Notes under the pieces: model-generated | Told to the model about the DNA's origin: nothing | What the model saw: only the letters and a program-made list of their open reading frames with translations | The model's database searches: none | Source: Rickettsia sp. | GTDB lineage: Bacteria; Pseudomonadota; Alphaproteobacteria; Rickettsiales; Rickettsiaceae | DNA length: 64,000 bases | Assembly (NCBI GenBank): GCA_023269695.1 | Contig: JAHFPS010000001.1 | Coordinates: 44,366 to 108,365, forward strand | Reading direction: 5' to 3' | Position numbers and translations under genes: made by a program | Shown: positions 1-64,000 of the stretch, piece after piece | Layout of the letters: each line of letters starts with the position of its first letter | How positions within the stretch are numbered: the stretch's first letter is position 1

Positions 1-745
1 AAGGTAAACTCCTAATTACAATAGTAGATAATATTGTGCGATTATATAATTCTCCAGTATGGCAGCAACGTCGGTAACTTATGTATTTCTCAGGGTTACT
101 ATAGGTATCGTCTGCTATTTTGGTTATATCTTTAATACCTGCTTCTTGTAACTGAAGTTCTACGTAAGCTGGTAAATCGAACATATAATGTCCTGTTTTC
201 AGGGAATTAATAAAAAACCTTGAGTAATCAGCCCGCTGTTTTATAAAATTATCGTAATATTCCTGACCAACTTCATAAGAACATTGCTGAATAGTAGGAC
301 AAATAATAGCTTTAATATTTTTTGCTCCTTTTTTCTGCATTAATTCTACCGCATTATTAATGATACCAGCTTTAGCCCCACGCCAACCACAATGAGCAGT
401 TCCTATAACCATACCATCCTTACTACTAAACAAAACAGGAGCACAGTCAGCGGTCTGTATTGCTAGTACTAGATTCTTTTTTGTAGTAACTGCCCCATCA
501 GCTTCCAGGTCAGTATCACTATCAGTAATTAAATCAGCATCAATAATTTTGCTACCATGCACTTGCTGTAAAATAACAATATTATCGGCATTATAATGTT
601 GGACTACTGCTAGCCTATTATTTTCGACTATTTCTAACTGATTAGGATCACCAAACTTATTTTTTTTACTATAAACATGACTAGATTGCTTGAAGCTTTT
701 ATCAAAAATTTTATAATAAACTTTATTCTTTACAAATTCATGCAC
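1..745 (-). CDS. pgeF: Peptidoglycan editing factor PgeF / YfiH laccase-domain protein (3' partial, runs off the window edge)
   Basis: Manual translation: GTG at 745, open frame containing QQVHG, TADCAPV and SYRR motifs; not in the ORF track. Confidence 0.85.
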   Translation of the reverse strand, partial: MHEFVKNKVYYKIFDKSFKQSSHVYSKKNKFGDPNQLEIVENNRLAVVQHYNADNIVILQQVHGSKIIDADLITDSDTDLEADGAVTTKKNLVLAIQTADCAPVLFSSKDGMVIGTAHCGWRGAKAGIINNAVELMQKKGAKNIKAIICPTIQQCSYEVGQEYYDNFIKQRADYSRFFINSLKTGHYMFDLPAYVELQLQEAGIKDITKIADDTYSNPEKYISYRRCCHTGELYNRTILSTIVIRSLP

Positions 746-1759
746 ATGACAACTCCACAGAATTTTATTTATAAATTATCAGATTATTTGCAAAAAAACA
801 ATGCATTGCAAAAAATCATCAATAAATTCCAAACAGATTACTCGCTAATACCTTGCATTGGAGTGGAAATAGAATTTTATTTAAGCAAAAATATTGACCC
901 ACTCAAATTGCAAACTCTGCTTGGTATATTAGTTAAGAAAGAAAAAGGCGATAATCAATTTGAGATAGATTTGCCACCTTCTACTAACATAATTGAGTAT
1001 ATAGGAAAAATTAGTAGCACTAAGTCTAAAATACAAATTATTGCAAAAAAATTGCAGGGCAAGGTAAATTTTTCTGCCAAACCATTGCCAAACGGTTATG
1101 GTAGTAGTATGCATTTTCATGTAAATTTTATAGATTCTTCAAGGTCTATTAGCGAAGAGGCTGCTTTAGTAGCGACGAAGCAAAGTCCCCCCAACGTCAT
1201 TGCGAGACCACGTGAGTGTAGTGGCAATCCACATTCATTAGATTGCTTCGTTGCCGCTAAAGCGGCTCCTCGCAATGACGTTGAGACCTTGCTTCGTTCG
1301 GGCTTCACGGCTCCTCGCAATGACATTAGTTTACTACGAACAAATACTGATATGCTTGATCTAATGGGGCAGAGTATCTGCCATTATATGCTCGATAGTT
1401 TTTTGATATTTATGCCGAATGAAGATGATTACCTTCGTTTAGATAAAAATTTTATGGCACCAACTAATGTATCTTTTGGTAATAATAATAGAACTGTTGC
1501 CGTACGCATTCCTGACTCATCTCCTAGAAGAGTAGAACATAGAATAGCAAACCCACTAACCGATCCTTATTTGGCAATTTTTACTATTTTAAACTCTATA
1601 TTATTAGGTCTAGAATTTCCTGATAAAATCAATAATATCAACAAAATATATGGTAATGCTTTTGATCAACAATATCATTTAGTACCATTACCAAAATCAT
1701 TAGCAGAAGCATTAGCATTGTTTGATTTGCAGTTTTTTTTATCTAAACATTTTCTCTAA
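746..1759 (+). CDS. glnA: Glutamine synthetase catalytic-domain protein (short GlnA-like) with an in-frame repeat insertion
   Basis: GVEIEFY, NQFEI, SMHFHVN, NNRTVAVRIP and RVEHR motifs; start moved from 677 to 746 because 677 overlaps pgeF. Confidence 0.8.
   Translation: MTTPQNFIYKLSDYLQKNNALQKIINKFQTDYSLIPCIGVEIEFYLSKNIDPLKLQTLLGILVKKEKGDNQFEIDLPPSTNIIEYIGKISSTKSKIQIIAKKLQGKVNFSAKPLPNGYGSSMHFHVNFIDSSRSISEEAALVATKQSPPNVIARPRECSGNPHSLDCFVAAKAAPRNDVETLLRSGFTAPRNDISLLRTNTDMLDLMGQSICHYMLDSFLIFMPNEDDYLRLDKNFMAPTNVSFGNNNRTVAVRIPDSSPRRVEHRIANPLTDPYLAIFTILNSILLGLEFPDKINNINKIYGNAFDQQYHLVPLPKSLAEALALFDLQFFLSKHFL
1144..1324. repeat. Nested core palindromes inside glnA (inner core 1195-1280)
   Basis: GTCTATTAGCGA...[CGTCATTGCGAG...CTCGCAATGACG]...CTCGCAATGAC; the inner unit is nearly identical to 22180-22263. 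Confidence 0.9.
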
Positions 1760-2068
1760 AACTTCTAAAATTAAACATGTAGTTTCAGTGTCTAAAACTC
1801 CAAGCTTTCTTATAGCTCTAGACTTGTCTATAGTACGAATTTGATCAAGTATAATACTCCCTTCTTTACCATTAAAAACTATAGGAACACGAGTCGGGTA
1901 ACTTTTAATCTTACTTGTCATGGGTGCAACAATAAGAGTTCTTATATATTTATTCATTTCGTTAGGGGAAATAACTATACAGGGTCTTGTTTTGTTTATC
2001 TCTGATCCTTGAGAAGGATCAAGAGATACGAGTAATATATCAAACCTATAAATATCTACCATTGCCAT
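1739..2068 (-). CDS. mazF: PemK/MazF-family mRNA interferase toxin
   Basis: LDPSQGSEINKTRPCIVISP, LDQIRTIDKSR. Confidence 0.9.
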   Translation of the reverse strand: MAMVDIYRFDILLVSLDPSQGSEINKTRPCIVISPNEMNKYIRTLIVAPMTSKIKSYPTRVPIVFNGKEGSIILDQIRTIDKSRAIRKLGVLDTETTCLILEVLEKMFR

Positions 2069-2307
2069 TCTTCTTCATCCCAAGAATGTTCTATTAAATT
2101 GATATCTAACAAGTGATCATCTTCATTTTTAGACATAAGATGAAAGCTTTTTTCCCATCCTTCTCTTGCTTCTTCATAAGGTGTTATAATAAGAGCATGA
2201 TCTTTTACTGTTAAGTTCACAACATTTGTTATTTTGCATTGTTTAAGAAAGGCTTTAGGGATTCTTAAGCCCTTTGAGTTACCAATTTTGATAATTTCTG
2301 CATGCAT
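2056..2307 (-). CDS. mazE: AbrB/MazE-family antitoxin
   Basis: IIKIGNSKGLRIPK AbrB motif; directly upstream of and overlapping the toxin; ATG at 2307. Confidence 0.88.
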   Translation of the reverse strand: MHAEIIKIGNSKGLRIPKAFLKQCKITNVVNLTVKDHALIITPYEEAREGWEKSFHLMSKNEDDHLLDINLIEHSWDEEEWQW

Positions 2308-2336
2308 TTTTATTACCAATATTACTTAAAATTTAG

Positions 2337-2488
2337 TATAGCTAACCCGAATAAGTTTTTGATATCCCAGGCGTCATTGCGAGACCACGTAGTGGTCGTG
2401 GCAATCCATGCTTTTGGATTGCTTCGTCGACCTTGCGGTTCTCCTCGCAATGACGGAATCTATCTAAAACCTTCCCAGGTTAGCTATA
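2337..2488. mobile_element. Shell-A MITE (TATAGCTAACC TIR) carrying the core palindrome
   Basis: TATAGCTAACC at 2337, GGTTAGCTATA ending 2488, core inside. Confidence 0.9.
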
Positions 2489-2614
2489 CATTGTAATTAC
2501 TTTGTATACCATGTCAAGTAATTATATCTTGGATAATGCAGGAGTGCAACTATTTGACAATAGACAAGGAGAAGCAGCTACTATAGAATTACTACTAGAA
2601 ATAATGAAGAAATT

Positions 2615-3328
2615 ATGGTGTCCAAAGTTCTAAAAATTGGTAAGTGCCAAGTGCAGTTATTACCTTTATCACTTACTATATTAGCATTTGTCATCCTCTT
2701 ATCATTGGGGTTTTGGCAAATTGCTAGATTGCAGGAAAAAGAACTATTTTTAAGTTCAATGAAAAATAACCTTAATAATCCTCCTATTGATATAAAAACA
2801 CTTAGTGCAGATAAATTATATGCTAAAGTGAAAATGAAGGGGCATTTTTTGGTTGGTAAGAATTTGCATCTTTATGGACGTAAATCAATGTCCACTGAAA
2901 AAGATGGCTATTATTTAGTCAGTCCTTTTCAAACTGATGATAATAAGATAGTCTTAGTTGCATTAGGGTGGTTTGCTGCGAGGTATAAGAAAAATATTGA
3001 TGATATAGTGGATGACTCTACAGAAATTACCGGTGTAATTCTCCCTGGTGAGAAAACCAAGCTGTTTGTCTTAGATAATGATGTTAAAAACAATGTTTGG
3101 TTTACTTTAGATTTAACTCAAGCATCCAATATTCATGGTTTGACATTAGAAGATTTTTATTTAATTATGGAAGGTAACAATAATCAATCTGATATTCTTA
3201 AAAGTTTGTCGATTAAAAATCTGTTAAATGTCAGAAATGATCATTTAGAATATGCCATTACTTGGTTTGCCTTGGCAATTTCGTTAGCAGTAATTTTTGT
3301 AATTTATTATTTGCCTAAAAGAAAATAG
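2615..3328 (+). CDS. SURF1/Shy1 cytochrome oxidase assembly protein
   Basis: LGFWQIARL, HLEYAITWFALA. Confidence 0.9.
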   Translation: MVSKVLKIGKCQVQLLPLSLTILAFVILLSLGFWQIARLQEKELFLSSMKNNLNNPPIDIKTLSADKLYAKVKMKGHFLVGKNLHLYGRKSMSTEKDGYYLVSPFQTDDNKIVLVALGWFAARYKKNIDDIVDDSTEITGVILPGEKTKLFVLDNDVKNNVWFTLDLTQASNIHGLTLEDFYLIMEGNNNQSDILKSLSIKNLLNVRNDHLEYAITWFALAISLAVIFVIYYLPKRK

Positions 3329-3370
3329 AGTGTAAACTGGACTATAGGACATAAAAAGTATAAAGAAGGA

Positions 3371-3850
3371 GTGGTTATGATATTAAAAGTAGGCGATATT
3401 GCCCCCCATTTTACTATGCCAATAGGTGAGAATAGTAAAATCAATTTGTCGGATTTAGCAGGCAAGTTTGTTGTATTATATTTTTATCCGAAAGATGATA
3501 CACCAGGTTGTACTATTGAAGCAGGTGATTTTAATAAATTAAAGCCAGAATTTGAAAAAATGAATGCCGTCATTGTTGGTGTATCAAAGGACAACTTAGA
3601 TTCTCATGATAAATTCAAGAAAAAATATTGTTTGGATTTTGATCTTGCATCAGATTCTAACTCTGATACTTGTGAGAAATATGGAGTTTGGGTAGAAAAA
3701 TCAATGTTTGGTAAAAAATATATGGGAGTTGAGAGGACTACTTTTTTAATAGACAAAAAAGGTAAGATAGCTCATATTTGGTCGAAAGTACAAGTGGCTA
3801 AACATGCTGAAGATGTGTTAAATCAGTTGCAGGCTAGCCACCAAACCTGA
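3371..3850 (+). CDS. bcp: Peroxiredoxin Bcp
   Basis: YFYPKDDTPGCTIEA motif. Confidence 0.95.
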   Translation: MVMILKVGDIAPHFTMPIGENSKINLSDLAGKFVVLYFYPKDDTPGCTIEAGDFNKLKPEFEKMNAVIVGVSKDNLDSHDKFKKKYCLDFDLASDSNSDTCEKYGVWVEKSMFGKKYMGVERTTFLIDKKGKIAHIWSKVQVAKHAEDVLNQLQASHQT

Positions 3851-3860
3851 TTTCTTACAT

Positions 3861-4068
3861 CGTCATTGCGAGAGTAAGATCCCTGCATTCGCAGGGATGA
3901 CACAAAACAGAATTGCTTCGTTGACCTACGGTCTTCTCGCAATGACGTTGACCACATACAACTTTTAAAGTGTACTATCTAAAACCGCTTCCTCTTCTAA
4001 CTTTCAACAGTTGTGGGTCTTCCTCGCAGTGACGCTAGTTTAGCTAAATGCTAATCGGGTTAGATATA
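3861..4068. repeat. Composite repeat: core, reversed shell-C arm and degenerate A end
   Basis: CGTCATTGCG at 3861; CTTCTAACTTTCAACAGTTGTG ending 4015; GGTTAGATATA ending 4068. Confidence 0.85.
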
Positions 4069-4202
4069 TATCCGGATTCTAAATCTAATAAAGAGGTTGC
4101 TATATTATTTTTTGCCCGTATAATATTGGACTTAGCAAATATTGCAAATAATATAATTTTTACTAATCATATAGTAAAAGAATATGATATAATAATGGTA
4201 AT

Positions 4203-5960
4203 ATGAAAAATAATAGTGCATTAGTAGCTCAAGTAGCAAACCCTCTAAATAGTGCTCTTGAGAAGTGCAAGATTGCTTTTTGGGTAGTTTTTAGCTTCGC
4301 GTTCGTTATTAACTTATTAATGTTGATAACACCTCTTTATTCCTTACAGGTTCTCGATAGAGTTATAGGAAGTGGTAACACATGGACATTAATGTGGTTG
4401 TCTATTATTATTGGCACAATCTACTTTATTTACGGATTATTACAAATTGCTAGATCATTCACCTTAATTAAAGTTGGTGAGTGGTTGGACAAAACAGTTG
4501 CTCCTGTAATTTTTGGTCACTCTATTTCAGCTTCTGCAACTCGTACTAATACGGGGGCTAGTCAATTACTTCGTGATTTCCAAACAGTAAAAACCTTTTT
4601 AACTAGTACTGGTATTAATACTTTATTTGATGCTCCTTGGAGTGTTATCTATATAATAGTAATCTTCTTAATTCATCCATATATTGGAATTCTTACATTA
4701 GCTGGAGCTATTATTATCGTATCTACAGCTTTTTTTAATGCTGCTGCAACTAATAGAACTCTTGGTGAAGCTACTGAATTATCCATAAAGGGTATGACCC
4801 AAGCTGACATTGCCAATAGGAATTCAGAAGTTGTAGAAGCTATGGGCATGATGAAAAATGTTACGGCAAATTGGCATCAATTTAATATTGCTTCTTTGGA
4901 AAAGCAATCAATTGCTAGCTATCGTAATGGTGCTATTTCCAATTTTTCCAGATTTATTCGTAATATTATGCAAATGCTTGTAACGGGTATTGGAGCTTAT
5001 GTTGTTGTTAGTACTTCAGGAAGAGAGATGACTACTGGTGGTATGATTATGAGTTCTATTATAGTTGGCAGAGCTTTGGCACCTTTCGATAATGCTATTG
5101 AACTATGGAAAAGCATGAGTGGAGCTCTAAAATCTTATAAAAATATTAATCAGTTATTTGCTTCATATAAATCAAGAGAAGAAGCAATGCCAATTCCAAA
5201 TGTTGAAGGACATTTAACTGTAGAAAATATTTATTATTCGTTTCCAGTGCCGCCACATATGCCACAACCACCAGTACCAAGATATATTTTGAAGGGAGTG
5301 TCCTTTGCCGTTCAACCTGGTGAAATATTAGCAGTTATAGGGCCTTCTGCCGCAGGTAAGTCAACTTTAGCTAAAGTGTTAGTTGGGGTATGGAAAGCGT
5401 CCTCAGGGACTGTTAGGCTTGATAGTGGAGAAATTTACCGTTGGAATAGGGAAGATTTTGGTAGGCATATGGGATATTTGCCGCAAGGGATAGAATTATT
5501 TAGTGGTAGTATAAAACAGAATATAGCTAGGATGGCTGAAAATGCCGATCCAGAAAAAGTAATTGAGGCGGCTAAAATTGCTGGGGCTCATGAAATGATC
5601 TTAAGATTACCAGATGGTTATGATTCGGATATTGGACCAGCTGGCTCTAATCTTTCTGGTGGACAAAAACAACGAGTTGGTCTGGCTAGAGCATTTTATG
5701 GTAATCCTAAACTGCTTATTTTAGATGAACCTAATGCGAATCTTGATGAGGCAGGTGAAATGGCACTATCAAACTCTTTAAAGCAGGCTAAATCTAAGGG
5801 TATCGCTGCAGTTGTTATCTCTCATAGACCTTCTGTATTATCAGTGGTAGATAAAATTTTGGTATTACAAGATGGGGCAGTAGCTCTGTATGGTACTCAA
5901 GAAGAGGTGCAAAACCGAGTTAAGCTGTTACAGAGCGGTGTAATTCACATTAACGAATAA
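4203..5960 (+). CDS. aprD: Type I secretion ABC ATPase/permease (AprD/PrtD)
   Basis: GPSAAGKST Walker A, LSGGQKQR, LILDEPNANLD. Confidence 0.93.
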   Translation: MKNNSALVAQVANPLNSALEKCKIAFWVVFSFAFVINLLMLITPLYSLQVLDRVIGSGNTWTLMWLSIIIGTIYFIYGLLQIARSFTLIKVGEWLDKTVAPVIFGHSISASATRTNTGASQLLRDFQTVKTFLTSTGINTLFDAPWSVIYIIVIFLIHPYIGILTLAGAIIIVSTAFFNAAATNRTLGEATELSIKGMTQADIANRNSEVVEAMGMMKNVTANWHQFNIASLEKQSIASYRNGAISNFSRFIRNIMQMLVTGIGAYVVVSTSGREMTTGGMIMSSIIVGRALAPFDNAIELWKSMSGALKSYKNINQLFASYKSREEAMPIPNVEGHLTVENIYYSFPVPPHMPQPPVPRYILKGVSFAVQPGEILAVIGPSAAGKSTLAKVLVGVWKASSGTVRLDSGEIYRWNREDFGRHMGYLPQGIELFSGSIKQNIARMAENADPEKVIEAAKIAGAHEMILRLPDGYDSDIGPAGSNLSGGQKQRVGLARAFYGNPKLLILDEPNANLDEAGEMALSNSLKQAKSKGIAAVVISHRPSVLSVVDKILVLQDGAVALYGTQEEVQNRVKLLQSGVIHINE

Positions 5961-5972
5961 GTTTTAAATAAT

Positions 5973-7502
5973 ATGGAAGAAAAGCCAAATAATAATAAGC
6001 CAGCATTTACAGCGGAACAACTTAAACAGCTATTGTCGCTACAAAATGACTTGATACACACGAAGAAAACAAAGGGAAGTATTCTATCACAAAAGATGGT
6101 AGTAACTATTTCTAAGGCAATTCAAAATACACTATATTATCTTGATCGTTTCGTCAATTTTGTTACCAAAAATAACGATGTTGATCGCAATGATGTAGTA
6201 CAAACTGCTAGAGCCCCAATTCTTTTTGGGGTATATATAATAATCTTCTTTGTATCAGTTGGAGGGCTATGGGGAAGTCTTGCTCCTCTTGATAGTGCCG
6301 CTGTGGCATTAGGTGTTGTTATAACGGATAGTAATAAAAAGATAATTCAGCACCAAGAGGGTGGAATTATAGCTAATATTTTTGTTAAACAAGGCGATAA
6401 AGTTAAGACGGGTGATAAATTAATAGCGTTGGAAGATACAAAAATTAAGTCACAGTACAAAAGTGCTTTAAATCAATATAGACATGCTTTAGCAGCGGAA
6501 AGTCGTTTGGTTGCTGAAAGAGACGAACAATCCCAGATTGAGTTTCCAGAATTCTTGACAAAAGACATAAATCTACCTGAAATAGCAAGGATTATACATA
6601 CTCAGGAAAGTTTATTTAAGTCTAAAAAAGAGGTGTATAAAAATGAAAAAAATGCCTTACATCAAAGGATAGAACAATTAAATAAAAAGATAGAAAGTAT
6701 ACAAGCTAGAAGAGTTTCAAATGTAAAAAACCTAGAAGTTACTAAGGATCGTTTAAAAGCAATGCATACATTGCATGAAAAAGGTTTTTCCCATAAAGCT
6801 GCTTTATTGGAACTTGAAGCTAAGGAAGCACATTACAAAAGTGAAATAGCTATGGCAGAAAGTGACATTGCATCTACTAAACATGCAATTATAGAAAGTG
6901 AGATTGGTATTATTAACTTACAGAATAAATATACAAAGGACACTCTAACTGAACTAAAAGATGTACAAGTACAAGTAACTCGTTCTAAAGAGCAATTTAA
7001 TTTATGGGAAGACTCCTTGAATCGTGTAGTTATTAAATCACCAGTTGATGGTATTATAAATGTATTAAAGTATCATACAATAGGCGGGGTGATTCCACAA
7101 GGTGGCTATGTTTTAGAGATTTCTCCAATTAATGAAAATTTGGTAATAGAAGCAAAGGTTCCACATAAAAACATAGATTCCGTACATGAAGGCTTAATAG
7201 CAAAAATTCGCTTTAGTGCTTTTAAATCTAGAACAACACCGTTATTTACTGGTAAAGTAGTTAAAATATCACCTGATATTGTACAAGACGAAAATGCAAG
7301 ACAAATGCCTACAGAGAGCTCTTATATTGCTAGAATTGAGATTGATATGGATGAGTTTAATAAGATCGCAAAAGCTAAAAAATTAGAGCTACATCCTGGT
7401 ATGCAGGTGGAAGTTCAAATTGTCACTGGCACAAGAACTCTCCTAAGATATTTACTTGATCCTATTACTGATACCATGTTCAGAGCGTTTAAAGAAAAAT
7501 GA
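5973..7502 (+). CDS. aprE: HlyD-family T1SS membrane fusion protein
   Basis: IQHQEGGII, IKSPVDG, LHPGMQVEVQIVTG; follows aprD. Confidence 0.92.
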   Translation: MEEKPNNNKPAFTAEQLKQLLSLQNDLIHTKKTKGSILSQKMVVTISKAIQNTLYYLDRFVNFVTKNNDVDRNDVVQTARAPILFGVYIIIFFVSVGGLWGSLAPLDSAAVALGVVITDSNKKIIQHQEGGIIANIFVKQGDKVKTGDKLIALEDTKIKSQYKSALNQYRHALAAESRLVAERDEQSQIEFPEFLTKDINLPEIARIIHTQESLFKSKKEVYKNEKNALHQRIEQLNKKIESIQARRVSNVKNLEVTKDRLKAMHTLHEKGFSHKAALLELEAKEAHYKSEIAMAESDIASTKHAIIESEIGIINLQNKYTKDTLTELKDVQVQVTRSKEQFNLWEDSLNRVVIKSPVDGIINVLKYHTIGGVIPQGGYVLEISPINENLVIEAKVPHKNIDSVHEGLIAKIRFSAFKSRTTPLFTGKVVKISPDIVQDENARQMPTESSYIARIEIDMDEFNKIAKAKKLELHPGMQVEVQIVTGTRTLLRYLLDPITDTMFRAFKEK

Positions 7503-7538
7503 TAATTACTCTTACTAAAATTACCATTAATGGGTCTA

Positions 7539-7607
7539 TTTGCTTCGTGGGCTTATGCCTTCTCGCAATGACGCCAGTTATTTTTCCACAACTTTTAAAC
7601 TGCCCTG
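7539..7607. repeat. Right half of a shell-B element
   Basis: TTGCTTCG...CTCGCAATGACG...ACTTTTAAACTGCCCTG. Confidence 0.8.
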
Positions 7608-7702
7608 ATACATATATCTCGAAGTTTTATATATACAATCTTGCTACATGCCAGTATAATTAATATGTTCCAGGTTATAACTTAAAGAATTGTTATTTTC
7701 GA

Positions 7703-8212
7703 ATGCTACAGAAATTAATGAAGCGTCTTATATTTACTAGTATAATGGGTTTTTTATGCGTTCTTTCTCCTTATGGACAAGCTGAAGATACTGTTCAAGA
7801 TATAGAATTCTTCGATACTACCGATGAAGATAGTAACGAGTTAGAAATCAAAGACAATAAAATTAACGACAATAACTTACCAAATATACAGAATAATGTT
7901 GAATATGCAGAATTAAAAACTTGTACTTTAGGTAAGATTATCGCTTTAAATAAAATTACCGCAACATCAAAGGAGTTGTCATTAAAGCCTAATGAACCAC
8001 AATTTTTTGGTAATATTCAGATTAAACTGCATAAATGTATAAAAAACCTTGATCCTTACAATGGGAATAATTACATGCTATTAACTATTACAGAGCATAA
8101 GATTGATGAAGACCCTATGTTAATTTTCCAAGGATGGCTTATCTCATCAAGCATTTCAGTCTTCACCTTTGAACACCCAATTTATGAAATTTTTGCTAAA
8201 GATTGTTTATAA
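7703..8212 (+). CDS. DUF2155-like exported protein
   Basis: Signal peptide; ALNKITA and IFQGW...FEHPIYE motifs recalled for this family. Confidence 0.7.
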   Translation: MLQKLMKRLIFTSIMGFLCVLSPYGQAEDTVQDIEFFDTTDEDSNELEIKDNKINDNNLPNIQNNVEYAELKTCTLGKIIALNKITATSKELSLKPNEPQFFGNIQIKLHKCIKNLDPYNGNNYMLLTITEHKIDEDPMLIFQGWLISSSISVFTFEHPIYEIFAKDCL

Positions 8213-8224
8213 GGATACTTAAGA

Positions 8225-9499
8225 ATGATACAATCCATGTTCTACATGTTAGTAATGTTATTCCCAGCAGTTGGATTAATTTCCGGTTTTTCTGCGGCAG
8301 TAATAGTTCCCATTTGGTTATTAACTATATTAATTGCTTTACCAGACAAAACATTTATTAATTTACAATATGCCACTATTAAAAAAACTTTGTTATCCAA
8401 TTGGAAACTGGAAGTATTATTTGCTCTTTGGTGTCTTATAACAAATTTTTATTCACATAATTATCCTTCCTCTTTACTTAATTATCTACAAGTTTGTTTA
8501 ATTGTTCTAATAGGGTTTATCGTAAATAGCCATATTAACAAATTACCTATCAATGTAACCAAAATAAAAATATACTTTATTACAGGAATAGTGCTAGCAA
8601 TTGCTCTATTCTTTGTAGAATACTCATCTCACGGTATTATCACAAGAACCTTTCGTACTATTTTTCAATCAAAATCTTCTGGTCAATTCTTTTTATTCCT
8701 TCTTGATCGTGGCTGCTCTTTATTGTCAGTTCTTTCCTGGCTATTCATTGCTATACTTATACTATATCATAAATATCTATTAGCACTAATCTATTATCTG
8801 TTAATTTTTTATTTATTATCTATCTCTGATAGTCTGGCAAGCTTCTTAGCATTTACCGTAGGTGGGTTAGTATTTTTAACAAATAGGTTGTTAGCAACAA
8901 AATCACTGCAGTCTATTTTTTTGAAATTATTTACCTTTGCTATGCTCACTGGTTCAATAATGATGCCGATAATTGCTTATAAAATACAACCATATTATGC
9001 ATCAGATCACTATGCTAACTTTCTACCTGATTCTGCCAAGCAGCGTGTGTTTATTTGGCACTTTGTTGCTGAACAAATTGTCAAGAAACCAATCTTAGGC
9101 TATGGATTTGCTTCGTCAAGAGATTTTAAAGTTGATAAAGAACAAATGGTTAGCTATCACCAATGGATTTGGTCACCTCTTCCTCTACACCCACATAATA
9201 ATATAATGCAAATTTTATTTGAAACGGGCTTAGTAGGTTTTATACTATTTTTATCTTTAATTTATAAATATATTCAAAAAATTAGTAATATAGACTTAGT
9301 GCAGCCCCCTAAAAGTGCTAAGATGAATTTAACTGGTAAGGAAATAGATATAGATACGTTAAATTACAAGTCTGTTGCCTATGCTTGCTTTATAAATTAT
9401 TATATAATAGGTATGATTTCATTTAACATTTGGCAAATATGGTGGGTTTGTAGTGCCTTTGGAGCGGTTATTTTGCTTAAGTTACTATTACGTGAGTAG
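8225..9499 (+). CDS. O-antigen ligase family (WaaL-like) membrane protein
   Basis: Polytopic; R..IW...KPILGYG and HPHNNIMQILFETG motifs. Confidence 0.88.
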   Translation: MIQSMFYMLVMLFPAVGLISGFSAAVIVPIWLLTILIALPDKTFINLQYATIKKTLLSNWKLEVLFALWCLITNFYSHNYPSSLLNYLQVCLIVLIGFIVNSHINKLPINVTKIKIYFITGIVLAIALFFVEYSSHGIITRTFRTIFQSKSSGQFFLFLLDRGCSLLSVLSWLFIAILILYHKYLLALIYYLLIFYLLSISDSLASFLAFTVGGLVFLTNRLLATKSLQSIFLKLFTFAMLTGSIMMPIIAYKIQPYYASDHYANFLPDSAKQRVFIWHFVAEQIVKKPILGYGFASSRDFKVDKEQMVSYHQWIWSPLPLHPHNNIMQILFETGLVGFILFLSLIYKYIQKISNIDLVQPPKSAKMNLTGKEIDIDTLNYKSVAYACFINYYIIGMISFNIWQIWWVCSAFGAVILLKLLLRE

Positions 9500-9507
9500 C
9501 GACAAAT

Positions 9508-9653
9508 CGTCATTGCGAGGAGCCGCTGTAGTAGCGACGAAGCAATTCTGTTTTCTGTCATCCCTGCGAAGGCAGGGATCTAGATTCCCGCCTACGCGGG
9601 AATGACAACTTACAATTGCTTCGTCGTAGCAATGCTACTTCCTCGCAATGACG
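9508..9653. repeat. Core palindrome with inner hairpin pair
   Basis: CGTCATTGCGAGG...GTCATCCCTGCGAAGGCAGGGATC/GATTCCCGCCTACGCGGGAATGAC...CCTCGCAATGACG. Confidence 0.9.
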
Positions 9654-9704
9654 TATAAGTTTTTCGTAGAGATAACACCACCTAATTTATTAAGGTAATT
9701 ACTA

Positions 9705-10079
9705 ATGTTGGAAACATCGCACATTGTACAGGAATATTTGCCTATAGCGGTATTTTTTGCTATAGCATCAGTTTTGTCATTGATAATAATTACATTACCG
9801 AGGCTTTTGAGTCCTCGGAAATATAATAAGGCTAAGCTGGATAGTTATGAATGTGGATTTGAACCTTTTAGTGATGCTAGAAGCAAATTTGATGTACGTT
9901 TTTATCTAGTAGCTATTTTATTTATTATTTTTGATTTAGAAGTAACTTTTTTGGTGCCATGGGCTATTACACTTGGACAAATTGGTAAATTTGGTTTTTT
10001 TTCAATGATGTTTTTCTTATTTGTCCTTACCGTTGGTTTTATATATGAATGGAAAAAAGGAGCATTAGATTGGGAGTAA
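9705..10079 (+). CDS. nuoA: NADH-quinone oxidoreductase subunit A
   Basis: [21 protein letters not shown]. Confidence 0.96.
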
Positions 10080-10083
10080 TGAC

Positions 10084-10605
10084 ATGAAAGCAGGAATAGA
10101 TTTATACGATCAAGACAAGCTACTTGCAGAGGAAATCTCAAATCGAGGGTTCTTGATAACTAAACTCGATGATTTGCTGGGCTGGGCTAGATCTAATTCA
10201 CTTTGGCCCATGAGTTTTGGTCTTGCCTGTTGTGCAGTAGAAATGATGCAAGCTGCTTCTAGCCGTTACGATATGGATCGTTTTGGTATGTTATTTAGAC
10301 CAAGTCCACGTCAATCTGATCTAATGATAGTTGCAGGAACCTTAACTAATAAGATGGCTCCGGCTCTTAGAAAAGTTTATGACCAAATGACTGAACCTAA
10401 ATGGGTTCTGTCAATGGGAAGCTGTGCCAATGGTGGTGGCTATTATCATTATTCCTACTCGGTAGTGCGTGGTTGTGATCAAATCGTTCCGGTAGACGTA
10501 TATGTACCAGGTTGTCCTCCGACTGCAGAGGCTTTAATTTACGGCTTAATGCAATTACAAAGGAAAATTAGAAGAACTACTAGATTTAAGAGTGCCAGTG
10601 TATAA
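10084..10605 (+). CDS. nuoB: NADH-quinone oxidoreductase subunit B
   Basis: [16 protein letters not shown]. Confidence 0.97.
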
Positions 10606-11221
10606 TATGGAAGAGATTATTGATAACTTAATAAAGAATCAGGGGCTTGAGATAACTGCTTTGCCTGTATCCTCAAATGGTTCAAATGTACATTTCGCTG
10701 CCTATAAATCTGCTATAGAAAGTTTGTTGCCATTTTTATCATCAATTAAGCAATCTGAGGATTTACGTTTTACTGTACTAACAGATTTGTTTGCTGCCGA
10801 TTTTTTAAATCGTTCCAAACGGTTTGAGGTAGTATATAATTTACTAAGTCTTAAATTAAATAAACGTGTATTAGTCAAAGTTGAGGTTGGAGAAAATGAC
10901 ATAATCCCTTCAGTTACCAAAATCTTTAGTGCTGCTTGTTGGTATGAACGTGAAGCATATGATATGTTTGGGATAAATTTTGCTGGGAGCCATGATATTC
11001 GTCGTATTCTAACAGACTATGATTTTGTTGGTCATCCTCTTAGAAAAGACTTTCCATTAACTGGTTATGTGCAAGTGAAATATGATGAGAGTTTGGAAAA
11101 AGTAGTATATGAGCCAGTTAAACTTGATCAGCCATATAGAGAATTTGATTTTTCATCAAGTTGGAAAGGACCGAGTTATGTATTACCCGGAGATGAGAAA
11201 GCAAATAAACAAACATACTAA
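10592..11221 (+). CDS. nuoC: NADH-quinone oxidoreductase subunit C
   Basis: [20 protein letters not shown]. Confidence 0.96.
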
Positions 11222-11229
11222 GGCATTAT

Positions 11230-11282
11230 TATAGCTAATCTGATTAGTGTACTTTAAAAGTTGTATGTGGTTCAACGTCAAT
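11230..11282. repeat. Truncated A/B repeat arm at the nuoC-glyA junction
   Basis: TATAGCTAATC...TACTTTAAAAGTTGTATGTGGTTCAACGTCATT, then stops. Confidence 0.75.
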
Positions 11283-11304
11283 TCTATAACTTGTGACTTA
11301 TAGT

Positions 11305-12576
11305 TTAAACATAAACCGGGAAATTATCTACTAATTTTTTAACTTGTTGGAAAGTTTTTTGCTCACAATCACTATTATCTTGTCCATCGTTTTTATTTTT
11401 CAAGCCATCTAATACATCGCTAATCATCTTGCCAACTTCTATAAACTCCTGTTCTTTAAATCCTCTAGTGGTGCATGCCGGAGTACCAAGCCTAATACCA
11501 GAAGTAATAAACGGTGAAGTGGCATCAAATGGGATAGCATTTTTATTACAGGTTATACCGCCTTTTTCAAGCGAATCTGCCGCCACCTTACCAGTTATAC
11601 CATATTTTCGTAAGTCCACTAATACTATATGATTATCGGTGCCATTAGTTAAAATATCATAGCCTCTTGCCATTAAACTGTTAGCAAGAGCTTTGGCGTT
11701 ACTGACAACCTGTTTTATATAAAGACGATACTCTGGTTGTAAGCTTTCCAAAAATGCCACTGCTTTTGCTGCAACAATATGCATTAATGGACCACCTTGC
11801 AGCCCAGGAAATAAAGCAAGATTTATCTTCTTACCCAATTCCTCATCATTTGACAGAATAAGACCACCACGTGGACCACGCAGAGTTTTATGAGTAGTAG
11901 AAGTCACGACATGAGCATAAGGCAAAGGACTTGGATGCTCACCTACTGCAACTAGTCCAGCAATATGGGCAATATCTGCTACTAAATATGCTCCTATTTT
12001 ATCAGCAATCTCCCTAAATTTAGCAAAATCTAATTGACGTGAGTGGGCAGAATAGCCAGCTATAATCAATTTAGGTTTATGCTGCACTGCCAATTGCTCT
12101 ATTTGCTGATAATCAATTAGATAAGTCTCCTTATTTACCGAATAGAACACAGAGTTAAACCATTTGCCAGACAAGTTAGGCGGAGCACCATGAGTTAAAT
12201 GTCCGCCTGTATCTAGCGACATACCAAGTATGGTATCATGTGGTTTTAATAAGGTTAAAAATACTGCCTGATTAGCCTGAGAACCGGAATGAGGCTGAAC
12301 ATTAGCATATTTACAATTAAATAGTGTTTTAACCCGCTCTATAGCTAAAGTCTCAGCCTTATCAACCTCAACACACCCATTATAATAGCGTTTTCCCGGA
12401 TATCCTTCAGCATATTTATTGGTCAGAATTGAGCCTTGTGCTTCTAATACTGCTGGGCTTACAAAATTCTCAGAGGCAATCAATTCGATAAAATCGTGCT
12501 GACGCTTTTTTTCACCATTAATAATTTGGTATATATCGTTATCTGTTTCAGATAATTTATTGGTAAATATATTCAT
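11305..12576 (-). CDS. glyA: Serine hydroxymethyltransferase
   Basis: [20 protein letters not shown]. Confidence 0.98.
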
Positions 12577-12591
12577 TAATTTAACCTACTA

Positions 12592-12743
12592 TTTAAGTCG
12601 TATGTGGTCAACGTCATTGCAAGAAGACCGTAGGTCGACGAAGCAATCCATAAAAGTAACCAAAAATGGATTGCTTCGTAGGCTTGTGCCTACTCGCAAT
12701 GACGTTTGTAAATTTGACATAATGTTAGCCCTGGTTAGCTATA
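12592..12743. repeat. Core with degenerate B left arm and A right TIR, overlapping the hydrolase 3' end
   Basis: GGTTAGCTATA ends at 12743; the hydrolase stop lies inside the arm. Confidence 0.85.
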
Positions 12744-13369
12744 AACTTAACGGCAAATTGTAGTCCCCTATCATCAATAGAATGTGCAAGATTTGGTACC
12801 CTGTAGTGACTATAAGCAATATCATATTTCTCTAGATATTCTATTATTTCATCCATGCTACTTACGTCAAGCACATCGTCTAATTCACCATGTATTACAC
12901 AAACTGGTGTAGTTTTATTGATACATTCTTGTGGAGCAATTAATTTGCCAGAAAACCCTATTACACAAGCAAAAGGTTCTTTTTGTATAAAATTTAAATA
13001 TAGCCCCATCATGGTACCTTGTGAGAAACCAATTATGATAGTATCTTTATTAGTTAAATTTAGTTCGGCTTGTTTCTTTTGAATTATGCTAGCAACTAAA
13101 CCGCTATTTTTAGCAACTAATTCCCTGACTATGTCAGGGGCACGGTTATTTAGACTAAACCATTGTCTACCGTAAGGTGCATTATCAAATTTTTCAATGC
13201 CATGTGGTGCAATAAAGTGACAGTCGGGTAATTCCTTAGACAGAAAAGGAACTAATCCTATTAAATCATCTCCATCTGAACCAAGCCCATGTAACAATAC
13301 CACAAGCTTTTTACATTCATTGTTCAAACTTTTTACTTCCGGGTAGGATAATATTTCATTTTTAGTCAT
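12725..13369 (-). CDS. Phospholipase/carboxylesterase alpha/beta hydrolase
   Basis: [13 protein letters not shown] nucleophile, HGELDDV. Confidence 0.9.
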
Positions 13370-13390
13370 TTTTTAAGCTCTTAATTTTTA

Positions 13391-13557
13391 TATAACTAAC
13401 CAGGGCTAACATTACGCCAAATTGACAAATGTCATTGCGAGAAGCCACTTTAGTGGCGACGAAGCAATCCAAGATTAGAGATGGATTGCCACGACCACTA
13501 CGTGGTCTCGCAATGACACTAGTTTACTATGGCAAAATACTAATCGAGTTAGCTATA
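13391..13557. mobile_element. Shell-A MITE providing the glmU stop codon
   Basis: TATAACTAACC...GAGTTAGCTATA. Confidence 0.88.
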
Positions 13558-14289
13558 CCCCGTTAACTTAGCAATAGTTCTATTAGCTTCTTCTAGCTCT
13601 TGTTTAGTATTTACTCCAATCACTATATCGTGGTTGGAAGATAACAAATATGATACTTTTTTTCCACTATCCTTAACGATTTTTACCAGTTCCGTTAAAT
13701 ACAATTCTTTTGATTTATCAATTTCTTCTGAAAAAATAGAAGGTAAATATTTGTTTAATATACCTTCTGCGAAAACCATAATACCAGAATTACAAATTGT
13801 TACAGCTAATTCCTCACTCGTTGCTTGTTTAAATTCAACAATTTTTAAAAAATTCCCTAATTTATCAATAACTATTCGTCCATATTGCCCAGGATTATCT
13901 CGCTTAAAGCACAATGTTGTTATAGCAGAATTTGTTGAAACTAGATATTCTAGTAAATCATTAATAATATCTGCGGTAATTAACGGATTATCTCCATAAA
14001 GCACTGCCACAATTTTATTGTCATCAATTAAGTCCAAAGCACTATACACTGCATGAGCAGTACCAAGAGGTTCTGGCTGTAAAACAAATTTACAAGTATC
14101 TTTATAATGAGCAATATATTCTTCTAATTGCCATGAATGAACTAAAATAACTTCATTGCTCACTTGCTTTGCATTGGTTAGCACTCTATCAAGCATCGAT
14201 TTACCACCAACTTTATGCATCACTTTTGGTAAGGCAGATTCCATTCTTCTACCATTACCTGCAGCTAGAACAATAACTTGGCAGTTCAT
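13549..14289 (-). CDS. glmU: GlmU N-terminal uridyltransferase domain only
   Basis: LAAGNGRRMES.LPKVMH, QPEPLGTAHAV, YGDNPL; 246 aa with no hexapeptide acetyltransferase domain. Confidence 0.85.
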   Translation of the reverse strand: MNCQVIVLAAGNGRRMESALPKVMHKVGGKSMLDRVLTNAKQVSNEVILVHSWQLEEYIAHYKDTCKFVLQPEPLGTAHAVYSALDLIDDNKIVAVLYGDNPLITADIINDLLEYLVSTNSAITTLCFKRDNPGQYGRIVIDKLGNFLKIVEFKQATSEELAVTICNSGIMVFAEGILNKYLPSIFSEEIDKSKELYLTELVKIVKDSGKKVSYLLSSNHDIVIGVNTKQELEEANRTIAKLTGYS

Positions 14290-14290
14290 A

Positions 14291-15043
14291 TTAAACGTCC
14301 TTCATAGTTTCATAAATTGCATCAGATAATTCATAATTACCAAAAACTTTTTGCACATCATCACTTTCTTCTAAAATATCCACTAATTTTAATAGCTTCT
14401 CTGCTTTATCATTCTCTTCTATAATTATGGTATTTTTAGCCACCCAACCTATGTAAGATTCTTCAGGATGCCCATATTTATTGGTCAGAAATTCAAGAGC
14501 TTGCACAAAGTTCTCAATATCTGTGTAGATTAAATATGTATCTTCTTCAGAAATCATATCTTTTGCTCCAGCCTCTAGGCTACTTTCAAACATAGCTTCT
14601 ATTGTTGCTACATTTGCCGGATATTGTATTACTCCGAGATGATCAAACAGATAACTAACACTGCCAGTTTCACCTAAATTGCCACCAAATTTGCTAAAAG
14701 CTGCCCTAATCTCCGCAGCCGTACGATTTTTATTATCAGTTAAAGCCTCTATTATTATTGCAATCCCACCGGGAGCAAAGCCCTCATATCTAATCTCTGT
14801 ATAATTTTCGTTATTATTCGAATCACTTGCTGCACTTATTGCCTTATCTATTCGATCCTTTGGCAAATTCTGACTCCGAGCTGCAGCTATACTACTCCGC
14901 AGCCGTGGATTATTGCTTATATCAGCCCCTAGTTTAGCAGCAGTAATAATTTCTCTAACTAACTTAGTAAAAACTTTTGCCCTTTTTTTATCTTGTGCAC
15001 CTTTTCGATGCTGAATATTTTTAAATTTTGAATGACCAGCCAT
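14291..15043 (-). CDS. yebC: YebC/PmpR family protein
   Basis: [23 protein letters not shown]. Confidence 0.96.
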
Positions 15044-15117
15044 ATTGTAATCTTAAATCATTTTTGAGAAATCTACTCATTAGTAAGCCGAATCGTATCA
15101 GAAGGCAGTTTAAAGTC

Positions 15118-15134
15118 AATAATAAATTCTTCAA
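15118..15134. repeat. 17-bp direct repeat, copy 1 (AATAATAAATTCTTCAA)
   Basis: Identical to 15867-15883. Confidence 0.85.
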
Positions 15135-15135
15135 G

Positions 15136-15846
15136 TTACAGAAGTAATTCTTGAATCCCATCTTTGATCGAATAAGTATGCACATTAGTAGCACCAGCAT
15201 ATTGTGTTAATAACCTTGTCATTTCATGCATTTGTTCTTGTAACAACTGATTTCCATCAAAACTAAAAATTACTGTAATAAGATCAGTTGTTGAGTCCTG
15301 AATTAAAGCCTTACTTGAATCAGATGTAGGGCTGCCAAATGGTCCATCCTGATCACATAACACAGGTAAATGCTCAAGATTAATTGCTCTCTTTGTAGTA
15401 CCAATGTAAGTTTCCCCCGGTTTTCCTGGTCGAAATTCAATATCTCCTGATAATTTAGATAAATCATAAGATCCTACAGATCGTAGTGAAGTAATGGAAA
15501 TGTAATTGTTTATGTCTACAACCGTATTAATTTGATATAATCCCTTATCTGAAAGAATCCTTTTTAATAAAGCTGCATTAGATCCTGGATAACTAGAAAC
15601 TTTTACTCCTAAGTTCTTGTAAGCATCGCATAAAGCTTTAATAGGAATGAGTTCACTAATTGTTTTAGGATCATGTTTTTTTTGACTTTTGCCACTATCT
15701 TGCAATAAGTCCCATAAGCTTTGGTTTAATGAACTTACTTGCACCTTTGCTGTAACAACTCCTAATACTAGAATCCCTCCTGAGGCTTCTATCAATTCTT
15801 TGCTGATACTTATTCGTCTGTTAAACTCTCGTGTCACACTTTTCAT
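15136..15846 (-). CDS. Free-standing B3/4 (PheRS beta editing-like) domain protein
   Basis: YP.SNAALLKR, INTVVDINNYIS, LCDQDGPFGSPTSDS. Confidence 0.85.
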   Translation of the reverse strand: MKSVTREFNRRISISKELIEASGGILVLGVVTAKVQVSSLNQSLWDLLQDSGKSQKKHDPKTISELIPIKALCDAYKNLGVKVSSYPGSNAALLKRILSDKGLYQINTVVDINNYISITSLRSVGSYDLSKLSGDIEFRPGKPGETYIGTTKRAINLEHLPVLCDQDGPFGSPTSDSSKALIQDSTTDLITVIFSFDGNQLLQEQMHEMTRLLTQYAGATNVHTYSIKDGIQELLL

Positions 15847-15866
15847 AATTGAATCTTCAATAATTT

Positions 15867-15883
15867 AATAATAAATTCTTCAA
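15867..15883. repeat. 17-bp direct repeat, copy 2
   Basis: Identical to 15118-15134. Confidence 0.85.
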
Positions 15884-15981
15884 ATTTTTTACCATACCCT
15901 ATTTTTTACTTTAATAAAACCATATATCATCTTATATTGTCTAACTATAGCATATAGAATTAAGCCCACTAAGTACTATTT

Positions 15982-16782
15982 ATGAAAAAATTTATAATTT
16001 TATATCTTTTATTTGCTCACGACTGCCTAGCATCAGCACCTCAGGCGTGGCAAATGCTGCTGCAAACCCCAGCAAGCCCTCTTATGGAAGAGCTTCATGA
16101 GTTTCATAATTTCCTGCTACTAATATCAGGCGGAATAGTTGTCTTTATTTTCGTTTTACTAATGTATGTTTGTATTAGATTTAATGCCAAAGCCAATCCC
16201 ATTCCAGCAAAATTCTCTCATAACATATTGATTGAGGTTATTTGGACGATAATTCCTATAATAATTTTGGTTATTATTGCCATACCGTCATTCCGTATTT
16301 TACGGTTTGCAGAGAAAATCCCTGAAATAGACATGACGGTTAAAGTTGTAGGATATCAGTGGTATTGGCACTATATCTACCCTGATCATGATAATATTGA
16401 ATTTGATAGTTATTTAATTACTGATGAAAACTTAAAAGCTGGTCAAAAGAGATTATTAGAAGTTGATAACCGTATTATCATACCAGAAAATACTACCGTA
16501 AAATTTTTAATTACCGCAGGAGATGTCATCCATAGTTTTGCAGTACCAGCATTAGGTATAAAGATCGATGCGGTTCCTGGGAGAATCAACGAAACCTGGA
16601 CTAAAATTAGCAAGAAAGGTGTATATTACGGTCAGTGTTCAGAGCTTTGTGGTGTTAATCATGCTTTTATGCCGATTGCCATTGAAGTGGTAAGCAAGGA
16701 AGAATTCCAAAATTGGCTGATTGCAACAAAAACAAAATTTTCTATGAAAATAAAGACAAACATCATTGCGAGGAGACCATGA
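15982..16782 (+). CDS. coxB: Cytochrome c oxidase subunit II
   Basis: GYQWYW, DVIHSF, GQCSELCGVNHAFM CuA motif. Confidence 0.97.
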   Translation: MKKFIILYLLFAHDCLASAPQAWQMLLQTPASPLMEELHEFHNFLLLISGGIVVFIFVLLMYVCIRFNAKANPIPAKFSHNILIEVIWTIIPIIILVIIAIPSFRILRFAEKIPEIDMTVKVVGYQWYWHYIYPDHDNIEFDSYLITDENLKAGQKRLLEVDNRIIIPENTTVKFLITAGDVIHSFAVPALGIKIDAVPGRINETWTKISKKGVYYGQCSELCGVNHAFMPIAIEVVSKEEFQNWLIATKTKFSMKIKTNIIARRP

Positions 16783-16923
16783 GGTCGACGAAGCAATTGT
16801 AAGTTGTCATTCCCGCGGCTCTGATGTCATTCCCGCGTAGGCGGGAATCTAGATCCCTGCATTCGCAGGGATGACATTGATATTGAGCAGGTATCTAGAT
16901 TCCCGCCGCAGCTAGGAATGACA
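16761..16923. repeat. Truncated core with multiple inner hairpins, overlapping the coxB 3' end
   Basis: CATCATTGCGAGGAGACC... followed by several GTCATTCCCGC/GGGAATGACA units. Confidence 0.85.
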
Positions 16924-17053
16924 AGTTACAATCTCCTAGTCAAGTTAACTATAAATATTTTTTTAAGTTAAATTAAATGAAAAGCTTAGTGCTAGGTATT
17001 TTTAGTATATACTCAAAATAAAAATTAATATTAACTAAATAAACGAGACCCCT

Positions 17054-17665
17054 ATGGTACAACCTAGCAATCACTATCCACATATTTACCCAAAACAGGT
17101 TAAAGAAATTGTATTTTTAAAACATTTTATTCACAATCCTAACATAATGATAGGGGATTATACTTACTATCATGATCATCAGTACCCAGAACATTTTGAA
17201 CGTAATAACATTAGAGGATATCATGAGTGTAAATTAATTATCGGTAAGTTTTGTGCTATTGCTAGAGGAACCATTTTTATTGCAGATGATGTGAACCATC
17301 CTATGGATGGTTTTTCTACTTATCCATTTTTTATTTTTGAAGGTTGGAATAATTATACCCCAACTCCTGATAAAGGCAGGAGTACAATAGTTGGTAATGA
17401 TGTGTGGTTTGGTACCAATGCAGTCATTATGCCGGGAGTAACAATAGGAGATGGAGCAATTATCGGAGCATATGCAGTGGTCACCAAGGATGTACCATCC
17501 TACTCTATCGTTGCAGGTAATCCTAGTAAAGTTATCAGGAAAAGATTCTCAGATGAGATAATCAATGAGTTAGTACAAATAAAATGGTGGGATTATGATA
17601 AAATTACTAGAAATATCAAGGTCATAGTAGGGGCTGATATTGAGCAACTTAAAAATTGTAAGTAG
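17054..17665 (+). CDS. Vat/CatB-family xenobiotic (streptogramin A-type) O-acetyltransferase
   Basis: NIMIGDYTYY, LIIGKFCAIA, STYPF, VGNDVWFG hexapeptide repeats, IKWWD. Confidence 0.85.
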   Translation: MVQPSNHYPHIYPKQVKEIVFLKHFIHNPNIMIGDYTYYHDHQYPEHFERNNIRGYHECKLIIGKFCAIARGTIFIADDVNHPMDGFSTYPFFIFEGWNNYTPTPDKGRSTIVGNDVWFGTNAVIMPGVTIGDGAIIGAYAVVTKDVPSYSIVAGNPSKVIRKRFSDEIINELVQIKWWDYDKITRNIKVIVGADIEQLKNCK

Positions 17666-17702
17666 TAAAATGTAAAAAATGTTATTCTAGTGGCTCCCTT
17701 AA

Positions 17703-17828
17703 TGTCATTCCTGCGTAGGCGGGAATCTAGATACCTGCTTTCGCAGGGATGACACAAAAATGGATTGCTTCGTTGCCACTAAAGTGGTTCCTCGCAATGA
17801 CGGAGTAATGCTAACCAGGTTAGCTATA
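17703..17828. repeat. Right half core with A right TIR
   Basis: TGTCATTCCTGCG...CCTCGCAATGACG...GGTTAGCTATA. Confidence 0.85.
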
Positions 17829-17833
17829 TATTC

Positions 17834-18652
17834 TTACAAAACACCAAGAAAGTTTAAGAAATCTCGCAATTCTTGACGAGCAGCTACGTGGGATATACTA
17901 AGTGTTTTACCATGATTAGCTGTTGTTAAGTCAAGTAGTGTTAGTCCTTGTAAAAATAATTCCCTAAAAATTACTCTTTCACTAAAGCCTGGAGCAATCT
18001 TAAAGCTAATTCTTTTTGCTAATTGTTCAAGAGCAGTACTAACCTTCCTTTTATTTACTGCATCCAAGTTGCTTAATCGATTACGCATGACAATCCAATT
18101 AATTGTCTCCCCATTACGATTAGCTTTCTGCATTTTTTGTTCCCAAATCATTTGGCTATAAATTGACGGAGAAATAATTGACAAATTGTCAGCATTAACT
18201 TTGCCTAATACGTCAAAATCAAGGAAACTATCATTAATTGGGGTAATTACCGTATCAGCATAAGAGTGGGCTAATCTCGATAAGAAAGAGTAGCTTCCTG
18301 GTGTATCAATTACTACATAATCGGCATTTTTTGTCTGTTCAATTATTTGTTCAAACCTAGCTTTTTCGTTCTCTTCCTTAGCTCCAATGACTTGTTCTTG
18401 ACTTTCAGTCAAATGAAAATGTTGAGGAGCGTTAACCGGATTGTCCGGATTTTTTAAATTGTAATTATCTCTGTTCTTTAAATAATTTGTTAAAGAACCC
18501 TGACGTGAATCAGTATCAATACTAGCTACCGTATGACCATTATACAATAAGCCAGTAATAAGATGCATGGAGCAGGTAGTTTTACCCGCTCCACCTTTTT
18601 CATTGCCAACTACAAAAATACGATTTGTATGATTTGCTTGATTATTTTTCAT
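17834..18652 (-). CDS. mipZ: MipZ-like ParA-family ATPase
   Basis: GNEKGGAGKTT, IDTPGS, DSFLDFD, FSERVIFRELFLQGLT. Confidence 0.9.
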   Translation of the reverse strand: MKNNQANHTNRIFVVGNEKGGAGKTTCSMHLITGLLYNGHTVASIDTDSRQGSLTNYLKNRDNYNLKNPDNPVNAPQHFHLTESQEQVIGAKEENEKARFEQIIEQTKNADYVVIDTPGSYSFLSRLAHSYADTVITPINDSFLDFDVLGKVNADNLSIISPSIYSQMIWEQKMQKANRNGETINWIVMRNRLSNLDAVNKRKVSTALEQLAKRISFKIAPGFSERVIFRELFLQGLTLLDLTTANHGKTLSISHVAARQELRDFLNFLGVL

Positions 18653-20153
18653 ACTGATCTTGGATAAATTGATTAAGAAGTCTTACGCCATAACCTACTC
18701 CTCCTCTAGGACCAAGGGGATGGTCTTTTTTATTATAGGCAACACCGGCAATATCCAGATGTGCCCAAGCCATACCTTCCTTAATGAAATTTCCTATAAA
18801 CTGAGCTGCTGTACAACTACCAGCTGCTCCAGGGACGTTACCAATATTGGCAAGATCAGCAATGTCTGATTTTATCATCTCGTCAAAATCTTTATGTAAA
18901 GGCATACGCCATAATTTTTCATTAACTTTATTACCAACCTCTATTAGCTTATTAGCTAATTGATCATTATTGGCAAAGCACCCAGCATAAGTTTTGCCAA
19001 GAGCAACAATAATAGCCCCAGTAAGGGTAGCAAGATCGATTACACATTGAGGTTTAAATTTTTCTTGAGTATACCAAATTGCATCAGCCAAAACTAACCG
19101 ACCTTCTGCATCAGTATTCTCCACCACCACTGTTTTTTTGGACATGGTGGTTACCACATCTCCTGGTCGTTGAGCGTTGCCTGAAGGCATATTTTCTACA
19201 AGACCAACTACCCCGACCACGTTAACTTGTGCGTTACGACTAGCCAAAGCCATGATTGCTCCAGCTACTGCTGCTGACCCAGCCATATCATATTTCATAT
19301 CTCCCATGTTAGCTGCTGGTTTAATAGAAATCCCACCACTATCAAAAGTAACTCCTTTACCAACAAAAGCCACAGGAGGAGTATCATCATTCAAACCATT
19401 ATATTGCATTACTACAAGTTTTGATTCATTTTGTGAGCCTTGTCCAACGCCAAGTAAAGCTCCCATGCCAAGATTTTTCATTTCTCTTTCACCGATAATG
19501 ATAATATCAACTCCTAATGGTTCAAGATGTTCTAATATTTTTTCAGAGTAAGATTGAGGGTTTTTAATGTTGGCTGGTTCATTTATCATATCTCTAGCAA
19601 AAAATACTGCCTCAGCTAATGATTTTTTATCACTAAATAATTCTTCTGCTTTAGACTTGTCATCTATAGAAATCTCCAAAGAATCTACAGCAAATTTTTC
19701 TCCCTCACTTTGAGTAGTTCTGTATTTATCAAATTTATATGAAGCAAGCAAACAACCACTAGCTATAAGAGAAGCAATAATAGCTGGTTGATGTTGTCCT
19801 ATATTATGAGAAATTTTTATACCAATAGTGCTAATTTTACGGCAAGTGCTACAGGATAAGATTTTCCCCCCAAGCTCTTCAATGCAAGAGGTTGTTAATT
19901 TTGTTTCATCACCAGTGCCAACTATGATTAAATATTTTATTTCCCCATCCTTAGCAACAGAATTAACAATTTTAATTTGTCCAAATTTTCCAGTAAATAG
20001 TAATTTATTTTGAATAGTTTTAGAAATTAAACCATGATGTTGTTGGTCAAGTAGTAATAAATTACTGTCTAATTTCAGCTGTTCGTTAATAAACACTATA
20101 GTTGCTTGATTATTTGATAATTCCTTACTGATAAAGTTAATGTTATTGAGCAT
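18642..20153 (-). CDS. pepA: Leucyl aminopeptidase (M17)
   Basis: GKGVTFDSGG, MKYDMAG, NTDAEGRL. Confidence 0.97.
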   Translation of the reverse strand: MLNNINFISKELSNNQATIVFINEQLKLDSNLLLLDQQHHGLISKTIQNKLLFTGKFGQIKIVNSVAKDGEIKYLIIVGTGDETKLTTSCIEELGGKILSCSTCRKISTIGIKISHNIGQHQPAIIASLIASGCLLASYKFDKYRTTQSEGEKFAVDSLEISIDDKSKAEELFSDKKSLAEAVFFARDMINEPANIKNPQSYSEKILEHLEPLGVDIIIIGEREMKNLGMGALLGVGQGSQNESKLVVMQYNGLNDDTPPVAFVGKGVTFDSGGISIKPAANMGDMKYDMAGSAAVAGAIMALASRNAQVNVVGVVGLVENMPSGNAQRPGDVVTTMSKKTVVVENTDAEGRLVLADAIWYTQEKFKPQCVIDLATLTGAIIVALGKTYAGCFANNDQLANKLIEVGNKVNEKLWRMPLHKDFDEMIKSDIADLANIGNVPGAAGSCTAAQFIGNFIKEGMAWAHLDIAGVAYNKKDHPLGPRGGVGYGVRLLNQFIQDQYEK

Positions 20154-20326
20154 AAATTCCCCTTCTAATTTAATGGTCCAATTCTATTGATGTATATTTA
20201 CTTTGCAAGTATAAAAAATTCTATTATTAATTATAAGTGATTACTCAAGTTTTTGTAGTATACTACAAAATTCTTTTCCACTAAGTAAAAAAATGATTAA
20301 TTTTATATTTCAAAGACAGAAAAATA

Positions 20327-20430
20327 TATAGCTAACCCGAATAAGTTCTTCCTTTTTGTGTCATCCCTGTGAAAGTAGAGGATCTAGATTCCCGCCTACG
20401 CGGGAATGACAATAGGGTGCGGGAATGACA
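20327..20430. repeat. A left TIR with inner hairpin units, truncated
   Basis: TATAGCTAACCCGA...GATTCCCGCCTACGCGGGAATGACA. Confidence 0.8.
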
Positions 20431-20548
20431 CCTTTTTCGTTTAAATATAATAGATGTTGTATTTCTAGACTTTTGACGGAACGATTAACTATAATTACTT
20501 GGTAATGCTGGTTTTAATAGGAATATAAAATAAAGAAAACTAAAAATT

Positions 20549-22120
20549 ATGTCATCATTTGTTTCACAAAAATATAAGAATATAGGTATAGTTGGTTTGG
20601 GTAAGACTGGTATGGCTGCTTATCAATCATTAAATAAAGTAGCTAGGATAATTTGTTATGATCAAGTAAGTAGCAGTAGGGATGCTTTCAGTAAAATCTA
20701 TGGAAACGATAATTTGGTTAGCTTATCTGATCGGCGGTGGCAGGAGCTTGATAAGATACTACTGAGTCCAGGCGTTTCCTTGTCGCATGATATTGTTACA
20801 ATGGCTAATTCCCGTAATATACCAATAACCTCAGATATAGACCTATTATTTGAGGAGGTTAAGTTCAGAGGGGGCAATAAAGCTAATTTCATTGGTATAA
20901 CTGGTACTAATGGTAAGAGTACTACCACAGCTTTAACCGGTCATATTTTACAATTTTGTAATTTTGATTACCTAGTTGGCGGAAATATTGGTTTTCCTGC
21001 TTTAAGTATGGGATTAGATTGTCAAGGATATGTATTAGAGCTATCTTCATTTCAGTTAGACTTATTAAGCAGTTTTAAAGCTAAAATTGCTGTGCTTCTT
21101 AATATTACCGAAGATCATTTAGATCGACATAATAATATACAAGGCTATATTGCCGCTAAAAAGAAAATCTTTGATCGAATGGATAAAGATTCATTTGCTA
21201 TAATTAGTGTTGATGATGAAATTACCAACAATATCTTCCTAGAATTAGAAAATGAAAATAAAACAAATATAGTACCAATCTCTGTTGGTAAAATCCTTGA
21301 TAAAGGAGTGTCAATTTGTAATAATGTTGTTTATGACAATATTTTTGAACCGATTACTATTAATCTCCATAATAATAGTTCTTTACAAGGCATACATAAT
21401 CAAGAAAACATTGCCGCTAGTTATGCAGCTTGTCGGATTATAGGGGTAAGACCAGAACAAATAATTGCTGCCATCGAGTTGTTTAAGGGGTTGCCGCACA
21501 GGATGCAATATGTTGGAGCAATATACTCAGATCATTCGAATATAGCTAATCCGATTAGCATTACGCCAAATTCACAGACGTCATTGCGAGGAGCCACTTT
21601 AGCGGCGACGAAGCAATCCAGAAAAGTGATTAGAAATGGATTGCTTCGTTCGGGCTTCGCACCTCCTTGCAATGACGCCAGTTTACTATGGCTAAATGCT
21701 AGTAAGGTTAGCTATATGATAAATTTTTATAATGATAGTAAGGCTACCAATGGCATTGCTGCTTCTAAATCCATTGCAGCACTTGATAATATATATTGGT
21801 TAGCTGGAGGGGTGGCAAAAGAAGGGGGAATAACAAATTTAGAGCCATGGTTTGATAAAATTCGTAAGGCTTATCTTTTCGGTCAAGATAAAGAACTTTT
21901 TGCATCGTCACTTAAGGGCAGGGTAGATTTCCAAATTTGTCATGATTTACAGGAGGCTTTTAATGCTGCCGTTAGGGACGCAATGCAGGATATAGGGGAT
22001 ATAAAAAATATCTTGCTAGCTCCGGCTTGTGCCTCTTACGATCAATTTAAAAATTTTGAAGAACGTGGAAATCTATTTATAGAATTATATAATATTATTG
22101 CTAATCATGATCAAAGATAA
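20549..22120 (+). CDS. murD: UDP-MurNAc-L-Ala:D-Glu ligase with a 58-aa in-frame insertion
   Basis: ITGTNGKSTTT, ELSSFQL, LNITEDHLDRH, GLPHR, NDSKATN, LAPACASYDQF. Confidence 0.96.
   Translation: MSSFVSQKYKNIGIVGLGKTGMAAYQSLNKVARIICYDQVSSSRDAFSKIYGNDNLVSLSDRRWQELDKILLSPGVSLSHDIVTMANSRNIPITSDIDLLFEEVKFRGGNKANFIGITGTNGKSTTTALTGHILQFCNFDYLVGGNIGFPALSMGLDCQGYVLELSSFQLDLLSSFKAKIAVLLNITEDHLDRHNNIQGYIAAKKKIFDRMDKDSFAIISVDDEITNNIFLELENENKTNIVPISVGKILDKGVSICNNVVYDNIFEPITINLHNNSSLQGIHNQENIAASYAACRIIGVRPEQIIAAIELFKGLPHRMQYVGAIYSDHSNIANPISITPNSQTSLRGATLAATKQSRKVIRNGLLRSGFAPPCNDASLLWLNASKVSYMINFYNDSKATNGIAASKSIAALDNIYWLAGGVAKEGGITNLEPWFDKIRKAYLFGQDKELFASSLKGRVDFQICHDLQEAFNAAVRDAMQDIGDIKNILLAPACASYDQFKNFEERGNLFIELYNIIANHDQR
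21541..21716. mobile_element. Shell-A MITE in frame within murD
   Basis: TATAGCTAATC...GGTTAGCTATA; 176 bp including both TA, net 174 bp. Confidence 0.93.
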
Positions 22121-22132
22121 TCATAATAATGA

Positions 22133-22290
22133 ATTCACCTTACGCATGGCATTTAAAAATTGCAAAAAAGTACAAGATGTCATTGCGAGACCACGTGAGT
22201 GTAGTGGCAATCCACATTCATTAGATTGCTTCGTCGCCACCAAAGTGGCTCTTCGCAATGACGCCAGGCTGTGTTATGCGTAAGGTGAGT
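22133..22290. mobile_element. Shell-G element at the murD/ftsW junction
   Basis: ATTCACCTTACGCAT...ATGCGTAAGGTGAGT TIR; AATGA direct repeats at 22128-22132 and 22291-22295; core inside. Confidence 0.88.
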
Positions 22291-23418
22291 AATGAATTAT
22301 CTAACAATTACCTAAAATGGTGGTGGCGTAGTATCGACCAGCAAATGATTATTGCTTTAATAATCCTGTTTGTTTTTAGTATGATGTTAGTTACCACAGC
22401 AGGGTCAGCAGTAGCAAATAGAATAGGGCTTAATGAGCATTATTTTGCCTCTAGACAATTAATTTATCTTGCTAGTGCCTCGTTACTTATCATTATTTTT
22501 GCTTCTTTCTCAAGAAAATGGCTAAAGAGATTATCAATTATAGGATTTATTGCCAGTATAGTATTATTAATTTTAGTTAGATTTTATGGTTATGAGGTTA
22601 AGGGTGCTATTCGTTGGATTAATATTCTAGGTCTTTCGATGCAGCCTTCAGAATTTATAAAACCATTTTTTGCGGTAGTGGCGGGCTGGATATTATCATT
22701 GAAATTTGAGGGAGAGTTCCCAAGTTTTTCTATCTGTATAGTTCTATATGGTATCATTGCCTTATTATTAATTATCCAGCCAGATTTTGGTATGTTAGTT
22801 ATGGTTACTGCAGTTTTTGGTATTCAACTTTTTATTGCAGGTATGCCGATATTTTGGATTATACTGGCTATTTTTATGTTGCTATTTGGCGTTACAGTGG
22901 CTTATTTTTGGTTGCCTCATGTAGCACAAAGGATTAATAGTTTTTTTGATCCGGAGAGTATTAGTAATTATCAAGTTAGTAAGTCAATTAGAGCATTTGA
23001 GCATGGCGGTTTGTACGGTTGTGGTCCTGGTGAAGGAGCGGTAAAACAAGTATTGCCGGATTCTCATGCTGATTTTATCTTTGCCGTTGCTGGTGAGGAA
23101 TTTGGAGCAATTATCTGCTTGATAATTGTAGGAATATTTGCTTTTATAGTGATTCGTAGTTTACTAAAACTCATTAATGAAGAAGATAAATTTACTCAAT
23201 TGGCAGCAAGTGGTATTGTTGCACAGATAGGTTTACAAGCAATAATTAATATAGGTGTTACCTTGAATTTATTACCAACCAAAGGTATGACCTTACCCTT
23301 TATCAGTTATGGTGGTTCTTCAACTTTTGCCATAGCTATTGCTACAGGGATGTTGCTTGGTTTTACCAAACATAAAACTTCTCTTACTAACTATAAAATT
23401 CAAGATATTGATATATGA
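22276..23418 (+). CDS. ftsW: Cell division SEDS protein FtsW
   Basis: GAIRWI, MQPSEFIK, QPDFG, PDSHADFIF, LPFISYGGSS; start ATG lies inside the G TIR. Confidence 0.95.
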   Translation: MRKVSNELSNNYLKWWWRSIDQQMIIALIILFVFSMMLVTTAGSAVANRIGLNEHYFASRQLIYLASASLLIIIFASFSRKWLKRLSIIGFIASIVLLILVRFYGYEVKGAIRWINILGLSMQPSEFIKPFFAVVAGWILSLKFEGEFPSFSICIVLYGIIALLLIIQPDFGMLVMVTAVFGIQLFIAGMPIFWIILAIFMLLFGVTVAYFWLPHVAQRINSFFDPESISNYQVSKSIRAFEHGGLYGCGPGEGAVKQVLPDSHADFIFAVAGEEFGAIICLIIVGIFAFIVIRSLLKLINEEDKFTQLAASGIVAQIGLQAIINIGVTLNLLPTKGMTLPFISYGGSSTFAIAIATGMLLGFTKHKTSLTNYKIQDIDI

Positions 23419-24491
23419 AGAATATAATTGTTGTTGGTGGCGGTACGGCAGGTCATCTGTTTCCCGCTATTGCTTTAGGTGAAGAATTAGTGAAACGCGG
23501 GTATAAGTTACACCTTATTACTGATGTTAGATGTCAAAAATATTTAACTGAAGATTTACTGCTCATTCCACATATAATGAATTTTAGATTACCACCTAAA
23601 GGGTTATTTAATAAGTTTAAATTATTGATTTCTTTATTATTTGTGACTTTTAAGATGTTATTGCTATTAGTGCAGACTAAACCTTGTGTTATAATTGGGT
23701 TTGGTGGCTATCCAACAGCTGCTCCTTTGATAGCGGCTGTATTGTTACGTATTCCTATTGTAATTTATGAACAAAACTGCTTTATTGGTAAAGTTAATAG
23801 ATTTTTCCTAAAATGTGCCAAGAAAGTTGCTCTTACCTATGAGGAAACTAAAAATTATAATATTGTTGATAATAACAAGAAATTGGTTATAGGAAATATA
23901 GTACGGGAGAATGTTAAAAAGCTGAAAGTTAAGGATAATTTTAGCAATGATACTTTCCGAATATTCATTTTTGGTGGAAGCCAAGGAGCAAAGATTTTCT
24001 CTACTTTAGTACCTGAAGCTATTAAAATATTAGTGCAATCAAACCCTGATATTAAACTACATATTACCCAGCAAGCTCTTCTAGAAGATCATGATAATAT
24101 TGTTAAAATTTATAGTGAGTTAAATATCCCACATAAAGTATCTGATTTTTTTTATGATATGGATCAGCAATATGCAAATCAAGAGCTAGTAATATCAAGA
24201 GCTGGGGCGTCAACTATTTCTGAGCTTAGCTATATTGGCTTGCCGGCAATTTTTATTCCGCTACCTGCGGCTGCTGAAAATCATCAATTCTATAATGCCA
24301 AGGCTCTGGAAGATAGTGGGGCAGGGTGGTGTTTTGAACAAAATAAAATCACTGCAAAAAAATTAGCAGATAAACTCTTAGTGCTAGTAAAGAATCGTGA
24401 TATATTAGAGCGGGCATCTCGTGAATTATTAAAGCGAAGAAATGACGGTAGTACAGTTTTAGCTGATACAGTAGAAGAAATAATAAACTGA
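23415..24491 (+). CDS. murG: MurG glycosyltransferase
   Basis: GGGTAGHLFP, GFGGYP, GGSQGA, ISRAGAST. Confidence 0.97.
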   Translation: MKNIIVVGGGTAGHLFPAIALGEELVKRGYKLHLITDVRCQKYLTEDLLLIPHIMNFRLPPKGLFNKFKLLISLLFVTFKMLLLLVQTKPCVIIGFGGYPTAAPLIAAVLLRIPIVIYEQNCFIGKVNRFFLKCAKKVALTYEETKNYNIVDNNKKLVIGNIVRENVKKLKVKDNFSNDTFRIFIFGGSQGAKIFSTLVPEAIKILVQSNPDIKLHITQQALLEDHDNIVKIYSELNIPHKVSDFFYDMDQQYANQELVISRAGASTISELSYIGLPAIFIPLPAAAENHQFYNAKALEDSGAGWCFEQNKITAKKLADKLLVLVKNRDILERASRELLKRRNDGSTVLADTVEEIIN

Positions 24492-24532
24492 TTCTTGCAA
24501 CTTTACTAATTTTATGCCATTAATTATGTTAC

Positions 24533-24692
24533 TATAGCTAACCAGGACTAATATTACTCCGTCATTGCGAGAAGACCGTAGGTCGACGAAGCAATCCATA
24601 AAAGTAACCAAAAATGGATTGCTTCGTCGGCTCACGCCTCCCCGCAATGACGGAAGTATTGCTATGGATAAATACTAATTGGTTTAGCTATA
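24533..24692. mobile_element. Shell-A MITE
   Basis: TATAGCTAACC...TTAGCTATA with core. Confidence 0.9.
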
Positions 24693-24723
24693 GAATGTTA
24701 CTAGAAAATTATCGGATTGATTT

Positions 24724-25398
24724 ATGTTAAAAAAAATTATTATTATAGTTTTGGGATTATCCTTACTTTCGGGTTGTACTGATGGTTTTAGAGGATATTT
24801 CAAAAGATCTGCTAATAATAAAATTATAGACAGCAAAGGTTTTGCTGGTGGCAAGCGTCCACCGCTTTATAATAAAAAATATATAGCGACGGCAAAAAGA
24901 AACGTCATGGAAGAAAATTTTGATTATGATGATGGCGATTTGCTTAGTGAATATGACACTGAAACAATCAACCCAACTTTAAGAAATCGTCAGATGTATA
25001 TTAAGATGGTAAAACAAGATTCGGAACATATTGAAAGGCGAAAGCTAAATCAAGAAAAAGAATATCCTTCATTGAACTCAGCAAATGATAAGGTGAAGAG
25101 ACAAAATAATGGTAAGGCAGATAGTGATTTGCACAAAGAGCTAGAGCAGATTAAATCTATGCTGCGTGAAACTAAGAAAGATTTAGAAAAATATAAATGT
25201 CCTGCACGACAAAATACTAACCAACAAACTGTTGATAAAGTGTTACCAAGTAAACATAAGACAGATAGTCGTAAAAAAATTAATGGGGTAGAAACTAACA
25301 AAAATAATAAAACTAAGAATGTACTCGGTAAGTCAGAGATGCAAAGAAAATTTCTTAGTGAGGATTATGATATAAAGGCAACTGGTGCTAATAAGTAA
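24724..25398 (+). CDS. Hypothetical lipoprotein
   Basis: Lipobox LSGC after a hydrophobic N-terminus. Confidence 0.75.
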   Translation: MLKKIIIIVLGLSLLSGCTDGFRGYFKRSANNKIIDSKGFAGGKRPPLYNKKYIATAKRNVMEENFDYDDGDLLSEYDTETINPTLRNRQMYIKMVKQDSEHIERRKLNQEKEYPSLNSANDKVKRQNNGKADSDLHKELEQIKSMLRETKKDLEKYKCPARQNTNQQTVDKVLPSKHKTDSRKKINGVETNKNNKTKNVLGKSEMQRKFLSEDYDIKATGANK

Positions 25399-25424
25399 AT
25401 TACCTTACACAGAAAGGTATAAGA

Positions 25425-25599
25425 CGTCATTGCGAGCAGTAGCCTTGTTGAGATGAAGCAATTGTAAGATGTCATTCCCGCGTAGGCGGGAATCTAGATC
25501 CCTGCTTTCGCAGGGGGATGACACAAAATTAGATTGCTTCGTCGCCATCAAAATGGCTCCTCGCAATGACACCAAGCTGCTTTATTCAGGTTAGCTATA
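25425..25599. repeat. Core with A right TIR supplying the transporter stop
   Basis: GGTTAGCTATA at 25589-25599 overlaps the stop at 25591. Confidence 0.85.
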
Positions 25600-27117
25600 A
25601 CTTGGCCTAGTTAAGGCTCTATGTAAGAAAATAGAGCAAAATATGGTAAATATGACAACTATGCCTAAATTAAAGAAGGCTATATATAAAAAACCTTCTT
25701 TATATATAGATAGTGATTCCATAAAATCTACTTCTCCCCCAATAGAAGGTACCGACATAAACTTTGCTATTACAGTGCCTAGTAAATTTGAAAATGCCAG
25801 TGATAGCATCAATATACCCATTATAAATCCACGTAAGTGTTTTGGAGCAAGTAAAGTCGCTTGGGATTGTACTAATGGTGTTATACAAAGTTCTCCTAAA
25901 CTCATAAAAGAAATAGCAATTACCAAATATAAATATCCTACTTTACCATTACTATCAGCATTTACACAACCAATATAAAGAATAAAGAAGCACACAACTA
26001 AGGTCAAAAGACCTAAAATTAACATTAGAGTTGCATATTTCTTATCAAACTTCATATAAGCCCCTAACAAGGAACCCAATATTATTACAGATAAAGGATT
26101 TATTGCTTGTGATACTGAGGCAGGAATCATAACGCCAAATACTTCTTTGACCACATTTCTTTCGGTAAAGAGGTTAATAAGAGCTCCAAGTTGCATTTCC
26201 AACGCAAAGAAGCACATTAATAAAAAGATCATCATCGATAAGGCAATTAGATTTTGTCTTTGAATTGTTGGAGACTTAAATATAATATAGCCAAATATCC
26301 CAAATACACCTAAACCTATAATGCTAAGCATATTAGCAAAAAATTCAGCAGATGTTAACATTTCAGAAACAAGAAATGCTAGGAATAGAGTAGTTACTAT
26401 TATTATAGCAAAAGGGTTCAATCCCAAGAAAAATCTTTTTTTCATGAGATGTGGGTAAGGTGATGAACCATTATTACCTAGTAAATTCTGAAATTTAACA
26501 AATATAATAATTCCAATTAACATACCTAGACCAGCTAAACCAAATCCGTAGTCCCAACCAATAGTACTTGCCACATAACCACAGGAAATAGAAGCTAAGA
26601 ATGCTCCTAAATTTATTCCAACGTAGAATAAGGTAAAACCTCTTTCTCTATCTGGATCATTCTTTTTATAGCAGCAACTTAACAAATTTGTAATATTACC
26701 CTTAAATAAGCCTGTTCCCAATGCTAATAGTGATAAGCCTAAATATACAAAATTTAAATCTGATCCTATTAAGGTCATACAAATATGACCAATTGTTATA
26801 ATTATGCCGCCAATTAGTACCATATTACGAAATCCCATTAATTTGTCAGCTAGAAAGCCACCGAGTACCGGACCGGCATAACCAATAGCGGCAAATAAAG
26901 AATAGATGGCATAAGCATTAGCATCACTAAACCCTAAATGAGATGTAAGGAATAGCACAAGCAAAGCCCTCATTCCGTAATAGCTAAAGCGTTCCCACAT
27001 TTCAACGAAAAACAGAAGTTTTAGGTGTTTAGGAAATATTTTAGTTTCTTTAATATTATCGATGTTTAGATTATCTATATCTAGTAAATCAACACAATTA
27101 TTCATAGTGAACCTCAA
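25591..27117 (-). CDS. POT/PTR-family oligopeptide:H+ symporter
   Basis: EMWERFSYYG (ExxER), FYVGINLGA. Confidence 0.93.
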   Translation of the reverse strand: MRFTMNNCVDLLDIDNLNIDNIKETKIFPKHLKLLFFVEMWERFSYYGMRALLVLFLTSHLGFSDANAYAIYSLFAAIGYAGPVLGGFLADKLMGFRNMVLIGGIIITIGHICMTLIGSDLNFVYLGLSLLALGTGLFKGNITNLLSCCYKKNDPDRERGFTLFYVGINLGAFLASISCGYVASTIGWDYGFGLAGLGMLIGIIIFVKFQNLLGNNGSSPYPHLMKKRFFLGLNPFAIIIVTTLFLAFLVSEMLTSAEFFANMLSIIGLGVFGIFGYIIFKSPTIQRQNLIALSMMIFLLMCFFALEMQLGALINLFTERNVVKEVFGVMIPASVSQAINPLSVIILGSLLGAYMKFDKKYATLMLILGLLTLVVCFFILYIGCVNADSNGKVGYLYLVIAISFMSLGELCITPLVQSQATLLAPKHLRGFIMGILMLSLAFSNLLGTVIAKFMSVPSIGGEVDFMESLSIYKEGFLYIAFFNLGIVVIFTIFCSIFLHRALTRPSYS

Positions 27118-27220
27118 TGTATTTTTATATCAAACCAATTATTAATGATTTAATTTGATATATTAAATTAAAAAAAGTCACTCTTAGCAGAACATTTAAG
27201 ATTTGTTAATTTATTGTTTA

Positions 27221-27491
27221 TATAACTAACCCGATTAGCATTTAGCCATAGTAATACTTCTGTCATTGCGAGGAATGCGTAAGCACGACTAAGCAATCCA
27301 ATCTAATGAATAGTAGATTACCACGACCACTATGTGGTCTCGCAATGACGAGTTATCAGGGGTATACGTCATTGCCAGGAAGGCCGTAGGTCGACGAAGC
27401 AATCCATAAAAGCAATCAAAAATGGATTTATTCGTTGCCGTAAAGCGGCTCCTAGCTAATAGACGAAGCAATATTAATCTGGCTAGCTATA
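27221..27491. mobile_element. Shell-A element with two tandem cores
   Basis: TATAACTAACC...GCTAGCTATA. Confidence 0.85.
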
Positions 27492-27909
27492 GGATTTATT
27501 AATTTGTTATTTATAAATGCAACGCATATATAAAATTAAAAAAACAAACAAATGCTTGCTAAAAGCAAAAATCAAATAGTAATAAAAAGTAAAAAATAGG
27601 GATTAATAACTAGGACACCAAAACATGGCGGTATGATAGCAGGAGGATGTTGGATGAGAAAAATTTAAATTTTTAGAAATTGCAGATAATTGTCGTTCCA
27701 ATGATAACCTTAAGTCTTCTGACATAATAACTCCTTTATAATTTTGAGTGTTAACAATATAATAATTATACTGAGATTTAGATTGTAGCATAAATTCATA
27801 ATATTGTCTAGAATTAATTACAACTTTGTGGTACATTAGTAACTCATGTAACTGACAATTTTCGGATAACTCAGGACACAAAATGATTAGAAATGGGTAT
27901 AAAGTTATA

Positions 27910-28608
27910 ATGTTGTGCTTACTTAAATTAATCATTTGCTATTTAATAACTTTTGTATGTTTGATATCCTTGGCTTACGCAGGTATAGATATTTATTCAG
28001 GAAGCATTTCTACCTATCTTACAGGTAATTGGGAAACCTCAAATGCAAAATATGCCAGAGAGCATAATCTAACCTACAAGATGGTTAGACCTAACCAAGG
28101 CATGTCTGAAGCAAATGCAAATAATACTGAGGTATTATCAATAATACAAAAATGGAGAGATAAGGTTGTTACTGATTTGAATAATAGTAATTTTAAAATA
28201 CAAGGATGGAATGAATTACTTGATTCTAAATATAATACGATTAATATTGCTCCTAATTTTTTCGATTATGTTAAGAATTACGAAGAAAAAACAAGTAAAT
28301 CCCTTGACCAATTAAATATAGTACTTTGGATTCCTATAGAAAAGAAGGTATTATTTGAAGGTATTAATTTTCGGGGTGAACAATCATTTATAGGTTCAAG
28401 TCAAGGTATGATAGATGCAATCAATGAATTATCTAATTACTATTATGAAAAACCTATTATACATCTTAAAAATGAAGATAAAATTAAAAACAAAAAATTA
28501 GATGAGCGTCTAAATAAAAATTTTTCACTTGCTACACAATTATTAGCAATATATGAGATATCAACTTGGTCACTAAAAAATAACTTTCCTATGGTATTAG
28601 ATTACTGA
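27910..28608 (+). CDS. Hypothetical exported protein
   Basis: Long ORF with hydrophobic N-terminus ending AYA; no recognised motif. Confidence 0.65.
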   Translation: MLCLLKLIICYLITFVCLISLAYAGIDIYSGSISTYLTGNWETSNAKYAREHNLTYKMVRPNQGMSEANANNTEVLSIIQKWRDKVVTDLNNSNFKIQGWNELLDSKYNTINIAPNFFDYVKNYEEKTSKSLDQLNIVLWIPIEKKVLFEGINFRGEQSFIGSSQGMIDAINELSNYYYEKPIIHLKNEDKIKNKKLDERLNKNFSLATQLLAIYEISTWSLKNNFPMVLDY

Positions 28609-28891
28609 TAACCCGATCCAAAAGGATGAGTCTTTGCTTGGGTACGAACTCTTTGAAATCTAAAGTTCTATTCTGGATACAATTTACCCATCCTATCACT
28701 AATATAACTGGTCACGTTATATTTATAATGGTTTTTTTATTGTATGAATTTTGGATTAAGAAAGGTTGGAATGTAAGTATTTACAAGGGGTAGAAGATAC
28801 TCTATATCTTACTATTATTCACAAGTGTGTAATGGAAAAAGTATTTTTTAGAATTATAGATTTAGAAGGAATAATCAACAAAATCACCCAA

Positions 28892-29377
28892 TCATTGGGA
28901 CAGAACATTCTCTTTTCTTAAATATAATTTCATCCCTTCATGTGTTGCTTCAAAACCAAGTTTCTCATAAAACTGTTTGGCTCTTGGACGTTTTTTATTA
29001 GTTGTCAACTGAACAATAGACACATTTTTTGATTTACCATACTTCATTGCAGTACTCATCATCCATTCGCCGAAACGTTGCCCTCTATAGTTTTTTGAGA
29101 TGCGAACAGCTTCAATTTGCATTCTTGTTGAACCCATGAAAGTTAGTGATGGCATGATGGTCAAATGGCAAGTGCCAACGATTTCCTTATCCATTTCCAT
29201 TATCATCAAATATTGATTTGGATCGTTATTTATCCTATGGAACGCATCAATATAAGCTTGATCCAATTTTTCTGAAAGATGTTCTCTTATTTGCCCAAGT
29301 TCATCTTCTAAAAGCAGGGTGATAATTGCTGTTAAATCAGCAATTGTTGCTTTACGATGGTTAAGGTGTTGATTCAT
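28892..29377 (-). CDS. GNAT N-acetyltransferase
   Basis: IEAVRISKNYRGQRFG, AKQFYEKLGF. Confidence 0.9.
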   Translation of the reverse strand: MNQHLNHRKATIADLTAIITLLLEDELGQIREHLSEKLDQAYIDAFHRINNDPNQYLMIMEMDKEIVGTCHLTIMPSLTFMGSTRMQIEAVRISKNYRGQRFGEWMMSTAMKYGKSKNVSIVQLTTNKKRPRAKQFYEKLGFEATHEGMKLYLRKENVLSQ

Positions 29378-29386
29378 TTTAAAATC

Positions 29387-29770
29387 CTAATTCATTCGAT
29401 TAACCTCAGCTTGCTTCAATAACTTCTCAACTTTATCGGCATTATCAAATCCGAGATCATAATGAAAACGAATTTCCGGTGAATATTTTAAATTAATTTT
29501 AGCAGTTATAAAATTTCTTATAGCATATTTCGAATTATTTAAAGATTCAGTAAGTTGTATTTCATTAAAAACTGTATTAAATGGTAAAAAGTAACAATGT
29601 GCTACTTTTAAATCAGCAGTAACTAAGACTTTGGTAATAGTTACCGGACAATTAATCAGTCGTTCATCTAACATCTTACCACGTCTTAGCACTTCCACTA
29701 ATGCTTCATTTATTAATGATGCAACTTTTTTTTGTCTTGAAGACTTGTCTCTATCGGAAATTTTTTGCAT
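29387..29770 (-). CDS. rbfA: Ribosome-binding factor A
   Basis: [20 protein letters not shown]; follows infB. Confidence 0.93.
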
Positions 29771-32260
29771 TTACAATAATTGTTTTTTTTCTTCAATAAT
29801 TTCAAAAACTTCTACAATATCGGATTGTTCGATATTCTCATAATTTTCAAAAGCAATACCACATTCGAAGCCTTCGTGAACTTCTTTGACATCATCTTTA
29901 AAACGTTTGAGAGTTTTGAGTTTTCCCTCGTGAATAACAATATTATCTCGTAACAATCGAGCCCTAGCACCTCTTTTAATAGTACCCTTAGTAACATAAC
30001 TACCAGCAATTTTTCCAACCTTCGAGACAGTGAATATTTGTCGGATCTCGACTGTACCAATATATTGCTCACGAATAATTGGTGAAAGCATACCACTAAT
30101 TATTGATTTAATATCGTCTAGTAAATTATAGATAAGAGAGTAATATCTAATATCCACTTTTTCTCTTTCTGCCATAGTAAAAGCATTGCTATTAGTTCTA
30201 ACGTTAAAACCAATAATAATAGCATTTGATGCTTTAGCTAAGGTAACATCTGACTCCAATATTCCACCTACTGCGTGATGTAAAATTCTTACACGAACTT
30301 CATCATTTGGCAGCTTTAATAGACTAGTAACAATTGCTTCAATCGAACCTTGCACATCACCTTTAACGATTATCGGTAACTCCTTCATCACAGTGCTGCC
30401 AGAGGCTTTTAAGAATAATTCTTCTATGCTTGATCTTTTGGTAACAGAAATTTTCTTTTCTTTTGCCAGGCGTTCACGATACTCTACAATATCCCTAGCC
30501 TGTTTTTCATTCTGCACTACATTAAATTGATCTCCTGCACGTGGGGCTTCATTTAAACCATAAATCTCTACTGGTAAAGTTGGTTCTGCCTGGGTAAGAT
30601 CCACTCCTTTATCATTATTCATTCTCTTAATTCTACCATATTTCGTTCCGGCAACTACTATGTCTCCAGTTCTTAGAATACCACGTTGTACCAATATAGT
30701 AGCCACAGCTCCTTTGCCTTTATCGACTTTTGCCTCTATGACCACACCAGCAGTGAGTCCGCTAAAGTTAGCCTTAAGATCCTGCATTTCTGCCACTAAT
30801 AATATAGCATCTTCTAATTTATCTAAATTAGTTTTCTTCAAAGCTGAAACCGGTACAACTATAGTATCGCCACCTAACTCTTCACTAACTAAATCGTACA
30901 TTAACAGGTCATTCTTAATTCGGTCAAGATTAACATCTGGTTTATCGATCTTATTTATTGCCACAATTATAGGAACATTTGCCGCCTTAGCGTGATTAAT
31001 TGCTTCAATCGTTTGCGGCTTTATTCCATCATCTGCCGCAACTACTATAACTACTATATCAGTTACCTTAGCACCTCTAGTCCTCATCTCTGAAAACGCT
31101 TCATGCCCTGGAGTGTCAATGAAAGTAATAGCTCTACCATCAGCTAAGGTTACCCGATAAGCACCAATATGTTGGGTGATGCCACCTGCCTCCTGACTTG
31201 CCAAATCAGTTGATTTTAAAGCATCAAGTAACGAAGTTTTACCGTGATCGACATGTCCCATAATCGTTACAATAGGAGCTCTATGCTTTAAATCTTCTTC
31301 TTTATCAGCTTCACTAATCAATATATTCTCAACGTCGGATTCTTGAACCCTTTTTACTGTATGACCTAAGGTCGTAGCAATAAGCTCCGCTGTATCTGTG
31401 TCAATCGTTTGGCTGGTCGTAGCCATAATGCCAAGCTTCATCAATTCTTTTATAACATCTGTTGCTCGCTCAGACATTCTATTGGCTAGATCTCCCACAG
31501 AAATGGCTTCAGGAATAATAACTTCTCTATACACTTTATCTGGTGTTTGTTGATAAGCTTTACGCTTTTCTTTTTCCCTTGCTCTTTTTATTGAGGCAAG
31601 GCTTCTAGTTTTACCGGCATTATCACTTCCGTCTGCATCAAGCATATTGAAAATATCTGCCTTTTTTAATTTTTTAGGTTCCTCAATTTTAGCCTTGGGT
31701 ACTGCTATTTTATTATCACCAACCTTATCTGTTGAAGCAGTATCTTCAAGTGCAACACCAAAATGACTCTGAGAACCAATAATGGGTGATCTAACAAAGG
31801 GCTTGGATGGGTTTTTATCCTGCAGAGATGGAGCTGTTAAGATAACAGGAAATTCAGAATCGTTTTCGATATTTTGTGACTCATCTTGGTCATTTTCTAG
31901 GATATCTAAATATTCTGGTGGTGCAGATTGATTGATATTTGCCAGTTTACTAAGAGTACTAATTTTATTATCAAGACTCTTCGATTTTGCATCTTCTGCT
32001 GCTTTTTTTAAAATAGTTAGGCGTCTATTAAATTCTTCGGCAGCAGTAGATTCACTGCTCTGAGCAGTAGAACCACTAGACCAAAGTTTATTAAAAGACA
32101 AATTACCAGCTTGGGTGTTACTCTTCCTAACTTCTACAATCGTTTTTGCAGAGCTAACAAAACCTCTAGTTACGTTAGTAGGTTGAGAGGGCTTGTTAAG
32201 CAAGAGTTTTGAACCGCCAAGTGTTAATTTCTTTGGTTTAGGTTCTTCGTCATACGTCAT
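29771..32260 (-). CDS. infB: Translation initiation factor IF-2
   Basis: [25 protein letters not shown]; probable ATG at 32260. Confidence 0.98.
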
Positions 32261-32592
32261 AAATATTAAACCTTTAAATAGCAATTATATATGCTAAAGT
32301 TTTGTAAATAATTCTGCTATCTGCTGTCTAATTAATGATTAGCAGATAGTTAGATACTCAAATGTTCTTGAGGATTAATTCCGCAAAATCTGAGGGTACA
32401 CCCACATGTTCACGTACCAATTCCCTTAATACGTTATGGTTTTTCGTTTAATTTTTTCTAAAAATTCTCTAGTTATATCTTGTTTAAACAAGTCTATCAC
32501 TAGAAAAATTTTTTCTTGCACTTACATCTCGTGCTTATACCATAATACCAGGTTTTTTAAGGAAATCGCTAATTTTCTTTATTCAAAATTTA

Positions 32593-32757
32593 CAGGGCAG
32601 TTTAAAAGTCGCAGAAAAATAACCGACGTCATTGCGAGAAGCCACTTTAGTGGCGACGAAGCAATCCATAAAAGTGGATTGATTCGGAGGTCCTATGACC
32701 TCCTCGCAATGACGTTCCGGGTTTTTTAACCGGTCTTCACGACTTTTAAATTGCCTG
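32593..32757. mobile_element. Shell-B MITE (ISAs1-like CAGGG ends) with 9-bp TSD
   Basis: CAGGGCAGTTTAAAAGTC...GACTTTTAAATTGCCTG; CAAAATTTA at 32584-32592 and 32758-32766. Confidence 0.92.
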
Positions 32758-32962
32758 CAAAATTTATTATCTTGGCTCAAGATAGATTTATGCAATCCCC
32801 TCTACCAAATTACTTCAATTTCGAATTAGCTAATTTTTGTTGGTAATGTTTTTACTGGTAATATTTCAATTATATCAATAAAATTCTGAACACTAATAGT
32901 TGATGTTAAATTATTTGCAAAATCATTAATAATATCAAAAATGTTTTATCACTTGCTAATGA

Positions 32963-33080
32963 TGTCATTCCAGCGTAGGAGGGAATCTAAGATACCTGCT
33001 TTCTCAGGTATGACATTTTTGTACAAAAATATGTCAAGAGAAACTTAAGGCTAATTGTTAGCCTCTACACGGGAATGACA
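32963..33080. repeat. Degenerate inner-hairpin units
   Basis: TGTCATTCCAGCGTAGGAGGGAATC..., GGGAATGACA. Confidence 0.7.
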
Positions 33081-33101
33081 CCAATTTTCAACTCAAACAA
33101 C

Positions 33102-34595
33102 TTACTCATCATCACCAATACGAGCCGTACGAATCAGTAATTCTATATCATTATCTAGCATGCTACAATTAGGCACTAATGACCTAAACTCATTAACTGT
33201 CAACTCTCCCAAATCTTCTATAGTCTTTATACCATATTCAGCTAATTTTAATATGAATTCTGGTTGTAAATCCAATATATCAATTAATTCTTGTTCAACA
33301 CCTAAAGCCTCGAGTTTAATAATAATTTTTTCATTCTTAGCATTTACATAATTTATGGCTCGTACTCTTATCTCAGTTGCTAATTCTTCTTCAAACCCTT
33401 CAATATTCATTAAATTTTTAACCTTACTGGAAGCCAACTGTTCTAAAGAAGTAAAGCCTTGTGCAGATAATAGTTGGGCTATTACTTCTTCAACATCCAA
33501 CGATTCCATAAATAATTCAGTAGCAGAACGAAACTCATCATTTCTCCGTTTGGATTCTTGATCTTCGGTCATTATATTAATATTCCAGCCAGTAAGCTTA
33601 GATGCTAAACGAACATTCTGTCCTCTTCTACCAATGGCAAGGCTCAAATTATCTTGAGATACGACAACATCAACTATATTTTTATCTTCATCGATGACAA
33701 TTTTTGCAATTTCTGCAGGAGCCAGTGCATTCATAATAAATTGGGCAATATTGTTACTCCATAATATTATATCTATCTTTTCACCATTAAGCTCATTAGT
33801 AATAGCTCTAATCCTATTACCTTTAATTCCTACGCATGAACCTATAGGATCAACGCTGGAGTCAGAAGCAAAGACTGCAACTTTTGCCTTTGACCCAGGA
33901 TCACGGGCTATAGCTCGCAATTCAATTATATTATCATAAATCTCTGGAATCTCTAATTCAAATAATTTTATTAACATTTGATCATCGCTTCTAGATAGAA
34001 AAATTTGTGGTCCTTTAGACACCAATCTTACATCTTGTACATAAGCTTTAATACGGTCATTAACCTTAAAGTTTTCTCCTCTAATTAGCTGATCCTTTTT
34101 AATTATTGCTTCAGCACGACCAAGGTCAACTATGATATTATTAAATTCTATTCTCTTAACAGTGCCGTTTAAAATTTCACCTTTCCTATCTTTAAAATCT
34201 TCATACTGTTTTTCTCGTTCTGTTTCACCAACGCGTTGTATTATTATTTGCTTAGCTGTTTGAGCGGCAACACGCCCAAGATCAATAGGTGGTAAGAGTT
34301 CATAAATCTCATCACCAATTTTAGCATCGTCTTTCTTTTCAACAGCATCATTTAAAGAAATTTGAGTAAAATAATTTTCTACATCATCTACTACATCAAG
34401 GACTCTAAAAAGACTAATATTGCCATTCTTTCTGTTAATCTCAGCTTTTATATTATGTTCATGACCATATTTTTTGCGTCCTGCAGCCTGTACAGCCTGT
34501 TCCATAGCTGAAAGTAAAGCTTCCTTAGGAAGATTCTTTTCTCTAGCTACAGAATCTATGATCTGTAGAATTTCTATGTTACCCATATTAACCAT
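33102..34595 (-). CDS. nusA: Transcription factor NusA
   Basis: GRVAAQTAKQ, ARDPGSKAKVAV, AIGRRGQNVRLA. Confidence 0.98.
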   Translation of the reverse strand: MVNMGNIEILQIIDSVAREKNLPKEALLSAMEQAVQAAGRKKYGHEHNIKAEINRKNGNISLFRVLDVVDDVENYFTQISLNDAVEKKDDAKIGDEIYELLPPIDLGRVAAQTAKQIIIQRVGETEREKQYEDFKDRKGEILNGTVKRIEFNNIIVDLGRAEAIIKKDQLIRGENFKVNDRIKAYVQDVRLVSKGPQIFLSRSDDQMLIKLFELEIPEIYDNIIELRAIARDPGSKAKVAVFASDSSVDPIGSCVGIKGNRIRAITNELNGEKIDIILWSNNIAQFIMNALAPAEIAKIVIDEDKNIVDVVVSQDNLSLAIGRRGQNVRLASKLTGWNINIMTEDQESKRRNDEFRSATELFMESLDVEEVIAQLLSAQGFTSLEQLASSKVKNLMNIEGFEEELATEIRVRAINYVNAKNEKIIIKLEALGVEQELIDILDLQPEFILKLAEYGIKTIEDLGELTVNEFRSLVPNCSMLDNDIELLIRTARIGDDE

Positions 34596-34609
34596 AAATT
34601 CACTGCCTT

Positions 34610-35248
34610 TTAAGATTTTTTATTAGACTTCCTGCAAAACTCTACTTCTGCTGGTGATTTGCACGTCGACGCGGTACTCGAATCTTCGCATACACTAGAG
34701 TACGCTGCGGTTCGAGGTGAAGAGTCTCCTTCAAATCCCTCAGCACAAGTGACTTTTGCAGGAAGTCTATTCATTAAATTTCTGAACATTTCATCTGTCA
34801 ATACCAAAGAGGCTTTTTTTATCATATCAAATGAAAGCACTATATCTTTACCATTATTATTCAGATAAATTTTATTATCTTCAGTTTTAACTATCTTTCC
34901 CTGATATCGAGTTTGACCATTTAGTAATTCTTTTAATTTTATGGTAGCTTCTCTACCGAGAAATCTAGTGTAATCTTCAAATTTTATTAATGGACGTTCG
35001 ATACCTGCTGAACAAACTTCTAAAAAATATTTATCACTAATTATATCTTCAACATCTAAGAGTGCCGAGATATTTTTACTAACATTACGACAATCTATTA
35101 TATTAACCTTATTACCATCCAATCTATCTATTAACACTTCAAGTACTTTATGGCTTGAACCCTTTAAAGTTACTTTTACCAAATCAAAACCAAGATCTTT
35201 TATGTTATCTTGTATAGCATTAATAATTTGTTGTTCTATAGTTTGCAT
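34610..35248 (-). CDS. rimP: Ribosome maturation factor RimP with a 49-aa RPE insertion near the C-terminus
   Basis: CRNVSKNISALLDVED, LEVCSAGIERPL. Confidence 0.95.
   Translation of the reverse strand: MQTIEQQIINAIQDNIKDLGFDLVKVTLKGSSHKVLEVLIDRLDGNKVNIIDCRNVSKNISALLDVEDIISDKYFLEVCSAGIERPLIKFEDYTRFLGREATIKLKELLNGQTRYQGKIVKTEDNKIYLNNNGKDIVLSFDMIKKASLVLTDEMFRNLMNRLPAKVTCAEGFEGDSSPRTAAYSSVCEDSSTASTCKSPAEVEFCRKSNKKS
34625..34768. mobile_element. 144-bp RPE-1-like palindromic element in frame in rimP
   Basis: AGACTTCCTGCAAAA...TTTTGCAGGAAGTCT; ATT on both sides; encodes the GFEGD..RTAAY..V.EDSST peptide. Confidence 0.9.
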
Positions 35249-35275
35249 TACTATATAAATATTTTGAATACTTTA

Positions 35276-35303
35276 ATAAAAAAGGTGGGTTAAACCCACC
35301 TTT
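35276..35303 (-). terminator. Terminator-like hairpin in the rimP 5' leader (possible attenuator)
   Basis: Minus strand AAAGGTGGG-TTTAA-CCCACCTTT followed by a T run, about 30 nt upstream of the rimP start. Confidence 0.6.
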
Positions 35304-35388
35304 GTTCTTCACAACAATTTCAACCCACTAAACTAAAATACAATATTTTTATGATATTAGCAACAATTAAAAATTATCATTATAATGG

Positions 35389-35657
35389 CAGGACAATTTA
35401 AAAGTTGTGGAAAAATAGCTGGCGTCATTGCGAGGAGGCGTAAGCCTACGAAGCAATCCATTCTAATCACTTTTCTGGATTGCTTCGTCGCTACTAAAGT
35501 AGCTCCTCGCAATGACGGTTTGGTAAAAAGTACTTTCGTCATTGCGAGACCACATAGTGGTCGTGGCAATCCAAAAAGTGACCAGAAATGGATTGCTTTG
35601 TTGTGCTTCGCTGCTCCCTCGCTAATAAACAGAGTAATGTTAGTCGGGTTAGTTATA
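35389..35657. mobile_element. Chimeric element: B left TIR, two cores, A right TIR
   Basis: CAGGACAATTTAAAAG...GGTTAGTTATA; TTATAATGG at 35380-35388 and 35653-35661. Confidence 0.8.
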
Positions 35658-35841
35658 ATGGTAATTTTGCCATTATAACTAAGTGTATTTATGTAGTGAT
35701 CACAGCTATTTGCAAGTTATTAGTTACATAATGATTTATCTTATGCTATAATCCCAAATAGAAAACTGGTCTGTATTTAGGTATAGACGAACGCAAAATA
35801 GAATAAATAAAGATTAAGTGAATTGAAATTTAGGTGTTACA

Positions 35842-37164
35842 ATGAAAAAATTAATAATGTTACTATGTTTTTCTTGTTTTTCAAGCATAGCATTCGCTAG
35901 TGGTTGTGCTACTCCAGATAATGCTACTGCCTCAGATACAGAAATAAAATTAGAAGGGTATTTTGATTTCCAATCTGGTTATAGAAATCAGGGAAAATTG
36001 TCAGGGACTAGTAAAAATATTACTGATAATAAGAAAAATCTTACATTTTATACGGAAGCTGCTTTTATGGCTACTGTCAAGCAGGAATTGAATGATATAA
36101 CAGCTGGAGCTAAAATAGTTTTACTGCCAACAACTAAACCAAAACTTTCCGCAAGTTACAATGGTTCTCATATTTTCATAGAAACAGAGTATGGTAAAGT
36201 GGAGTTAGGTTCTCCTCATGACGCTGCTTCTAACATGAGTGTTACTGCTGGTGCAATTGCTGTACCACTTGGTGGTTGTGGTTGGGGTAAGTTTGCAGTA
36301 TTAGATGATAATAATATGAAGTATAAAGGTCTGAAGCCAGACTTTGATACTTCCGGTGCCGGTAGCTCTCAGATAGGTTCGTTCTCCAATAGCTTCGATG
36401 ACATCAGTGGTAAAACAGAGGCATCTAGAAAAGTTTCCTACTATACACCGGAAATGCAAGGCTTTCAGTTTGGTATTTCTTATATTCCTGATTCAGCAAA
36501 TACTGGTGGTAATCGCAGTCTAAAAAATTTAGACGATAAAGGTTTGAGTAAATTAAGTGTTGGTATAACTAAAGTAGAATTACCAGGTATAAATGGTGGT
36601 AAAGGCGATCAGGTGATTATAAATCAGAATGTCAAAGATGCGATTTCTGTTGGAATATCCTATAAATATGCAATTATAGATGATGTAGCAGTAAAAGTGG
36701 CTGTTACAGGAGAATATGCTAAACCAGCTAGTAAGATTATAGTATTAGATCCTAATAGCAAGGTACTTTCTAGAGACAAGTTGTCAAATTTAACTTCTTA
36801 CAGTTTAGGAGCGGTATTGACTTATGGTAATGTTTCTTGTGCTGCTTCTTATGGTAGCTTAGGTAAAAGTTTGACTTCAAAAACTTACCATAAAGTTGGT
36901 CGTAATACTCAATATTATAAGGGGGCAGTTGCTTATGGGCAGGGTCCTATGAAAACAAGTGTTTCCTATTTTAAATCGCTGAAGTATAAAAATACTGTTG
37001 ATACAGTAAGTCTTGGTACTCAATATTTAGTAACACCAGGGTTATTGCCTTATGCTGAAATATCTTATTTCCAAGCTAAAGGTCGACCAGTTTATTCTGT
37101 TGAAGCCCCTAAAACAAAGACTAGAGGTGCTGTTGCTCTTATTGGTGCAAGGCTTAAATTCTAA
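35842..37164 (+). CDS. Outer-membrane porin-like beta-barrel
   Basis: Signal peptide, YGKVELG, KVSYYTP, C-terminal GARLKF. Confidence 0.8.
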   Translation: MKKLIMLLCFSCFSSIAFASGCATPDNATASDTEIKLEGYFDFQSGYRNQGKLSGTSKNITDNKKNLTFYTEAAFMATVKQELNDITAGAKIVLLPTTKPKLSASYNGSHIFIETEYGKVELGSPHDAASNMSVTAGAIAVPLGGCGWGKFAVLDDNNMKYKGLKPDFDTSGAGSSQIGSFSNSFDDISGKTEASRKVSYYTPEMQGFQFGISYIPDSANTGGNRSLKNLDDKGLSKLSVGITKVELPGINGGKGDQVIINQNVKDAISVGISYKYAIIDDVAVKVAVTGEYAKPASKIIVLDPNSKVLSRDKLSNLTSYSLGAVLTYGNVSCAASYGSLGKSLTSKTYHKVGRNTQYYKGAVAYGQGPMKTSVSYFKSLKYKNTVDTVSLGTQYLVTPGLLPYAEISYFQAKGRPVYSVEAPKTKTRGAVALIGARLKF

Positions 37165-37298
37165 CTTTTATTCTCTAATATCATTAGGTTTTCTTGCACA
37201 AAAGTGTCATAGATTCCTGCGTAGGCGGGAGTCTATGATCATAGGACCCTACATTTTTTATTGTTATAGTAAAATAGCAAAATTATACCAGACACAAA

Positions 37299-37661
37299 CG
37301 TCATTGTGAGGAGTGCGTAAGCACGACGAAGCAATCCAAAACATATGCTAAACAATATCTTCATATAAATTGGATTGCTTCGTCACCACTTTAGTGGCAC
37401 AGCTGTCGAAAGTTAGAAGAGGAAGAGGTTTTAGATAGTGTACTTTAAAAGTTGTATGTGGTCAACGTCATTGCGAGAAGACCGTAGGTCGACGAAGCAA
37501 TCCAGGAAAGCAACCAAAAATGGGTTGCTTCGTCGGCTCATGCCTCCTCGCAATGACGCCAGTTATTTTCCCGCAACTTTTAAACTGCCATGATAGCCTC
37601 TAAACCCGCTCTACCTTCTAACTTTCGACAGCTGTGACTTTAGTGGCTCCTCGCAATGACG
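37299..37661. repeat. Outer core palindrome interrupted by a shell-C element
   Basis: CGTCATTGTGAG...[insert]...CCTCGCAATGACG. Confidence 0.88.
37398..37636. mobile_element. Shell-C element (239 bp) with 10-bp TSD
   Basis: CACAGCTGTCGAAAGTTAGAAG...CTTCTAACTTTCGACAGCTGTG; ACTTTAGTGG at 37388-37397 and 37637-37646. Confidence 0.92.
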
Positions 37662-37768
37662 AGATCATCTTTTTTCCTTAAATCAACATGCATACCGAAT
37701 TATACTTTCACGATAGAATAAAAAATGTAGGGTACTATGGTCTATGATACTCAGGGATTTTTTAGAAC

Positions 37769-38662
37769 TTATTTTATAATTTGCATTAATTCATCCCATT
37801 CTCTTTTGGTCATGCCACTAGATTCTAGCGTGACATCTTCTTTATTAATTAGTCTTTTTATGACATCCAGTCCTTTTTTAGAAATATTATTACCTTCTAG
37901 TCTATATTCCTTAAAAGCATCATAAGTAAAAGGCACCCAAGCTTTTACTATTTCTAGCATCTTGTCTGCATATACTCTGATTTCGTATTGAGCATGAGGA
38001 TCGGCTCGCAATAGCAGAAAATTTAAGAGATTATGCAAATTAATTTTCCAATACCATTCTGTATAATAGTTTAAGGTTAAATTCATTCTTGCCAGTTCCC
38101 TAGTAATACCTATGGTATTTTCATCGATAATATTGCCATGTTCATCCTGGTTCATCATTTCAGTATAGTGCTGATAGCATATTTTAGCATCTTTTTCTAG
38201 TAGCACTAATACTTTATCTGCAATTTTTTCTGGAATTTTTTCATCACTTCTTCCCTGCTTATTTATTGTAGATTGAGCAGCAAGATTTTGTTTTTCTGGT
38301 AAATAAAATTCATTTCCTAATATAGAATATCTAGCTGAATATTCATTAACACTAGCGGTTCTATGACGTATCCATTGTCTTGCAACGAAAATAGGTAGTT
38401 TAATATGAAATTTGATATCACACATTTCAAATGGTGTCGTATGTTTGTGACGCATTAGGTAATTAATTAAACCTTTATCTTGGCTTAGTTGTTTTGTACC
38501 TTTGCCATACGATACTCGTGCTGCTTGTACTATGCTACTATCATCACCCATATAATCAATAACTCTAATAAAACCATGATCTAGTACTTTTATGGGTTCA
38601 AATAATAACTCTTCGAGAGCTGGTACAGTTGCTCTTTTAGTATTGTAATTAGTATCGTGCAT
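37769..38662 (-). CDS. thyX: FAD-dependent thymidylate synthase
   Basis: [30 protein letters not shown]; ATG at 38662 has an SD. Confidence 0.97.
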
Positions 38663-38683
38663 TTTTTTCCTCAATTACTCTGT

Positions 38684-38827
38684 AGACTTCCTGGATAAGC
38701 CAATCTAGTTGGTGATTTTGTCGTCGAAACTCGCCTCCGCTCCTCACGTACGTTTATGTACGCTGCGGTACTCGGCTTCGTTTCTCCTAAAAATCTCTCA
38801 ACTATCTTTGACTTATCCAGGAAGTCT
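38684..38827. mobile_element. 144-bp RPE-like element (variant subfamily)
   Basis: AGACTTCCTGGATAAG...CTTATCCAGGAAGTCT; TGT on both sides. Confidence 0.88.
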
Positions 38828-39811
38828 TGTTTGAAAATTTGTTAATTCCAGCATCAAATATTCGTCCATAGGTATCTTACTTTGATTAAGCATTCTATTG
38901 ATATTAGAACCGAGTGCTTTAAATAACTTACCTTTGGCAATCACCGTTCTAGTGCCAACTGGTACTTTACCATGCAGAGCATATGACACAATTAATGGAT
39001 AACTAATATCACCAATTTTTATATCTAGTTTCTCACCTTTTTGTACTGAATCATAAAGTACCTGACCATTCGATAATTTAGTAATCTTTGCGTCAACTCC
39101 TACTTTATCTCCACATAATAAGGGTATCCTATAAGCTATTTCATCATCAAATATCTTTACTTCATGACTATTAACAAAATTATTAGGTAATATTGAATTT
39201 AGGACAATATTAACCCTATAAGGTGAATCATATGCTTTATTTTCTTCGTTAGAATATGCATATTTTGTAGGAAGTATAGCTTGTCTGGTTTGTCCAACCA
39301 TCATCCCTACTACTACAGAATCAATTCCAGGCATGATTGCTCGAGAACCAAGGGTAAAGGTTTTGGTATTTTCACTGAGTAAATTATTGTTAATATCCAA
39401 TAATTGGTAATGTAATGTAACTACATGACCACAAGTTGCTGGACCAACAGTCCCATTACCAAAGCTGTTAATCTTAAACATTGGCTGAATTAAATCTCTA
39501 TTAACCTCTATAGTATATTTACCATCAGTAATAGGTTTGTTAGTTGGTTGTAGTAAATTTTCAAAGAATAGTCGACCTTCTTCTGTTTTAAGAGCATTGA
39601 TCAAAACTTTTGAAACAGTTTTTTCAAGGAAATTACCAGTTAATGGTATATTCGCTTGTTCAGTAGAGGTAGTGCTAGTATTGTTATTACTTTCGGATTC
39701 ATTGGCTGTCTGAACCTTAGGGGTGCTTTCCTCAGGTGGAGATTGCGTTTTCATTTGAACAATAGAGTAAATAATTGCTGCAGCAATTATAAAAGTTAAA
39801 GCTTTTTGCAT
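38813..39811 (-). CDS. Exported protein with FKBP-like peptidyl-prolyl isomerase fold(s)
   Basis: CGHVVTLHY...TFTLGSRAIMPGID..VVGM.VG..R pattern; true start MQKALT at 39811 (the ORF-track extension is repeat-derived). Confidence 0.7.
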   Translation of the reverse strand: MQKALTFIIAAAIIYSIVQMKTQSPPEESTPKVQTANESESNNNTSTTSTEQANIPLTGNFLEKTVSKVLINALKTEEGRLFFENLLQPTNKPITDGKYTIEVNRDLIQPMFKINSFGNGTVGPATCGHVVTLHYQLLDINNNLLSENTKTFTLGSRAIMPGIDSVVVGMMVGQTRQAILPTKYAYSNEENKAYDSPYRVNIVLNSILPNNFVNSHEVKIFDDEIAYRIPLLCGDKVGVDAKITKLSNGQVLYDSVQKGEKLDIKIGDISYPLIVSYALHGKVPVGTRTVIAKGKLFKALGSNINRMLNQSKIPMDEYLMLELTNFQTRLPG

Positions 39812-39856
39812 ATAATATTCCTCTCTTAAGTATCTTTTAGTTTGGTTTATAAAACA

Positions 39857-40034
39857 TATAGCTAATCCGAGTAACATTACTCTGTCATTGCAAGGAGTAC
39901 ACAAGTTCCAGGCGTCATTGCGAGGAGCAACTTTAGTGGCGACGAAGCAATCCAAAAAAGTAATCAGAAATGGATTGCTTCGTCGGCTCACGCCTCCTCG
40001 CAATGACGGAATAATGTTAGTTGGGTTAGCTATA
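39857..40034. mobile_element. Shell-A MITE
   Basis: TATAGCTAATC...GGTTAGCTATA. Confidence 0.9.
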
Positions 40035-40047
40035 CATTCTATAGTTT

Positions 40048-41352
40048 TTAATGTCTTGTCCTAAGTTGCTCTGCTTTGCTCAATGCTTCTTCTGCTTGCG
40101 AGTTTTTACCTAATTTTTTCAAGGCAACACCTTTGTTATAGTAAGCTCTAGCATCATCAGGCTTATATTTGATTGTCAAATCAAATAATGTAATTGCCTC
40201 CTGGTATTTGCCTAATTTACCTAAAGTCATACCTTTGTTATAGTAAGCTTTAGCAAAATCAGGCTTATATTTGATTGCCAAATCATAGGCTATAATTTCT
40301 TCTGGGTGTTTACCTAACTTATCTAAAGCTATACCTTTACTATAGTAAGCATTAGCGAAATCAGGCTTATATTTAATTGCCAAATCATAGGCTATAATTG
40401 CATCCTGCCATTTATCTAATTTATCCAAAGCAACACCTTTGTTATAGTAAGCTTCAGCAAGATCGGGCTTATATTTGATTGCTAAATCATAGAAGTTAAT
40501 TGCCTTATGCCATTTGCCTAATTTACACAAAGTTGTACCTTTGTTATGGTAAGCTATAGCAAAATCAGGCTTATATTTAATTGCTAAATCATAGCAGTCA
40601 ATTGCATCCTGCCATTTATCTAACTCATCCAAAGTAGTACCTTTATTATAATAAGCATCAGTATAATCAAACTTATATTTAATCGCCAAATCATAGGCTA
40701 TAATTGCCTCATGCAATTTGCCTAATTTGCCTAAATCAACACCTTTGTTATAGTAAGCTTTAGCATAGTCAAACTTATATTTAATTGCCAAATCATAAGA
40801 GTCAATTGCTTCTTGATATTTGTTTAATTTTTCTAAAGCAATAGCTTTGTTATAGTAAGCTTCAGCAAGATCAGGCTTATATTTAATTGCTAAATCATAG
40901 GAGTTAATTGCCTCATGCAATTTATCTAACTTATATAAATTGTTACCTTTGTTGGTGTAAGCTTTGGCATGATCAGGCTTATATTTAATTGCTAAATTAT
41001 TTAGTATAATTGCCTCTTGCCATTTGCCTAACTTACTTAAAACCTCACCTTTGTTATAGTAAGCATCGGCAAAATCAGGCTTATATTTGATTGCTAAATC
41101 ATAAGAGTCAATTGCATCCTGCCATTTATCTAACTTATCCAAAGCAGCACCTTTATTATTGTAAGCTTCAGCAAGATCAGGATTATATTTGATTGCCAAA
41201 TCATAGAAGTCAATTGCTTCTTGCCATTTGCCATACATTGCTAAAATATTCGCTTTCTCAAAATATTGTTGAGCATCGGCAATCACTTTGCTAAAGGGGA
41301 GTAATATTAAAGTAAGTAAAATTATTAGTTGTTTTATGTTAATTATTTTCAT
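40048..41352 (-). CDS. Signal-peptide TPR repeat protein (about 12 x 34 aa)
   Basis: Tandem AYYNKG..L.KLGK..EAI..YDLAIKYKPD units. Confidence 0.92.
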   Translation of the reverse strand: MKIINIKQLIILLTLILLPFSKVIADAQQYFEKANILAMYGKWQEAIDFYDLAIKYNPDLAEAYNNKGAALDKLDKWQDAIDSYDLAIKYKPDFADAYYNKGEVLSKLGKWQEAIILNNLAIKYKPDHAKAYTNKGNNLYKLDKLHEAINSYDLAIKYKPDLAEAYYNKAIALEKLNKYQEAIDSYDLAIKYKFDYAKAYYNKGVDLGKLGKLHEAIIAYDLAIKYKFDYTDAYYNKGTTLDELDKWQDAIDCYDLAIKYKPDFAIAYHNKGTTLCKLGKWHKAINFYDLAIKYKPDLAEAYYNKGVALDKLDKWQDAIIAYDLAIKYKPDFANAYYSKGIALDKLGKHPEEIIAYDLAIKYKPDFAKAYYNKGMTLGKLGKYQEAITLFDLTIKYKPDDARAYYNKGVALKKLGKNSQAEEALSKAEQLRTRH

Positions 41353-41380
41353 AAACTGCCTCTTTGTTAACTATAGATCA

Positions 41381-42361
41381 CTATATTCCCAGATGGTCAA
41401 AGGCATTTTTAGTAATGACTCTGCCTCTTGGGGTACGTTGTAATAACCCTATTTGTATTAGATAGGGCTCGATAGTTTCTTCAACAGCATCGCGTTGTTC
41501 TGATAAAGCTGCGGCAATGGTCTCTATACCAACCGGGCCCCCACCATAATTATCAGCTATAAACTTTAAGTATCTATAATCATTACTGTCTAAACCTATT
41601 TTGTCAACTTCTAATCGATTTAGTGAAATATTGGCAATATTTCTATCAATTTCTAGCTGATCCTCGACAGAAGCGAAATCTCTCACTCGTCTAATTAGTC
41701 TAAGGGCAATTCTTGGGGTTCCTCTACTACGCCCTGCTATTTCTTCTAACGCATCATCGGTTACATTAATTGCCAGCAATTTACTAGCTCTACTTAAAAC
41801 GAGCTTTAATTCAGCCACATTATAAAAATGTAAACGTAATGGTATACCGAATCTATCTCTCAAAGGGTTGCTCAATAGACCGAGTCTAGTAGTTGCTCCA
41901 ACTAAAGTAAAATTGGGTAGATTAATTTTTACTGACCTTGCTGCTGGTCCTTCCCCAATAACTATGTCCAGAGCAAAATCTTCCATTGCTTGGTACAATA
42001 CTTCTTCAATATTTGTGCTAAGACGGTGAATTTCATCAATAAATAACACATCATTATCTTGCAAATTAGTAAGTATGGCAGCTAGGTCAGCCGCTTTTGA
42101 TATAGCAGGTCCTGAGGTGGACTTAAAATTCACTCCCATCTCTTTAGAAATAATTTGGGCAAGAGTGGTTTTACCAAGTCCAGGGGGACCATAAAATAAG
42201 GTATGGTCTAAATGTTCAGACCTATTTTTAGCTGCCTGGATGAAAATAGATAAATTCTCTTTGATTTGTTGCTGTCCAACAAATTCTTTTAAATAGCTAG
42301 GGCGTAGAGAAAACTCTTGATCGCTTGGGAGTATATCAGCTGATAAAACGTTTTTAGACAT
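41381..42361 (-). CDS. ruvB: Holliday junction helicase RuvB
   Basis: [28 protein letters not shown]. Confidence 0.98.
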
Positions 42362-42956
42362 TGGAACTACGTGCCTTTAGTGCAAGTTTAATTAGCTCAT
42401 TAATAGAGAGATCAGGATTCTTTGCAATAATTTCCTGTACTAAATTATGTGCTTCAGCTCTATTAACACCAAGTGAGGTTAAAACTAATGTAGCATCAGA
42501 TGATATCTTAGCTAAGTTACTATCATTATTATCGATGATAAGGTTGTTAGCAAGGTTAGTTAAGGCTTTGTCTTTTAACTCTATGATAATTCGTTCAGCT
42601 AATTTTAGCCCAACACCGGAAACGGCTTTAAAAGCTTCTTTATCCCGCCTGGCTATCGCTGATTGGATTTGTTCAGGTGATAAATTTGATAAAATAGCTA
42701 AAGCCATCCTTGTTCCAATGCCGTTCACTGATTGTAATAAATTAAAAACAAACTTCTCTTCAAGAGATAAAAAGCCGTAAAGATTAATATGATCTTCTCT
42801 TACATGTGTTTCAATAAATAATTGACAAAACTCATTAACGACTAATTTATTTAGAGTTTTACTACTACAATACACTAAATATCCCACACCACTAACATCA
42901 ATAATGACATAATCATTAAAACAAGCATCTATTTTACCTTTTAGTTTGCCAATCAT
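42354..42956 (-). CDS. ruvA: Holliday junction DNA-binding protein RuvA
   Basis: [27 protein letters not shown]. Confidence 0.97.
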
Positions 42957-43201
42957 AATTTTTTAGTATCAGATTTTGCTTTTGGCTTACGATTTCTCGT
43001 GCATATATATGTTATCACTGGTGCTGTAGTTATTATCAAAGCCAAAATATAATGCAATAACGTTGGAGTTTCAGAGCAGTGACATTGACCATCATCCTGG
43101 AATGTTGACATAAGTATAAATTTTGCGACAATCCAAGTGACCACCCCATATATAAGCAAGTATACGATACATTTAACTTTTTTACAGATATCTTTCATCA
43201 T
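42953..43201 (-). CDS. Small two-TM hypothetical protein coupled to ruvA
   Basis: SD AGAGGA upstream; ATGA overlap with the ruvA start; two hydrophobic segments. Confidence 0.6.
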
Positions 43202-43222
43202 AGTTTCCTCTTCTACTTAATA

Positions 43223-43447
43223 TATAGCTAATCCGACTACCATTATTCCTTCACAGAGCCTAGCCATATCTAATAATAATAGAATATTTGAATAAATGAT
43301 AGAGAAAGTAACTCTCTAATCCAGCAATTCTAATTGTTTAACAATACACTAAATATCCCCACCACTAATATCAATAATGACATAATTATTAAAATATTTA
43401 TCTATGCAATGACGCCAGGCTTGTTTTCTCTATGACTTTTAGCTATA
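43223..43447. repeat. A-TIR-bounded composite containing an E-end remnant, the ruvA fragment and a half core
   Basis: TATAGCTAATC at 43223; CCTTCACAGAGCC at 43248-43260; GCAATGACG at 43406; TTAGCTATA ending 43447. Confidence 0.7.
43341..43405 (-). pseudogene. Degenerate duplicate of a ruvA 5' fragment
   Basis: Aligns to 42867-42932 with a 1-nt deletion and a few substitutions. Confidence 0.85.
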
Positions 43448-43553
43448 AATGGTATTTTTTACCATTATTATTTCATTTTATCTATTTTAGTTCTTAGTGG
43501 TAGCCTATTTGTGTATTATAATATTCCTTAATATATAAAATATCTTACTAGTT

Positions 43554-44186
43554 ATGGTACAATTTGTTACCTTATCAGGTCTTTCAGAATATGAAGATAC
43601 GGTAAAATTAATGGAAAATAAGGTTACAAGTTTAATCAACAAATCATCGAAAGAGGTTGTTTATTTAGTTGAGTATAAGGATATCTATACTGCAGGTACT
43701 AGTTTTAAGGCAAATGAATTGCTAGATCCTGGAGATATACCAGTAATTTATACTAATAGGGGAGGAAAAATTACCTACCACGGTAGCGGACAAAGAGTGA
43801 TATACCCTATTCTCGATTTAGCATCAGAATGGGGACAGAAGGATTTAAAACTATATATTAAACTATTGGAAGAATGGATTATAAATAGCCTGTTATATTT
43901 TGGAATCAAAGCTTTTACTATAAGTGGTATGGTGGGGATATGGGTAAAAGAAAACGGTGTACCGGCAAAGATTGCCTCAATAGGCGTTAGAGTTAGAAAA
44001 TGGGTTACATATCATGGTATTGCTGTAAATATTTCAACAAATCTTGATATGTTTTCCGGAATTATTGCTTGTGGGTTAAGAGATATGCCTGTAACCTCGT
44101 TAAAGAAACTTGGTGTTGATATAACGTTAGAGCAATTTGATGAAGTTATTAAAGATAAATTCTTTGAGGTTTTAGATAGAAAATGA
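43554..44186 (+). CDS. lipB: Lipoate-protein ligase B (octanoyltransferase)
   Basis: [32 protein letters not shown]. Confidence 0.95.
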
Positions 44187-44335
44187 AAATATTGAGTATG
44201 TACTCGAATGATTTGAAGAATTGGAACGTAAAACGAGGGGTGAGCGAACGGAGCGTAGTAAATCTACGTGAGTACGCGAATGCCCCGAAATTTTACGGAG
44301 CCAATTCTTCAAAGCAGAAGAGTATATTTCTATGA
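44183..44335 (+). CDS. Candidate 50-aa repeat-derived bridging ORF
   Basis: Manual translation [14 protein letters not shown]...KQKSIFL*; ATGA overlaps with the lipB stop and the next start. Confidence 0.35.
44199..44326. mobile_element. About 128-bp TA-flanked RPE-like element
   Basis: TGTACTCGAATGATTTGAAGAATTGG...CCAATTCTTCAAAGCAGAAGAGTATA. Confidence 0.85.
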
Positions 44336-45660
44336 GTTCAATTTATCATATACTTGATAAGGTTCCTGCTATCTATCCTGAAGATATGCAGATAGAATAT
44401 GAGCAATTAGCTCAGCAATTAATTAAATCAGGTAAACTTAGAATAGATACGGATAATAGTTGTAATTTTGCAAGATTTTCTGATCCAAAATTTAATATTA
44501 GTTTGATGGTAAGTAAGGAAGAAATAACAGACCCAAATTTAATTGAACAAACTAACCAGTTATTTAGATCTTTATATAAATCTTCTATATCTGATAAAAA
44601 ATTGGCATCGATTTATGCAGATTTGAAAAAACAAATTCAAAAGTTACAGCCAGTTAGCCAATTAGTTACTGAAAGATTAACAAGAATTCTTGTTCAGTCA
44701 GCACATCCTATAGTTATTAGGTGGTTATTGCATGATAAGGTTCAAGTATTTATTACTTATTCCCATAATATTGGTGATATGATGGATATAGTTGATTGGC
44801 AACGCTCTGGTTCTAATAGTGGTATGCAAAGTACTGACGGTAAGAATGTTGCAGTCTTTGTGTCCTGTGGTGGTAATCCATTTGCTGAAAATGATAAAAA
44901 TCACCCAACTTATGGTGATGGATGGGCAGCAGTTGCTAGATTACAAATTATAGCTGGGCAAGAACTCGGACATTTTGCTGATATTAAAAGAGATGCGAGT
45001 GGTCGTCAAATAAGTCGTCATTCAGCAAATTTCTCTGGAACAAAAGCAACGCCTCATGTAAAACAGGCAAGGAAGGATGATATTATTAATTGCAATAAAT
45101 TATTAGCTAATCTTCTCTCTATGGGGATGAGGCAAATGATTAGTTATGAAGAAAAGGTAGAATTTTATAATAAAAATAAGGTACATGGCATAAGAGTTTA
45201 TTGGGCAAGATTACTTGGATTAATCTATAAACAGAAATTTTTATTTTCTGCTAATAGGAAGGGCTTACTCTTTATTAAGAGATTCACAAAAGAACAATAT
45301 ATGGGGCTGATGATTAGAGCGATGATCGAAGATATGAAGTTTAATTTAGCACCAGTCGCAGATGTTTATAAAAACAGTAACCCTGAAGTCGAAGAAACAA
45401 TTGCCTGTATAGAAGCTCTAGCCAGAGTGCCTCAACAGGTAATGAAATGGGGATATTTAACAACTATGGAAACAATGAAAGGATTATATAAAATATATTA
45501 CTATGAAGTTATACCATCTTTAATTTCTAATTATGTATCAATGACTAAACAAAGCTACAAACGCGATATGTCAAAACCGCAATCTCTAGCTAATTTTTTT
45601 CATAAAATAAACATATTTAGAGAAAAAAAGTTAGTATTTAAACAAGTCAGGGAGATATGA
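44332..45660 (+). CDS. Rickettsiaceae conserved protein (DUF2748-like)
   Basis: N-terminus [13 protein letters not shown] and the SAHPIVIRWLL motif, from recall. Confidence 0.75.
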   Translation: MSSIYHILDKVPAIYPEDMQIEYEQLAQQLIKSGKLRIDTDNSCNFARFSDPKFNISLMVSKEEITDPNLIEQTNQLFRSLYKSSISDKKLASIYADLKKQIQKLQPVSQLVTERLTRILVQSAHPIVIRWLLHDKVQVFITYSHNIGDMMDIVDWQRSGSNSGMQSTDGKNVAVFVSCGGNPFAENDKNHPTYGDGWAAVARLQIIAGQELGHFADIKRDASGRQISRHSANFSGTKATPHVKQARKDDIINCNKLLANLLSMGMRQMISYEEKVEFYNKNKVHGIRVYWARLLGLIYKQKFLFSANRKGLLFIKRFTKEQYMGLMIRAMIEDMKFNLAPVADVYKNSNPEVEETIACIEALARVPQQVMKWGYLTTMETMKGLYKIYYYEVIPSLISNYVSMTKQSYKRDMSKPQSLANFFHKINIFREKKLVFKQVREI

Positions 45661-45669
45661 TGTAAGTGT

Positions 45670-45971
45670 TATAGCTAAACCCGACTAATACCAATTAGTG
45701 TTAATAAATAGAGTTATAGAACTAACCCATCAATGTTCTAGATATCCCAGACGTCATTGCGAGGAGCTACTTTAGTGGTGACGAAGCAATTGTCAGTTGT
45801 CATTCCCGCGTAGGCGGGAATCTAGATCCCTGCTTTCGCAGGGATGACACAAAAATGGATTGCTTCGTCGGCTCACGCCTCCTCGCAATGACGGAGTAAT
45901 ACTAGTCGGGTTAGTCATCCATACATGACAAGTGGTCGCGGGAATGACAAAGGATTGCTGTGGAAATGACA
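45670..45971. repeat. Composite A arms, core and hairpin units between convergent genes
   Basis: TATAGCTAAAC at 45670; core at about 45752-45893; GGGAATGACA. Confidence 0.8.
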
Positions 45972-45980
45972 TTCTAAATA

Positions 45981-47144
45981 TCAGACCTTAACTGGCATAA
46001 TCACAAAAATATCTTTGGGATTCAGCACCGTTTTCAATAACATTGGCGATGATGCGTTTAAAAAATATAACTCAACTTGGTTTGCTTTAGTAGCATTCAA
46101 CACAGCATTGAGTGCGTCAGTAAGATATTTAGGATTAAAACCTATAGACAAAGTATCTTCATGATCAAAAACGTATAAGTTATTTTCATCTAGTGAATGT
46201 GGTATAGTCTCTTTGGCAGCACCCCTTGCTTCCCCTGAAGCCGTAATTTCAAGCAAATCTTTTGATAAAGTTAATTTTATTGCTTGAAATTTATCTATAG
46301 TTATTGTTGCTACTCTATCTATAACATCAGTTAGCAATTTAGTATTAATAGTAAGCTTATAGTTATTATTTACTGGGATAAAGCCTTGGTAATCCGGGAA
46401 AGTTCCATCAATCAGTTTTGATACCATCATAATATCATTGCAAACAAATTTAATCTTATTTACACTTAGAAAAATTTCTACCTCTAACTGAATATTTTTA
46501 GGATCTTTTAATATTTTGACAATTTCCTCGAGAGTTTTTTTAGATAAAATAACACCGAATTCGCTAACCTTATCGGTTATTTCTACTACTGACACTGATA
46601 ATCTATGTCCATCGGTGCTAGCCATACAACATTCTTCATCTTTTACGTAAAAATAAACACCATTAAGATTGTAGCGAGTTTCATCAAGGGACACCGAAAA
46701 CAAAGTGCCGTCGATCATCTTAACAAAATCACGACAAGGTATTTTAAAAGTAGCTTCAACATTAATATCATCTAATGTAGGAAATTGGTTAGCAGGTAGG
46801 GTTAGCAGATTAAAAGCACAATTCTTTCCTAAAATTTCAAGCTGATCGGTTTCATTTGACACACTGAGAGTTATATCATTATCAGTTATCTTTTTTACGA
46901 TGTCATTTAATGTTTTAGTAGATACTGTTATTTCACCCTCGCTTATTACTTGGGCTGCTATTTTCTGGCTTAAATATATTTCCATATTAGTAGTTATTAA
47001 CTCTAGTTTACCATCCTTCGATGATAATTTAATATGACTAAGTTCGGCAATTACATTACGTTTTTCTACCACTGAATTGGCAAAACTCAAAGCATGAGTT
47101 AGGGTTTTTGTTTCAACTATAATCTTTAATTTGTTATTATTCAT
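45981..47144 (-). CDS. dnaN: DNA polymerase III beta clamp
   Basis: [40 protein letters not shown]. Confidence 0.98.
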
Positions 47145-47148
47145 ATAT

Positions 47149-47976
47149 TTAGTTTCCTCTTAACAGATCATTTATAGATACCTTACTCCTAGTTCCGGCA
47201 TCCACCTGCTTAACTATTACTGCACAATATAAACTTGGTTTTCCTGAATCAGCAGGCAAGCTGCCAGGTACTACAACTGAGTAGGCTGGAACTCTACCAT
47301 AAATTATCTTGCCGCTTTCTCTATCTACTATCTTCGTAGAAGCACCAATAAATACTCCCATACTAATTACGCTTCCTTCTTCTACTAAAACTCCTTCCGC
47401 TATTTCTGACCTTGCACCTATAAAACAATTATCTTCGATTATTACCGGATTGTTTTGGATGGGTTCTAATACACCACCAATACCTGTCCCGCCGGAAATA
47501 TGACAATTCTTGCCTATTTGGGCACATGAGCCTATAGTAGCCCAGGTATCAACCATTGTTCCCTCTCCTATATATGCACCTATATTAATAAAGGAAGGCA
47601 TAACAACAACGTTTTTAGCTAAATATACTCCCGTTCTGATAATTGCTCCAGGAACGATACGACAGCCATCTGCTTGGAATAATTCTGCACTATAATTTGT
47701 AGGAAATTTGGGAGCAATTTTATCGTACCATCTCATACAATTTCCAGAATAAATTTGCGAATCAGTTAGCATCATATGTAATAAAATAGCTTTTTTTACC
47801 CAATGATTAACTCGCCAATCAGCTCCTTCTTTCTCGCAAACCCTTATTAACCCTTGATTCAAACCATCAATAATATCCTTTAATATTTGTTTGGCATAAT
47901 TAGTTTTTTCTGAATCTTGGGTTAATTTATCGCGTATTTGCCAAAATTCTTCTATAGTATTAATATGTTTTTGCAT
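47149..47976 (-). CDS. dapD: Tetrahydrodipicolinate N-succinyltransferase
   Basis: [27 protein letters not shown]. Confidence 0.98.
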
Positions 47977-48076
47977 AACGTCCTTGCTAAAAGGTAAAAA
48001 AAAATCATAATTTACTTTATTTTTAAGTCAACCTAATATACTTAAATAGTTTGAGTATATAAATTAGAGCATGTAA

Positions 48077-48703
48077 ATGAGTATTACTTGTCCAAGTTGT
48101 AACACTAACTTTATAGTGTCGAAAGAACAAATAGGTATGACCGGTAGGAAGGTCAAATGTTCACAATGCCACCATATTTGGTATCAACAAGCAGAGCTTG
48201 ATAAGCAGTATACAACAAAAAATGCTAGCACTAATGAAAATAATAAAATATTTTTGACCAAAGGCACCAACTTACCGGCTTTATTACCACCAAAAGTTCC
48301 ACAACATTCATATATTGTACCTACATTATTGCTTAGCTTAATTATTCTTTTATTATTATTGTTATTTCACGAAAAATTTAACGTACCAGCTTTGTATGAA
48401 GAGAACGATAATATACTAACTATAGGAAACATACATGTTGAACAAAATAAAAAAATGGGACAAATTAAAGTTTCCTATCAGATAACCAATAATTCCGACT
48501 ATGATGTAACAATACCACTGATTAGAGTTAGATTGTTGGACAAAAAATATGTAACAGTAAAATCCTATATAATGCATCACAAAAATATCAAACTGTTCCC
48601 TAAGAAACATATTGACATCGTTACGCTTCTTGATGTAGTTCCGCATTCAAGTGAGTTATTAAATATCATGATTGGTAATAGTGTGGATCTCATATTACAT
48701 TAG
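48077..48703 (+). CDS. MJ0042-type zinc-ribbon membrane protein
   Basis: CPSC...GRKVKCSQCHHIW followed by a TM segment. Confidence 0.85.
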   Translation: MSITCPSCNTNFIVSKEQIGMTGRKVKCSQCHHIWYQQAELDKQYTTKNASTNENNKIFLTKGTNLPALLPPKVPQHSYIVPTLLLSLIILLLLLLFHEKFNVPALYEENDNILTIGNIHVEQNKKMGQIKVSYQITNNSDYDVTIPLIRVRLLDKKYVTVKSYIMHHKNIKLFPKKHIDIVTLLDVVPHSSELLNIMIGNSVDLILH

Positions 48704-48794
48704 ACTTCTTTTGAAAGAAAATTTATAATGACCTGAAAGTCAGTACAGTACCTAAGGTATACTCAAATAATTATACAAAATTAAGCTAGAAAAA

Positions 48795-49280
48795 ATGAAT
48801 AAGCAAATTATATACCCCAAATTAATTCCCAGACTTTTTGCTTCTTGTCTAGATTCTTTTTTGTTATCAATGTTTACAACTCCGATCACTACCTTTATAT
48901 TATCTAGACTGTCGTTATTGTTTTTTAAAGCTAATATAGCGGACATACTAATAATGGGTAGCAAAAAACCGGAATTACTCCAAAACGTAACTGCTAGTGG
49001 TGTTTTTACATTATTCATTTTAATGGTTATAATTAATTTTGCCTTAGTTGCAGCATATTTTATTGGTTTTTGGATTTACTGCGGAGCCACACCAGGAAAA
49101 CTTATTATGCATATGAAAATAGTAGATGCAATAACTCTTGGAAAACCTAGTAAGTACCAATTAATTAAAAGATTTTGTGGATATGTATTAGTGTTGGTTG
49201 GTATTTGGTTTATACTCTTTTCTAAACAACGTCAAGCTTTACATGATAAAATTGCTGGCACTGTGGTGATTAAGAGTTAA
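48795..49280 (+). CDS. RDD family membrane protein
   Basis: RLFASCLD, GATPGK, QALHDKIAGTVV. Confidence 0.9.
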   Translation: MNKQIIYPKLIPRLFASCLDSFLLSMFTTPITTFILSRLSLLFFKANIADILIMGSKKPELLQNVTASGVFTLFILMVIINFALVAAYFIGFWIYCGATPGKLIMHMKIVDAITLGKPSKYQLIKRFCGYVLVLVGIWFILFSKQRQALHDKIAGTVVIKS

Positions 49281-49295
49281 AATCAGAGCAGTTAA

Positions 49296-49366
49296 GGATT
49301 GTTTCGTCGGTCTTATGACCTCCTCGCAATGATATCAGTTATTTCTATGACTTTTAAACTGCCTTG
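49296..49366. repeat. Right half of a shell-B element
   Basis: GGATTGTTTCG...CCTCGCAATGA...GACTTTTAAACTGCCTTG. Confidence 0.75.
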
Positions 49367-49425
49367 GTGTTTTTGCTTGATTTTGAAAGTTGTTTTAACA
49401 ATTTTTTAAGTAGCGAAGGTATACT

Positions 49426-50025
49426 ATGAATAAACTAAATGAAATAGATCAGTTGATTTATCTTTTCTCCAAACTACCTGGTCTTGGTCAAAGATCAGCA
49501 AGGCGTATAGTCCTGCATCTTTTACAAGAAAAAGATATTAGGTTAAAAAGTCTAATTTCAGTTCTTTGTTGTGTAGATAGTAATGTTGTTAAGTGTGATA
49601 TTTGTGGTAACATAGATTCTCATAATATTTGTAGAGTATGTTCATCTGATGATCGTAATGGATCTATCATAGCGATTGTTGAAACAGTGACAGAATTATG
49701 GGCAATAGAACGTAGTGGTATTTTTAATGGGCATTACCATGTACTAGGACATAATTTATCAACTTCGAATGGTCACAATCCTAAAGCACTAAGACTACCA
49801 GAATTACTAGCTAGGTGTCAGGATAATAACATTAACGAAGTAATTATTGCAACTAATTCGACTTTAGAAGGTCAAACTACTGCTTATTTCATTACTGAAT
49901 ATTTCAAAGATTCTACCATCAAAATATCAAGATTAGCTAGTGGTATTCCGATAGGTGGAGAATTGGACTATTTAGATGAAGGGACTCTATCAGCTGCAAT
50001 AACTTTAAGACAACCTTTTGACTAG
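49426..50025 (+). CDS. recR: Recombination mediator RecR
   Basis: [12 protein letters not shown]4 zinc finger, [19 protein letters not shown]. Confidence 0.97.
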
Positions 50026-50364
50026 TTTACTAAAAGTTATTTATTTTATCAAAAAACTTGATATTATATATAAAGTGCTGGCTGTATATAGTTTGATAAT
50101 TTTTATTAATACATTATCAACTGTTATTATCTAGAATTATTTACATATGTTGTTACATATTTGTTGAAACTGTTTAATCTTTTCTTAGTTATTTTATATT
50201 TTACCTTAACATATACTGATTTGATCTTAATAATTGAATTTCATTTTGAGAGGTAAACACGTGCCAGCCACTATAAGGTATGTAAGCATATCTATGATAA
50301 AACGAGAAACTAATTCTCGAAAGTAAAGCAATATACCTAAGTTTGGGATAAGAATTTGGTTATG

Positions 50365-50559
50365 TATAGCTAATCAGATTAGCATTACGCCAAATTCACA
50401 GACGTCATGGCGAGGAAGACCGTAGGTCGACGAAGCAATCCTGTTTTGTGTCATCCCTGCTTCAGTGCGGGAATGACAACTTACAATTGCTTCGTCAGCT
50501 CATGCCTCCTCGCAATGACGCCAGTTTACTATGGCTAAATGCTAATCTGGTTAGCTATA
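50365..50559. mobile_element. Shell-A MITE with arms nearly identical to the murD insert
   Basis: TATAGCTAATCAGATTAGCATTACGCCAAATTCACAGA...GGTTAGCTATA. Confidence 0.92.
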
Positions 50560-50792
50560 TATAGAAACAATCAGGTTTAAAGCAGTATAGCACCTGTATT
50601 AGTTAAATATATTTCTACTTCAATCATGATTTTAGCAATTAAATCATGTATTGAAGTAGAAAAAAGTTAAAATGCATACGAAGAAACGCTTTAAGTATGT
50701 ATTTTTTATTGTTAATAACAGAAGTATCGATATAAGCAATTATTCTTATATCGAACTGAGGTTAATATAATTATTTTAAATAAAATAAGCAT

Positions 50793-51647
50793 ATGCTCCA
50801 ATTTCTTTGGGCTATTTTAGTTATATCTCTGGTTCCTGTATTTTTTTATATTTGCAGGTACACTGGGTTTTTATGGTCCAGTATAAGAAATAATTCAAAA
50901 ACCAAAATCTTAGAATTAGAACAGAAAATATCAGAACAAGATAATATTTTGAATCATGTTACTCATGAAATCAGAACTTCAATACATGGCGGAAGTAGTA
51001 TAGCTCAATTTTTACATGAAAATTGGGGTAAAATGGATGAGCAAGAGCATATAAAGTATGTCGGTATAATAGCTAAAAATAATCAGCATATTATAAAATT
51101 AATTAATGGTCTATTAGACCTATCTAAGTTTAATACCGGGAGAATGAAGTTTAATTTTGTTGCTATGGATCTATTAGCTTCTATAAAAAATATTGTGCAA
51201 CAACTTACAGAATTAAATATATTTAATGATCGAATCAATATTATTCTTATTAATCATAACATTACAAAAGCAATGATTAGTGGAGATGAAATTAGGATTA
51301 ACCAATTATTAAATAATTTATTTAATAATGCACTCAAATATACTAAAGAAGGATTAATTATAGCAGTAATTAATTTAAAAAATTATGAAAATAATCCTTA
51401 TTGGTGCTTTAGCTTAATCGATACAGGTATCGGAATTCCAGATTCAGAACTTGAAACTATTTTTGAAACATTTACTCGTAGCTCACGAACTAATGATGAT
51501 ATTGGGGCTGGTCTTGGTTTATCTATTTGTCGAGAAATTATACTGGCCCATAAAGGATATATTTATGCTGAAAATAACCATAGAAAAGGAACAAGAGTAG
51601 AATTTATGATTCCTGTATACGACGAAAAAGAAACACAAAATGCCTAA
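50793..51647 (+). CDS. Short membrane-anchored histidine kinase
   Basis: THEIRT H-box, NLFNNALKYT, DTGIGI, GAGLGLSI. Confidence 0.92.
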   Translation: MLQFLWAILVISLVPVFFYICRYTGFLWSSIRNNSKTKILELEQKISEQDNILNHVTHEIRTSIHGGSSIAQFLHENWGKMDEQEHIKYVGIIAKNNQHIIKLINGLLDLSKFNTGRMKFNFVAMDLLASIKNIVQQLTELNIFNDRINIILINHNITKAMISGDEIRINQLLNNLFNNALKYTKEGLIIAVINLKNYENNPYWCFSLIDTGIGIPDSELETIFETFTRSSRTNDDIGAGLGLSICREIILAHKGYIYAENNHRKGTRVEFMIPVYDEKETQNA

Positions 51648-52044
51648 AAAATATAATATTGCAAAGCTATTTACTATACTTTTTGTGGATGATGAACCAA
51701 TTTGCCATGATGCAATAAATTTAGTGCTACGTCATGAACAAGAATATAAAATTATCAATGCTTATACTGGGCAAGAGGCAGTTGATTTATCTAAAAAATA
51801 TGCTAATAACATAGATCTAATATTTCTTGATATTTCTCTTCCTGATATGACAGGTTGTAAAGTACATAAACAGATAAGAAGCAATAAAAATCTTGCTCAT
51901 ATTCCTATAATTTTTCAAAGTGGTTTGTCTAACGATCATCAAGAGATAAAAGGACTATTACAAGGACAAGCAACATACATAATCCGTAAACCTTATAAAA
52001 ATGAAGAATTGCTTAAAGCTATCAGGCAGTTCCATTACCTATAG
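51640..52044 (+). CDS. Single-domain response regulator
   Basis: VDDE, IFLDISLPDMTG, IRKP. Confidence 0.92.
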   Translation: MPKKYNIAKLFTILFVDDEPICHDAINLVLRHEQEYKIINAYTGQEAVDLSKKYANNIDLIFLDISLPDMTGCKVHKQIRSNKNLAHIPIIFQSGLSNDHQEIKGLLQGQATYIIRKPYKNEELLKAIRQFHYL

Positions 52045-52376
52045 CTAACCCGAGAAGGTTTTAGCCATAGTAAAGGTGATGTTATTGCGAGGGGGCGTAG
52101 GCCGCACAACTGTCGAAAGTTAGAAGGGGAGGGGGTTTTAGGCAAGGTAGTTTAAAAGTCGTATGTGACCAACGTCATTGCGAGACCACGAAGTGGCATG
52201 GCGATCCACATTCATTAGATTGCTTCGTCGCCAAAATGGCTCCTCGCAATGATGCCAGGCTGTTTTCTCTATGACTTTTAAATGCCATGCGTAAGGTGAG
52301 TGATTAAGATCCTGAAACAAGTTCAGGATAACACATTTGGGTTTTAACCATTCTTTACGACTTTTAAACTGCCATG
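52040..52376. repeat. Composite A/C/B/G repeat cluster between convergent genes
   Basis: A TIR at 52040; C left at 52105; core at about 52173; G right end 52287-52301; B-type end 52359-52376 inside fmt. Confidence 0.85.
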
Positions 52377-53279
52377 AGGGCTTTGTACCCCACGCATAAA
52401 CTCCTCAGCACTTAAAATTTTTCTTCCTTCTTGCTGTAATTTTTGGATGATCAGAGTACCATTACCACAAACTATCTCCAATGAGTTATCATTATTAAAC
52501 ACGGTACCAGGTGGCAAGTTAGTATCCAAATCATTATAATAGGCTTCTAGAATCTTTATAATTTTACCTCTATATTCAAAATATACACCAGGCCAAGGAT
52601 TCATACCTCGAATTCTACAATCTATTTTGTAGGCAGTTTCACACCAATCTATCTTCCCTTCTTCTTTTTTAAGTTTATGAGCATAAGTTACCCCATTTTT
52701 ATCCTGAATAATTCTTGGTAAATTATCAATATTATCTAAAGTTTTAACCAATAAATCAGCTCCTATTTTTGCACATTGGTCGTGCAAAATTGGTAAAGTT
52801 ATTCTAGGAGAAAGTGACAATGAATGCTGCAATATAATGTCGCCAGTATCCAACCCTTCATCCATCTGCATTATACATACAGAAGTTTCTAAATCACCTT
52901 CTATAATAGTACGCTGCAATGGAGCTGCCCCCCTATGACGCGGTAAACTTGACGGATGAATATTAAGACATCCATATTTTTTAGCTTGTATGATAACTTG
53001 CGGTATTAAAAACCCATAAGCAACTACCACTATTATATCCGCATCAATTGAATTAATTAAATTAGTTATTTCTTCGGTTCTCAAGGTCTTAGGGGTATAA
53101 GTTGGAATATTATATTTTGATGCAAACTGATGAATAGGCGATGCTACCTCATTTAACCCTCTCCCTTTAGATTTTGCAGCTTGAGTAAATACGCCAACCA
53201 CCTGGTGGTCGTTGCTGTTAATTAACTCCCTAAGAGTGGGTACAGCAAATTCTGGCGTACCCATAAAAATTACTTTCAT
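52344..53279 (-). CDS. fmt: Methionyl-tRNA formyltransferase
   Basis: IFMGTPEFA, NIHPSSLPRHRGAAP, NPWPG. Confidence 0.98.
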   Translation of the reverse strand: MKVIFMGTPEFAVPTLRELINSNDHQVVGVFTQAAKSKGRGLNEVASPIHQFASKYNIPTYTPKTLRTEEITNLINSIDADIIVVVAYGFLIPQVIIQAKKYGCLNIHPSSLPRHRGAAPLQRTIIEGDLETSVCIMQMDEGLDTGDIILQHSLSLSPRITLPILHDQCAKIGADLLVKTLDNIDNLPRIIQDKNGVTYAHKLKKEEGKIDWCETAYKIDCRIRGMNPWPGVYFEYRGKIIKILEAYYNDLDTNLPPGTVFNNDNSLEIVCGNGTLIIQKLQQEGRKILSAEEFMRGVQSPHGSLKVVKNG

Positions 53280-53803
53280 AAATTATTATTTTTTAGCTTT
53301 TGTAATTTACGTAATGCTATATCCTTTTTCAAAGGACTCAAGTGATCAACTAATAACCTACCATCTAAATGATCCATTTCATGTTGAAGAACCCTAGCAA
53401 GCCAACCATCAGCTTTTAATTCTTGCTGTCTATTATTATAATCTAAGAACCTTATACTTACAGACTCAGACCTTGCTACCTCAACTTGTTGTTCCGGTAA
53501 AGACAAACACCCTTCTACTGCTACAGCTAATTCTTTAGATTTGTCTATTATCTCTGGGTCTACGATAAATAATGGATAAAAATCTACAGCTCTTTCTGTA
53601 TCGTCATTATTCTGTAAATCAACCACTAATATACGCTTAGCTATTCCAAGCTGAATTGCTGCAAGTCCTACCCCATGATCATGATACATGGTTTCAACCA
53701 TGTCATCCATCAACTTTCTTATAGTATCATTGACTGTACCTACTGAGAAAGATTTTTGTTTTAATCTTGAATCAGGAGCAGTTACAATAGGTAACACAGA
53801 CAT
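53276..53803 (-). CDS. def: Peptide deformylase
   Basis: GVGLAAIQ, EGCLS, QHEMDHLDG. Confidence 0.98.
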   Translation of the reverse strand: MSVLPIVTAPDSRLKQKSFSVGTVNDTIRKLMDDMVETMYHDHGVGLAAIQLGIAKRILVVDLQNNDDTERAVDFYPLFIVDPEIIDKSKELAVAVEGCLSLPEQQVEVARSESVSIRFLDYNNRQQELKADGWLARVLQHEMDHLDGRLLVDHLSPLKKDIALRKLQKLKNNNL

Positions 53804-54097
53804 AATTTTTAAACCGCAGATTATTTACCAAAAACTTACATTACTAAATCCTGTATTGTAACAGAAACTAACAAATAAGTCCAGTGCAGGCTATTTGTTA
53901 CTTACAATTATAATACTTAAACATTATTATAAAAAAATATTCTTTGCTAAATCCATTATAATTGTGTTACATTCCGCAATAGCTTTTCAGAATTTAGGAA
54001 AATCATTGATTGGATTACTCCATTATTAATTATTTCCTAATAATCTAAAATTATAGTATAACTTATATAGTACAACTTACAAAAAATTTAAGTATAT

Positions 54098-54739
54098 ATG
54101 TTTAATATTACTGCAAAAAATAAACAACTAGATAGAGCTAAAGTATCTAGTATTTTTTGCAAACTAGGACAAAAAGAAAAAAAAGAAAAGACTAAAATCA
54201 GTGAATTGTTAATTGATTTTCATGAAAATGGTCTTCTCTTAACAATGCTTTTCTTTGCCATACCAGTGGCAATTCCTTTGCCGTATCCTCCGGGTTTTAC
54301 TACTATAGTAGGTATCCCTTTGATAGTTTTATCTATGCAGATGTTGCTTGGCTTTAGACAAGTTTCTTTACCATCGAAAATTAATAACTATCAAATTAGC
54401 AATGATATACTTATCAATATAAGTAATAAGATTGTGCCAAAAATTAAATTGGTAGAAAAATATATACGACCAAGATTTAGTTTTGCATCTTCTATATATT
54501 GCGAACAATTTATTGGTTTAGTATCGCTGATTTGTGCTATTGCCATATCAATACCTTTACCTTTAACCAATGCTATACCTGCACTTGGTATTACTATAAT
54601 GACCCTCGGTCTTTTAAACCGAGATGGATTAACTATATTTCTTGGGTTTATGGTCTCTATAATTGGTCTTATTATAGCTGTTATAGCAATTACTGCTAGC
54701 TGGATTAGCATAAAATATTTATTTAATCTATTTTTCTGA
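54098..54739 (+). CDS. ExoD-family membrane protein
   Basis: Hydrophobic; IPLP..PG, PLPLTNAIPA, RDG motifs. Confidence 0.85.
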   Translation: MFNITAKNKQLDRAKVSSIFCKLGQKEKKEKTKISELLIDFHENGLLLTMLFFAIPVAIPLPYPPGFTTIVGIPLIVLSMQMLLGFRQVSLPSKINNYQISNDILINISNKIVPKIKLVEKYIRPRFSFASSIYCEQFIGLVSLICAIAISIPLPLTNAIPALGITIMTLGLLNRDGLTIFLGFMVSIIGLIIAVIAITASWISIKYLFNLFF

Positions 54740-54752
54740 CGTTATTCTTCCA

Positions 54753-55472
54753 ATGAAACAAAAATTATATCAAGGATCAAGTAAAGCTCTCTATCAGTCG
54801 CAAGAAGATTTTGCTTTTATTATGTCCTTTACTGACAAAATTACTCTAGAAAATGGCGAGATTTTTGATATTTCGGGTAAAGGAGTGCTGAATAATAATA
54901 TTTCATCCTTTATAATGAGTAAGCTCGATATGGTGGGGATAGAGAACCACCTAATTGAAAAAATGAATATGCGTGAACAATTAATACAATCTGTGGATAT
55001 TTTCCCCATTCAAATATCGATTTCTACAGTAGCATGTGGCAGGTTTGTAAAAGAGTTCTCTATGGAAGAAGGATATGTATTCGATCACCCAATTATCGAT
55101 TTTAGAGTCAGAAGTAGAGAATTAAAGCATCCTATAATTAATGAACATCAAATACTGAATTTTGGTTGGTTAAACAAGCAAGAAATTGACGAAGTGAAAC
55201 ATCAAGCCATCAGAATACATGATTTTTTAAGTGGATTATTTACAGCTATTGGTATAAGACTTGTTGAATGTAGACTAGAATTTGGTAGAGTGTTTAATGG
55301 CGAAGACTTTATGGTAATGTTGGCAGATGAAATCAGTCCTGATAATTGCCGTTTATGGAATATGAGTAATAATGAAAAACTTGGAGCAGAAATGATTGCC
55401 ATTGATCCAGAAAAAGCTATTAAATCTTATCAGGCAATAGCTGATTTATTAAAAGATAGAACTTATAAGTGA
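54753..55472 (+). CDS. purC: SAICAR synthetase-like protein
   Basis: GKGVLNN.ISS, LEFG, LADEISPDNCRLW. Confidence 0.9.
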   Translation: MKQKLYQGSSKALYQSQEDFAFIMSFTDKITLENGEIFDISGKGVLNNNISSFIMSKLDMVGIENHLIEKMNMREQLIQSVDIFPIQISISTVACGRFVKEFSMEEGYVFDHPIIDFRVRSRELKHPIINEHQILNFGWLNKQEIDEVKHQAIRIHDFLSGLFTAIGIRLVECRLEFGRVFNGEDFMVMLADEISPDNCRLWNMSNNEKLGAEMIAIDPEKAIKSYQAIADLLKDRTYK

Positions 55473-55490
55473 CATCTCTAATTTGTGTGA

Positions 55491-55765
55491 TATAGCATTT
55501 CTGTCATTAGACCTCCTTCGAAACTCGCTTGTGCTGAGGGATTTGAAGGAGGCTCGGAACGGAGAACCGCATCGTACTTAAATGTACGTGAGGATTCGAG
55601 TACCGAATCGACGTACAAATCACCAGCAGAAGTAGAGTTTCGAAAGAGGTCTATTGTGAGAAGACTGTAGGTCGACGAAGTAATCCAAGAGCATGGATTG
55701 CCACGACCACTACTTGTTCTCGCAATGACGAAGATGTTATCTAGAACCTTAACGGGTTAACTATA
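55491..55765. repeat. Degenerate A element whose core is interrupted by an RPE-1-like copy
   Basis: TATAGC...GGTTAACTATA. Confidence 0.8.
55509..55652. mobile_element. 144-bp RPE-1-like element
   Basis: AGACCTC...GAGGTCT with ATT on both sides. Confidence 0.9.
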
Positions 55766-55788
55766 ACATATTTTTTTAGGTAAAATAC

Positions 55789-56020
55789 CAGGGCAGTTTA
55801 AAAGTCACAACTAATGATATAAGATACTAGGTTATAGAAACGAATAGCTGTCATCGCGAGCCACGAAGTGGCGTGGCGATCCAAATAAACAGCTTGTTAT
55901 TTTTGCTGCTGCAATTTTTGGATTGCCACGTTGCCGCTTTGCGACTCCTCGCAATGACGGTTATTCACCTAAGTAAAACCGATCTTTTCTACTATTAATT
56001 GCGACTTTTAAATCGCCCTG
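55789..56020. mobile_element. Shell-B MITE with 9-bp TSD
   Basis: CAGGGCAG...TCGCCCTG; GTAAAATAC at 55780-55788 and 56021-56029. Confidence 0.92.
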
Positions 56021-56034
56021 GTAAAATACTCAAA

Positions 56035-56271
56035 ATGAAACATCGCTTTAATTTATTACTTATATTTATCTGGTTTTATCAATTTTTTATCTCTCCCTTA
56101 CTTGGTGTCAATTGCCGTTTTTATCCGTCATGTTCAGAATATGCTAAATCAGCAATAATGATACATGGTAATATTAAAGGGTTATGGTTATTTATTAAGA
56201 GAATAGTCAGGTGTAATCCTTTTTGTCATGGTGGATGTGACCCTGTACCTAATCAGGGTGATTGTAAATAA
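56035..56271 (+). CDS. yidD: Membrane protein insertion efficiency factor YidD
   Basis: [26 protein letters not shown]. Confidence 0.93.
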
Positions 56272-56436
56272 ATATATTTGTTTGTAAATTGACAAATAAT
56301 ACAATCTTCTATACTATATCAAAATTTATGACACCAATGATAGGCTATATTAAGGTTTCTAGAGTGTAATATGCTTAAGTAAAGCTGAAGTTTAACTAAT
56401 CAATCTGATAATATAATTAAAAAAAATAGCATCTTT

Positions 56437-56877
56437 ATGAACATTAAAATTAGAAAATTAGAACATTCTGTAGATATTTTGCCTGGTTATGCCACCCAGC
56501 AGAGTAGCGGTATGGATATAATAGCAGCAAATATTGAGCCAATCACTATTAAGTCACAAGAAGTAAAGTTAGTACCCACGGGAATTTGCATAGCCTTGCC
56601 TACCCATTTAGAAGCTCAAATCAGACCAAGATCAGGTTTAGCACTAAAACATGGCATTACTGTACTAAATTCACCTGGTACAATTGATGCCGACTATCGT
56701 GGTGAGATAAAGGTAATTTTAATTAATCATGCTAAGAAAGATTTTGTAATTGAGCGTGGCATGAAAATTGCTCAGATGGTTATCGCTAGATATGAGCAGA
56801 TATTATGGGATGAGGTGGATTTGTTAGATGAAACACCTAGAGGTATTGGTGGATTTGGCTCGACTGGAAAATTTTAA
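56437..56877 (+). CDS. dut: dUTP diphosphatase
   Basis: [30 protein letters not shown]. Confidence 0.98.
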
Positions 56878-56972
56878 ATTATGCTTTTTCAGTATAGGAA
56901 ATTATGCTGTAGCAATGAACCGAACAAATTGGAAATTTGGTAAATCAGATACTAATATTATCTATTTTCTTT

Positions 56973-58058
56973 CTATAATTTTATTAACTCTGCTTTTTTG
57001 GTTAAAGACTCTATGCCATTTAAGTCAGTGGCAGTTACCCATAATTGTAATCCTAATTCTAGGAAAAGATCAATTAAATACTCCCTCCTTTTTTTATCAA
57101 GATGGACAAATACCTCATCTAACAGTAAAATAGGCATAGCGATGTTTTGTTTAATAGCATAATTAACTTGGGCAAGTATTATTGCAATGAGCATAGCCTT
57201 CTGTTCACCGGTTGAACAGTGTTTAACGAGGGCATTTTTCTCTTTATGAATAACTACAAAATCACTTTTATGAACTCCAAAATTAGTACGATTAGACATT
57301 TTATCACGAATACGACAGCCCACTAATTCTTTTTTTATAAAATTAACATCTATCTCATAATTTTTTGATATTTTTTCTTCTATAATCCCACTAATTGATA
57401 AAATGGCTTTAGGGAACTCATTATCCAAATCATCAATAGTTTTTTGGATGTGTTCTAAAATTTTTAACCTATTAATAGCGATTTTAACTGATAATTCTGC
57501 CATTTTTTCTTCAATTATTCCCAACCAATTTGTATCAACTTGCTCTTGTAATAGAATTTTACTACGTTCATGCATATAATATTCATATTTAGTAACTATC
57601 CCTGCATGAGATGGATTAAAATTATAAACAATCCTGTCAAAAAATTTACGTCTATCACTAATACCGGAAGAGAAAATACCATCCATTTGGGGGGTAAGCC
57701 AAATCATAGCAGAGAACTTGCTCAGTTCATTATTTTGTATTTTAACACCGTTAAATTCTGTAAATCGCCTATTAGATTGACGTTTTAAATTTGTTAAAAT
57801 TTCAATTGGTCCAAGTTTACTGTGTAGTAGCCCATAAGCCGAACAATGATCTACTCCTCTTTGACAAATATCATCCAATTTGGCTGATCTTAAACCTTTA
57901 CCAGGCGAAAATAGTGATATTGATTCCAGAACGTTAGTTTTGCCACTACCATTTGCTCCTATTAATATGATAGGATTATTACCAGTATTAATCTCTAAAT
58001 CCTGAAAATTACGGTAATTTAGTAGCTTTAATTTTTGTAAGTAAATATTATTAATCAA
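56973..58058 (-). CDS. recF: DNA replication/repair protein RecF
   Basis: GANGSGKTNVLE, CSTGEQK, LLLDEV. Confidence 0.96.
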   Translation of the reverse strand: MINNIYLQKLKLLNYRNFQDLEINTGNNPIILIGANGSGKTNVLESISLFSPGKGLRSAKLDDICQRGVDHCSAYGLLHSKLGPIEILTNLKRQSNRRFTEFNGVKIQNNELSKFSAMIWLTPQMDGIFSSGISDRRKFFDRIVYNFNPSHAGIVTKYEYYMHERSKILLQEQVDTNWLGIIEEKMAELSVKIAINRLKILEHIQKTIDDLDNEFPKAILSISGIIEEKISKNYEIDVNFIKKELVGCRIRDKMSNRTNFGVHKSDFVVIHKEKNALVKHCSTGEQKAMLIAIILAQVNYAIKQNIAMPILLLDEVFVHLDKKRREYLIDLFLELGLQLWVTATDLNGIESLTKKAELIKL

Positions 58059-58723
58059 TAAATTGTCTTCCCACCACTCTTAAATTTCTGATGAGCCTTA
58101 TTTAATTTTTTGATAAATTCTGGAGAATATGATTTAATATCACCTTTTGATCCACCTTCGTAGTGTTTAGCTAGATCCATCCCTCCTTTAATCATATTAT
58201 AAGCAAAATTTTCTTTCTTTGTTTCTCCAGCTATTCTTTTAGGATTCATAAATTTATAAACTTGGTATAAAGCAAAATTTTTAACTAAACGTCTTGCTTC
58301 CAATCTAGATTGCTTGCTTATACCTTGTAAATTGTCTTTTGATTTTATCAAACCTCGGTTAGCTTCTTTTACCAATAGCGAATGTTGTTGCATTAAGTAA
58401 CTACTTACTTCGGCAATATTCTTACTGATAAGTTTTTCATCAATTTTAAGATTTAATTTCTTATTATTGAGTTTACCTAAATATTTTTGTATTAATATGA
58501 TAATTTGTGTCTGTAATTTTGTCAGATCCATTGTTTGCTCGTTAAGACAAGCTAATATTTGTTCTATCTCTTGCTCGAAAGCATCGTTTGTATTTAACTC
58601 ATTGAAAATTTCCATTGCATCATCAGATGCAAGTTCATCATCATCAGTGATACCTACTAACGCATCTTTAATTTGGTCTGCCAACTTTCTAGAGTCTTTT
58701 GGTTTTTTGTTATCTTCTTCCAT
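58055..58723 (-). CDS. Conserved hypothetical protein
   Basis: 222-aa ORF with ATGA overlap to recF; no motif recognised with certainty. Confidence 0.75.
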   Translation of the reverse strand: MEEDNKKPKDSRKLADQIKDALVGITDDDELASDDAMEIFNELNTNDAFEQEIEQILACLNEQTMDLTKLQTQIIILIQKYLGKLNNKKLNLKIDEKLISKNIAEVSSYLMQQHSLLVKEANRGLIKSKDNLQGISKQSRLEARRLVKNFALYQVYKFMNPKRIAGETKKENFAYNMIKGGMDLAKHYEGGSKGDIKSYSPEFIKKLNKAHQKFKSGGKTIY

Positions 58724-58746
58724 TTATTAGCCTCCTATTTCTCAAT

Positions 58747-59052
58747 TATAGCTAACTCGACTAACATTTAGCCATAGTAAACTGGCTTCTATTAGCGAGG
58801 AGCAACTTATAGTGGCGACGAAGCAATCCTGTTTTGTGTCATACCTGCGAAAGCAGGTATCTAGGAGACTGTCGGAAATAACTAAAGTAATTCTATATTT
58901 GGCTCTTTTTGGCTGCTAATAAACAGGATTTTCTTGAAATAGGTACACTATTCCTTCAAAAATCCTATTTATTCTCGCCTAAAAATAGCTCAAAATATAA
59001 TTAATTAGTTATCTCCGACAGACTCCTAGATTCCCGCCTACGCGGGAATGAC
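58747..59052. repeat. A left TIR and core whose inner hairpin pair hosts element F
   Basis: TATAGCTAACTC at 58747; ...GGTATC TA [F] TA GATTCCCG... Confidence 0.85.
58864..59026. mobile_element. Element F (163 bp, TA/CTAG target)
   Basis: GGAGACTGTCGGAAATAACTA...TAGTTATCTCCGACAGACTCC. Confidence 0.88.
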
Positions 59053-59056
59053 AATT

Positions 59057-59261
59057 TATAGCTAACCAGAATAAGTTCTAGATATTCCAGGCGTCATTGC
59101 GAGGAGCCACTTTAGTGGCGCGACGCGGCAATCCTGTTTTGTGTCATACCTGCGAAAGCAGGTATCTAGATTCCCGCCTACGCGGGAATGACAACTTACA
59201 ATTGCTTCGTCGTGCTTACACACTCCTCGCAATGACGGAGTAATGCTAATCGGGTTAGCTA
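59057..59261. mobile_element. Shell-A MITE
   Basis: TATAGCTAACC...GGTTAGCTA. Confidence 0.9.
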
Positions 59262-59612
59262 TCATTCTTGAGTAGTAAAGTGTCCTCTATAAGTTCTATA
59301 CAACATGACCCCTCGACGCTCTTCAATTATAGTTTTGCATAGTAAGGCTGAGTCAATAGCTTTTTGTCTTTTGGTAAATTTATATTCTTTCTCTGTACAT
59401 AATTCACTTATACTAATATTTTGCCAAACAAGTCCATCAAAAATTTTTGCTTTAATGTAACCACTTGACTTTAAATTATCATAGTCTCCTTTGTTAAGAC
59501 TTAATGCATCGTCATTTAACAGAAGTTTAATATCCCCAACATATAGCTTTGCTATAGGGTCAACATATTTAATATAGACTATACCGGTTAGTTCTATCGT
59601 GCTAGGTATCAT
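59262..59612 (-). CDS. Small hypothetical protein
   Basis: 116-aa non-repeat ORF between repeat clusters. Confidence 0.65.
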   Translation of the reverse strand: MIPSTIELTGIVYIKYVDPIAKLYVGDIKLLLNDDALSLNKGDYDNLKSSGYIKAKIFDGLVWQNISISELCTEKEYKFTKRQKAIDSALLCKTIIEERRGVMLYRTYRGHFTTQE

Positions 59613-59633
59613 AATCTTCTGTCTTTGTTTCTA

Positions 59634-59792
59634 GGCTCTGTGAAGGTTTCTAAAGTGACCTAATTTTGGCTATTTTTTGCTGCGAATAAACATGATTTTT
59701 TTGAAATAGGTACACTATTCCTTCAAAAATCCTATTTATTCTCGCTAAAAAATAGCTCAAAATATAGAACAATTAGAAACCTTCACAGAGCC
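59634..59792. mobile_element. Element E (159 bp, TA-flanked)
   Basis: GGCTCTGTGAAGGTTTCTAA...TTAGAAACCTTCACAGAGCC, perfect 20-bp TIR. Confidence 0.9.
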
Positions 59793-59804
59793 TAAGATGG
59801 TCAA

Positions 59805-59979
59805 TGTAGCTAACCCGATTAGTATTTATCCACGCAAACTGGCGTCATTGCGAGGAGGTGCGAAGCCCGAACGAAGCAATCCATTTCTAATCACCTTTCT
59901 GGATTGCTTCGTCGCTACTAAAGTAGCTCCTCGCAATGACGTCCGTGAATTTGGCGTAATGTTATTCGGGTTAGCTATA
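59805..59979. mobile_element. Shell-A MITE
   Basis: TGTAGCTAACCCGA...GGGTTAGCTATA. Confidence 0.9.
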
Positions 59980-59987
59980 ACTTCTCC

Positions 59988-60692
59988 TTAAAAATGATGC
60001 AATATTGGTTCTTGTTCATCATATTCTTTCAACATATAACCACGTCCCCATACTGTATCAATATAGTTTGTACCACCAGCAGCATCAGCCAACTTCTTAC
60101 GTAATTTGCAGACAAATACGTCTATAATCTTAATCTCTGGTTCATCAACACTACTATACAGATGGTCTAAGAACATCTCCTTATTCAATACCGTTCCTCT
60201 ACGCAATACCAACAATTCTAAAATAGCATATTCTTTGTTCGTTAAATGAACCTTTTTGCCATCAACTTCTACAATTCTGGTATCAAGATGAATACTTACC
60301 TTGTCAAACCTAACCACTGACTCAGAATGCCCTTTAGAACGACGAACAATTGCGTAAATACGAGCAATTAATTCTTCGCGGTTAAATGGTTTTGTGATAT
60401 AGTCATCTGCCCCACACGTAAGACCTTTAATTTTTTGATCAACTGTAGTAAGACCCGATAAAATCAATATAGGTGTCTTTACTTTAGCGGAACGTAATCT
60501 CAGCAGAACCTCGAATCCACTAATATCTGGCAGCATAAGGTCTAAAATAATTAAATCATAATTGTAAACTTTAGCTATTTCTATCCCTTCTGCACCAAAC
60601 TCTACCACTTCACAAATAATTCCTTCTGAAGCTAACGTTAATTCAATAGAACTAGCTATATCACTATTATCTTCTACTAATAGTACCCTCAT
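59988..60692 (-). CDS. ctrA: Cell-cycle response regulator CtrA
   Basis: [50 protein letters not shown]. Confidence 0.96.
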
Positions 60693-60942
60693 TACATCTT
60701 TCTCCTTAATAAATTTTTCTTTATTAACTTACTTTTTATTACACGCTATGTTCTCATTTTATCTCTATAAGAGCAAGTAATTTTATTACGAATAACCGAA
60801 TTTGGGATAACTTAGTTATCTCAAATTTGCGTATATTAAAGATAAATGTTCATAGCATCTAATTAAATAAAATATTACTTATAGTTATCCCCAGGAAAAT
60901 TTTATCCATAGAGTTGACCTAGCAAGCAGTTAAAATCTTAGA

Positions 60943-61073
60943 TATACGCGAATGCTTTAAAGAATTGGCTCCTGCAAATACTTGTGGGGTATTCGCGTGT
61001 TCACGTACTAGTTGTACGCTCCGCTCGCTCATCCCTTGTTTTACGTCCCAATTCTTCAGATCATTCGCGTATA
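60943..61073. mobile_element. 131-bp TA-flanked RPE-like element
   Basis: TATACGCGAATG...CATTCGCGTATA perfect 12-bp TIR; same family as 44199. Confidence 0.88.
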
Positions 61074-61456
61074 CTACAATAAGATCGTTATTACTAGCTT
61101 TTTCTATTATAGCAAATTTTTGATTTTGAATATCTTGCAGGTCAGTGGAGATTGTTAAATAAGCAAAGTTTATCATTAAATTTATCATTATTTTTTAGTT
61201 GTTCTTAAATAAACTATAATTCTAATTCAACCCTAAGTGGCTGAACTAAAAATAATCAAGTATAAATACTACAGTATAGTTAGTTTAAACAATCATTTCA
61301 TTGTAGACGTTTGTTATAATTTTTGCAATCACGTTAGTTGTAATTTTATTAAAATTTAGTATAGACAATTGTAGATTATTGTTATAATCATAAATAATGA
61401 CGTAAGGATCTTGTATAAATTAGCCATATTTAATGAATTATTAAAAGATTGGCATG

Positions 61457-61968
61457 TATATTCAAATGATTTGAAGAATTGTTTTTTGAAAATATCAGGG
61501 ACTTGCATACTCACGTACCACAGCTGTCGAAAGTTAGAAGAGGAAATGGTTCTAGAGGTCATCATGGCAGTTTAAAAGTTGTAAAAAAATAACTGGCGTC
61601 ATTGCGAGGAGGCATGAGCCGCACAGCTGTCGAAAGTTAGAAGGGGAATCGGTTTTAGGCAAGGTACTTTATAAAGTCGTATGTGGTCAACGTCATTGCG
61701 AGGAAGACCGTAGGTCGACGAAGCAATTGTAAGATGTCATTCCCGCGTAGGCGGGAATCTAGCTCCCTGCTTTCGCAGGGATGACAGAAAAATGGATTGC
61801 TTCGTCGGCTCATGCCTTCTCGCAATGACGCCAGTTATTTTTCCGCAACTTTTAAACTGCCATGATGACCTCTAAACCCGCTCTACCTTCTAACTTTCGA
61901 CAGCTGTAACTAAAGTAGCTCCTCGCAATGACATAGAGGCTATCTAGAACATTGACGGGTTAGCTGTA
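61457..61968. repeat. Multi-layer nest (RPE half, C, B, core, C, B, core, A end)
   Basis: C left ends at 61519 and 61622; C right end at 61908; A-like end at about 61968. Confidence 0.85.
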
Positions 61969-61973
61969 TAACT

Positions 61974-62633
61974 CTATTTATTAACAATTGGTATTAACTC
62001 CTCTACTGATTGTTCACGTATTGCCTGCAAGTTATTTTGACAATTATGCCAAAGGTTTTTGATTTCTTGCTCGTAAGCAATCAACTCAAGCATAGTCCAA
62101 TTAAACTGTTCAAAAAGTTTATATGTGCTATTTATTCCTCTACAAATAGCATCTATATTAAACAACTTTGTAGAAAATAATTCTTCTATCCTTGCTTCTT
62201 GTGCTTTTTTATATTCATCGTGATTAGCGATACCAAATTCTGCTACATCATGCATCTGACTGGTCCGTACCTGTATTTCCACATTACGTCTAGGAGTACC
62301 AACGGCAGCTACGATATGCAGAGAGCTATAACCATTATCCTTAGGATTAACAATATAATCTTTATATTTCTCAAGGTTATTATGGTATAAATCATTAATA
62401 ATATCCAATACTGTGTAACAGTCTTCTTGCTTGTCAACTATAATTCTAAAAGCAACTAGGTCAGTTAATTGGTGAAAATCAATATTTTTTCTTATCAGCT
62501 TCTTTAAGATAGAATAAGGATCTTTTAATCTGTAGGATATCTTCTCTACTATAGATCTTTCATGTAACTTAGCACTAATAGTACCTGCTATCTTGTGTAA
62601 ATTATCAATATCTTTATATAACATAAACTTCAT
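61974..62633 (-). CDS. Small RelA/SpoT (p)ppGpp synthetase-domain protein
   Basis: YRLKDPYS, DLVAFRII, KDY..NPKDNGYSSLH, VEIQVRT; no HD domain. Confidence 0.88.
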   Translation of the reverse strand: MKFMLYKDIDNLHKIAGTISAKLHERSIVEKISYRLKDPYSILKKLIRKNIDFHQLTDLVAFRIIVDKQEDCYTVLDIINDLYHNNLEKYKDYIVNPKDNGYSSLHIVAAVGTPRRNVEIQVRTSQMHDVAEFGIANHDEYKKAQEARIEELFSTKLFNIDAICRGINSTYKLFEQFNWTMLELIAYEQEIKNLWHNCQNNLQAIREQSVEELIPIVNK

Positions 62634-62666
62634 ATTGTTACTTTAACTATTTTGGCTATTATTATA

Positions 62667-62825
62667 CAGGGCGATTTAAAAGTCACAACTAATGATATAA
62701 AATACTAGGTTATAGAAACGAATAGCCGTCATCGCGTACCGCTTTGCAGCTCCTCGCAATGACGGTTATTCACCTAAGTAAAATCGATCTTTTTCTACTA
62801 TTAATTATGACTTTTAAACTGCCCT
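62667..62825. mobile_element. Shell-B MITE, internally deleted sibling of 55789
   Basis: CAGGGCGATTTAAAAG...CTTTTAAACTGCCCT; ATTATTATA at 62658-62666 and 62826-62834. Confidence 0.88.
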
Positions 62826-62973
62826 ATTATTATATCTTACGAATATTAATAAAAACTACGGTTCCCTGTCAATAGTTAAATTATTTTTTTATAAATAAGA
62901 GTTTTTGAATGATATAATGTATCGAATAACTGTTATTTTTATTGAAGTACAATCATCGCTTGTTGTGTAATAC

Positions 62974-64000
62974 TCAGCCTATACCACTTCTTACACTTCT
63001 ACGTATTCTCCTATAAACTTTGTTCCACGTCACCCTAATGCCGTCTGTACGTAATGATCTAATTAATTGTATTATTACATTAGGTTTACGATTATTAGAT
63101 GGTGTAGTAGGAGTGTCATTAAATTTTATTAATTTACCTAATGGGAGATCAAATATTTTTGTTGTAGATAATAGTAAAGATTTAATTTGTGTTTCAAATT
63201 GACTTAAATATTGATCATTCATAACAAATGAGACAATATTAATCAATCTTATTGTCATTTTTTTATTATTGAAACAGTTACTAGTTCCATAATCAACTCT
63301 AACCCGTGATAAAGCTAAGTCAATTGCTTCTATAGCATGTTTGCTTGCTATAGATATCCACAAACATACATCTTCGCCAATCTTTATATTTTCAGGGAAT
63401 TTATTTGATACAAAAAAAGAAGCTTTCCCCATCACAGTAGAGATTGCTATAGGACATTTATTAATCATTTTAGGAAACACCTGTCCGCTAAAAGTACCAG
63501 AGTTAATATATTTAATCAGATTTCCATCCCAATCCACCCTATGGTAAGAACTATGTGAAAATAATAAACTATTATCCTCCATAAACTTCAATTGAGTTTC
63601 AAGTTTATTATCATAAAACAAATCATCAGAATCAATGAATGCTATATACTTCCCAGATGCATGTTTAATAGCTAGATTACGTGCTGCCGCTGGTCCTGCA
63701 TTTTCCTTACGAATATATTTAATTCTACTATCTTTATTGCATTCCTCAATCAATGCAGATACATCATCTTCAGACCCATCATCCACTAAAATCAATTCAA
63801 AGTGTTGATGAGTTTGGGCAAGGATAGTTTTCATAGACTCAAGTGCCAAATTAACTCTATTATAAATTGGCATAATTACACTAATCTTAATATTAGATAA
63901 GAGGTCCTTAGCCATTGATTCAGCTAGCTTAGACGCTTGATAATAAGAGCCATTTGTAAGAAAAATACTACTGCGATGCAAGAATAAATAAGGTGACCCT
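62974..64000 (-). CDS. Glycosyltransferase family 2 (probably 5' partial)
   Basis: ISVIMPIYNR, VDDGSED, AARN, FIDSDD; the frame stays open to the window edge. Confidence 0.9.
   Translation of the reverse strand, partial: GSPYLFLHRSSIFLTNGSYYQASKLAESMAKDLLSNIKISVIMPIYNRVNLALESMKTILAQTHQHFELILVDDGSEDDVSALIEECNKDSRIKYIRKENAGPAAARNLAIKHASGKYIAFIDSDDLFYDNKLETQLKFMEDNSLLFSHSSYHRVDWDGNLIKYINSGTFSGQVFPKMINKCPIAISTVMGKASFFVSNKFPENIKIGEDVCLWISIASKHAIEAIDLALSRVRVDYGTSNCFNNKKMTIRLINIVSFVMNDQYLSQFETQIKSLLLSTTKIFDLPLGKLIKFNDTPTTPSNNRKPNVIIQLIRSLRTDGIRVTWNKVYRRIRRSVRSGIG

Follow-up and report, generated by a model that had tools for sequence, protein, structure and literature searches.

The repeats of this Candidatus Tisiphia chromosome are most probably the product of two kinds of small selfish DNA, palindromic elements of the RPE (Rickettsia palindromic element) type and MITEs, that have become entangled with one another. 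The first kind would be an old RPE-type core that makes no duplication of its own, and the second would comprise true MITEs that depend in trans on DDE transposases whose genes lie elsewhere. One and the same core is mobilized by at least two transposition systems, one in shell A, which duplicates TA, and one in shell B, which duplicates 9 bp. A new finding is that the ends of shell B match the 24-nt inverted repeats of an ISAs1-family element that is multicopy in sister Tisiphia.

The chromosome and its repeats

The 64,000-nt stretch of DNA analyzed here (the window) comes from a Candidatus Tisiphia (Torix-group Rickettsia) symbiont and is ordinary housekeeping chromosome. By sequence comparison, its IF2 is 91-94% identical to that of Tisiphia and Torix-group genomes, and the ORFs scanned with Pfam are all either housekeeping or without a Pfam match. 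No transposase gene was found among these ORFs in the window, as the initial annotation had stated. About 39 repeat loci, close to the 38 or so first reported, extend from 1144 to 62826 and cover about 10% of the window. From the ORF list, the repeats roughly amount to half of the non-coding DNA, and many copies sit just beyond gene ends. The loci are as follows; L002, L003, L004, L010, L213 and L214 are sister loci.

1144-1325, degenerate outer core with the variant end GTCTATTAGCGAA, holding a complete inner core (1195-1280) in its central loop; both in frame within a glnA-like ORF (677-1759)
2337-2488, A-shell element of arm subtype A-iv, flanked by TA; core 2372-2455
3861-4068, left-truncated nest: core, C arm (3994-4015), outer-core right end, A right arm
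7540-7607, right half-core and B right arm, terminus ...ACTGCCCTG
9508-9653, bare long core of 146 nt whose loop holds an hpY/hpX double hairpin; neither shell nor duplication
12595-12743, hybrid of a truncated c-type arm, a core (12612-12704) and an A-i right arm
13391-13557, complete A-shell element; core 13430-13518
16761-16953, long core with hpX/hpY duplicated, overlapping the coxB 3' end; A-like terminus
17696-17828, hpX/hpY, right half-core and short A arm (A-iii)
20327-20434, A-iv left arm fused to hpY/hpX hairpins, without a core end
21541-21716, complete A-shell element in frame in murD (+58 codons); TA duplication; absent in L010
22135-22288, G-shell element, ends TCACCTTACGCAT...; core 22178-22263; 9-bp duplication ATAATGAAT/GTAATGAAT; absent in L010
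24533-24692, A-shell element; the L010 ortholog has the same left arm and flanks, its interior and right arm being replaced
25397-25599, long core (25425-25571) between a G-left remnant and an A right arm; in L010 the ortholog has another left half-unit, loop insert and right arm
27221-27491, two-core composite between A ends; second core with the variant right end CTAGCTAATAGAC
32593-32757, B-shell miniature transposon; core 32627-32714; 9-bp duplication CAAAATTTA; absent in L010
32950-33017, solitary hpX/hpY double hairpin
34625-34768, H element, ends AGACTTCCTGCAAAA, without core; 3-bp duplication ATT; absent in L010, L003 and L004, a 269-bp version in L002
35389-35648, hybrid with a B-type left end, two cores and a right end within an A-type arm; perfect 9-bp duplication TTATAATGG; absent in L010, L003 and L002
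37299-37661, bare outer core, its second side hairpin interrupted by a C-shell element (37398-37636) with its own core (37466-37558) and the 10-bp duplication ACTTTAGTGG
38683-38827, H-family element, ends AGACTTCCTGGATAAG; 3-bp duplication TGT
39857-40034, A-shell element with an extra core-end fragment and a core (39913-40008); three tandem bare cores at this site in L002
43223-43460, fragments: A left arm, J-type end, right core end, partial G/B right arm
44190-44316, K repeat, like the interior of the long H element; inverted second copy at 60953-61081
45670-45915, A-type element, long core (45752-45893) with hpX/hpY
49296-49366, right half-core and B right arm
50365-50559, complete A-shell element; core 50403-50520, with hairpin types that are elsewhere characteristic of the C family
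52040-52299, nest: A left arm, core end, C left arm (from 52105), core (52173-52254), full G right arm; a solitary B end lies nearby (52360-52376)
55509-55765, H element (55509-55652, duplication ATT) in a 12-nt core end, reading GTCATT-H-ATTGTGAG; an A-iv right arm comes after the core
55789-56020, B2 element; 9-bp duplication GTAAAATAC; right end TTGCGACTTTTAAATCGCCCTG identical to the Tisiphia ISAs1-family inverted repeat
58747-59056, A-type element, variant in its core end; a J element (58865-59024, ends GAGACTGTCGGAAATAACTAA, duplication CTAG) interrupts the loop
59057-59263, A-shell element with a long core (59092-59237), inserted at a TA of element 58747-59056
59632-59794, palindromic element, the second of the J family, at a CTAG site; missing from L213 and L214
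59805-59979, complete A-shell element; absent in L213 and L214, which carry an H-family element 2 bp away instead
61519-61968, deep nest: on the left, C outer arm, B arm, core end, second C left arm and long core (61691-61830); on the right, B arm, C outer arm, right core end and A right arm
62667-62826, B2 element with its core partly deleted; 8-9-bp duplication (A)TTATTATA; left end CAGGGCGATTTAAAAGTC identical to the repeat of the ISAs1-family element

The palindromic core

The core is bounded by 12-nt ends (CGTCATTGCGAG) and contains a central stem, GAAGCAATCC/GGATTGCTTC, and a pair of variable side hairpins. With at most one mismatch, the core end has 56 matches in the window, compared to 0.09 expected, which bears out the common core first described, and GAAGCAATC has 28 (0.58 expected). 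At up to two mismatches 61 core ends are found, and 22 cores, 82-147 nt long, are complete. Single-strand folds have z-scores of -9 to -11, and the modeled core can adopt either a four-way junction or one long hairpin. Of the five pairs in the type-1 side hairpin, three are changed on both sides; such compensatory-looking changes could come from copying within palindromes, without selection. The core has no match in Rfam at gathering thresholds, and ORFs crossing the elements show no excess over shuffled sequence.

The core is a classical, and old, RPE-type palindromic element. The same architecture is present in true Rickettsia, namely R. kotlanii and a Rickettsia of Halotydeus, and a core within a core is also seen in that set; the system had initially been considered more organized than the classical RPE, whereas its core is of the same type. 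Bare cores show neither a duplication nor a target, and they occur in frame within genes and within other cores. In shelled copies the palindromy of the arms runs to the edge of the core (AAAATAACTGG-core-CCAGTTATTTT). The motif CCAGTT beside the core is common to the A and B arms, and the whole element is one long palindrome.

A shell arm directly adjoins about 72% of the core ends (44 of 61), suggesting that most core copies here have spread by riding inside shells. A arms are found on 26 core ends, B, c or G arms on 15 and B2 arms on 3, about 16 being bare. The hairpin types are scattered over the shells, the association being only weak (permutation p = 0.035). There is little linkage between core type and shell, in support of the initial interpretation.

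Shells and their target duplications

Shell A ends in TATAGCTAACCnGATTAG... and ...GGTTAGCTATA and duplicates TA. At murD, the L010 locus has a single TA and is shorter by 174 bp, or 58 codons; the element at 59805 has CAA[TA]ACTTC as its ancestral site. Shell B (CAGGGCAGTTTAAAAGT) duplicates 9 bp, as seen at 32593, where L010 has the empty site, and at 55789; the duplication at 62667 is 8-9 bp. Shell C (CACAGCTGTCGAAAGTTAGAAG) duplicates 10 bp, at 37398 and again in the sister locus L214 (CCCTTGTGTC), and shell G (TCACCTTACGCATGGCA) duplicates 9 bp at a site that is empty in L010. The coreless families H and J, which would be separate from the others, duplicate 3 bp and CTAG, respectively. 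Duplication length is constant within each shell, and empty sites with exact duplications were observed directly in sister Tisiphia genomes for A, B, G, H and a B/A hybrid. Judged by the empty sites and by duplications specific to each shell, the shells are genuine mobile units. The lengths first proposed for A, B and C hold, in part through these clean empty sites; for G, a range of 5-9 bp had been given, of which only the value of 9 stands.

The terminal repeats of the four shells had been described as unrelated. This does not apply to B, C and G, because the same arm, TTTAAAAGT, is found in all three; with this arm and their 9-10-bp duplications they look like one ISAs1-related lineage, in which C and G would be longer-ended relatives of B, moved by putative DDE transposases. 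The ends of A and B show no similarity. B-type arms do lie inside C and G, as first noticed (GGCAGTTTAAAAGT has 15 matches in the window, compared to 1.05 expected). They are flanked by inverted and not by direct repeats, so simple nested insertion fails to explain the C and G layers. Moreover, three of the window's four C copies have a junction in common that lacks a duplication, meaning that the composite was copied or recombined, not re-inserted. In one other Tisiphia, the B arms enclose another hairpin as their cargo; shell and cargo are therefore separable.

An ISAs1-family partner for shell B

The Tisiphia of Ditula carries six copies of a 1453-bp insertion sequence with ends CAGGGCGATTTAAAAGTCGCAACT, five of them with 9-bp duplications. 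NCBI names the encoded protein an ISAs1 family transposase; it contains the Pfam domains DDE_Tnp_1_assoc and DDE_Tnp_1, and has relatives at least 90% identical in other Tisiphia. An ISAs1-family element on the metagenome contig L188 encodes a transposase that is 54% identical to it and scores 160 bits on NCBIfam NF033564 (cut-off 70); the perfect 24-nt inverted ends of that element, TCCCAGGGCAGTTTAAAAGTCCTG, are B-type from CAGGG inward, over 21 nt. For the CACGGCTGTC-ended element in L188, the relatives retrieved came from Legionellales and Gammaproteobacteria rather than Tisiphia.

The B2 ends in the window match the ends of the 1453-bp element at 23/24 and 25/26 positions, and the similarity of B elements to the insertion sequence stops after about 24-30 nt. 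On this match, shell B appears to be a derivative of the Tisiphia ISAs1-family insertion sequence and would be mobilized by its transposase. The early attribution of CAGGG ends with 8-10-bp duplications to ISAs1 is thus backed by a partner element for B, whereas the search for autonomous elements gave none for A, C, G, H or J. Shell A would be moved by a TA-duplicating enzyme that may be IS630-like: the basis of the IS630 assignment made at the outset is the TA duplication, and no partner element came to light. None of the six insertion-sequence copies read contains a core, nor is there any core in the 42 kb analyzed of the Ditula Tisiphia genome, which carries the insertion sequence.

Recombination and nesting

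Segment replacement was seen directly at orthologous sites: in L010, the orthologous A and G/A elements have kept their flanks while their interiors are replaced. Between L213 and L214, which are 99% identical, there is a 207-bp indel whose borders are the direct repeat GACGCTTGGTGA that two neighboring elements provide; a block including a C element with its 10-bp duplication also distinguishes the two loci. The swapped interiors, together with this recombination-type indel, indicate that modules are shuffled by inter-copy recombination. The mosaic thus owes much to this process, which we infer from two orthologous mosaics and one indel to be the main shuffling force. Recombination or gene conversion, aided by the conserved segments that copies share, would swap half-cores and arms and give rise to hybrids. 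The hybrid at 35389-35648 has a 9-bp duplication yet lacks a B right end.

The insertions into cores first reported are real. H interrupts a core end (55509), J a loop (58865) and C a side hairpin (37398); C is inserted in an hpX hairpin in L214, central loops host hpX/hpY double hairpins, and one core lies within another (1195-1280). Such nested events number about 8 among about 33. Since repeats make up about half of the non-coding DNA, this much nesting is expected from tolerance alone, and the landing-pad role proposed for the core is not required. Insertions would accumulate in older copies as the safest landing places.

Origin of the composite elements

It had been proposed that one cargo palindrome was captured several times independently by ISAs1, IS630 and other ends, the cores being a preferred landing pad. 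The same core in TA- and 9-10-bp-duplicating shells, the ISAs1 link of B, the B arms around other cargo and the insertions within cores all speak for this, but the arm common to B, C and G leaves at most two or three independent core-bearing shells, no IS630 element was found, the C junction common to three copies lacks a duplication, interiors swapped at orthologous sites point to exchange after insertion, and the nesting needs no targeting. Repeated capture would be one of several routes, beside the shuffling of modules by recombination; as the whole account it is rather doubtful. The reverse order of events, in which RPE cores invaded full-length insertion sequences or older MITEs that were later internally deleted to short shells, is about equally tentative. 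Bare cores in genes and in other cores, the coreless MITEs H and J, and internally deleted elements (the G arm at 22264, the A element at 7678-7751 of L213, B2 at 62667) would suit it; against it, the insertion-sequence copies read are free of cores, no insertion signature is seen at shell-core junctions, the arms are palindromic up to the core, and no core-less A shell was seen.

A role of the core fold for the cell, as an RNA stability element, terminator or protein-binding site, with mobility secondary, would account for its great stability, the compensatory changes in the side hairpin and the many copies just beyond gene ends. It is nonetheless unlikely, as sister species differ in which copies they carry at sites that are conserved in other respects, truncation or interruption affects many copies, the Rfam and ORF searches gave nothing above threshold or shuffled sequence, and hairpin-preserving changes can arise by copying within the palindrome. 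Descent from one composite ancestor, the shells being only its diverged ends, is very improbable: the long palindrome and the shared CCAGTT fit it, but duplications of 2, 9 and 10 bp need different cutting geometries, A and B ends are dissimilar, B ends match an ISAs1-family element, and hairpin types are scattered over the shells. The entanglement of RPE-type cores with MITEs is the reading that we favor, and the presence of ISAs1-family ends on a core-bearing shell offers a concrete route by which RPE-type repeats may spread.

The RPE-type cores (RPE, Rickettsia palindromic element) of the window are enclosed in MITEs of insertion-sequence origin, and one of their shells has a named partner of the ISAs1 family; this is what is new here. 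The initial annotation, drawn up from the sequence alone, had proposed that one core was captured by the shells of several transposase families and served as a landing pad. Its observation is borne out; its interpretation (captures, landing pad, IS630) holds in part only.

Host and gene content

The GC content of the window is about 33%. Identity of its IF2 protein reaches 91-94% with Candidatus Tisiphia and Torix-group Rickettsia, but no more than 65-72% with other Rickettsiaceae. A NusA protein identical to that of the window is contained in the ENA metagenome assembly ERZ27297570 and in a Logan assembly of SRR14366766. Each ORF scanned against Pfam was either a housekeeping gene (nuoABC, glyA, coxB, murD-ftsW-murG, rimP-nusA-infB-rbfA, ruvAB, dnaN, recR, fmt-def, purC, dut, recF) or had no Pfam match. 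No transposase was found among these ORFs, and none of 12 transposases, taken from loci of Tisiphia and others, had a significant tblastn match in the window; both results confirm the earlier statement that it contains none.

A self-similar block at 40102-41245 was considered as a mobile element and rejected, since it belongs to a TPR-repeat gene:

40048-41352 (-): TPR gene, 434 aa, about 11 TPR repeats; the 1.1-kb self-similar block

The ortholog of this protein in L002, a sister Tisiphia locus, is shorter (307 aa, 59% identity), showing that the number of TPR repeats differs between species.

The palindromic core

Comparison of the window with itself revealed 52 repeated stretches totalling 7.8 kb, 1.1 kb of which is the TPR-repeat gene. 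An independent listing arrived at about 39 repeat loci, near the 38 counted initially. The motif CGTCATTGCGAG, with at most one mismatch, occurs 56 times in the window against 0.09 expected, and GAAGCAATC 28 times against 0.58 expected. Altogether, 61 core ends and 22 complete cores (82-147 nt) were recognized. The layout is constant: a 12-nt end, a side hairpin, the central stem GAAGCAATCC, a loop, GGATTGCTTC, a second side hairpin and a 12-nt end. A half-unit thus consists of an end, a hairpin and half of the stem, with about eight discrete hairpin types, including GCCAC-TTTA-GTGGC, GACC-GTAG-GTC, GGC-RTGA-GCC and ACCAC-GTAG-TGGT. In the commonest type, three of the five pairs are changed on both sides, 92% of cells are paired, and at most 2 of 500 shuffles are as good. 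The z-scores of single-strand folds of the cores lie between -9 and -11; a four-way junction is predicted for one copy, and the loop of long cores is occupied by a double hairpin, hpX/hpY. An Rfam scan of the window at gathering thresholds gave no match.

The same core architecture is present in R. kotlanii and in a Rickettsia of Halotydeus, where a core within a core is also seen. This occurrence in true Rickettsia, together with the ATGAC palindrome, argues that the core, typed here by its architecture, is a classical RPE-type element and no novelty of Tisiphia. Some copies lie in frame within genes: murD is 58 codons longer than in the sister locus L010 with its frame kept, and a glnA-like ORF (677-1759) stays open through nested cores. 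No excess of stop-free frames was detected in the elements. Bare cores have neither a duplication nor a common target.

A second core subfamily is recognizable by its variant core end, GTCTATTAGCGAG, which has four copies in the window versus 1.0 expected by chance:

1144-1156: variant core end (sequence match)
27452-27464: variant core end (sequence match)
35618-35630: variant core end (sequence match)
58787-58799: variant core end (sequence match)

In two-core composites its neighbour is mostly an A right arm, and it is also present in L002, L004 and L213, three sister loci.

The shells are miniature transposons

The shells, outer inverted repeats around the cores (A, B, C and G), are true miniature transposons. 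The elements are 144-302 bp long and multicopy, with no transposase gene in the window, and each family has its own duplication: TA for A, 9 bp for B and for G, 10 bp for C, and, for the core-less families, 3 bp for H and CTAG for J. Empty sites were sought in sister loci retrieved via IF2 and RecF. Clean ones were found for two A, two B, one G and one H element; support for shell C comes from duplications and from one presence difference between close genomes.

Elements with their duplications and empty sites in sister Tisiphia loci (L004, L010, L213, L214)
A element in murD: single TA in L010, which is 174 bp (58 codons) shorter; MurD frame intact
A element, 59805: ancestral CAA[TA]ACTTC in L213 and L214; these sisters carry an H element 2 bp away instead
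B element, 32593: duplication CAAAATTTA; empty in L010
B element in L004: duplication CATTACAAT
B2 elements (a subtype of B), window 55789 and 62667, L010 5454: agreeing duplications
G element, 22135: 9-bp duplication; empty in L010
C elements: window 37398, duplication ACTTTAGTGG; L214 17412, duplication CCCTTGTGTC
H element, 34625: duplication ATT; empty in three sisters
H elements, window 55509 and 38683, L213 8750: agreeing duplications
J element, 58865: duplication CTAG
Hybrid, 35389: duplication TTATAATGG; empty in three sisters

The duplication sizes read initially are upheld by the empty sites and the further duplications, that of G being narrowed from 5-9 bp to 9 bp. The hybrid (35389-35648), which has a B-type left end, two cores and a right end inside an A-type arm, shows a 9-bp duplication despite the absence of a B right end. 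Two candidates were discarded: 58749-59254 as a clean empty site in L213-L215, where a 47-nt remnant is present, and L213 7678-7751 as a core-less A shell, which is an element with an internal deletion.

Shell B and its ISAs1-family partner

A metagenome scan with the B end gave 120 matches, mostly chance singles; the informative ones were two loci, L188 and L189. On the 2.7-kb contig L188, two transposase genes form a unit that has the B end, as an inverted pair, on either side; both genes are of the ISAs1 family (418 and 160 bits on NCBIfam NF033564, cut-off 70). The outer element is bounded by perfect inverted repeats of 24 nt, TCCCAGGGCAGTTTAAAAGTCCTG, the B-type portion of which is CAGGGCAGTTTAAAAGTCCTG. 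Its transposase is 54% identical to a protein named by NCBI as ISAs1 family transposase in the Tisiphia endosymbiont of Ditula angustiorana. The chromosome of this endosymbiont carries six identical copies of a 1453-bp element with 24-nt repeat ends, CAGGGCGATTTAAAAGTCGCAACT, and 9-bp duplications at five of the six. The B2 ends of the window match the ends of this element at 23 of 24 and 25 of 26 positions; related elements have the ends CAGGGCAATTTAAAAGTCG in common, and proteins at least 90% identical to its transposase are found in several Tisiphia. The likeness between B elements and the 1453-bp element ends after 24-30 nt, meaning that what they have in common is the ends recognized by the transposase, and nothing else. 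The comparison supports shell B being an ISAs1-derived MITE, whose partner element can be named from sister genomes. The earlier attribution of CAGGG ends with 8-10-bp duplications to ISAs1 is supported for B by the ends and 9-bp duplications of the 1453-bp element.

In 42 kb of the Ditula Tisiphia genome, which is rich in insertion sequences, no core was found, and B arms lie beside hpX-type hairpins. A second ISAs1-family element lies inside the B-ended one on L188 (1415-2646), with ends CACGGCTGTCCCATTAAAA and the 10-bp duplication GCACTGTACA. The relatives of its transposase belong to the Legionellales and Gammaproteobacteria, which suggests that insertion sequences may be exchanged among intracellular bacteria.

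Kinship of the shells

The 61 core ends carry A arms in 26 cases, arms with the TTTAAAAGT motif in 15 and B2 arms in 3, about 16 being bare or nested. The TTTAAAAGT-motif arms are those of B, the inner arms of C, and those of G. The ends of C and G are CACAGCTGTCGAAAG and TCACCTTACGCAT, respectively: C is a B-type arm beneath a further 44 nt of palindromic end, and G a B-type arm beneath a further 10-19 nt. The repeats flanking the B arms within C and G are inverted, not direct, and the duplications of B, C and G are all 9-10 bp. From their sequences, these three shells are best read as one ISAs1-related lineage. The shells had been described as independent; this stands for A, set apart by its TA duplication, but not for B, C and G, which have one arm type in common.

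The C end and the inner element of L188 have in common CAC[A/G]GCTGTC and the 10-bp duplication, and nothing more. A search with the second L188 transposase for a Tisiphia partner of shell C found relatives in Legionellales and Gammaproteobacteria only, and no autonomous ISAs1-family candidate with G ends was found. Shell A ends in TAGCTAACC. Seven of the nine A copies with paired ends have TA on both sides, while the other two have one altered terminus (59805, TG; 59263, TC). The Tisiphia loci covered, which amount to about 300 kb and sample each genome to a small extent, showed neither A-type ends flanking a transposase nor an IS630-type gene. The idea that A was mobilized by IS630 therefore keeps the TA duplicated at two sister-empty sites in its favour but has no IS630 partner in these loci. 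Likewise, the proposed search for insertion sequences with the termini of the shells succeeded for B, with an ISAs1-family element, but not for A or C in the Tisiphia loci and relatives searched.

Mosaic structure and nesting

Hairpin types are distributed across the arm classes of the shells: with bare and nested ends excluded, type 1 is joined to six of these classes, type 2 to three and type 3 to four. The association between hairpin type and shell is weak (p = 0.035), and the C family, which is coherent, accounts for most of it. Two orthologous elements have internal segments swapped between the window and L010, within flanks that are about 93% identical:

24533: interior and right arm replaced relative to L010
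25397: differs from L010 in the left half-unit, the insert of the loop and the right arm

The sister loci L213 and L214, which are 99% identical, differ by a 207-bp indel bounded by a direct repeat, GACGCTTGGTGA, of two adjacent elements, and by a block with a C element. The replaced segments and this indel indicate that recombination between copies reshuffles the modules on short time scales, which weakens the inference of a separate capture for each combination. The core does sit in shells with TA and with 9-10-bp duplications, as repeated capture would have it, but recombination is another route to such combinations.

Nesting takes several forms: a C element has entered a core hairpin, an H element a core end and a J element a loop; one A element lies in another's loop, and one core lies within another. 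Insertions into cores are therefore real, as the landing-pad proposal had it. However, repeats make up about half of the non-coding DNA of the window (estimated from the ORF list) and insertions into genes would mostly be lost, so that neither targeting nor a dedicated landing-pad function is needed.

Two local hot spots were noticed. B-type insertions at 35380-35400 in the window and at 2060-2245 in L004 occurred independently, 2 bp apart in different lineages, with duplications TTATAATGG and CATTACAAT; at 59630-59980, A and J in the window and H in L213/L214 are no more than about 20 bp apart. Two sister loci (L003:2348-3289, L010:20832-21788) contain genes of the YhgA-like 'Transposase_31' type (Pfam E about 1e-56), with none in the window. 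We take this family to include the Rpn recombination-promoting nucleases.

Other repeat families

The core-less families and a solitary hairpin are located as follows:

Window 34625-34768, 38683-38827, 55509-55652; L002 7333-7602; L213 8750-8893: H-family MITEs
Window 58865-59024, 59632-59794: J-family palindromic elements, ends GAGACTGTCGGAAATAACTAA / GCTCTGTGAAGGTTTCTAA, target CTAG
Window 32950-33017, 20350-20434, long-core loops; loci L006, L007, L011: hpX

H elements have ends AGACYTCY..., no RPE core and 3-bp duplications (ATT, TGT, AAT); they are 144 bp long, with a 269-bp long form in L002. The CTAG target of J is reminiscent of IS5-type targets, and no partner element for J was found among the loci examined. 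The hpX hairpin, GTCATTCCCGCGTAGGCGGGAATC, is found by itself and in the loops of cores, and also in R. kotlanii and further Rickettsiaceae metagenome-assembled genomes. When a 479-bp nest was compared with a plasmid database, no Rickettsia plasmid matched; the two short matches obtained (31-41 nt, 93-97% identity) were both to hpX, on Sphingobium and Legionella plasmids. From this distribution, hpX appears to be a REP-like hairpin of very wide occurrence. At L213 11090-11530, RPE cores are surrounded by a further shell type, with ends CTAGTACTACAGTTGTAGATTGAATGTGAGTGTTCACG, which was not seen in the window.

Comparison with known systems

Since 2000, RPEs have been recognized as selfish palindromes able to invade even protein genes; they were reportedly described by Ogata et al. 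in 2000 and 2002, in families RPE-1 to RPE-10. Like them, the window cores are found both between genes and in frame within genes (murD and the glnA-like gene). They also resemble RPEs in size (about 85-150 bp), in their Rickettsiaceae host and in their 12-bp terminal inverted repeat (PMC2229807); in a review table, the RPE is given a 12-bp terminal repeat and a duplication marked unknown (PMC2229807). The ATGAC palindrome is likewise a reported feature of RPE-4, -6 and -7 (PMC3767692). RPEs are 100-150-bp palindromes with lineage-specific bursts, reaching 728 copies in R. felis and 526 in R. bellii (PMC1166351, PMC1458961, PMC1779305), and the density in the window, about 0.5 per kb, compares with that of R. 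felis, 728 per 1.49 Mb (PMC1166351). For a Torix genome, one RPE insertion is on record (PMC5656822). Unlike RPEs, most window cores lie within outer inverted repeats with defined duplications and empty sites, and the A, B, C and G shells are absent from the true-Rickettsia loci examined. No RPE-moving transposase is named in the RPE literature covered here, and a full-text search found no paper joining ISAs1, MITE and Rickettsia.

B ends resemble the ISAs1 family in their CAGGG start, their 9-bp duplication and their match to the 24-nt repeats of the 1453-bp element. They differ from ISAs1-family insertion sequences and the MITEs derived from them in that the terminal 24-30 nt are all that is in common and an RPE core, instead of leftover transposase-gene sequence, occupies the middle; C and G, moreover, hold a B arm internally, under 10-44 nt of extra palindromic end. 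With its long inverted ends, TA duplication and hairpin-forming body, shell A is akin to Correia/NEMIS, RUP and ERIC (PMC2229807), among which RUP offers the best evidence for MITE ends functioning in transposition (PMC2229807). The link is one of duplication type only, no IS630-type or other partner having been found.

BIMEs (REP units with variable linkers) are likewise built from a few hairpin half-units and linker or arm motifs in many arrangements, the half-units of the window acting as an exchangeable module. REP/BIME elements are associated with tyrosine transposases of the RAYT type and are not known to make duplications. A RAYT gene was not seen here, and the window shells, unlike BIMEs, behave as DDE-type MITEs. 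The resemblance concerns organization, not membership.

Spread of RPE-type palindromes

We know of no means of spread that has been identified for RPE-type palindromes. One reading, which we hold to be rather unlikely when its two halves are taken jointly, is that Tisiphia RPEs spread mainly inside transposase-driven chimeric MITEs and that the core is itself a MITE-making module. In this scheme, B, C and G would be driven by ISAs1 transposases, and A by an enzyme specific for TA. The route, put forward just as tentatively, might be recombination via the common core, or mirror-copying of an adjacent insertion-sequence end across the symmetry axis. If true, a MITE-making core would account for the arms being palindromic up to the core, and for the B arms in C and G having inverted instead of direct flanks. 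For a single-end (mirror) origin of both B2 arms, the likeness beyond nt 24 is no better than in shuffles.

Most RPE-type cores of the window belong to units whose ends are defined, whose duplications are of fixed size and whose empty sites are clean, one shell being tied to a specific ISAs1-family element. The shells make RPE movement experimentally testable, and the complete genomes of Tisiphia, now many, allow insertions and events of gene conversion to be dated. The repeats of the window offer a tractable case of small repeats recombining into mosaics in reduced symbiont genomes.

Follow-up and report, generated by a model that had tools for sequence, protein, structure and literature searches.

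RPEs that lie in frame within genes have long been a curiosity of Rickettsia genomes; RPE-1 and others were reportedly described by Ogata, Claverie and colleagues between 2000 and 2003 (Ogata et al. 2000, Science; Ogata et al. 2002, Genome Res; Claverie & Ogata 2003). RPEs are short dispersed palindromes that occur in intergenic regions as well as in frame in unrelated housekeeping genes, where they do not destroy the protein (PMC1166351, PMC10969869). The motif ATGAC is characteristic of the palindromic termini in the RPE-4/-6/-7 elements (Matsutani et al. 2013, PMC3767692). At R. japonica loci with RPE-4/-6/-7 or 'extended RPE-4', members of different RPE groups are found near each other in the same gene region of orthologues and the inserts are solvent-exposed, and the question was raised whether an insertion hot spot or a single common origin underlies them (PMC3767692). 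Mosaic or nested small palindromic repeats are also known as BIMEs and REPs in E. coli, as Correia elements in Neisseria and as bacterial MITEs (PMC2229807, PMC10969869). No report of an RPE in connection with glutamine synthetase (GS) and none of nested RPEs was found in the literature.

The locus described here lies in a window of 64,000 nucleotides, which is the whole stretch of DNA analysed. The host genome (Candidatus Tisiphia, Torix-group Rickettsia) contains an abundance of RPE-type repeats, which are short, palindromic and modular. Within a glnA-like gene of this window, a nested pair of such small selfish repeats was observed, which is probably an old pair of ATGAC-type RPEs and would form an in-frame, floppy and neutral passenger loop in a constrained GlnA-like protein.

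Anatomy and reading frame of the nested palindrome

Positions 1144-1324 of the window hold a nested palindrome of the Rickettsia type, with the second element located within the apical loop of the first. The features of the locus and its relevant copies are listed below.

740-1759, + strand: GlnA-like coding sequence, 339 aa, alternative start at 746; GS catalytic domain only
1106-1126, + strand: SMHFHVN strand; H125 and H127 represent the GS HxH metal/ATP motif
1144-1183, + strand: left arm of the outer element, GTCTATTAGCG...GACGAAGCAA; three 1-nt insertions (T1147, A1151, A1155/1156), net +3
1184-1195, + strand: linker in the outer apical loop, or short stretch extending the inner element to the left, ending in CAAC
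1196-1279, + strand: inner element, 84 nt, with 11-nt terminal inverted repeats (TIRs) GTCATTGCGAG / CTCGCAATGAC
1280-1288, + strand: linker, or continuation of the inner element to the right, GTTGAGACC; complements the context of 1140-1147/1184-1195 and resembles the GTTGACCAC flanks elsewhere
1289-1324, + strand: right arm of the outer element, TTGCTTCGTTCGGGCTTCACGGCTCCTCGCAATGAC; 33/36 and 32/36 positions shared with two independent copies
1325-1352, + strand: stretch that extends the outer element on its right, ATTAGTTTACTACGAACAAATACTGATA, coding for ISLLRTNTD
1263-1282 and 1308-1327, + strand: pair of 20-nt direct repeats (family D1, spacing 45), a substrate for in-frame deletion
2555-2620, + strand: C-terminal tail that ancestrally belonged to the GlnA-like gene and is now displaced, ..LFDNRQGEAATIELLLEIMKKL, visible in the orthologue alignment
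21580-21676, + strand: copy of the outer type, in frame inside MurD
22179-22262, + strand: intergenic sister copy of the inner element in the murD-ftsW spacer
Peptides encoded by the insert: for example ECSGNPHSLDCFVAAK and SGFTAPR

The open reading frame (677/740..1759, + strand) is stop-free across the insert and is translated as ...YGSSMHFHVNFIDSS RSISEEAALVATKQSPPNVIARPRECSGNPHSLDCFVAAKAAPRNDVETLLRSGFTAPRNDISLLRTNTDML DLMGQSICHYM..., with the insert eight residues past the HxH strand and the whole nest in frame in the 339-aa protein. Compared to uninserted orthologues, the gene is longer by 189 nt, corresponding to 63 codons. The preliminary description had claimed a nested palindrome of about 60 codons, translated in frame after the GlnA HxH motif, and both the stop-free frame with its nested inverted repeats and the length agree with this. 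It had also assigned the two cores to different frames, which is correct for the left arms as well as for the TTGCTTCG motif, but not for the right termini: GCTCCTCGCAATGAC is read in one and the same frame in both elements, yielding APRND twice at a distance of 45 nt.

The inverted repeat 1192-1206/1269-1283 is complementary at 15/15 positions and is enclosed by 1175-1187/1285-1297 and 1193-1215/1305-1327. The inner palindrome is lengthened to these 15/15 positions by CAAC ahead of GTCATTGCGAG and by GTTG behind the terminal GAC, comparable to the gtggtcaac/gttgaccac flanks of other copies. Folded as DNA, positions 1138-1330 formed a single nested rod with -43.1 kcal/mol (z = -5.8), and as RNA the rod reached -81.1 kcal/mol (z = -5.7). 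None of 200 shuffled sequences was equally stable in either case.

The outer arms showed 87-95% identity to the independent copies 21580-21676 and 59844-59940, and therefore the outer part is an element in its own right, as opposed to a duplicated inner arm. In detail, the left arm matched the reverse complement of 59844-59940 at 35/37 positions and 21580-21676 at 32/37 with three single-base gaps; its three extra bases are exactly those missing from a relative's contig. An origin of the outer right arm as tandem duplicate of the inner right arm was rejected: its spacer CGGGCTTCAC and its left partner are of a different subfamily, represented by the same two copies. The extension 1325-1352 matches the conserved right flank gccAGTTTACTATGGCTAAATGCTAAT of the copies at 13431, 21580, 50404 and 59844(-) and is missing in uninserted orthologues. 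The inner core (1196-1279) shared 79/84 nt with 22179-22262 and 71/80 with 52174-52253. A near-match to the former had been noted before and is real, with coordinates (22180-22263) that were off by one.

ATGAC-type termini were located at 1269-1279 and 1314-1324 (CTCGCAATGAC), with GTCAT at 1196-1200. Judged by this terminal motif, the outer element appears to belong to the supergroup with ATGAC termini, of which RPE-4, -6 and -7 are members. The inner element would be of a sister subfamily. Allowing up to two mismatches, 29 left and 36 right TIR matches were counted in the 64 kb, where at least 22 paired cores have the same 11-nt TIRs; the 11-nt TIR was also found in Tisiphia and Rickettsia loci. 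Concerning the TIRs expected of a MITE, those of the inner element are perfect over 11 nt, and full-length copies carry outer-tier TIRs TATAGCTAACC/GGTTAGCTATA. A consistent target-site duplication was not found in the flanks of 22 copies. The insert peptide and the open frames of canonical copies gave no match to the NCBIfam models for RPE1, RPE2 and RPE3 (TIGR01045, TIGR03774, TIGR03775) at E-values up to 10, an Rfam scan of the whole window matched no family, and the 73-aa insert peptide found no candidates when searched against a protein database.

Two out of six frames (+1 and -1) are open in canonical copies, and the copy in MurD uses the same frame as the insert. An antisense ORF at 1117-1326 (69 aa) was therefore rejected as a gene and regarded as a by-product of palindrome symmetry. 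An intein or intron was rejected as well; the insert has only 63 residues, contains no splicing motifs, gave no Rfam intron match and matches dispersed repeats. The dispersed copies, the stable hairpin, the open frame and the existence of uninserted orthologues are all in line with RPE-type elements translated in frame, as had been proposed.

Allelic states of the loop in related genomes

In six relatives (L056, L002, L004, L059, L007 and L012), the loop between the HFH and CHYM motifs is uninserted and comprises 30 codons; a native insert of the same size was absent from the aligned orthologues. The chromosome-level Tisiphia genome L053 has both outer and inner elements, the inner one at the same junction and with 81/84 nt identical. 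Four further genomes carry the left half of the inner element and share the left junction. Only the outer-left and inner-left parts are present in L055, L058 and L001, while L057 has one additional full element. L053 is missing exactly the 45 nt between the 20-nt direct repeats. All seven indel events between alleles are multiples of three (+189, +3, -21, -45, -117, +102 and n x 99).

The dS of the flanks was 0.16 between the window and L053, and 0.22-0.27 between the window and alleles with the left half. The inner element is orthologous in the former and its left half occurs in the latter, which speaks against the recent spread suggested previously. Instead, the insertion appears to be old and common to several Tisiphia lineages in variously eroded forms. 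L001 is a mosaic: its upstream part resembles L056 (96.7%), whereas the gene's 3' half resembles that of L055 (98.1%).

An ATGAC-type element would have entered the loop after the HxH β-strand, and an element of the sister subfamily would subsequently have been placed in the apical loop of this first hairpin. Two successive insertions had been suggested in the preliminary description, but none of the orthologues was found to carry just the outer element, and outer-left always occurs together with inner-left at an identical junction. It is thus possible, if somewhat unlikely, that a composite of the outer element carrying the inner one was formed elsewhere in the genome and inserted as a unit. 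Composites are indeed common here, with five 'long-form' elements that contain a second palindromic module in the apical loop and a multi-level nest at 61598-61932. On the other hand, the outer/inner junction has no second copy in the window or in approx. 400 kb of Rickettsiaceae loci beyond the glnA-like gene, with Tisiphia being thinly sampled. A metagenome scan for the junction returned 60 stretches, none of which resembled the insert or the gene by blastn, and they were therefore considered as chance matches.

The host reading frame reads through and gains about 63 residues, because the element family has two stop-free frames and the added length is divisible by three. Selection would filter only for frame and lack of stops. 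Alleles may have been shuffled among Tisiphia lineages by recombination, and the insert would decay through deletions that keep the frame, including one between the two copies of the right terminus.

What is chiefly new is the role of the loop as a recurrent landing site for RPEs across orthologues. It holds at least nine independent insertions of palindromic elements. Its occupants in different orthologues are RPE1 (twice), an RPE2-like element, RPE3, ATGAC-type elements and a CCCGCG-type module, which is present once as four tandem copies. According to the NCBIfam models, RPE1 occupies different positions within the loop in two orthologues (P0007 and P0008), RPE3 is found in P0026, and the RPE2-like element of P0029 scored just under the cut-off of the RPE2 model. 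Other palindromes are located in P0023/L003, and four tandem 99-nt units in L006, whose 417-aa ORF is recorded as a 294-aa hypothetical protein, an example of such genes being mis-called by annotation pipelines. Since repeats of this kind have hit the loop repeatedly in related bacteria, the loop appears to be a tolerant site and not the sign of a dying gene. A generally permissive loop would have led to many independent RPE insertions over the evolution of the Rickettsiaceae.

For this one loop, a series of uninserted, singly inserted, nested, half-deleted, element-added and tandem-amplified alleles is thus available, together with orthologues that carry five or more different element families. 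It bears on the choice between hot spots and a single ancient origin that was raised for RPE-4/-6/-7 (PMC3767692). A real integration hot spot, at which further palindromic elements are attracted by the DNA itself or by apical loops of RPEs already in place, is unlikely; in that case, a hypervariable surface loop on a conserved enzyme would arise from nesting, from the 4 x 99 nt amplification in L006 and from gene conversion, and selection could occasionally exploit it.

The palindrome might also be kept for a role at the RNA or DNA level, with the mRNA rod of approx. 180 nt acting as an RNase III or stability determinant, as a translational pause or as a hotspot of recombination or gene conversion. 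Its RNA fold is very stable (-81 kcal/mol, z -5.7), a stem variant still pairs in relatives (ACCAC/GTGGT vs ATCAT/GTGAT), and the excess divergence between near-identical alleles is limited to the insert. However, half of the palindrome was lost in relatives of the L055 type with no sign of decay of the gene, an Rfam family was not matched, and conversion from other copies explains the conservation of the stem equally well. Such a role is considered improbable.

The GlnA-like host protein and its selection

Driscoll et al. 2017 (PMC5615194) list GlnA for all rickettsiae, judging from genomes only. The protein encoded in the window matched only Gln-synt_C in Pfam (E = 1e-29), lacks the N-terminal β-grasp domain and scored 67.3 bits with TIGR00653 (GlnA), which is below the curated cut-off of 429. 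Foldseek assigned it to the GS fold with a probability of 1.0 to GS structures. Its 157 homologues are all of the Rickettsiaceae type with about 265-300 aa. SMHFHVN aligns with GSGMHVH of the GS structure 3NG0. In 76 sequences, H125 is invariant and H127 is conserved to at least 90%; E43, E45, E68, E75, R233, R251, R256, E266 and R268 are likewise invariant and align to GS ligand motifs. The flap Glu is replaced by Met across the family (fMAP vs fEAP/yEAP of solved GS), with M239 conserved to at least 90%. The whole Rickettsiaceae family can be considered as an atypical GS-domain protein. Given that it has neither the N-terminal GS domain nor the flap glutamate, it is a putative functional enzyme, judged by its conservation, and classical GS activity is putative as well. 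Its atypical features are family-wide and unrelated to the insert. The 'GlnA' of rickettsial metabolic reconstructions is a minimal atypical GS-domain protein with putative activity.

The AlphaFold (AF2) model had a mean pLDDT of 84.9, with more than 90 in the core and in the strand 124-132. Insert residues 148-190 remained below 50 between confident core elements, a value that may reflect thin alignment depth, and a short helix was predicted for residues 137-145, which are encoded by the outer left arm. At the other end, the gene has lost its ancestral 22-aa tail, which was cut off by insertion of a PemK/MazE toxin-antitoxin. The displaced tail is 87% identical to L059 3816-3897, there the gene's own 3' end abutting SURF1. 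Tail-less forms are common in the family and include all Rickettsia proper.

The flanks of the insert showed dN/dS values of 0.10-0.24 between the window and 11 relatives, which are pairwise and hence averaged over both lineages. The insert itself reached about 0.9-1.5 (0.94-1.48) in pairs with 0.11 in their flanks. The constrained host protein contrasts cleanly with the inserted peptide, which drifts neutrally and erodes in multiples of three. The insert peptide thus seems to evolve neutrally in a gene that is probably not decaying, although a very recent loss in the lineage of the window would be compatible with these values.

In the metatranscriptome of the groundwater sample in whose metagenome the window sequence is present, the gene had no coverage and just a 140-nt RPE contig from another copy was detected. 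Runs labelled 'RNA?' contained uninserted alleles of relatives. A contig from a fish-gut metatranscriptome carries the RPE-bearing allele of a relative, which is only suggestive of expression, with contaminating DNA being possible.

If the gene were a pseudogene or a relaxed, non-catalytic relic, inserts would be tolerated since nothing is selected. A large insert eight residues from the active-site strand, the tail removed by PemK/MazE, the missing N-terminal domain, Met in place of the flap Glu and the lack of RNA coverage of this allele in the same-sample metatranscriptome would fit. Nevertheless, the reading frame is intact through 339 codons including the 63 inserted ones, the flanks are constrained, the catalytic ligands are all intact, the seven indels keep the frame and tail-less forms are widespread, so that this explanation is very improbable. 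The preliminary description had left the choice between a permissive loop and a relaxed or non-catalytic GlnA-like protein. With flanks that are not neutral and invariant metal, ATP and phosphate ligands, the second is not supported as the reason for tolerance, and the first gains support from the independent insertions in orthologues, the neutral insert between constrained flanks and the lack of a confident AlphaFold structure.

It is just as improbable that the RPE peptide has gained a function at the protein level, for instance as variable surface loop for oligomerisation, regulation or host interaction. The repeated occupation of the loop, the long-term retention of inserts in frame and the predicted short helix point in this direction; against it stand the insert dN/dS of about 1, the large in-frame deletions and unrelated element families among alleles, the low pLDDT over 148-190 and the close relatives that manage without an insert. 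The window sequence is found in a groundwater metagenome and short-read contigs break within repeats, but a false nest of mis-joined repeats is scarcely credible, as contigs from two public runs independently cross both junctions (600-1221 and 1222-2397, 0-6 differences), chromosome-level L053 has the inner element and the junctions, and four more genomes share the left junction. The added peptide would be a disordered, neutrally evolving passenger of a surface loop, presumably harmless in vivo, next to an enzyme core under purifying selection.

Comparison with known systems

Like type I GS (GlnA; PDB 3NG0, 8OOQ, 4LNK), the host protein has the fold of the catalytic domain, the Glu/His metal ligands, HxH and the phosphate- and glutamate-binding arginines. 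It differs in its uninserted length of approx. 270 aa, the missing β-grasp domain, the fMAP motif and a score far under the GlnA equivalog cut-off.

BIMEs/REPs, Correia elements and MITEs share modular palindromic units, TIRs, a non-autonomous nature and the possibility of long hairpins with the elements in the window. They are mainly extragenic, unlike the in-frame pair described here, and to our knowledge these families have not been described as translated through two nested units.

The termini of the window elements contain ATGAC (CTCGCAATGAC / GTCATTGCGAG) as do R. japonica RPE-4/-6/-7. In contrast to the R. japonica loci, close relatives have alleles free of any insert, and the loop also houses elements of the RPE1, RPE2-like and RPE3 types, which favours repeated independent insertion over one ancient insert.

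As with in-frame RPEs in general, the glnA-like gene and MurD of the window gained a peptide, at a place that may be structurally tolerant. The differences are that two nested elements are both translated, that they are not RPE1, RPE2 or RPE3 by the NCBIfam models, that the host is a Tisiphia and not Rickettsia proper and that one loop received many independent insertions. On the basis of its sequence, the locus can be considered as an in-frame RPE of a kind already known, to which the nested translated pair and the multi-family loop are added as new features.

The GlnA-like gene and its nested palindrome

The window is AT-rich (33.6% GC) and, judged by its closest proteins, comes from a genome of Candidatus Tisiphia (Torix-group Rickettsia). 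The ORF at 740-1759 (+) encodes a GlnA-like protein of 339 aa with Gln-synt_C as its sole Pfam domain (E = 1e-29), which scored 67 bits against the GlnA equivalog model (cut-off 429). Rickettsial metabolic reconstructions list this protein as GlnA (PMC5615194). Because the N-terminal beta-grasp domain is missing across its family, in which Met replaces the flap Glu of glutamine synthetase (GS; fMAP vs fEAP), it is classed here as an atypical GS-domain protein and a putative enzyme. The YGSSMHFHVNF motif (H125, H127) aligns with GSGMHVH, a strand in solved GS structures, and 8 residues past it repeat DNA begins in the same reading frame. This insert lies in the HFH-to-CHYM segment (the loop) and consists of nested Rickettsia palindromic elements (RPEs):

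1144-1183 and 1289-1324, arms of the outer element, 87-95% to both arms of 21580-21676 and (reversed) 59844-59940
1196-1279, inner element, 84 nt, with 11-nt terminal inverted repeats (TIRs) GTCATTGCGAG/CTCGCAATGAC
1192-1206/1269-1283, perfect inverted-repeat pair within two wider pairs
1175-1187/1285-1297 and 1193-1215/1305-1327, the wider pairs enclosing it
1325-1352, right-hand extension of the outer element, AGTTTACTA..AAATACT, encoding ISLLRTNTD

The nested palindrome of the preliminary description was borne out by these inverted repeats, by the fold and by reproduced junctions. As ssDNA, 1138-1330 folds into a single nested rod (-43.1 kcal/mol, z = -5.8); the RNA fold of the region gave -81.1 kcal/mol (z = -5.7). 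An assembly artefact was rejected since the junctions recur in independent contigs (two public runs) and in a chromosome-level relative. The outer arms are not copies of the inner ones, as both match a different subfamily (21580-21676, 59844-59940), while the inner element is identical to the intergenic copy 22179-22262 at 79/84 and to 52174-52253 at 71/80 positions. The outer-left arm has gained 3 nt net through three separate 1-nt insertions inside an 11-nt stretch, and the contig of a relative lacks exactly these three bases. A flank comparison of 22 copies revealed further conserved extensions on full-length elements; 1325-1352 belongs to the element as one of these and not to the host gene.

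Only two of the six frames of the element family are stop-free, and the GlnA-like gene reads one of them. That the two cores are read in different frames, as first described, holds for the left arms, but both right termini share one frame (APRND twice). The mirror frame is also stop-free: an antisense ORF of 69 aa (1117-1326, -) spans the palindrome and was rejected as a gene, being a by-product of element symmetry.

Elsewhere in the window, the repeats are modular and hierarchical. GTCATTGCGAG..CTCGCAATGAC cores are usually flanked by extensions of ~40 nt ending TATAGCTAACC/GGTTAGCTATA, and long forms hold a second palindromic module, TGTCATTCCCGCG..CAGGGATGACA, within the apical loop; this module also occurs alone (e.g. 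16822-16875, 20359-20410). A nest of at least three levels lies at 61598-61932. MurD (Mur_ligase_M, MurD-like_N; 20549-22120) contains an in-frame copy of the outer type (core 21580-21676, extensions ~21541-21716) in the same frame as the GlnA-like gene (..NIANPISITPNSQTSLRGATLAATKQS..LLRSGFAPPCNDASLLWLNASKVSY..). In the FKBP-type peptidyl-prolyl isomerase ORF (38813-40060, -), an RPE core at 39914-40007 near the 5' end belongs either to the real coding region or to sequence preceding the true start. Examples of modular and long forms are:

9509-9652
25426-25570
45753-45892
59093-59236
61692-61829

Selection and predicted structure

Between the window and 11 relatives, dN/dS of the flanks was 0.10-0.24 (Nei-Gojobori, 738 nt alignable), whereas the insert (shared 99-nt remnant) reached 0.94-1.48, with 0.11 in flanks of comparably diverged pairs. 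Across 76 family members, that of the window among them, ten residues (E43, E45, E68, E75, H125, R233, R251, R256, E266 and R268) do not vary; they correspond to metal, ATP, glutamate and phosphate ligands of GS. The host protein is thus constrained and the inserted peptide unconstrained, so that the relaxed protein initially considered is not supported. The selection contrast and the invariant ligands also refute a pseudogene as far as sequence can, although constraint is no proof that the window allele is expressed.

An AlphaFold2 model from the 76-sequence alignment (mean pLDDT 84.9, pTM 0.83) has a core above 90 and residues 148-190 below 50 pLDDT. It places the insert between the HxH strand (124-132) and helix 202-215, and Foldseek matched it to GS structures with probability 1.0.

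Loop states and allele history

Orthologous DNA was fetched from 13 Tisiphia and Rickettsia genomes and the loop compared.

Loop states of the window and orthologous loci (L numbers)
L056, L002, L004, L059, L007, L012: 30-codon loop, insert-free
Window: 93-codon loop, +189 nt
L053: inner element with identical junction (81/84 nt), without 21 nt of the outer-left arm
L055, L058, L001: only outer-left arm and left half of the inner element, +69 nt
L057: L055-type plus one additional complete element, +102 nt
L006: a different palindromic module in tandem, four units of 99 nt, no insert of window, L053, L055 or L057 type, ORF intact (417 aa)

All length differences are multiples of three. L053 also lacks exactly the 45 nt separating direct repeats GGCTCCTCGCAATGAC (1263-1282, 1308-1327). 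The flanks closest to those of the window (96%) belong to L006 (3001-4254, Ca. Tisiphia endosymbiont of Hybos culiciformis; 33 codons per unit). Its database protein P0045 is 294 aa long, is labelled 'hypothetical protein' and begins at the SMHFH Met, probably a mis-called start.

The inner elements of the window and L053 are 96% identical at a flank synonymous divergence of 0.16, and alleles at dS 0.22-0.27 also possess the left half. The insertion is therefore older than the splits from these alleles, and recent spread, proposed from a 94% match to 22179-22262, was not borne out.

In the upstream gene (Cu-oxidase_4 family) L001 is 96.7% identical to uninserted L056, but the 3' half of its GlnA-like gene matches L055 (98.1%); identity patterns among the three switch along ~1.8 kb of both genes. 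Such a mosaic indicates that Tisiphia lineages exchanged alleles by homologous recombination, the putative breakpoint lying in or near the GlnA-like gene. L058 (1126-2004) and L001 (3007-3885) differ at 3/738 nt in the flanks and at 14/99 nt in the insert remnant, the L001 insert being nearer to that of L055; the mismatch reflects either RPE-confined gene conversion or short reads of co-infecting strains assembled into a chimeric contig.

Two successive insertions, as originally suggested, are the simplest reading of the order of events. It is unproven because neither an outer-only allele among the orthologous loci compared nor the outer/inner junction at other sites in the sequence data searched was found. 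Since nesting in apical loops is frequent in this genome, stepwise and pre-nested origins are both plausible.

Downstream, the junction with SURF1 (2615-3328) holds cargo at 1739-2530:

1739-2068 (-), PemK/MazF-like toxin
2056-2319 (-), MazE-like antitoxin
2373-2454, RPE

The ancestral 22-aa tail of the GlnA-like protein, cut off by this cargo, persists at 2555-2620 (87% to L059). Relatives carry PIN/MazE (L053), PDDEXK_2 (L055) or a DDE transposase fragment (L056) at the same junction.

Recurrent insertion into the loop

Among the 120 relatives listed from the protein search (P numbers), each representing a cluster at ≥90% identity, 12 have loop inserts of at least 12 residues.

Elements in the loop
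P0007, P0008: RPE1, at differing positions
P0026: RPE3
P0029: RPE2-like
Window clade: ATGAC-type elements
P0007, P0053, L006: CCCGCG-type module
P0023 / L003: related palindrome

A conservative count gave at least nine independent loop insertions plus one tandem amplification, at different codons across a stretch of ~12 residues. Because positions and element families differ, they argue for a selective filter, the loop being permissive and the rest of the 270-aa protein intolerant, and against a single ancient insert. The permissive loop envisaged at the outset is supported by these repeated insertions and by the unconstrained peptide.

Palindromic-element inserts are also tolerated at two further sites of the family. 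In P0120, the insert after residue ~47, past the first catalytic strand, encodes an ATGAC-type peptide (..RHCERSEAIS..ATPPRNDV..) and clearly derives from the same element family as the ATGAC-type elements of the loop; P0022 / L012 has a 55-residue insert within the C-terminal tail. One of the 120 relatives listed has an insert after residue 60.

Repeated insertion versus a single ancient insert was an alternative posed by Matsutani et al. for RPE-4/-6/-7, for which they noted an ATGAC motif (PMC3767692) that is also present in the window elements. Overall, in-frame RPEs in proteins of Rickettsiaceae are a known phenomenon, and the GlnA-like gene is a real and well-defined case of it; its less usual features are the translated nested pair and the repeated colonisation of one loop by many element families.

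Follow-up and report, generated by a model that had tools for sequence, protein, structure and literature searches.

The open reading frame at positions 20549 to 22120 on the forward strand of the window, as the whole stretch of 64,000 nucleotides (64 kb; AT-rich, 33.6% G+C) is called here, encodes a UDP-N-acetylmuramoyl-L-alanine--D-glutamate ligase (MurD) of 523 residues. TIGR01087, the equivalog model for murD, matches the product with 371 bits against a cutoff of 212, and does so in two stretches, residues 11-324 and the C-terminal part, which lie on either side of an insert comprising residues 332-389. All 51 invariant positions of an alignment of 118 sequences are retained and the best Foldseek matches of the modelled protein are solved MurD structures (TM about 0.8), so that by family score, invariant columns and fold alike the product qualifies as a MurD ligase. 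The closest homologues are the MurD proteins of Candidatus Tisiphia (Torix-group Rickettsia) symbionts, which are 463-466 residues long and about 92% identical outside a single gap, and by these relatives the host is judged to be a Candidatus Tisiphia. Both murG and the body of ftsW, the neighbor of murD, are intact. The 5' end of ftsW is likewise struck by an element.

At the DNA level the insert corresponds to 176 bp on the forward strand (21541-21716), which run from TATAGCTAA to TTAGCTATA, that is from TATA to TATA with both flanking TA dinucleotides included, for a net gain of 174 bp or 58 codons. Deletion of 174 bp in silico, proposed in the first-pass annotation as an exact reversal, indeed yields ...GLPHRMQYVGAIYSDHSNMINFYNDSKATN and a protein of 465 residues, the length of both nearest orthologues (P0002 and P0003); the protein without the insert reads ...YSDHSNMINFYNDSKATN where P0003 reads ...YSDHSNMIKFYNDSKATN. 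The insertion point lies between the codons AAT and ATG, which encode N331 and M390 of the present protein. The empty site in Candidatus Tisiphia orthologue DNA reads AATATGAT, and at the orthologous locus L001 (GCA_020881175) it reads CATTCGAATATGATAAA, as compared to which the filled site, CATTCGA-ATAT-AGCTAA...TTAGCT-ATAT-GATAAA, has gained 174 bp net. The alignment of orthologues recommended at first pass bears the insertion out, as at least five related genomes, together with three further strains in public sequencing runs, have no counterpart of the insert at the orthologous site, and the 465-residue form of MurD is also found in four more genomes of the Tisiphia clade. Among the public runs, X6 (with two such strains) and X12 contain strains of about 9% divergence in which exactly positions 21541-21714 are missing, with three ambiguous letters, and a strain in run X4 is devoid of the insert and has a slightly different loop sequence. 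In run X5 the 3' part of murD is linked in one contig with the right-hand 120 nt of a similar element, while a left-flank contig passes into a different element of the type found in the homologue P0007, reflecting either a compound insert or two strains. A search with the right half of the insert and the C-terminal domain as query did not reveal a second insert-bearing MurD.

How long is the target duplication? The comparison of filled and empty site alone leaves a 4-bp ambiguity with ATAT on either side, so that the left copy of the duplicated TA (21541-21542) may be extended to ATAT at 21540-21543 and the right copy (21715-21716) to ATAT at 21714-21717. However, every full-length copy of the element in the window has the ends TATAGCTAAC...GTTAGCTATA, with bases beyond the TATA that are unrelated between copies, and no TATA is present in the empty site. 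These observations are consistent solely with an element of 172 bp, TAGCTAA...TTAGCTA, plus a duplicated TA, and the duplication can be narrowed down to TA only if the termini of the entire family are considered together with the empty-site alignment. The TA duplication, for which the murD copy had been called the cleanest evidence, therefore stands with the termini of all full-length copies but not with the empty site by itself.

The element has a nested architecture. A left terminal-inverted-repeat (TIR) arm of 36 nt (21543-21578, forward strand), starting TAGCTAATCC, is followed by core unit 1 (21579-21620, forward strand), a CGTC-tagged REP-like unit of the form CGTC-ATTGC...GCAAT-CCA that ends GCAATCCA, by a 16-nt spacer (21621-21636, forward strand), which constitutes the apical loop of the predicted hairpin, by core unit 2 (21637-21677, reverse strand), which is the inverse of unit 1 and reads TGGATTGC...CAATGACG, and by a right TIR arm of 37 nt (21678-21714, reverse strand), which ends GGTTAGCTA. 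Inverted repeats of 29, 20 and 13 nt with 79, 85 and 100% complementarity, respectively, are nested within each other, and the calculated folding energy of the RNA amounts to -81.3 kcal/mol as compared to -41.4 +/- 4.1 kcal/mol for shuffled sequences (z = -9.8). An intrinsic terminator was not found in association with the element, and Rfam, intron families included, gave no match to it at E up to 1.

The element belongs to a family of repeats. With at most one mismatch allowed, the terminal 11-mer TATAGCTAAYC is present at 40 places in the window where 4.8 would be expected, 37 intervals of the window are related to the element, and the termini of the local family can be written TAGCTAAC...GTTAGCTA with TA on either side. 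The closest full-length paralogue, 176 bp long and 90% identical, lies in an intergenic region just downstream of a response-regulator gene (59804-59979, reverse strand). It is a better match than the intergenic copy at 50365-50559 (forward strand), to which the arms had first been likened; in that copy the arms are indeed conserved, but the central spacer is swapped for another small palindrome and the overall identity is 72%. Elements with differing interiors have the termini TATAGCTAAYC and GRTTAGCTATA in common. The proposal of a full TIR-bounded miniature inverted-repeat element (MITE) rather than a bare palindrome is supported, and the element is best described as TIR-bounded, multi-copy and non-coding. 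From depth ratios, about 500-570 copies of the core units and about 30-80 copies of the arms are estimated per genome, and in contigs of public runs the similarity begins at 21579/80 and ends at 21620 or 21649. Core units of the same type are found at loci of the genus Rickettsia (L007 and L013, e.g. R. asembonensis), whereas the arms are found only in the closest Tisiphia genomes. To judge from the sequences, arms and core units thus behave as two separate repeat layers, of which the TIR shell appears to be specific for Tisiphia.

How can such an element reside within a coding sequence? Only one of its six combinations of phase and orientation is free of stop codons, frame +1, and this is the frame used in murD. 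Two of the three phases acquire a TAA or TAG from the termini (TATAGCTAA), and in the reverse orientation every phase is closed. This open geometry is combined with a net length that is a multiple of three, and murD is therefore predicted to read through. In the copy at 59804-59979 the frame corresponding to that of murD is interrupted by one stop. The insert peptide of 58 residues has a net charge of +6 and includes GATLAATK and SGFAPPCNDASLLWLNASK. Among 5.8 billion proteins it was found only in five tiny open reading frames on intergenic copies of the element and in no other host protein. Likewise, the insert peptide, the other near-open frame and a 23-residue fragment of a third frame matched none of the NCBIfam models at E up to 10, whereas the same search detected RPE1 in P0099 and P0087 and RPE3 in P0131; for assignments to RPE-1 to RPE-8 we rely here on the NCBIfam models together with Di Nocera et al. 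(2013).

An AlphaFold2 model built with 118 homologues has a mean pLDDT of 85.5, with values mostly above 90 except for residues 330-386, which are below 50 and lie between the strands 320-328 and 388-395. In the sequence alignment the insert falls between residues 307 and 313 of E. coli MurD, that is into the turn 308-312. Model and alignment thus place it at the turn of the first beta-hairpin of the C-terminal domain (domain 3), a predicted surface site, which agrees with the loop in the C-terminal domain that had been envisaged at first pass. The insert itself is modelled as a disordered loop, the model having no homologous information for this segment. As to its translation, the other half of the early proposal, we infer it from the frame being open, the motifs being intact and the gene being under purifying selection, as described below. 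The insert lies five residues ahead of the substrate-binding motif NDSKATN. Of 120 homologues, 84 have a spacing of 15 residues between the HR motif and NDSKATN; the spacing is 20 residues in the Tisiphia group and reaches up to 34 residues in proteins without a recognizable element.

The same loop carries different palindromic elements in full-length MurD of two other lineages. In MurD of Trichorickettsia mobilis (P0099) the loop hairpin has a folding energy of -78.5 kcal/mol and the peptide matches the curated RPE1 domain with 48.6 bits, and in P0007, from a Tisiphia metagenome-assembled genome, a different repeat occupies the same turn; relatives of both repeats are present elsewhere in the window. 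In MurD of other Rickettsia species RPE1 and RPE3 are found at other sites. The hairpin turn of MurD has thus been struck independently by three palindromic families in three lineages, which marks it as a site in Mur ligases that is naturally permissive for insertions.

The element is a further case of the Rickettsia palindromic element (RPE) phenomenon, known since 2000 and ordinary in kind, a connection that the first-pass annotation did not make. Ogata and colleagues in 2000 and 2002 and Claverie and Ogata in 2003 reportedly described RPEs lying in frame in protein genes. In-frame RPEs are documented in many Rickettsia genes (PMC1166351, PMC1458961, PMC10969869), with 728 RPEs in R. felis, of which 85 lie in open reading frames (PMC1166351), 526 in R. 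bellii, of which 53 lie in protein genes (PMC1458961), and one RPE noted in a gene of a Torix Rickettsia (PMC5656822). The murD element resembles them in that it is short, abundant and palindromic, resides in a Rickettsiaceae genome, and lies in a fixed frame at a predicted surface site of the fold of a conserved housekeeping protein from whose orthologues it is absent; moreover, curated RPE1 and RPE3 domains are found in other Rickettsiaceae MurD proteins, once in the same loop. It differs from RPEs in that its peptide matches none of the RPE domain models of NCBIfam, in its length of 172 bp plus TA as compared to the 100-150 bp usually quoted, and in its distinct outer TIR arms, which are confined to close Tisiphia relatives. 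For the R. conorii guanylate kinase, likewise an essential enzyme with an insert derived from a palindromic element, the protein was expressed and assayed and proved to be active, though its affinity for the substrate was changed (Abergel et al. 2006, as cited in PMC2229807 and PMC3733652).

A second group of relatives are the CGTC-tagged REPs (Di Nocera et al. 2013, PMC3733652), two classes of which, CGTC-1 and CGTC-4, have their counterparts in RPE-6 and RPE-4 of R. conorii, respectively. Like these, the core units in murD start with CGTC followed by AT and end with a CCA tail, form an inverted dimer round a short spacer that can fold into one long hairpin, and also exist as single units at high copy number, sometimes within genes. 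However, the units in murD are 41-42 nt long with an interrupted stem, a 5-bp outer and a degenerate inner part, instead of a stem of 8-9 bp and a loop of 4-5 nt, and their dimer is enclosed in a TIR shell, for which there is a parallel in that study for GTAG dimers only: in Anabaena variabilis GTAG REP dimers reside within long TATAGGA...TCCTATA palindromes (PMC3733652). With bacterial MITEs such as Correia/NEMIS, ERIC and RUP (PMC2229807) the element shares a length below 200 bp, TIRs, a 5'-TA-3' at both ends, a target duplication, a long stem-loop in the predicted transcript and one open reading frame, but no cognate insertion sequence was detected in the window or in the other loci examined. 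The target duplication of RPEs is marked with a question mark in the review by Delihas (2007, PMC2229807); the filled and empty murD sites supply a TA duplication for this element family, and such a pair for an RPE-like element goes beyond the textbook case.

Taken together, we consider it probable, with good confidence, that a non-autonomous palindromic element of the RPE/MITE kind inserted at a TA in murD and that the gene is read through to an enzyme that stays active. The element was presumably mobilized in trans by a transposase and landed on a TA in murD, whereupon the TA was duplicated and 174 bp were added. Having landed in the single permissive phase of a permissive loop, the insertion would have been retained since it did little harm. 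The murD mRNA would then carry a long hairpin and the MurD protein a floppy, basic surface loop, and MurD would remain active with the insert as a neutral or slightly harmful passenger. The -81 kcal/mol hairpin could lower expression of the mRNA. The same-sample metatranscriptome (X21) contained no murD contig, and the other runs of possible RNA origin contained only strains of about 9% divergence.

With so many copies of the element in the genome, and with short-read graphs interrupted within it, a repeat misthreaded into murD during assembly would be one alternative. Yet unitigs of two unrelated runs from different studies, X1 (2021) and X2 (groundwater metagenome, 2022), span both junctions without mismatch, the left one at 21330-21580 and the right one from 21674 onward, both junctions are present in contigs of these runs at 100% identity, and in neither run was an empty-site joint seen. 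In addition, the unique 69-nt middle piece (21565-21633) is found in unitigs of public runs, and the identical 523-residue protein with the insert is called on two contigs. An assembly artefact, one of the two objections raised at first pass, is thus excluded for practical purposes and extremely improbable. The other objection, that a second intact murD exists elsewhere, finds no support in runs X1 and X2, in neither of which a second murD allele of at least 80% identity was detected. It is about equally hard to believe that the insert is removed after transcription or translation in the manner of an intron or intein, leaving a normal mature MurD. Excision would be exactly reversible in sequence and the closed RNA hairpin would bring both junctions together, but the element matches no intron or other RNA family, the insert peptide contains no intein or other domain in any frame tested, and 58 residues are far too few for an intein. 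The contigs that skip 174 nucleotides stem from strains of about 9% divergence and represent orthologous empty sites, not spliced RNA, and in the guanylate kinase of R. conorii the RPE insert is kept in the expressed protein (PMC2229807). The contig of run X12 in particular was considered as a candidate for removal at the RNA level and rejected, its roughly 8% substitutions marking it as an orthologous empty site.

Less far-fetched, albeit still unlikely, is the possibility that the insertion inactivated or crippled MurD, the gene being a young pseudogene or the symbiont being in the process of losing peptidoglycan synthesis. Rickettsiaceae are subject to reductive evolution and pseudogenes are common among them (PMC1779305), the 58-residue insert stands only five residues upstream of the substrate-binding motif, and the 5' end of the adjacent ftsW is also struck by an element. 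Against this argue the single permissive geometry that keeps the frame open, as opposed to the stop in that frame of the closest intergenic copy, the retention of all invariant MurD residues, the inserts borne by the same loop in full-length MurD of two other lineages, and the intact murG and ftsW body. Moreover, pairwise omega values of murD versus five orthologues (0.14-0.25) are in the same range as those of the orthologues among themselves, and the substitutions specific to this murD, 12 synonymous and 7 non-synonymous, correspond to an omega of about 0.15 (binomial p = 8e-5 against neutrality for so few non-synonymous changes), a signal of purifying selection that may be largely older than the insertion. 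Quite improbable, and more so than loss of function, is that the insert was co-opted, either as a hairpin that regulates the dcw operon by pausing, RNase III processing or attenuation, or as a basic loop that provides a new interaction. The very stable RNA structure of the element and the loop charge of +6 would suit such roles, and beneficial effects of RPEs are left open in the literature (PMC2229807); however, the insert is particular to this strain and missing in every close relative that was examined, its peptide occurs in no other real protein but just in the five tiny open reading frames on intergenic copies, and the element is associated with neither a terminator-like site nor an Rfam family.

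Returning to the insertion of a passenger element as the preferred explanation, what might have moved it? Neither the window nor 1.3 Mb of other loci revealed a transposase whose ends match those of the element, the genes between termini spaced 0.9-2.3 kb apart are housekeeping genes and not transposases, and ten unassigned open reading frames that were examined contain no transposase domain. The TA duplication recalls TA-duplicating DDE transposons, and the mobilizing enzyme might be of the IS630 or Tc1-mariner type. CGTC dimers of the same kind occupy two unlike shells that are separated by a few hundred bases; the shell in murD duplicates TA, and that in ftsW duplicates 9 bp. From this arrangement it appears that RPE cores may spread by colonizing, or by being captured by, different MITE backbones, each with its own transposase acting in trans. 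More specifically, the TA-duplicating TIR shell might be the vehicle that moves CGTC/RPE-type palindromes, a tentative proposal that we consider rather doubtful. To our knowledge, no transposase is known for CGTC/RPE-type palindromes, and if the proposal were true, this genome would offer a direct handle on RPE transposition. The TA duplication and the thrice-struck turn of MurD both exceed the textbook case but do not by themselves alter the current understanding. The murD locus would illustrate once more how selfish DNA can be accommodated by a compact symbiont genome even in an essential enzyme, given a permissive loop and one open phase.

The murD gene is adjoined by a second exact insertion, a 154-bp element at 22136-22289 (22127-22298 with its flanks) that interrupts ftsW within its first few codons. 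This element has the termini CACCTTACGCAT.../...ATGCGTAAGGTG and is bordered on both sides by the 9-bp direct repeat TAATGAATT, and the corresponding empty site is present in an orthologue, in which murD shares a 14-nt overlap with ftsW. Since the net gain of 163 bp is not divisible by 3, the original start of FtsW (MIKDNHNNE) has been severed, and the ftsW open reading frame now starts within the element itself (MTPGCVMRKVSNELSNNY...). The inserted element contains a CGTC inverted dimer of the same kind as the core of the murD element, whereas the outer shells of the two elements and the lengths of their target duplications differ.

Ends or arms of the murD element recur elsewhere in the window. 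Between pepA and murD, immediately before the murD start, an element with TATAGCTAAC-type ends occupies 20327-20493; its ends are of the same type as those of the murD element but its interior is unlike it, consisting of GTCATCCC...GGGAATGAC palindromes. This is also the site at which the murD promoter region would be expected. A 178-bp member of the terminal family (39857-40034) is located directly upstream of an FKBP-type isomerase-like gene and artificially lengthens the 5' end of its open reading frame (38813-40003), the true start probably being the internal MQKALTF. The copy at 50365-50559 has arms and CGTC units as found in the murD element but carries a different small palindrome (GTCATCCCTGC...GCGGGAATGAC) in place of the central spacer, suggesting that one palindrome is nested within another.

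At the orthologous locus of the Platyusa symbiont (L001, 1-774) a Transposase_31 gene (PF04754) is found upstream of murD in place of pepA, and close relatives therefore differ in synteny on this side of the gene. In the public sequencing run X5, compared with the window over 21300-22000, a strain about 9% divergent has a contig in which the 3' part of murD is preceded, at the same junction, by the right 120 nt of an element resembling this one, while the contig of the left flank runs on into an element (AATATTTTGGAGAATAGAGACAATCAAGGG) of the type found in the MurD of a Tisiphia MAG (P0007). This pattern reflects either the co-occurrence of two strains or an insert of compound structure in the same murD loop.

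Core-type palindromes at about 1241-1336 are read through in frame (…VIARPRECSGNPHSLDCFVAAKAAPRNDV…) by a glutamine-synthetase-like open reading frame (677-1759) with weak matches to TIGR00653 and TIGR03105 in its C-terminal part only, which may be a gene in decay or, alternatively, the window's second case of an insert read in frame. Copies of a family related to the RPE1-type insert in MurD of Trichorickettsia are found at 55506-55656 and 34624-34769, and copies of a family related to the insert in the Tisiphia MurD P0007 at 60953-61073 and 44198-44326. With these two further families, the number of different palindromic families present together in the 64-kb window is thus no lower than three or four.

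Follow-up and report, generated by a model that had tools for sequence, protein, structure and literature searches.

A palindromic element near the 5' end of ftsW in a Candidatus Tisiphia genome probably supplies the start codon of the gene it disrupted

Results

In the 64,000-nucleotide stretch of DNA analyzed here (the window, 64 kb), ftsW lies between murD and murG, all on the forward strand. murD (20549-22120; 523 aa) was identified by its open reading frame, its Pfam matches (Mur_ligase_M and MurD-like_N), and its alignment with relatives. The 3' end of murD (stop codon at 22118-22120) overlaps the ancestral ftsW start codon region by 14 nt, and the start of murG (23415-24491) overlaps the ftsW stop codon by 4 nt (ATGA); stop-start overlaps are the norm within this gene cluster. 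As now read, ftsW occupies 22276-23418; its product has 380 aa if translation begins at ATG 22276 and 377 aa if it begins at GTG 22285, and a Pfam FTSW_RODA_SPOVE match covers residues 24-367 (numbered from ATG 22276). murD, murG, and the remaining genes of the cluster are intact. Based on the relatives of its FtsW sequence, the host lineage was identified as Candidatus Tisiphia (Torix group), an insect symbiont.

The 5' end of ftsW contains a palindromic insert of 163 bp (22136-22298) that is absent from relatives. The insert corresponds to an element (about 22133-22290) plus one copy of a direct repeat, and its boundary can be placed anywhere within a 9-nt range. The two 9-nt copies of the direct repeat, TAATGAATT, are spaced 163 nt apart (22127-22135 and 22290-22298); the left copy is the single copy found at empty sites, and the original ftsW sequence resumes in the right copy (codons N8, E9, and L10). 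The left terminal inverted repeat (TIR), TCACCTTACGCAT (22135-22147), is perfectly complementary (13/13 nt) to the right TIR, ATGCGTAAGGTGA (22276-22288), which holds ATG 22276, TAA 22281, and GTG 22285. The preliminary description of this locus had reported a 163-bp insertion with TIRs, and our analysis confirmed all the coordinates that it gave. Because 163 equals 54 × 3 + 1, the insertion shifts the ftsW reading frame; murD is left untouched. Elsewhere in the locus, murD itself holds a classic in-frame palindromic element of 174 bp (58 aa), with a duplication of 4 nt, unlike that of the ftsW element.

The ftsW element has an inner palindromic core of RPE type, GTCATTGCGA ... TCGCAATGAC (22179-22262), which is similar to several dozen other stretches of the window, 16 of them with E ≤ 1e-8. 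With a length of ~155 bp, the element encodes only ORFs of 31-61 aa without Pfam matches, and its predicted fold has a free energy of -66.6 kcal/mol (z = -6.3). It shares with MITEs the TIRs, a flanking duplication with a matching empty site, small size, lack of a transposase, and multiple copies. With RPEs it shares a stable palindromic hairpin and many dispersed copies, some of which lie within ORFs; it departs from them in failing to preserve the frame, as its 163 bp are out of frame and bring a stop codon at 22281. A search of the element against Rfam, which contains no RPE family, returned chance-level matches only. The sequence is consistent with a non-autonomous, RPE-like element in which outer TIRs surround a GTCATTGCGAG...CTCGCAATGAC core. 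The RPE-like label is based on this architecture and on what we take to be the typical RPE core and peptide.

The 15-mer ATGCGTAAGGTGAGT, which includes the right TIR, occurs at 22276 and 52287, and its reverse complement occurs with one mismatch at 22133 (three matches vs. 0.09 expected). The occurrence at 52287 lies in a second copy of the family (52131-52301) with an intact right end (...AAATGCCATGCGTAAGGTGAGT) and a degenerate left end; the 15-mer therefore belongs to the element, as had been proposed. In total, the termini of the ftsW element recur in four further copies (52273-52301 of the window, L003, L005, and L084), and scanning a metagenome for the terminal 20-mer yielded one copy, L084. 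Among the other copies, three have a readable outward-facing end (52287, the L003 end, and L084), and none of these opens a downstream ORF; each meets a stop codon within 6-14 codons.

Exactly these 163 bp are missing from 17 or more related strains or read sets, which contain the repeat once. Empty sites were seen in L002-L004 and in Logan contigs of 11 runs (X3, X4, X5, X8, X9, X15, X17, X18, X19, X23, and X24); the gap in their alignments spans exactly 22127-22289, and its placement is ambiguous over 9 letters. The filled allele was found in the window, L001, L005, and run X7, and as a minor allele in X4; we infer that P0141, from a Thecophora atra strain, also comes from an element-bearing gene. 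Filled-allele DNA is readable in three strains (the window, L001, and L005), with only the right part available in L001, whose contig ends inside the element. Empty alleles are far commoner than filled ones.

Comparison of the filled alleles revealed differences in and beside the element. The right TIR of L001 is identical to that of the window, and the X7 contig is unchanged over 22273-22289, whereas the right TIR of L005 is missing one G. At its right junction, X7 has six extra bases (GGTGAG-TCATAA-TAATGAATT), so that its flanking repeat is 14-16 nt long, (G)TCAYAATAATGAAT(T); the right flank of L005 has the same long form. Based on these two long flanks, the window's duplication (5 or 9 nt) has probably been shortened by a 6-nt deletion and is most likely a remnant. 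The AATGA duplication reported earlier is present as a flanking repeat, but its original length was probably greater.

We also considered independent insertions in the window and L005, as a 6-nt offset separates their junctions and the element interiors differ; this became less favored once X7 was found to have the same long right flank as L005. A single old insertion followed by 6-nt deletions looks more economical. The filled alleles differ secondarily by 6-nt flank deletions and rebuilt element interiors, which suggests that the insertion is not very recent. The ftsW-murG tree places filled alleles among empty ones, a pattern pointing to recombination, precise loss, or recurrent gain. This interspersion leaves the age of the insertion uncertain, and with it the duration of selection on the filled form.

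In empty alleles, the FtsW N-terminus reads MIKDNHNNELSNNY(L/I)KWWWRSID, and at least 30 Tisiphia FtsW proteins (381-382 aa) start with MIKDNHNNELSNNY. Relatives with empty sites read MIKDNHNNELS from the ATG equivalent to 22107. This is the reading frame that the preliminary description had reconstructed by removing the element and fusing ATG 22107 with ftsW, and these empty sites and N-termini match it; the element-free orthologs do not start downstream of NELS, the comparison on which the coding status of the disrupted segment had been made to depend. The first eight ancestral residues are poorly conserved. The tail motif K-WWRS-D is kept across Rickettsiaceae while its codons change synonymously, indicating that the interrupted segment is coding. 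Across all compared pairs, the dN/dS of ftsW is 0.08-0.24; among filled alleles it is 0.09-0.19 at a dS of 0.12-0.19, and between the window and L001, both filled, it is 0.087 at a dS of 0.19. Element-bearing ftsW is intact and under strong purifying selection.

With the element present, ATG 22107 opens a 58-codon ORF (22107-22283, forward strand) that contains nine original ftsW codons followed by an element-encoded RPE-type peptide, and that ends at TAA 22281-22283 within the right TIR, in agreement with the earlier reading. Both ATG 22276 and GTG 22285 read in the ftsW frame, again as described. Upstream, this frame has a TAG stop codon at 22222, inside the insert, and between this stop codon and the WWRSID motif the only canonical start codons (ATG, GTG, or TTG) are at 22258, 22276, and 22285. 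All three are element sequence, which supports the earlier proposal that the disrupted gene was rescued by a start codon of the element. ATG 22258 (22258-22260, forward strand), the first in-frame ATG after the TAG, is part of the element core and is absent from L001 and L005. Only GTG 22285 is in frame in every readable filled allele (the window, L001, and L005).

Across annotation pipelines, element-bearing ftsW alleles were assigned three distinct N-termini. The choice of independent gene callers for this genome is ATG 22276 (P0121, 380 aa), whereas GTG was chosen by IMG for L005 (P0122) and by PGAP for P0141; for L005, PGAP chose the ancestral Met26 (P0124, 357 aa). Annotated lengths are accordingly 380 aa (window), 379 and 357 aa (L005), and 377 aa (P0141). 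Neither ATG 22276 nor GTG 22285 is preceded by a convincing Shine-Dalgarno sequence; a GGTGA at 22284-22288 is downstream of the two starts and is not well placed for this role. Two other functions of the element were considered and set aside: no promoter-like site was predicted within it on the forward strand, as would be expected of an outward promoter, and its hairpin, which lacks a U-tract, was not predicted to be a terminator. Among RNA runs, no element-bearing allele was found; the metatranscriptome of the same sample (X21) yielded one repeat fragment only, and the runs provisionally classed as RNA (X15, X23, and X24) contained the empty allele only.

Discussion

In a Candidatus Tisiphia lineage, a palindromic repeat has entered ftsW between codons 9 and 10, and we propose that FtsW is now made from a start codon in the right TIR, coupled to upstream translation. 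We put the probability of this explanation as a whole at roughly three in four. The insert, whose length is not divisible by three, brings in-frame stop codons, so translation from ATG 22107 no longer runs on into FtsW. Initiation would instead occur inside the right TIR, at ATG 22276 (MRKVSNELS...) or GTG 22285 (MSNELS...); the new start would replace the first eight residues and keep both the K-WWRS-D tail and the entire FtsW/RodA domain.

The new start is predicted to be buried in a terminal stem of ~20 bp. Predicted pairing extends over the whole start region (22261-22296), which would cost about 31 kcal/mol to open. Ribosomes that initiate at ATG 22107 may melt this stem, terminate at a point 8 nt beyond the A of ATG 22276 and 1 nt short of GTG 22285, and re-initiate at the start codon of the element, which would make the pathway one of termination-reinitiation from murD through the element ORF to ftsW. 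The distances from TAA 22281-22283 to the start codons (-8 nt for ATG 22276 and +1 nt for GTG 22285) are short enough for such a pathway; a stop-start distance of ~20 nt abolishes termination-reinitiation (PMC10666635). Coupling from murD through the element peptide to ftsW is plausible for the window. In L005, the frame opened by the old start closes about 135 nt upstream of the GTG, and the ATG lies in another frame, so the arrangement needed for coupling is not conserved. The use of ATG 22276 or of GTG 22285 and the dependence on ribosomes from the old start are inferred, whereas the insertion, its exact empty site, the ancestral N-terminus, the lack of a canonical start codon outside the element ahead of the conserved tail, and the continued purifying selection on ftsW are observed.

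Translation from the TIR start codons should yield the N-terminal peptides (M)RKVSNELSNNYLK or (M)SNELSNNYLK. These peptides would be missing if FtsW started at the next ATG, 22345 (ancestral Met26), in which case the tail would be lost and the ATG and GTG of the element would be irrelevant. The Pfam FTSW_RODA_SPOVE match begins exactly at Met26, so the whole domain would be kept; the PGAP annotation of L005 (P0124, 357 aa) uses this start, and the TIR start codons are buried in the stem. We nevertheless regard a Met26 start as unlikely, as the tail (K-WWRS-D-Q) is kept with synonymous changes across Rickettsiaceae and is free of indels and stop codons in the window, L001, and L005, and the X7 contig is gapless there apart from the 6-nt insert. 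The K and R of the tail also provide the only positive charges before TM1, and Met26 has neither a Shine-Dalgarno sequence nor a nearby upstream stop codon for coupling.

A start in the TIR could also be exposed in another way, if RNase III cut the terminal stem and left a leaderless or short-leader ftsW mRNA beginning near AUG 22276. The ~20-bp terminal stem within the -66.6 kcal/mol hairpin would offer a substrate, cleavage at the terminal repeats of a MITE has been documented for Correia elements (PMC10969869), and the process would work in L005 too, where the coupling geometry is absent. GTG is a poor leaderless start, however, and we think such RNase III processing rather improbable.

The insertion might instead have inactivated ftsW, making it a recent pseudogene of an endosymbiont genome undergoing decay, with a downstream ORF that has so far stayed intact. 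A frameshifting insertion within the first codons, a window saturated with repeats, and the much higher number of empty alleles would fit this explanation. It is very improbable given full-length ORFs in all filled alleles wherever the sequence is visible, the divergence of these alleles (dS 0.12-0.19) at a dN/dS of 0.09-0.19, secondary changes in and beside the element that imply an insertion that is not very recent, and the intact murD, murG, and rest of the cluster. Finally, ribosomes from ATG 22107 could reach the ftsW frame by a +1 frameshift within 22225-22281, where both frames are open together over 57 nt, or by hopping between the duplicated AAT-GAA-TT codons, where the identical repeats on either side of a very stable hairpin would provide take-off and landing codons that match, so that FtsW would be made with or without a 54-aa insert; this is scarcely credible, as there is no known shift-prone motif, GCG-UAA is unable to re-pair in the +1 frame, the geometry differs in L005, and the translational bypasses known to us are several times shorter than 163 nt.

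The coupled TIR start admits a broader reading, which we offer as speculative and improbable: that the TIR is a 'stop-and-restart' cassette, that its hairpin controls FtsW synthesis, and that the filled/empty polymorphism is a selectable change in dosage, all three together. If so, ATG-CG-TAA-G-GTG would place a stop codon in the incoming frame between two outward start codons, an arrangement that could let genes survive an out-of-frame insertion in their first codons. FtsW synthesis would be gated by a hairpin of ~30 kcal/mol opened only by passing upstream ribosomes, and the long-lived polymorphism in Tisiphia would reflect selection on the dosage of a division protein and not a neutral scar.

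The choice of N-terminus matters for annotation, given the disagreement among pipelines. The empty sites and diverged filled alleles also form a natural allelic series for the re-creation of a start site after disruption, one that bears on the dispensability of the FtsW cytoplasmic tail and on the reliance of hairpin-masked start codons on upstream ribosomes.

RPEs are textbook selfish DNA that survives inside genes by keeping the reading frame. In the summaries of Ogata et al. 2000 given in PMC10969869 and PMC3767692, RPEs sit in protein-coding genes. Like them, the ftsW element is a palindrome of ~150 bp, present in multiple copies in a Rickettsiaceae genome and located within an essential gene, and a small peptide (..DCFVATKVALRNDA..) could be translated from an open frame within it. 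Classic RPEs are in frame and translated as part of the host protein, which is why they are tolerated; the ftsW copy appears to owe its toleration to a new start provided by its terminal repeat. The locus would thus represent a second survival route, in which an out-of-frame copy persists near the 5' end of an essential gene for division and peptidoglycan by means of an element-supplied start codon. Among open-access papers on RPEs or palindromic elements that name Tisiphia, we found no description of RPEs in this lineage.

Dispersed repeats that provide start codons are known from Neisseria (REP2) and Borrelia (inverted-repeat sequences), where they bring a promoter and a ribosome-binding site along with an ATG (Delihas 2011, PMC3184786); BOX, RUP, and BRE repeats extend the 5' ends of genes (PMC3184786). 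As in REP2 and the Borrelia repeats, a dispersed repeat would give a host protein its start codon and first residues. Those repeats, however, lie upstream and bring the full set of signals, whereas the ftsW element has an in-frame ATG and GTG with no promoter or good ribosome-binding site seen. Unlike REP2, it landed within the coding region of an essential gene, where it would replace an existing start, and the empty allele persists among sister strains.

Correia elements of Neisseria are MITEs with outward promoters, an IHF site, and RNase III cleavage at their TIRs (PMC10969869). The ftsW element is likewise a TIR-bounded MITE, presumably co-transcribed with the downstream gene, and its long mRNA hairpin likely governs expression of that gene; it differs in lacking a predicted outward promoter and in that its proposed effect is on the translation start and not on transcript level. 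Termination-reinitiation coupling at overlapping stop and start codons has been described (Huber et al. 2019, PMC6728339; 2023, PMC10666635). As in coupled genes, an upstream stop codon overlaps or abuts the candidate ftsW start codons, and a masking structure would be opened by the upstream ribosome. Unlike in usual coupled genes, the upstream ORF is a by-product of the insertion and not a gene, and the 8-nt overlap at ATG 22276 is rarer than the usual -4 or -1. The insertion of an RPE or MITE into a gene and a repeat that carries a start codon are both kinds already known, of which the ftsW case would be a variant.

Insertion of a palindromic repeat in ftsW

The window comes from Candidatus Tisiphia (Torix-group Rickettsiaceae); its G+C content is 33.6%, and palindromic repeats are dense throughout. 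We confirmed the insertion of one such repeat within the first codons of ftsW, which lies between murD (20549-22120) and murG (23415-24491). The 163-bp element has a perfect 13-nt terminal inverted repeat (TCACCTTACGCAT at 22135-47, ATGCGTAAGGTGA at 22276-88), an inner palindrome (GTCATTGCGA...TCGCAATGAC), and a predicted hairpin (-66.6 kcal/mol, z = -6.3), and a 9-nt direct repeat (TAATGAATT) occurs at 22127-35 and 22290-98 with a spacing of 163 nt. All features given in a preliminary description are present at 22127-22298; however, the AATGA duplication that it proposed is probably too short, as the flanking repeat is 14-16 nt, (G)TCAYAATAATGAAT(T), in the filled allele of sequencing run X7. 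The 15-mer ATGCGTAAGGTGAGT is element-derived, as described, since its second site (52287) is the end of another family copy (3 matches vs 0.09 expected). The element's termini were also found in two relatives' loci (L003 and L005) and a metagenome contig (L084).

Terminal inverted repeats, a duplication, an empty site, many copies, and the lack of a transposase make the element MITE-like in behavior. Judged by its architecture, host family, and encoded peptide, it resembles a Rickettsia palindromic element (RPE). Several dozen further stretches of the window (e.g., 1196-1280, 13431-13518, 25528-25585, 32627-32681, and 52174-52266) share similarity with its core, 16 of them at E ≤ 1e-8, and many short ORFs in the window are repeat-encoded peptides of the type ...TKQS...DCFVA...RNDA. 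The copy in L084 (1690-1815) ends in ...ATGCGTAAGGTGAGTTAGCTATAT, in which the ftsW-element terminus is joined to the terminus motif of an element in murD (GGTTAGCTATAT); these repeats seem to have layered or nested termini instead of fixed ones.

Empty sites and the ancestral FtsW N-terminus

In three Tisiphia species representatives (L002, L003, and L004), the site is empty (...ATGATCAAAGATAATCATAATAATGAATTATCTAAC...), with nothing in between. Logan contigs from 11 more runs (X3, X4, X5, X8, X9, X15, X17, X18, X19, X23, and X24) join 22126 directly to 22290, skipping 163 bp with 9 letters ambiguous. Removing the 163 bp from the window yields a 382-aa FtsW, which matches the length in relatives, and the resulting fusion, predicted in the preliminary description, equals the N-terminus MIKDNHNNELSNNY(I/L)KWWWRSID of >30 annotated Tisiphia FtsW proteins (381-382 aa). 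Element-free Tisiphia orthologues thus begin at the ancestral start and not downstream of it. Across Rickettsiaceae genera, the K-WWRS-D-Q tail is preserved while its codons change synonymously, so it is translated.

In a more distant Tisiphia (L082, 1885-2040; protein P0019), an in-frame, non-palindromic insert of 129 bp (43 codons) follows ftsW codon 4, giving the N-terminus MVKN[...43 aa...]HHNNELSNNY; this N-terminal tail of FtsW seems either to be hit repeatedly or to tolerate insertions. In five Rickettsia loci (L006, L008, L009, L010, and L014), murD and ftsW are apart, and the spacer, 100-250 nt upstream of ftsW, carries other palindromic repeats, such as ...CTGGATACCGTGGTCAAGCCACGGGGTGACATCGAG...; here, too, the junction has been invaded, but outside the coding sequence.

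Filled alleles and history of the insertion

The filled allele is genuine and occurs more than once: in two unrelated runs, X1 (organism) and X2 (groundwater), contigs of 100% identity extend into the element from either side with even depth. Other filled alleles were found in L001 (right junction only, ...GGGGGTTATGCGTAAGGTGAGTAATGAGTTATCT), in X7, where the right junction is six bases longer (GGTGAG TCATAA TAATGAATT) and FtsW would read MRKVSHNNELS, and in L005, where a MAG contig covers the element in a 246-nt form (1996-2262) that contains two RPE-type cores and differs in its interior. Given the net length of the L005 version, the old ATG stays in frame with FtsW, but two in-frame stops (TAG and TAA) lie between. 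L005 shares the long right flank of X7, but 6 nt are missing on the left, along with one G of the terminal repeat. In X4, an air metagenome, both alleles occur in one sample (window 22126-22342): the empty-site contig has a depth of 34, and a minor contig beginning at 22273, within the right terminal repeat, has a depth of 13.5. The PGAP protein P0141 (377 aa), from the Tisiphia endosymbiont of Thecophora atra, starts MSNELSNNYIK, from which we infer a filled allele read from the GTG; the protein's subclade (NNYIK) differs from that of the window.

Judging from these junctions, the simplest history is a single old insertion that made a long duplication and was later trimmed by small deletions, CATAAT having been lost on the right in the window and L001; recurrent insertion is a possible alternative. 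The ftsW-murG tree does not separate filled from empty alleles: the window groups with empty L002 at 98.5% bootstrap, and L005 with empty L003 at 100%. This mixing implies that alleles have recombined, that the element has been lost precisely between the direct repeats, or that it was gained repeatedly.

Reading frame and start codon

Because 163 bp is 54x3+1, the insertion shifts the ftsW frame, as had been proposed. Reading from ATG 22107, nine ftsW codons lead into the element, and the product (MIKDNHNNEFTLRMAFKNCKKVQDVIARPRECSGNPHSLDCFVATKVALRNDARLCYA) ends at TAA 22281-83. The ftsW frame itself contains a TAG at 22222, and the only ATG, GTG, or TTG codons ahead of the conserved tail are ATG 22258, ATG 22276, and GTG 22285, each in the element; the latter two confirm that the right terminal repeat offers ftsW-frame starts. 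After GTG 22285, the frame has no canonical start until ATG 22345 (ancestral Met26), beyond the WWRSID motif. Thus, if the conserved tail is kept, the FtsW start codon is element DNA.

ATG 22258 is not conserved among filled alleles. ATG 22276 is the gene callers' choice for the window genome (P0121, 380 aa), and it is in frame in the window, L001, and, judged from contig differences, X7. In L005, this ATG is out of frame after a 1-nt deletion and an in-frame TAA directly precedes the GTG, so of the element-borne starts the GTG alone can serve; annotation of L005 is split between the GTG (IMG; P0122, 379 aa) and Met26 (PGAP; P0124, 357 aa). P0141 is likewise called at the GTG. GTG 22285 is the sole start in frame in all filled alleles whose DNA was read. 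No well-placed Shine-Dalgarno sequence was found at ATG 22276 or GTG 22285, and both are predicted to be fully base-paired in mRNA (unpaired probability ~0 across 22270-22290), with ~31 kcal/mol needed to open 22261-22296. Neither a promoter-like site on the + strand nor a terminator was predicted within the element.

In every readable filled allele, ftsW is full length, and dN/dS is 0.087 between the window and L001, both filled (dS 0.19), with a range of 0.08-0.24 over all pairs; on these sequences, ftsW is evidently still in use. The replaced residues (MIKDNHNN to MRKVSN or MSN) are in the least conserved part of FtsW. They fall outside the FTSW_RODA_SPOVE domain of Pfam, whose match begins at residue 24.

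Proposed translational coupling

The murD stop and ancestral ftsW start overlap by 14 nt, and the ftsW stop and murG start overlap as ATGA; overlapping stops and starts are therefore usual at this locus. Ribosomes that still begin at ATG 22107 in the window would unwind the entire hairpin and stop at 22281-83, with an 8-nt overlap with ATG 22276 and 1 nt before GTG 22285. Termination-reinitiation needs an overlap or a very short gap and is gone by ~20 nt (PMC10666635; PMC6728339), so this geometry makes the chain proposed in the preliminary description, from murD through the element peptide to ftsW, mechanistically reasonable, and such coupling would be the most likely route in the window strain. 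In L005, the ORF from the old start ends ~135 nt ahead of the GTG; coupling of this form is thus not conserved among filled alleles. Cleavage of the terminal stem by RNase III, documented for Correia elements (PMC10969869), could instead yield a short-leader ftsW message and would work in all filled alleles, but we consider this route improbable. The coupling step and duplication length aside, the preliminary interpretation is supported.

Comparison with known systems

Classic RPEs last in genes by being in frame (PMC10969869, PMC3767692). The window strain has such an RPE-type insert in murD (21540-21713; 174 bp, 58 aa, NIANPISITPNSQTSLRGATLAATKQSRKVIRNGLLRSGFAPPCNDASLLWLNASKVSY), with ends AGCTAATCC.../...GGTTAGCT and a 4-nt repeat, ATAT (GTAT in empty sites); it is absent from all relatives compared (L002-L005 and L082). 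The two insertions are <600 bp apart. Whereas the murD insert is in frame, the ftsW element is not, and it survives in another way. No description of the ftsW case, or of RPEs in Tisiphia, was found in the literature searched. Start-codon donation by a repeat is not new in kind; what is new is that an RPE-like element replaces the existing start inside an essential division gene, that stop and start are packed into a terminal repeat, and that empty alleles and filled alleles in different states of decay form a natural series.

Follow-up and report, generated by a model that had tools for sequence, protein, structure and literature searches.

The short palindromic repeats designated Shell B, found in a 64,000-nucleotide stretch of DNA from Rickettsia sp. 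(hereafter, the window), very probably constitute a MITE family derived from a 1,453-bp ISAs1-family IS which circulates in Candidatus Tisiphia. This origin, already put forward in a preliminary description of the same DNA, is supported by matching IS termini, by a 9-bp target duplication found in both the IS and the short elements, and by a transposase recognised by the NCBIfam model NF033564. Candidatus Tisiphia, a genus of Rickettsiaceae, corresponds to the former Torix group of Rickettsia, and the window is 93-96% identical over kilobases both to the Tisiphia endosymbiont of Hybos culiciformis and to a MAG labelled 'Rickettsia sp.'.

Shell B is an ordinary kind of mobile-DNA relic, newly recognised. 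Its characterization provides a concrete origin and a proposed mechanism (ISAs1 transposase, insertion with a 9-bp stagger) for one layer of the nested palindromes of Tisiphia, which interrupt assemblies and have otherwise been grouped indiscriminately as 'RPE-like', and helps to explain the abundance of such palindromes in the source genome. For annotators, it offers a defined element, with its ends, two subtypes, duplication length and cognate IS, of practical use in repeat annotation, strain typing and the reconstruction of rearrangements in symbionts, while no general principle is changed. The novelty is modest and lies in the recognition of an ISAs1-derived MITE, the transposases having already been annotated and IS-derived MITEs being known in Rickettsiaceae (Orientia). 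In the open-access literature, neither a published ISAs1-derived MITE, including in the consulted papers that mention both terms, nor a paper linking ISAs1 to Rickettsia or Tisiphia was found.

Shell B copies in the window

The preliminary description reported three elements starting with CAGGGC, each enclosed by its own perfect 9-bp direct repeat, and all three were confirmed at their positions. Copy A, located in the nusA-infB spacer, is a type-2 MITE of 165 bp (32593-32757) in which ISAs1-type terminal repeats of about 20 bp surround a GTCATTGCGAG...CTCGCAATGAC palindromic core, and its target-site duplication, CAAAATTTA, is found at 32584-32592 and, in identical form, at 32758-32766. Copy C, a type-1 MITE of 232 bp on the plus strand (55789-56020), has IS-matching ends and a palindromic core as its interior, and its duplication, GTAAAATAC, occupies 55780-55788 and 56021-56029. 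Copy E, also type 1 and on the plus strand (62667-62825), is a 159-bp derivative of the C type, with ATTATTATA duplicated at 62658-62666 and 62826-62834. The three copies start with CAGGGC(AG/GA)TTTAAAAGTC and end with its inverted complement; the right end of copy A has a 1-nt deletion within the terminal repeat (CAGG-CAATTT), and that of copy E lacks the final G of the consensus, which allows an alternative reading of its flanks as an 11-bp match, CTATTATTATA.

The family extends beyond these three copies: a search for the terminal motif CAGGGCRRTTTAAAAGTC, allowing up to three mismatches, gave 14 matches in the window, whereas shuffled sequence would be expected to give 0.23, and a count of 14 was attained in none of 100 shuffles. 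Nine Shell B loci in 64 kb were located by this search. In addition to A, C and E, they comprise copy B, an old and decayed type-2 copy (52143-52290); copy D, with CATGG-variant ends and further repeats nested inside (61563-61864); copy F, a type-2 copy with a CATGG-variant end and a decayed left end (37437-37592); copy G, consisting of left end and core only (35389-35518, plus strand); copy H, the right-end fragment of a 5'-truncated type-2 copy (7530-7607, minus strand); and copy I, a right-end fragment of the CAAGG variant (49290-49366, minus strand), which is itself spanned by an unbroken contig of run X1, a run that represents a close but distinct strain. The ends at 35389 (plus) and 37592 (minus), 2.2 kb apart, were considered as the limits of a full-length element and rejected: a porin-like gene lies between them, and they belong to two separate decayed copies.

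Perfect 9-bp flanking repeats were present in 20 of 32 short paired elements (those of the window together with Tisiphia and Rickettsia loci, a 1-nt shift of the boundary being allowed), several more of the 32 having one mismatch, versus 2 of 992 mismatched pairings of left and right flanks used as control. Such repeats are, thus, not a product of chance.

The two subtypes differ in the extent of IS sequence that they retain. In type 1, to which copies C and E belong together with a 236-bp family found in the Hybos endosymbiont, the match to the IS covers the first ~37 nt and the last ~24 nt; in type 2 (copies A, D, F, G, H and I), only an inverted repeat of ~20 nt is common to both, followed by AAAAATAACYGRC and the GTCATTGCGAG core. 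Copy E corresponds to the C type minus about 73 bp of its centre, and is 93% identical to C over 158 shared positions. The transposase gene is replaced in Shell B by a GC-rich palindromic core, as a result of which each element is one hairpin of 160-236 nt. On folding, copy A gave a single long hairpin of -82.4 kcal/mol (z of -12.4 against shuffles) and copy C a hairpin of -97.2 kcal/mol (z of -11.5). No Rfam family was matched anywhere in the window, and the plasmid collection yielded no Shell B copy, its only matches being weak, core-like ones in plasmids of Methylocystis and Novosphingobium.

The full-length ISAs1 element and its probable short derivatives

When one genome per species was scanned for the 18-nt end of Shell B, this sequence was found mainly in Tisiphia and other Rickettsiaceae genomes, and also in Ktedonobacteria, Chloroflexia and other MAGs. 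An ISAs1 DDE transposase bounded by Shell B ends, which the preliminary description had proposed to look for in relatives, was encountered in Candidatus Tisiphia. In the Tisiphia of Nemotelus uliginosus, an element of 1,453 bp (locus L049, 668-2120) is bounded by CAGGGCGATTTAAAAGTCACAAC...GTTGCGACTTTTAAATCGCCCTG, with inverted ends around a single ORF of 368 aa. This ORF contains the Pfam domains DDE_Tnp_1_assoc and DDE_Tnp_1, and matches NF033564, 'ISAs1 family transposase', at E 5.7e-53 and 180 bits (cut-off 70), over positions 1-313 of the 314 in the model. Moreover, D109, D170 and E303 of the transposase are kept across 12 relatives. All the annotated plasmid relatives of the protein are named ISAs1 family, with only 26-30% identity between it and the plasmid-borne ISAs1 transposases found. 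Transposases of Tisiphia had already been named ISAs1 family by NCBI; they are intact in several Tisiphia genomes, and many others contain short fragments of them. The Tisiphia of Ditula angustiorana carries six 1,453-bp copies encoding an identical protein, five of which have perfect 9-bp duplications, all of them different. Furthermore, a Rickettsiales MAG (L080) contains a decayed 1,215-bp relative, also with a 9-bp duplication.

The traits given for the ISAs1 family in the preliminary description (CAGGG ends and duplications of 8-10 bp) agree with the published ones (PMC11946415, PMC6305408). In the published description of the family, the inverted repeats begin with CAGGG and measure 14-22 bp, and the direct repeat is of ~10 bp (PMC11946415). 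Shell B shares the CAGGG start of the inverted repeat and direct repeats of 8-10 bp with ISAs1, ISEc1/H-repeat, ISArsp11 and the Francci3_2330 element of Frankia (PMC6305408, PMC11946415); the end of ISArsp11, which has a 10-bp direct repeat, is CAGGGCTGATGCAAAGTCG (PMC6305408), versus CAGGGCAGTTTAAAAGTCG in Shell B. Terminal inverted repeats with CAGGG and of 14-22 bp occur both at the Shell B ends and in the cognate element, and the duplication is of 9 bp in copies A, C and E, in the 20 short elements and in the five full-length copies mentioned above. The L049 partner also resembles ISAs1-family ISs in having a single DDE transposase ORF within ~1.2-1.5 kb, whereas in the elements of the window, of 159-232 bp, a palindromic core takes the place of any ORF.

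As regards the features by which a MITE is recognised, the window copies are short (less than ~600 bp) and without a transposase gene, and a tblastn search of the window with the partner transposase gave no match. The short elements keep the IS termini, CAGGGCRRTTTAAAAGTCRCAAC..., so that their ends hardly differ from those of an autonomous IS, which makes a duplication of equal length. Many dispersed copies exist, as seen in the window, in the Hybos endosymbiont genome and in the depth of run X1, where the summed word depth over the MITE is ~1,400-3,300 versus ~62 for single-copy DNA. This depth suggests, very roughly, 25-50 copies of Shell B per genome.

A transposase of another family with 9-bp duplications, such as those of the IS4 or IS5/IS903 types, is very unlikely to be what moves Shell B. 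The 9-bp duplication is not unique to ISAs1, and the L049 transposase is weakly similar to IS4 models (E 1.1e-6, below the cut-off); however, the only type of ORF found between Shell B-like ends, at seven Tisiphia loci and two distant ones, is that of ISAs1, of which CAGGG termini are the signature (PMC11946415). Just as improbable is the reading of Shell B as classical Rickettsia palindromic elements (RPEs), spread by some unknown route other than an IS and resembling ISAs1 ends by coincidence. RPE1-RPE10 are, like Shell B, short hairpin repeats (~100-150 bp) which litter Rickettsia genomes and can sit within genes (PMC10969869, PMC1458961), and this reading would account for hairpins of 150-230 bp in a Rickettsiaceae genome, for a palindromic core that is also present in other shells and for the true RPE1 copies of the same window. 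Nevertheless, up to 37 consecutive nucleotides of Shell B match the end of an IS with an ISAs1 transposase and with the same duplication length, and the RPEs, as described, come with no mention of a cognate IS or transposase, unlike Shell B with its IS termini and 9-bp duplications (PMC10969869, PMC1458961). When compared with curated domain models, of which TIGR01045 (RPE1) was the sole one confirmed present by a positive control, none of the nine long frames taken from copies A, C and F matched an NCBIfam family, RPE1 included (E up to 1), whereas the control element at 55506-55652 matched RPE1 at E 1.1e-14.

For Shell B as an ISAs1-derived MITE, the following mechanism is proposed. A full-length copy would supply the ISAs1 DDE transposase in trans; this enzyme would bind both ends of the element and link them to the target, cut with a stagger of 9 bp, and the repair of the gaps at the target would then leave the 9-bp direct repeats. 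A comparable case in Rickettsiaceae is provided by mISOt1, mISOt2a/b and mISOt4 of Orientia tsutsugamushi, which are likewise IS-derived MITEs, highly amplified and with the terminal repeats of their cognate IS (PMC2575882). They are thought to be moved in trans, and were not conserved in the Rickettsia genomes sequenced at that time (PMC2575882). Where their family is stated, the Orientia MITEs come from IS5 and IS630 ISs, whereas the probable source of Shell B is ISAs1; the palindromic core and the nesting present in Shell B were not described for them (PMC2575882).

Nesting, shared cores and RPE1

A CATGG-variant end characterises copies B, D and F, which lack a duplication of their own and adjoin sequence of a further repeat, Shell C, whose terminal repeat is CACAGCTGTCGAAAGTTAGAAG. 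A left arm of Shell C lies before copy B, Shell C arms surround copy D (61519-61908), and copy F lies entirely within a Shell C element. The composite containing F is a discrete element of 239 bp (37398-37636) with a 10-bp duplication, ACTTTAGTGG, and it is also found, 93% identical, at a non-orthologous site in the Hybos endosymbiont (L030, 1503-1741), with the 10-bp duplication GGATTGCTTC; both duplications are inside palindromic cores. The occurrence of the composite with duplications at two non-orthologous sites indicates that a Shell B copy was captured inside Shell C and then spread as a passenger. Since copy D is flanked by inverted and not by direct repeats, it lacks a duplication of its own. 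F is not an independent Shell B insertion but part of a second MITE, Shell C, and the same holds for D to judge from the terminal repeats at its flanks; some Shell B copies are now carried solely as passengers of Shell C.

Next to copy B, an extra Shell B right-end fragment is found at 52358-52376. The last ~11 codons and the stop (52344-52376) of an ORF on the minus strand (52344-53279) lie in a Shell B right-end fragment which is absent from the orthologous site of the Hybos endosymbiont; this repeat has remodelled the C-terminus of the product.

The GTCATTGCGAG...CTCGCAATGAC core is common to Shell B, with its 9-bp duplications, to Shell C, with 10-bp duplications, and to Shell A. Elements of Shell A, of ~176 bp (TATAGCTAACCCGATTAGCAT...GGTTAGCTATA) and with the same kind of core, are located at 21541-21716, 39857-40034, 50365-50559 and 59805-59979; at least one copy is inside a long ORF (20549-22120), and their ends could be read as TA-flanked. 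In addition, the cores have repeatedly received other elements, the loop having been the site of insertion for Shell C and for Hybos MITEs, and the arm for RPE1. The palindromic repeats of Rickettsiaceae might, then, form a modular system in which several IS-derived MITEs preferentially target hairpin cores and also carry them as cargo, a speculative reading which we regard as unlikely. If true, it would offer a concrete, transposase-based route of spread for at least some RPE-like repeats.

The 147-bp element at 55506-55652 is a true RPE1, whose peptide (...AEGFEGGSERRTASYLNVREDSSTESTYKSPAEVEF...) matches TIGR01045 at E 1.1e-14, and is inserted inside a GTCATT|GTGAG core. Another 147-bp element (34621-34767), located where the rimP ORF has its 3' end, encodes a near-identical peptide and is, by this likeness, a putative RPE1. 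The window and run X2 contain both elements, which are precisely skipped by X1 contigs of single-copy depth, and this directly shows a recent gain or loss of RPE-type repeats between near-identical strains. A nested palindromic repeat of ~193 bp (45689-45881) is replaced by 8 nt in an otherwise collinear 6-kb X1 contig, which adds a third repeat polymorphism to these two. Finally, a 102-bp unit (34 codons) is repeated eleven times in tandem at 40003-41322, inside an ORF on the minus strand (40048-41352).

Relatives, close strains and present activity

The 236-bp MITE of the Hybos culiciformis endosymbiont has the same ends, architecture and 9-bp duplications as Shell B. Among its 20 copies, the median identity between pairs is 96%, a sign of a recent burst there; the sampled part of the Hybos endosymbiont genome contains at least 20 copies. 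Copy C has a mean identity of 83.5% to this family; the Hybos copies are much more alike among themselves than those of the window, and some of them, unlike the latter, contain a nested 138-bp element. Variants of 374 bp are found in L099 (2496-2869), L040 (2326-2698) and L110 (6051-6424), and the extra length of the L099 variant is a TA-flanked palindromic element of 138 bp. Its TA flanks suggest an IS630/mariner-type MITE nested in an ISAs1-type one.

The flanks of all nine copies were compared with 111 loci, and orthologous DNA was found only for B and G, both of them shared insertions. Copy B is orthologous between the window and the Hybos endosymbiont and is therefore old; so is the insertion of copy G, since it is shared with Rickettsia sp. 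Cx337_bin23 (L058, match at 2224-2241). For copies A, C and E, the available relatives yielded no empty allele at the corresponding positions, as their spacers are too rearranged or their short-read contigs break off at the repeats. In the case of copy A, the spacer of Cx337_bin23 is too rearranged and contains other repeats. Runs X3-X5 are too diverged, or their contigs are too fragmented around copies C and E. Look-ups of flanking proteins returned only the source organism, a metagenome scan with the RelA/SpoT-like protein found no relatives, and the best relatives obtained in a metagenome scan with NusA, 74-75% identical, are too distant for the spacer to be compared. The search for reconstructed empty sites in the available DNA gave one paralogous match (27 of 32 nt). 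One Hybos copy sits in a Shell A repeat, of which an uninterrupted paralogue has one GATTAGCAT.

At ~53890-53900 the window has a single GCTATTTGTT, and in the Hybos endosymbiont an insert of ~1 kb is found there (L099, 1828-2885). This insert begins with CAGGGCGATTTA, its other extremity matches the inverted end weakly, and a 374-bp MITE is nested in its left end. Two short ORFs in it were read, without a family search, as a putative toxin-antitoxin pair, and the insert may be a cargo-carrying derivative of ISAs1.

The preliminary description had taken the intact duplications as a sign of recent activity, and had suggested insertion polymorphism among strains as a check; recent activity was not supported for this genome, and no insertion polymorphism of Shell B was seen between the two close strains. 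Contigs of run X2, labelled as groundwater metagenome, match the window without differences, and the strains of X2 and X1 alike contain copies A, C and E. Three other repeats do differ between these runs, indicating that the Shell B insertions predate the split of the strains and that other repeats have changed since. Moreover, a single ISAs1 element, at single-copy depth and ~87% identical to that of L049, was found in the runs of the source organism. In run X2 (L113), it has the left end CAGGGCGATTTAAAAGTCGCAAT and an ORF which ends after 264 codons, where an unrelated repeat begins; the right-hand part is on a separate contig and has a 1-bp deletion. No intact cognate transposase was found among the sequences at least 80% identical to L049 in the short-read contigs. 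Since the only cognate transposase gene found is truncated, Shell B is probably no longer moving in the source genome.

It is rather unlikely, though less so than the other origins considered above, that the family is still mobile here, with an intact ISAs1 transposase, either diverged or on an unassembled replicon, responsible for recent jumps. The three perfect 9-bp duplications would fit such mobility, as would the intact, multi-copy transposase genes of sister Tisiphia genomes, and a divergent intact copy could escape a search limited to at least 80% identity in Logan contigs. However, the single element found is truncated and at single-copy depth, copies C and E have diverged by 7%, and A, C and E are common to both runs while three other repeats are not.

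Elements with nearly the same 18-nt ends are also found outside Rickettsiaceae. Short ones of 86-162 bp, with perfect 9-bp duplications, occur in Ktedonobacteria/Chloroflexia (L021, L048, L064, L068, L069 and L073), and likewise, with 9-bp duplications, in an Alphaproteobacteria MAG (L028 and L086), which implies that this ISAs1 subgroup has produced MITEs in several phyla. In Ktedonobacterales (L050), an element of 1,434 bp carries an ISAs1-like ORF. Finally, over 30 contigs of the Rickettsiaceae MAG DT_105 (L006, L016, L020, L026, L033 and others) break off ~75 nt into either of two end sequences that bear this terminal repeat, a pattern which points to a high-copy full-length IS that collapsed the assembly.
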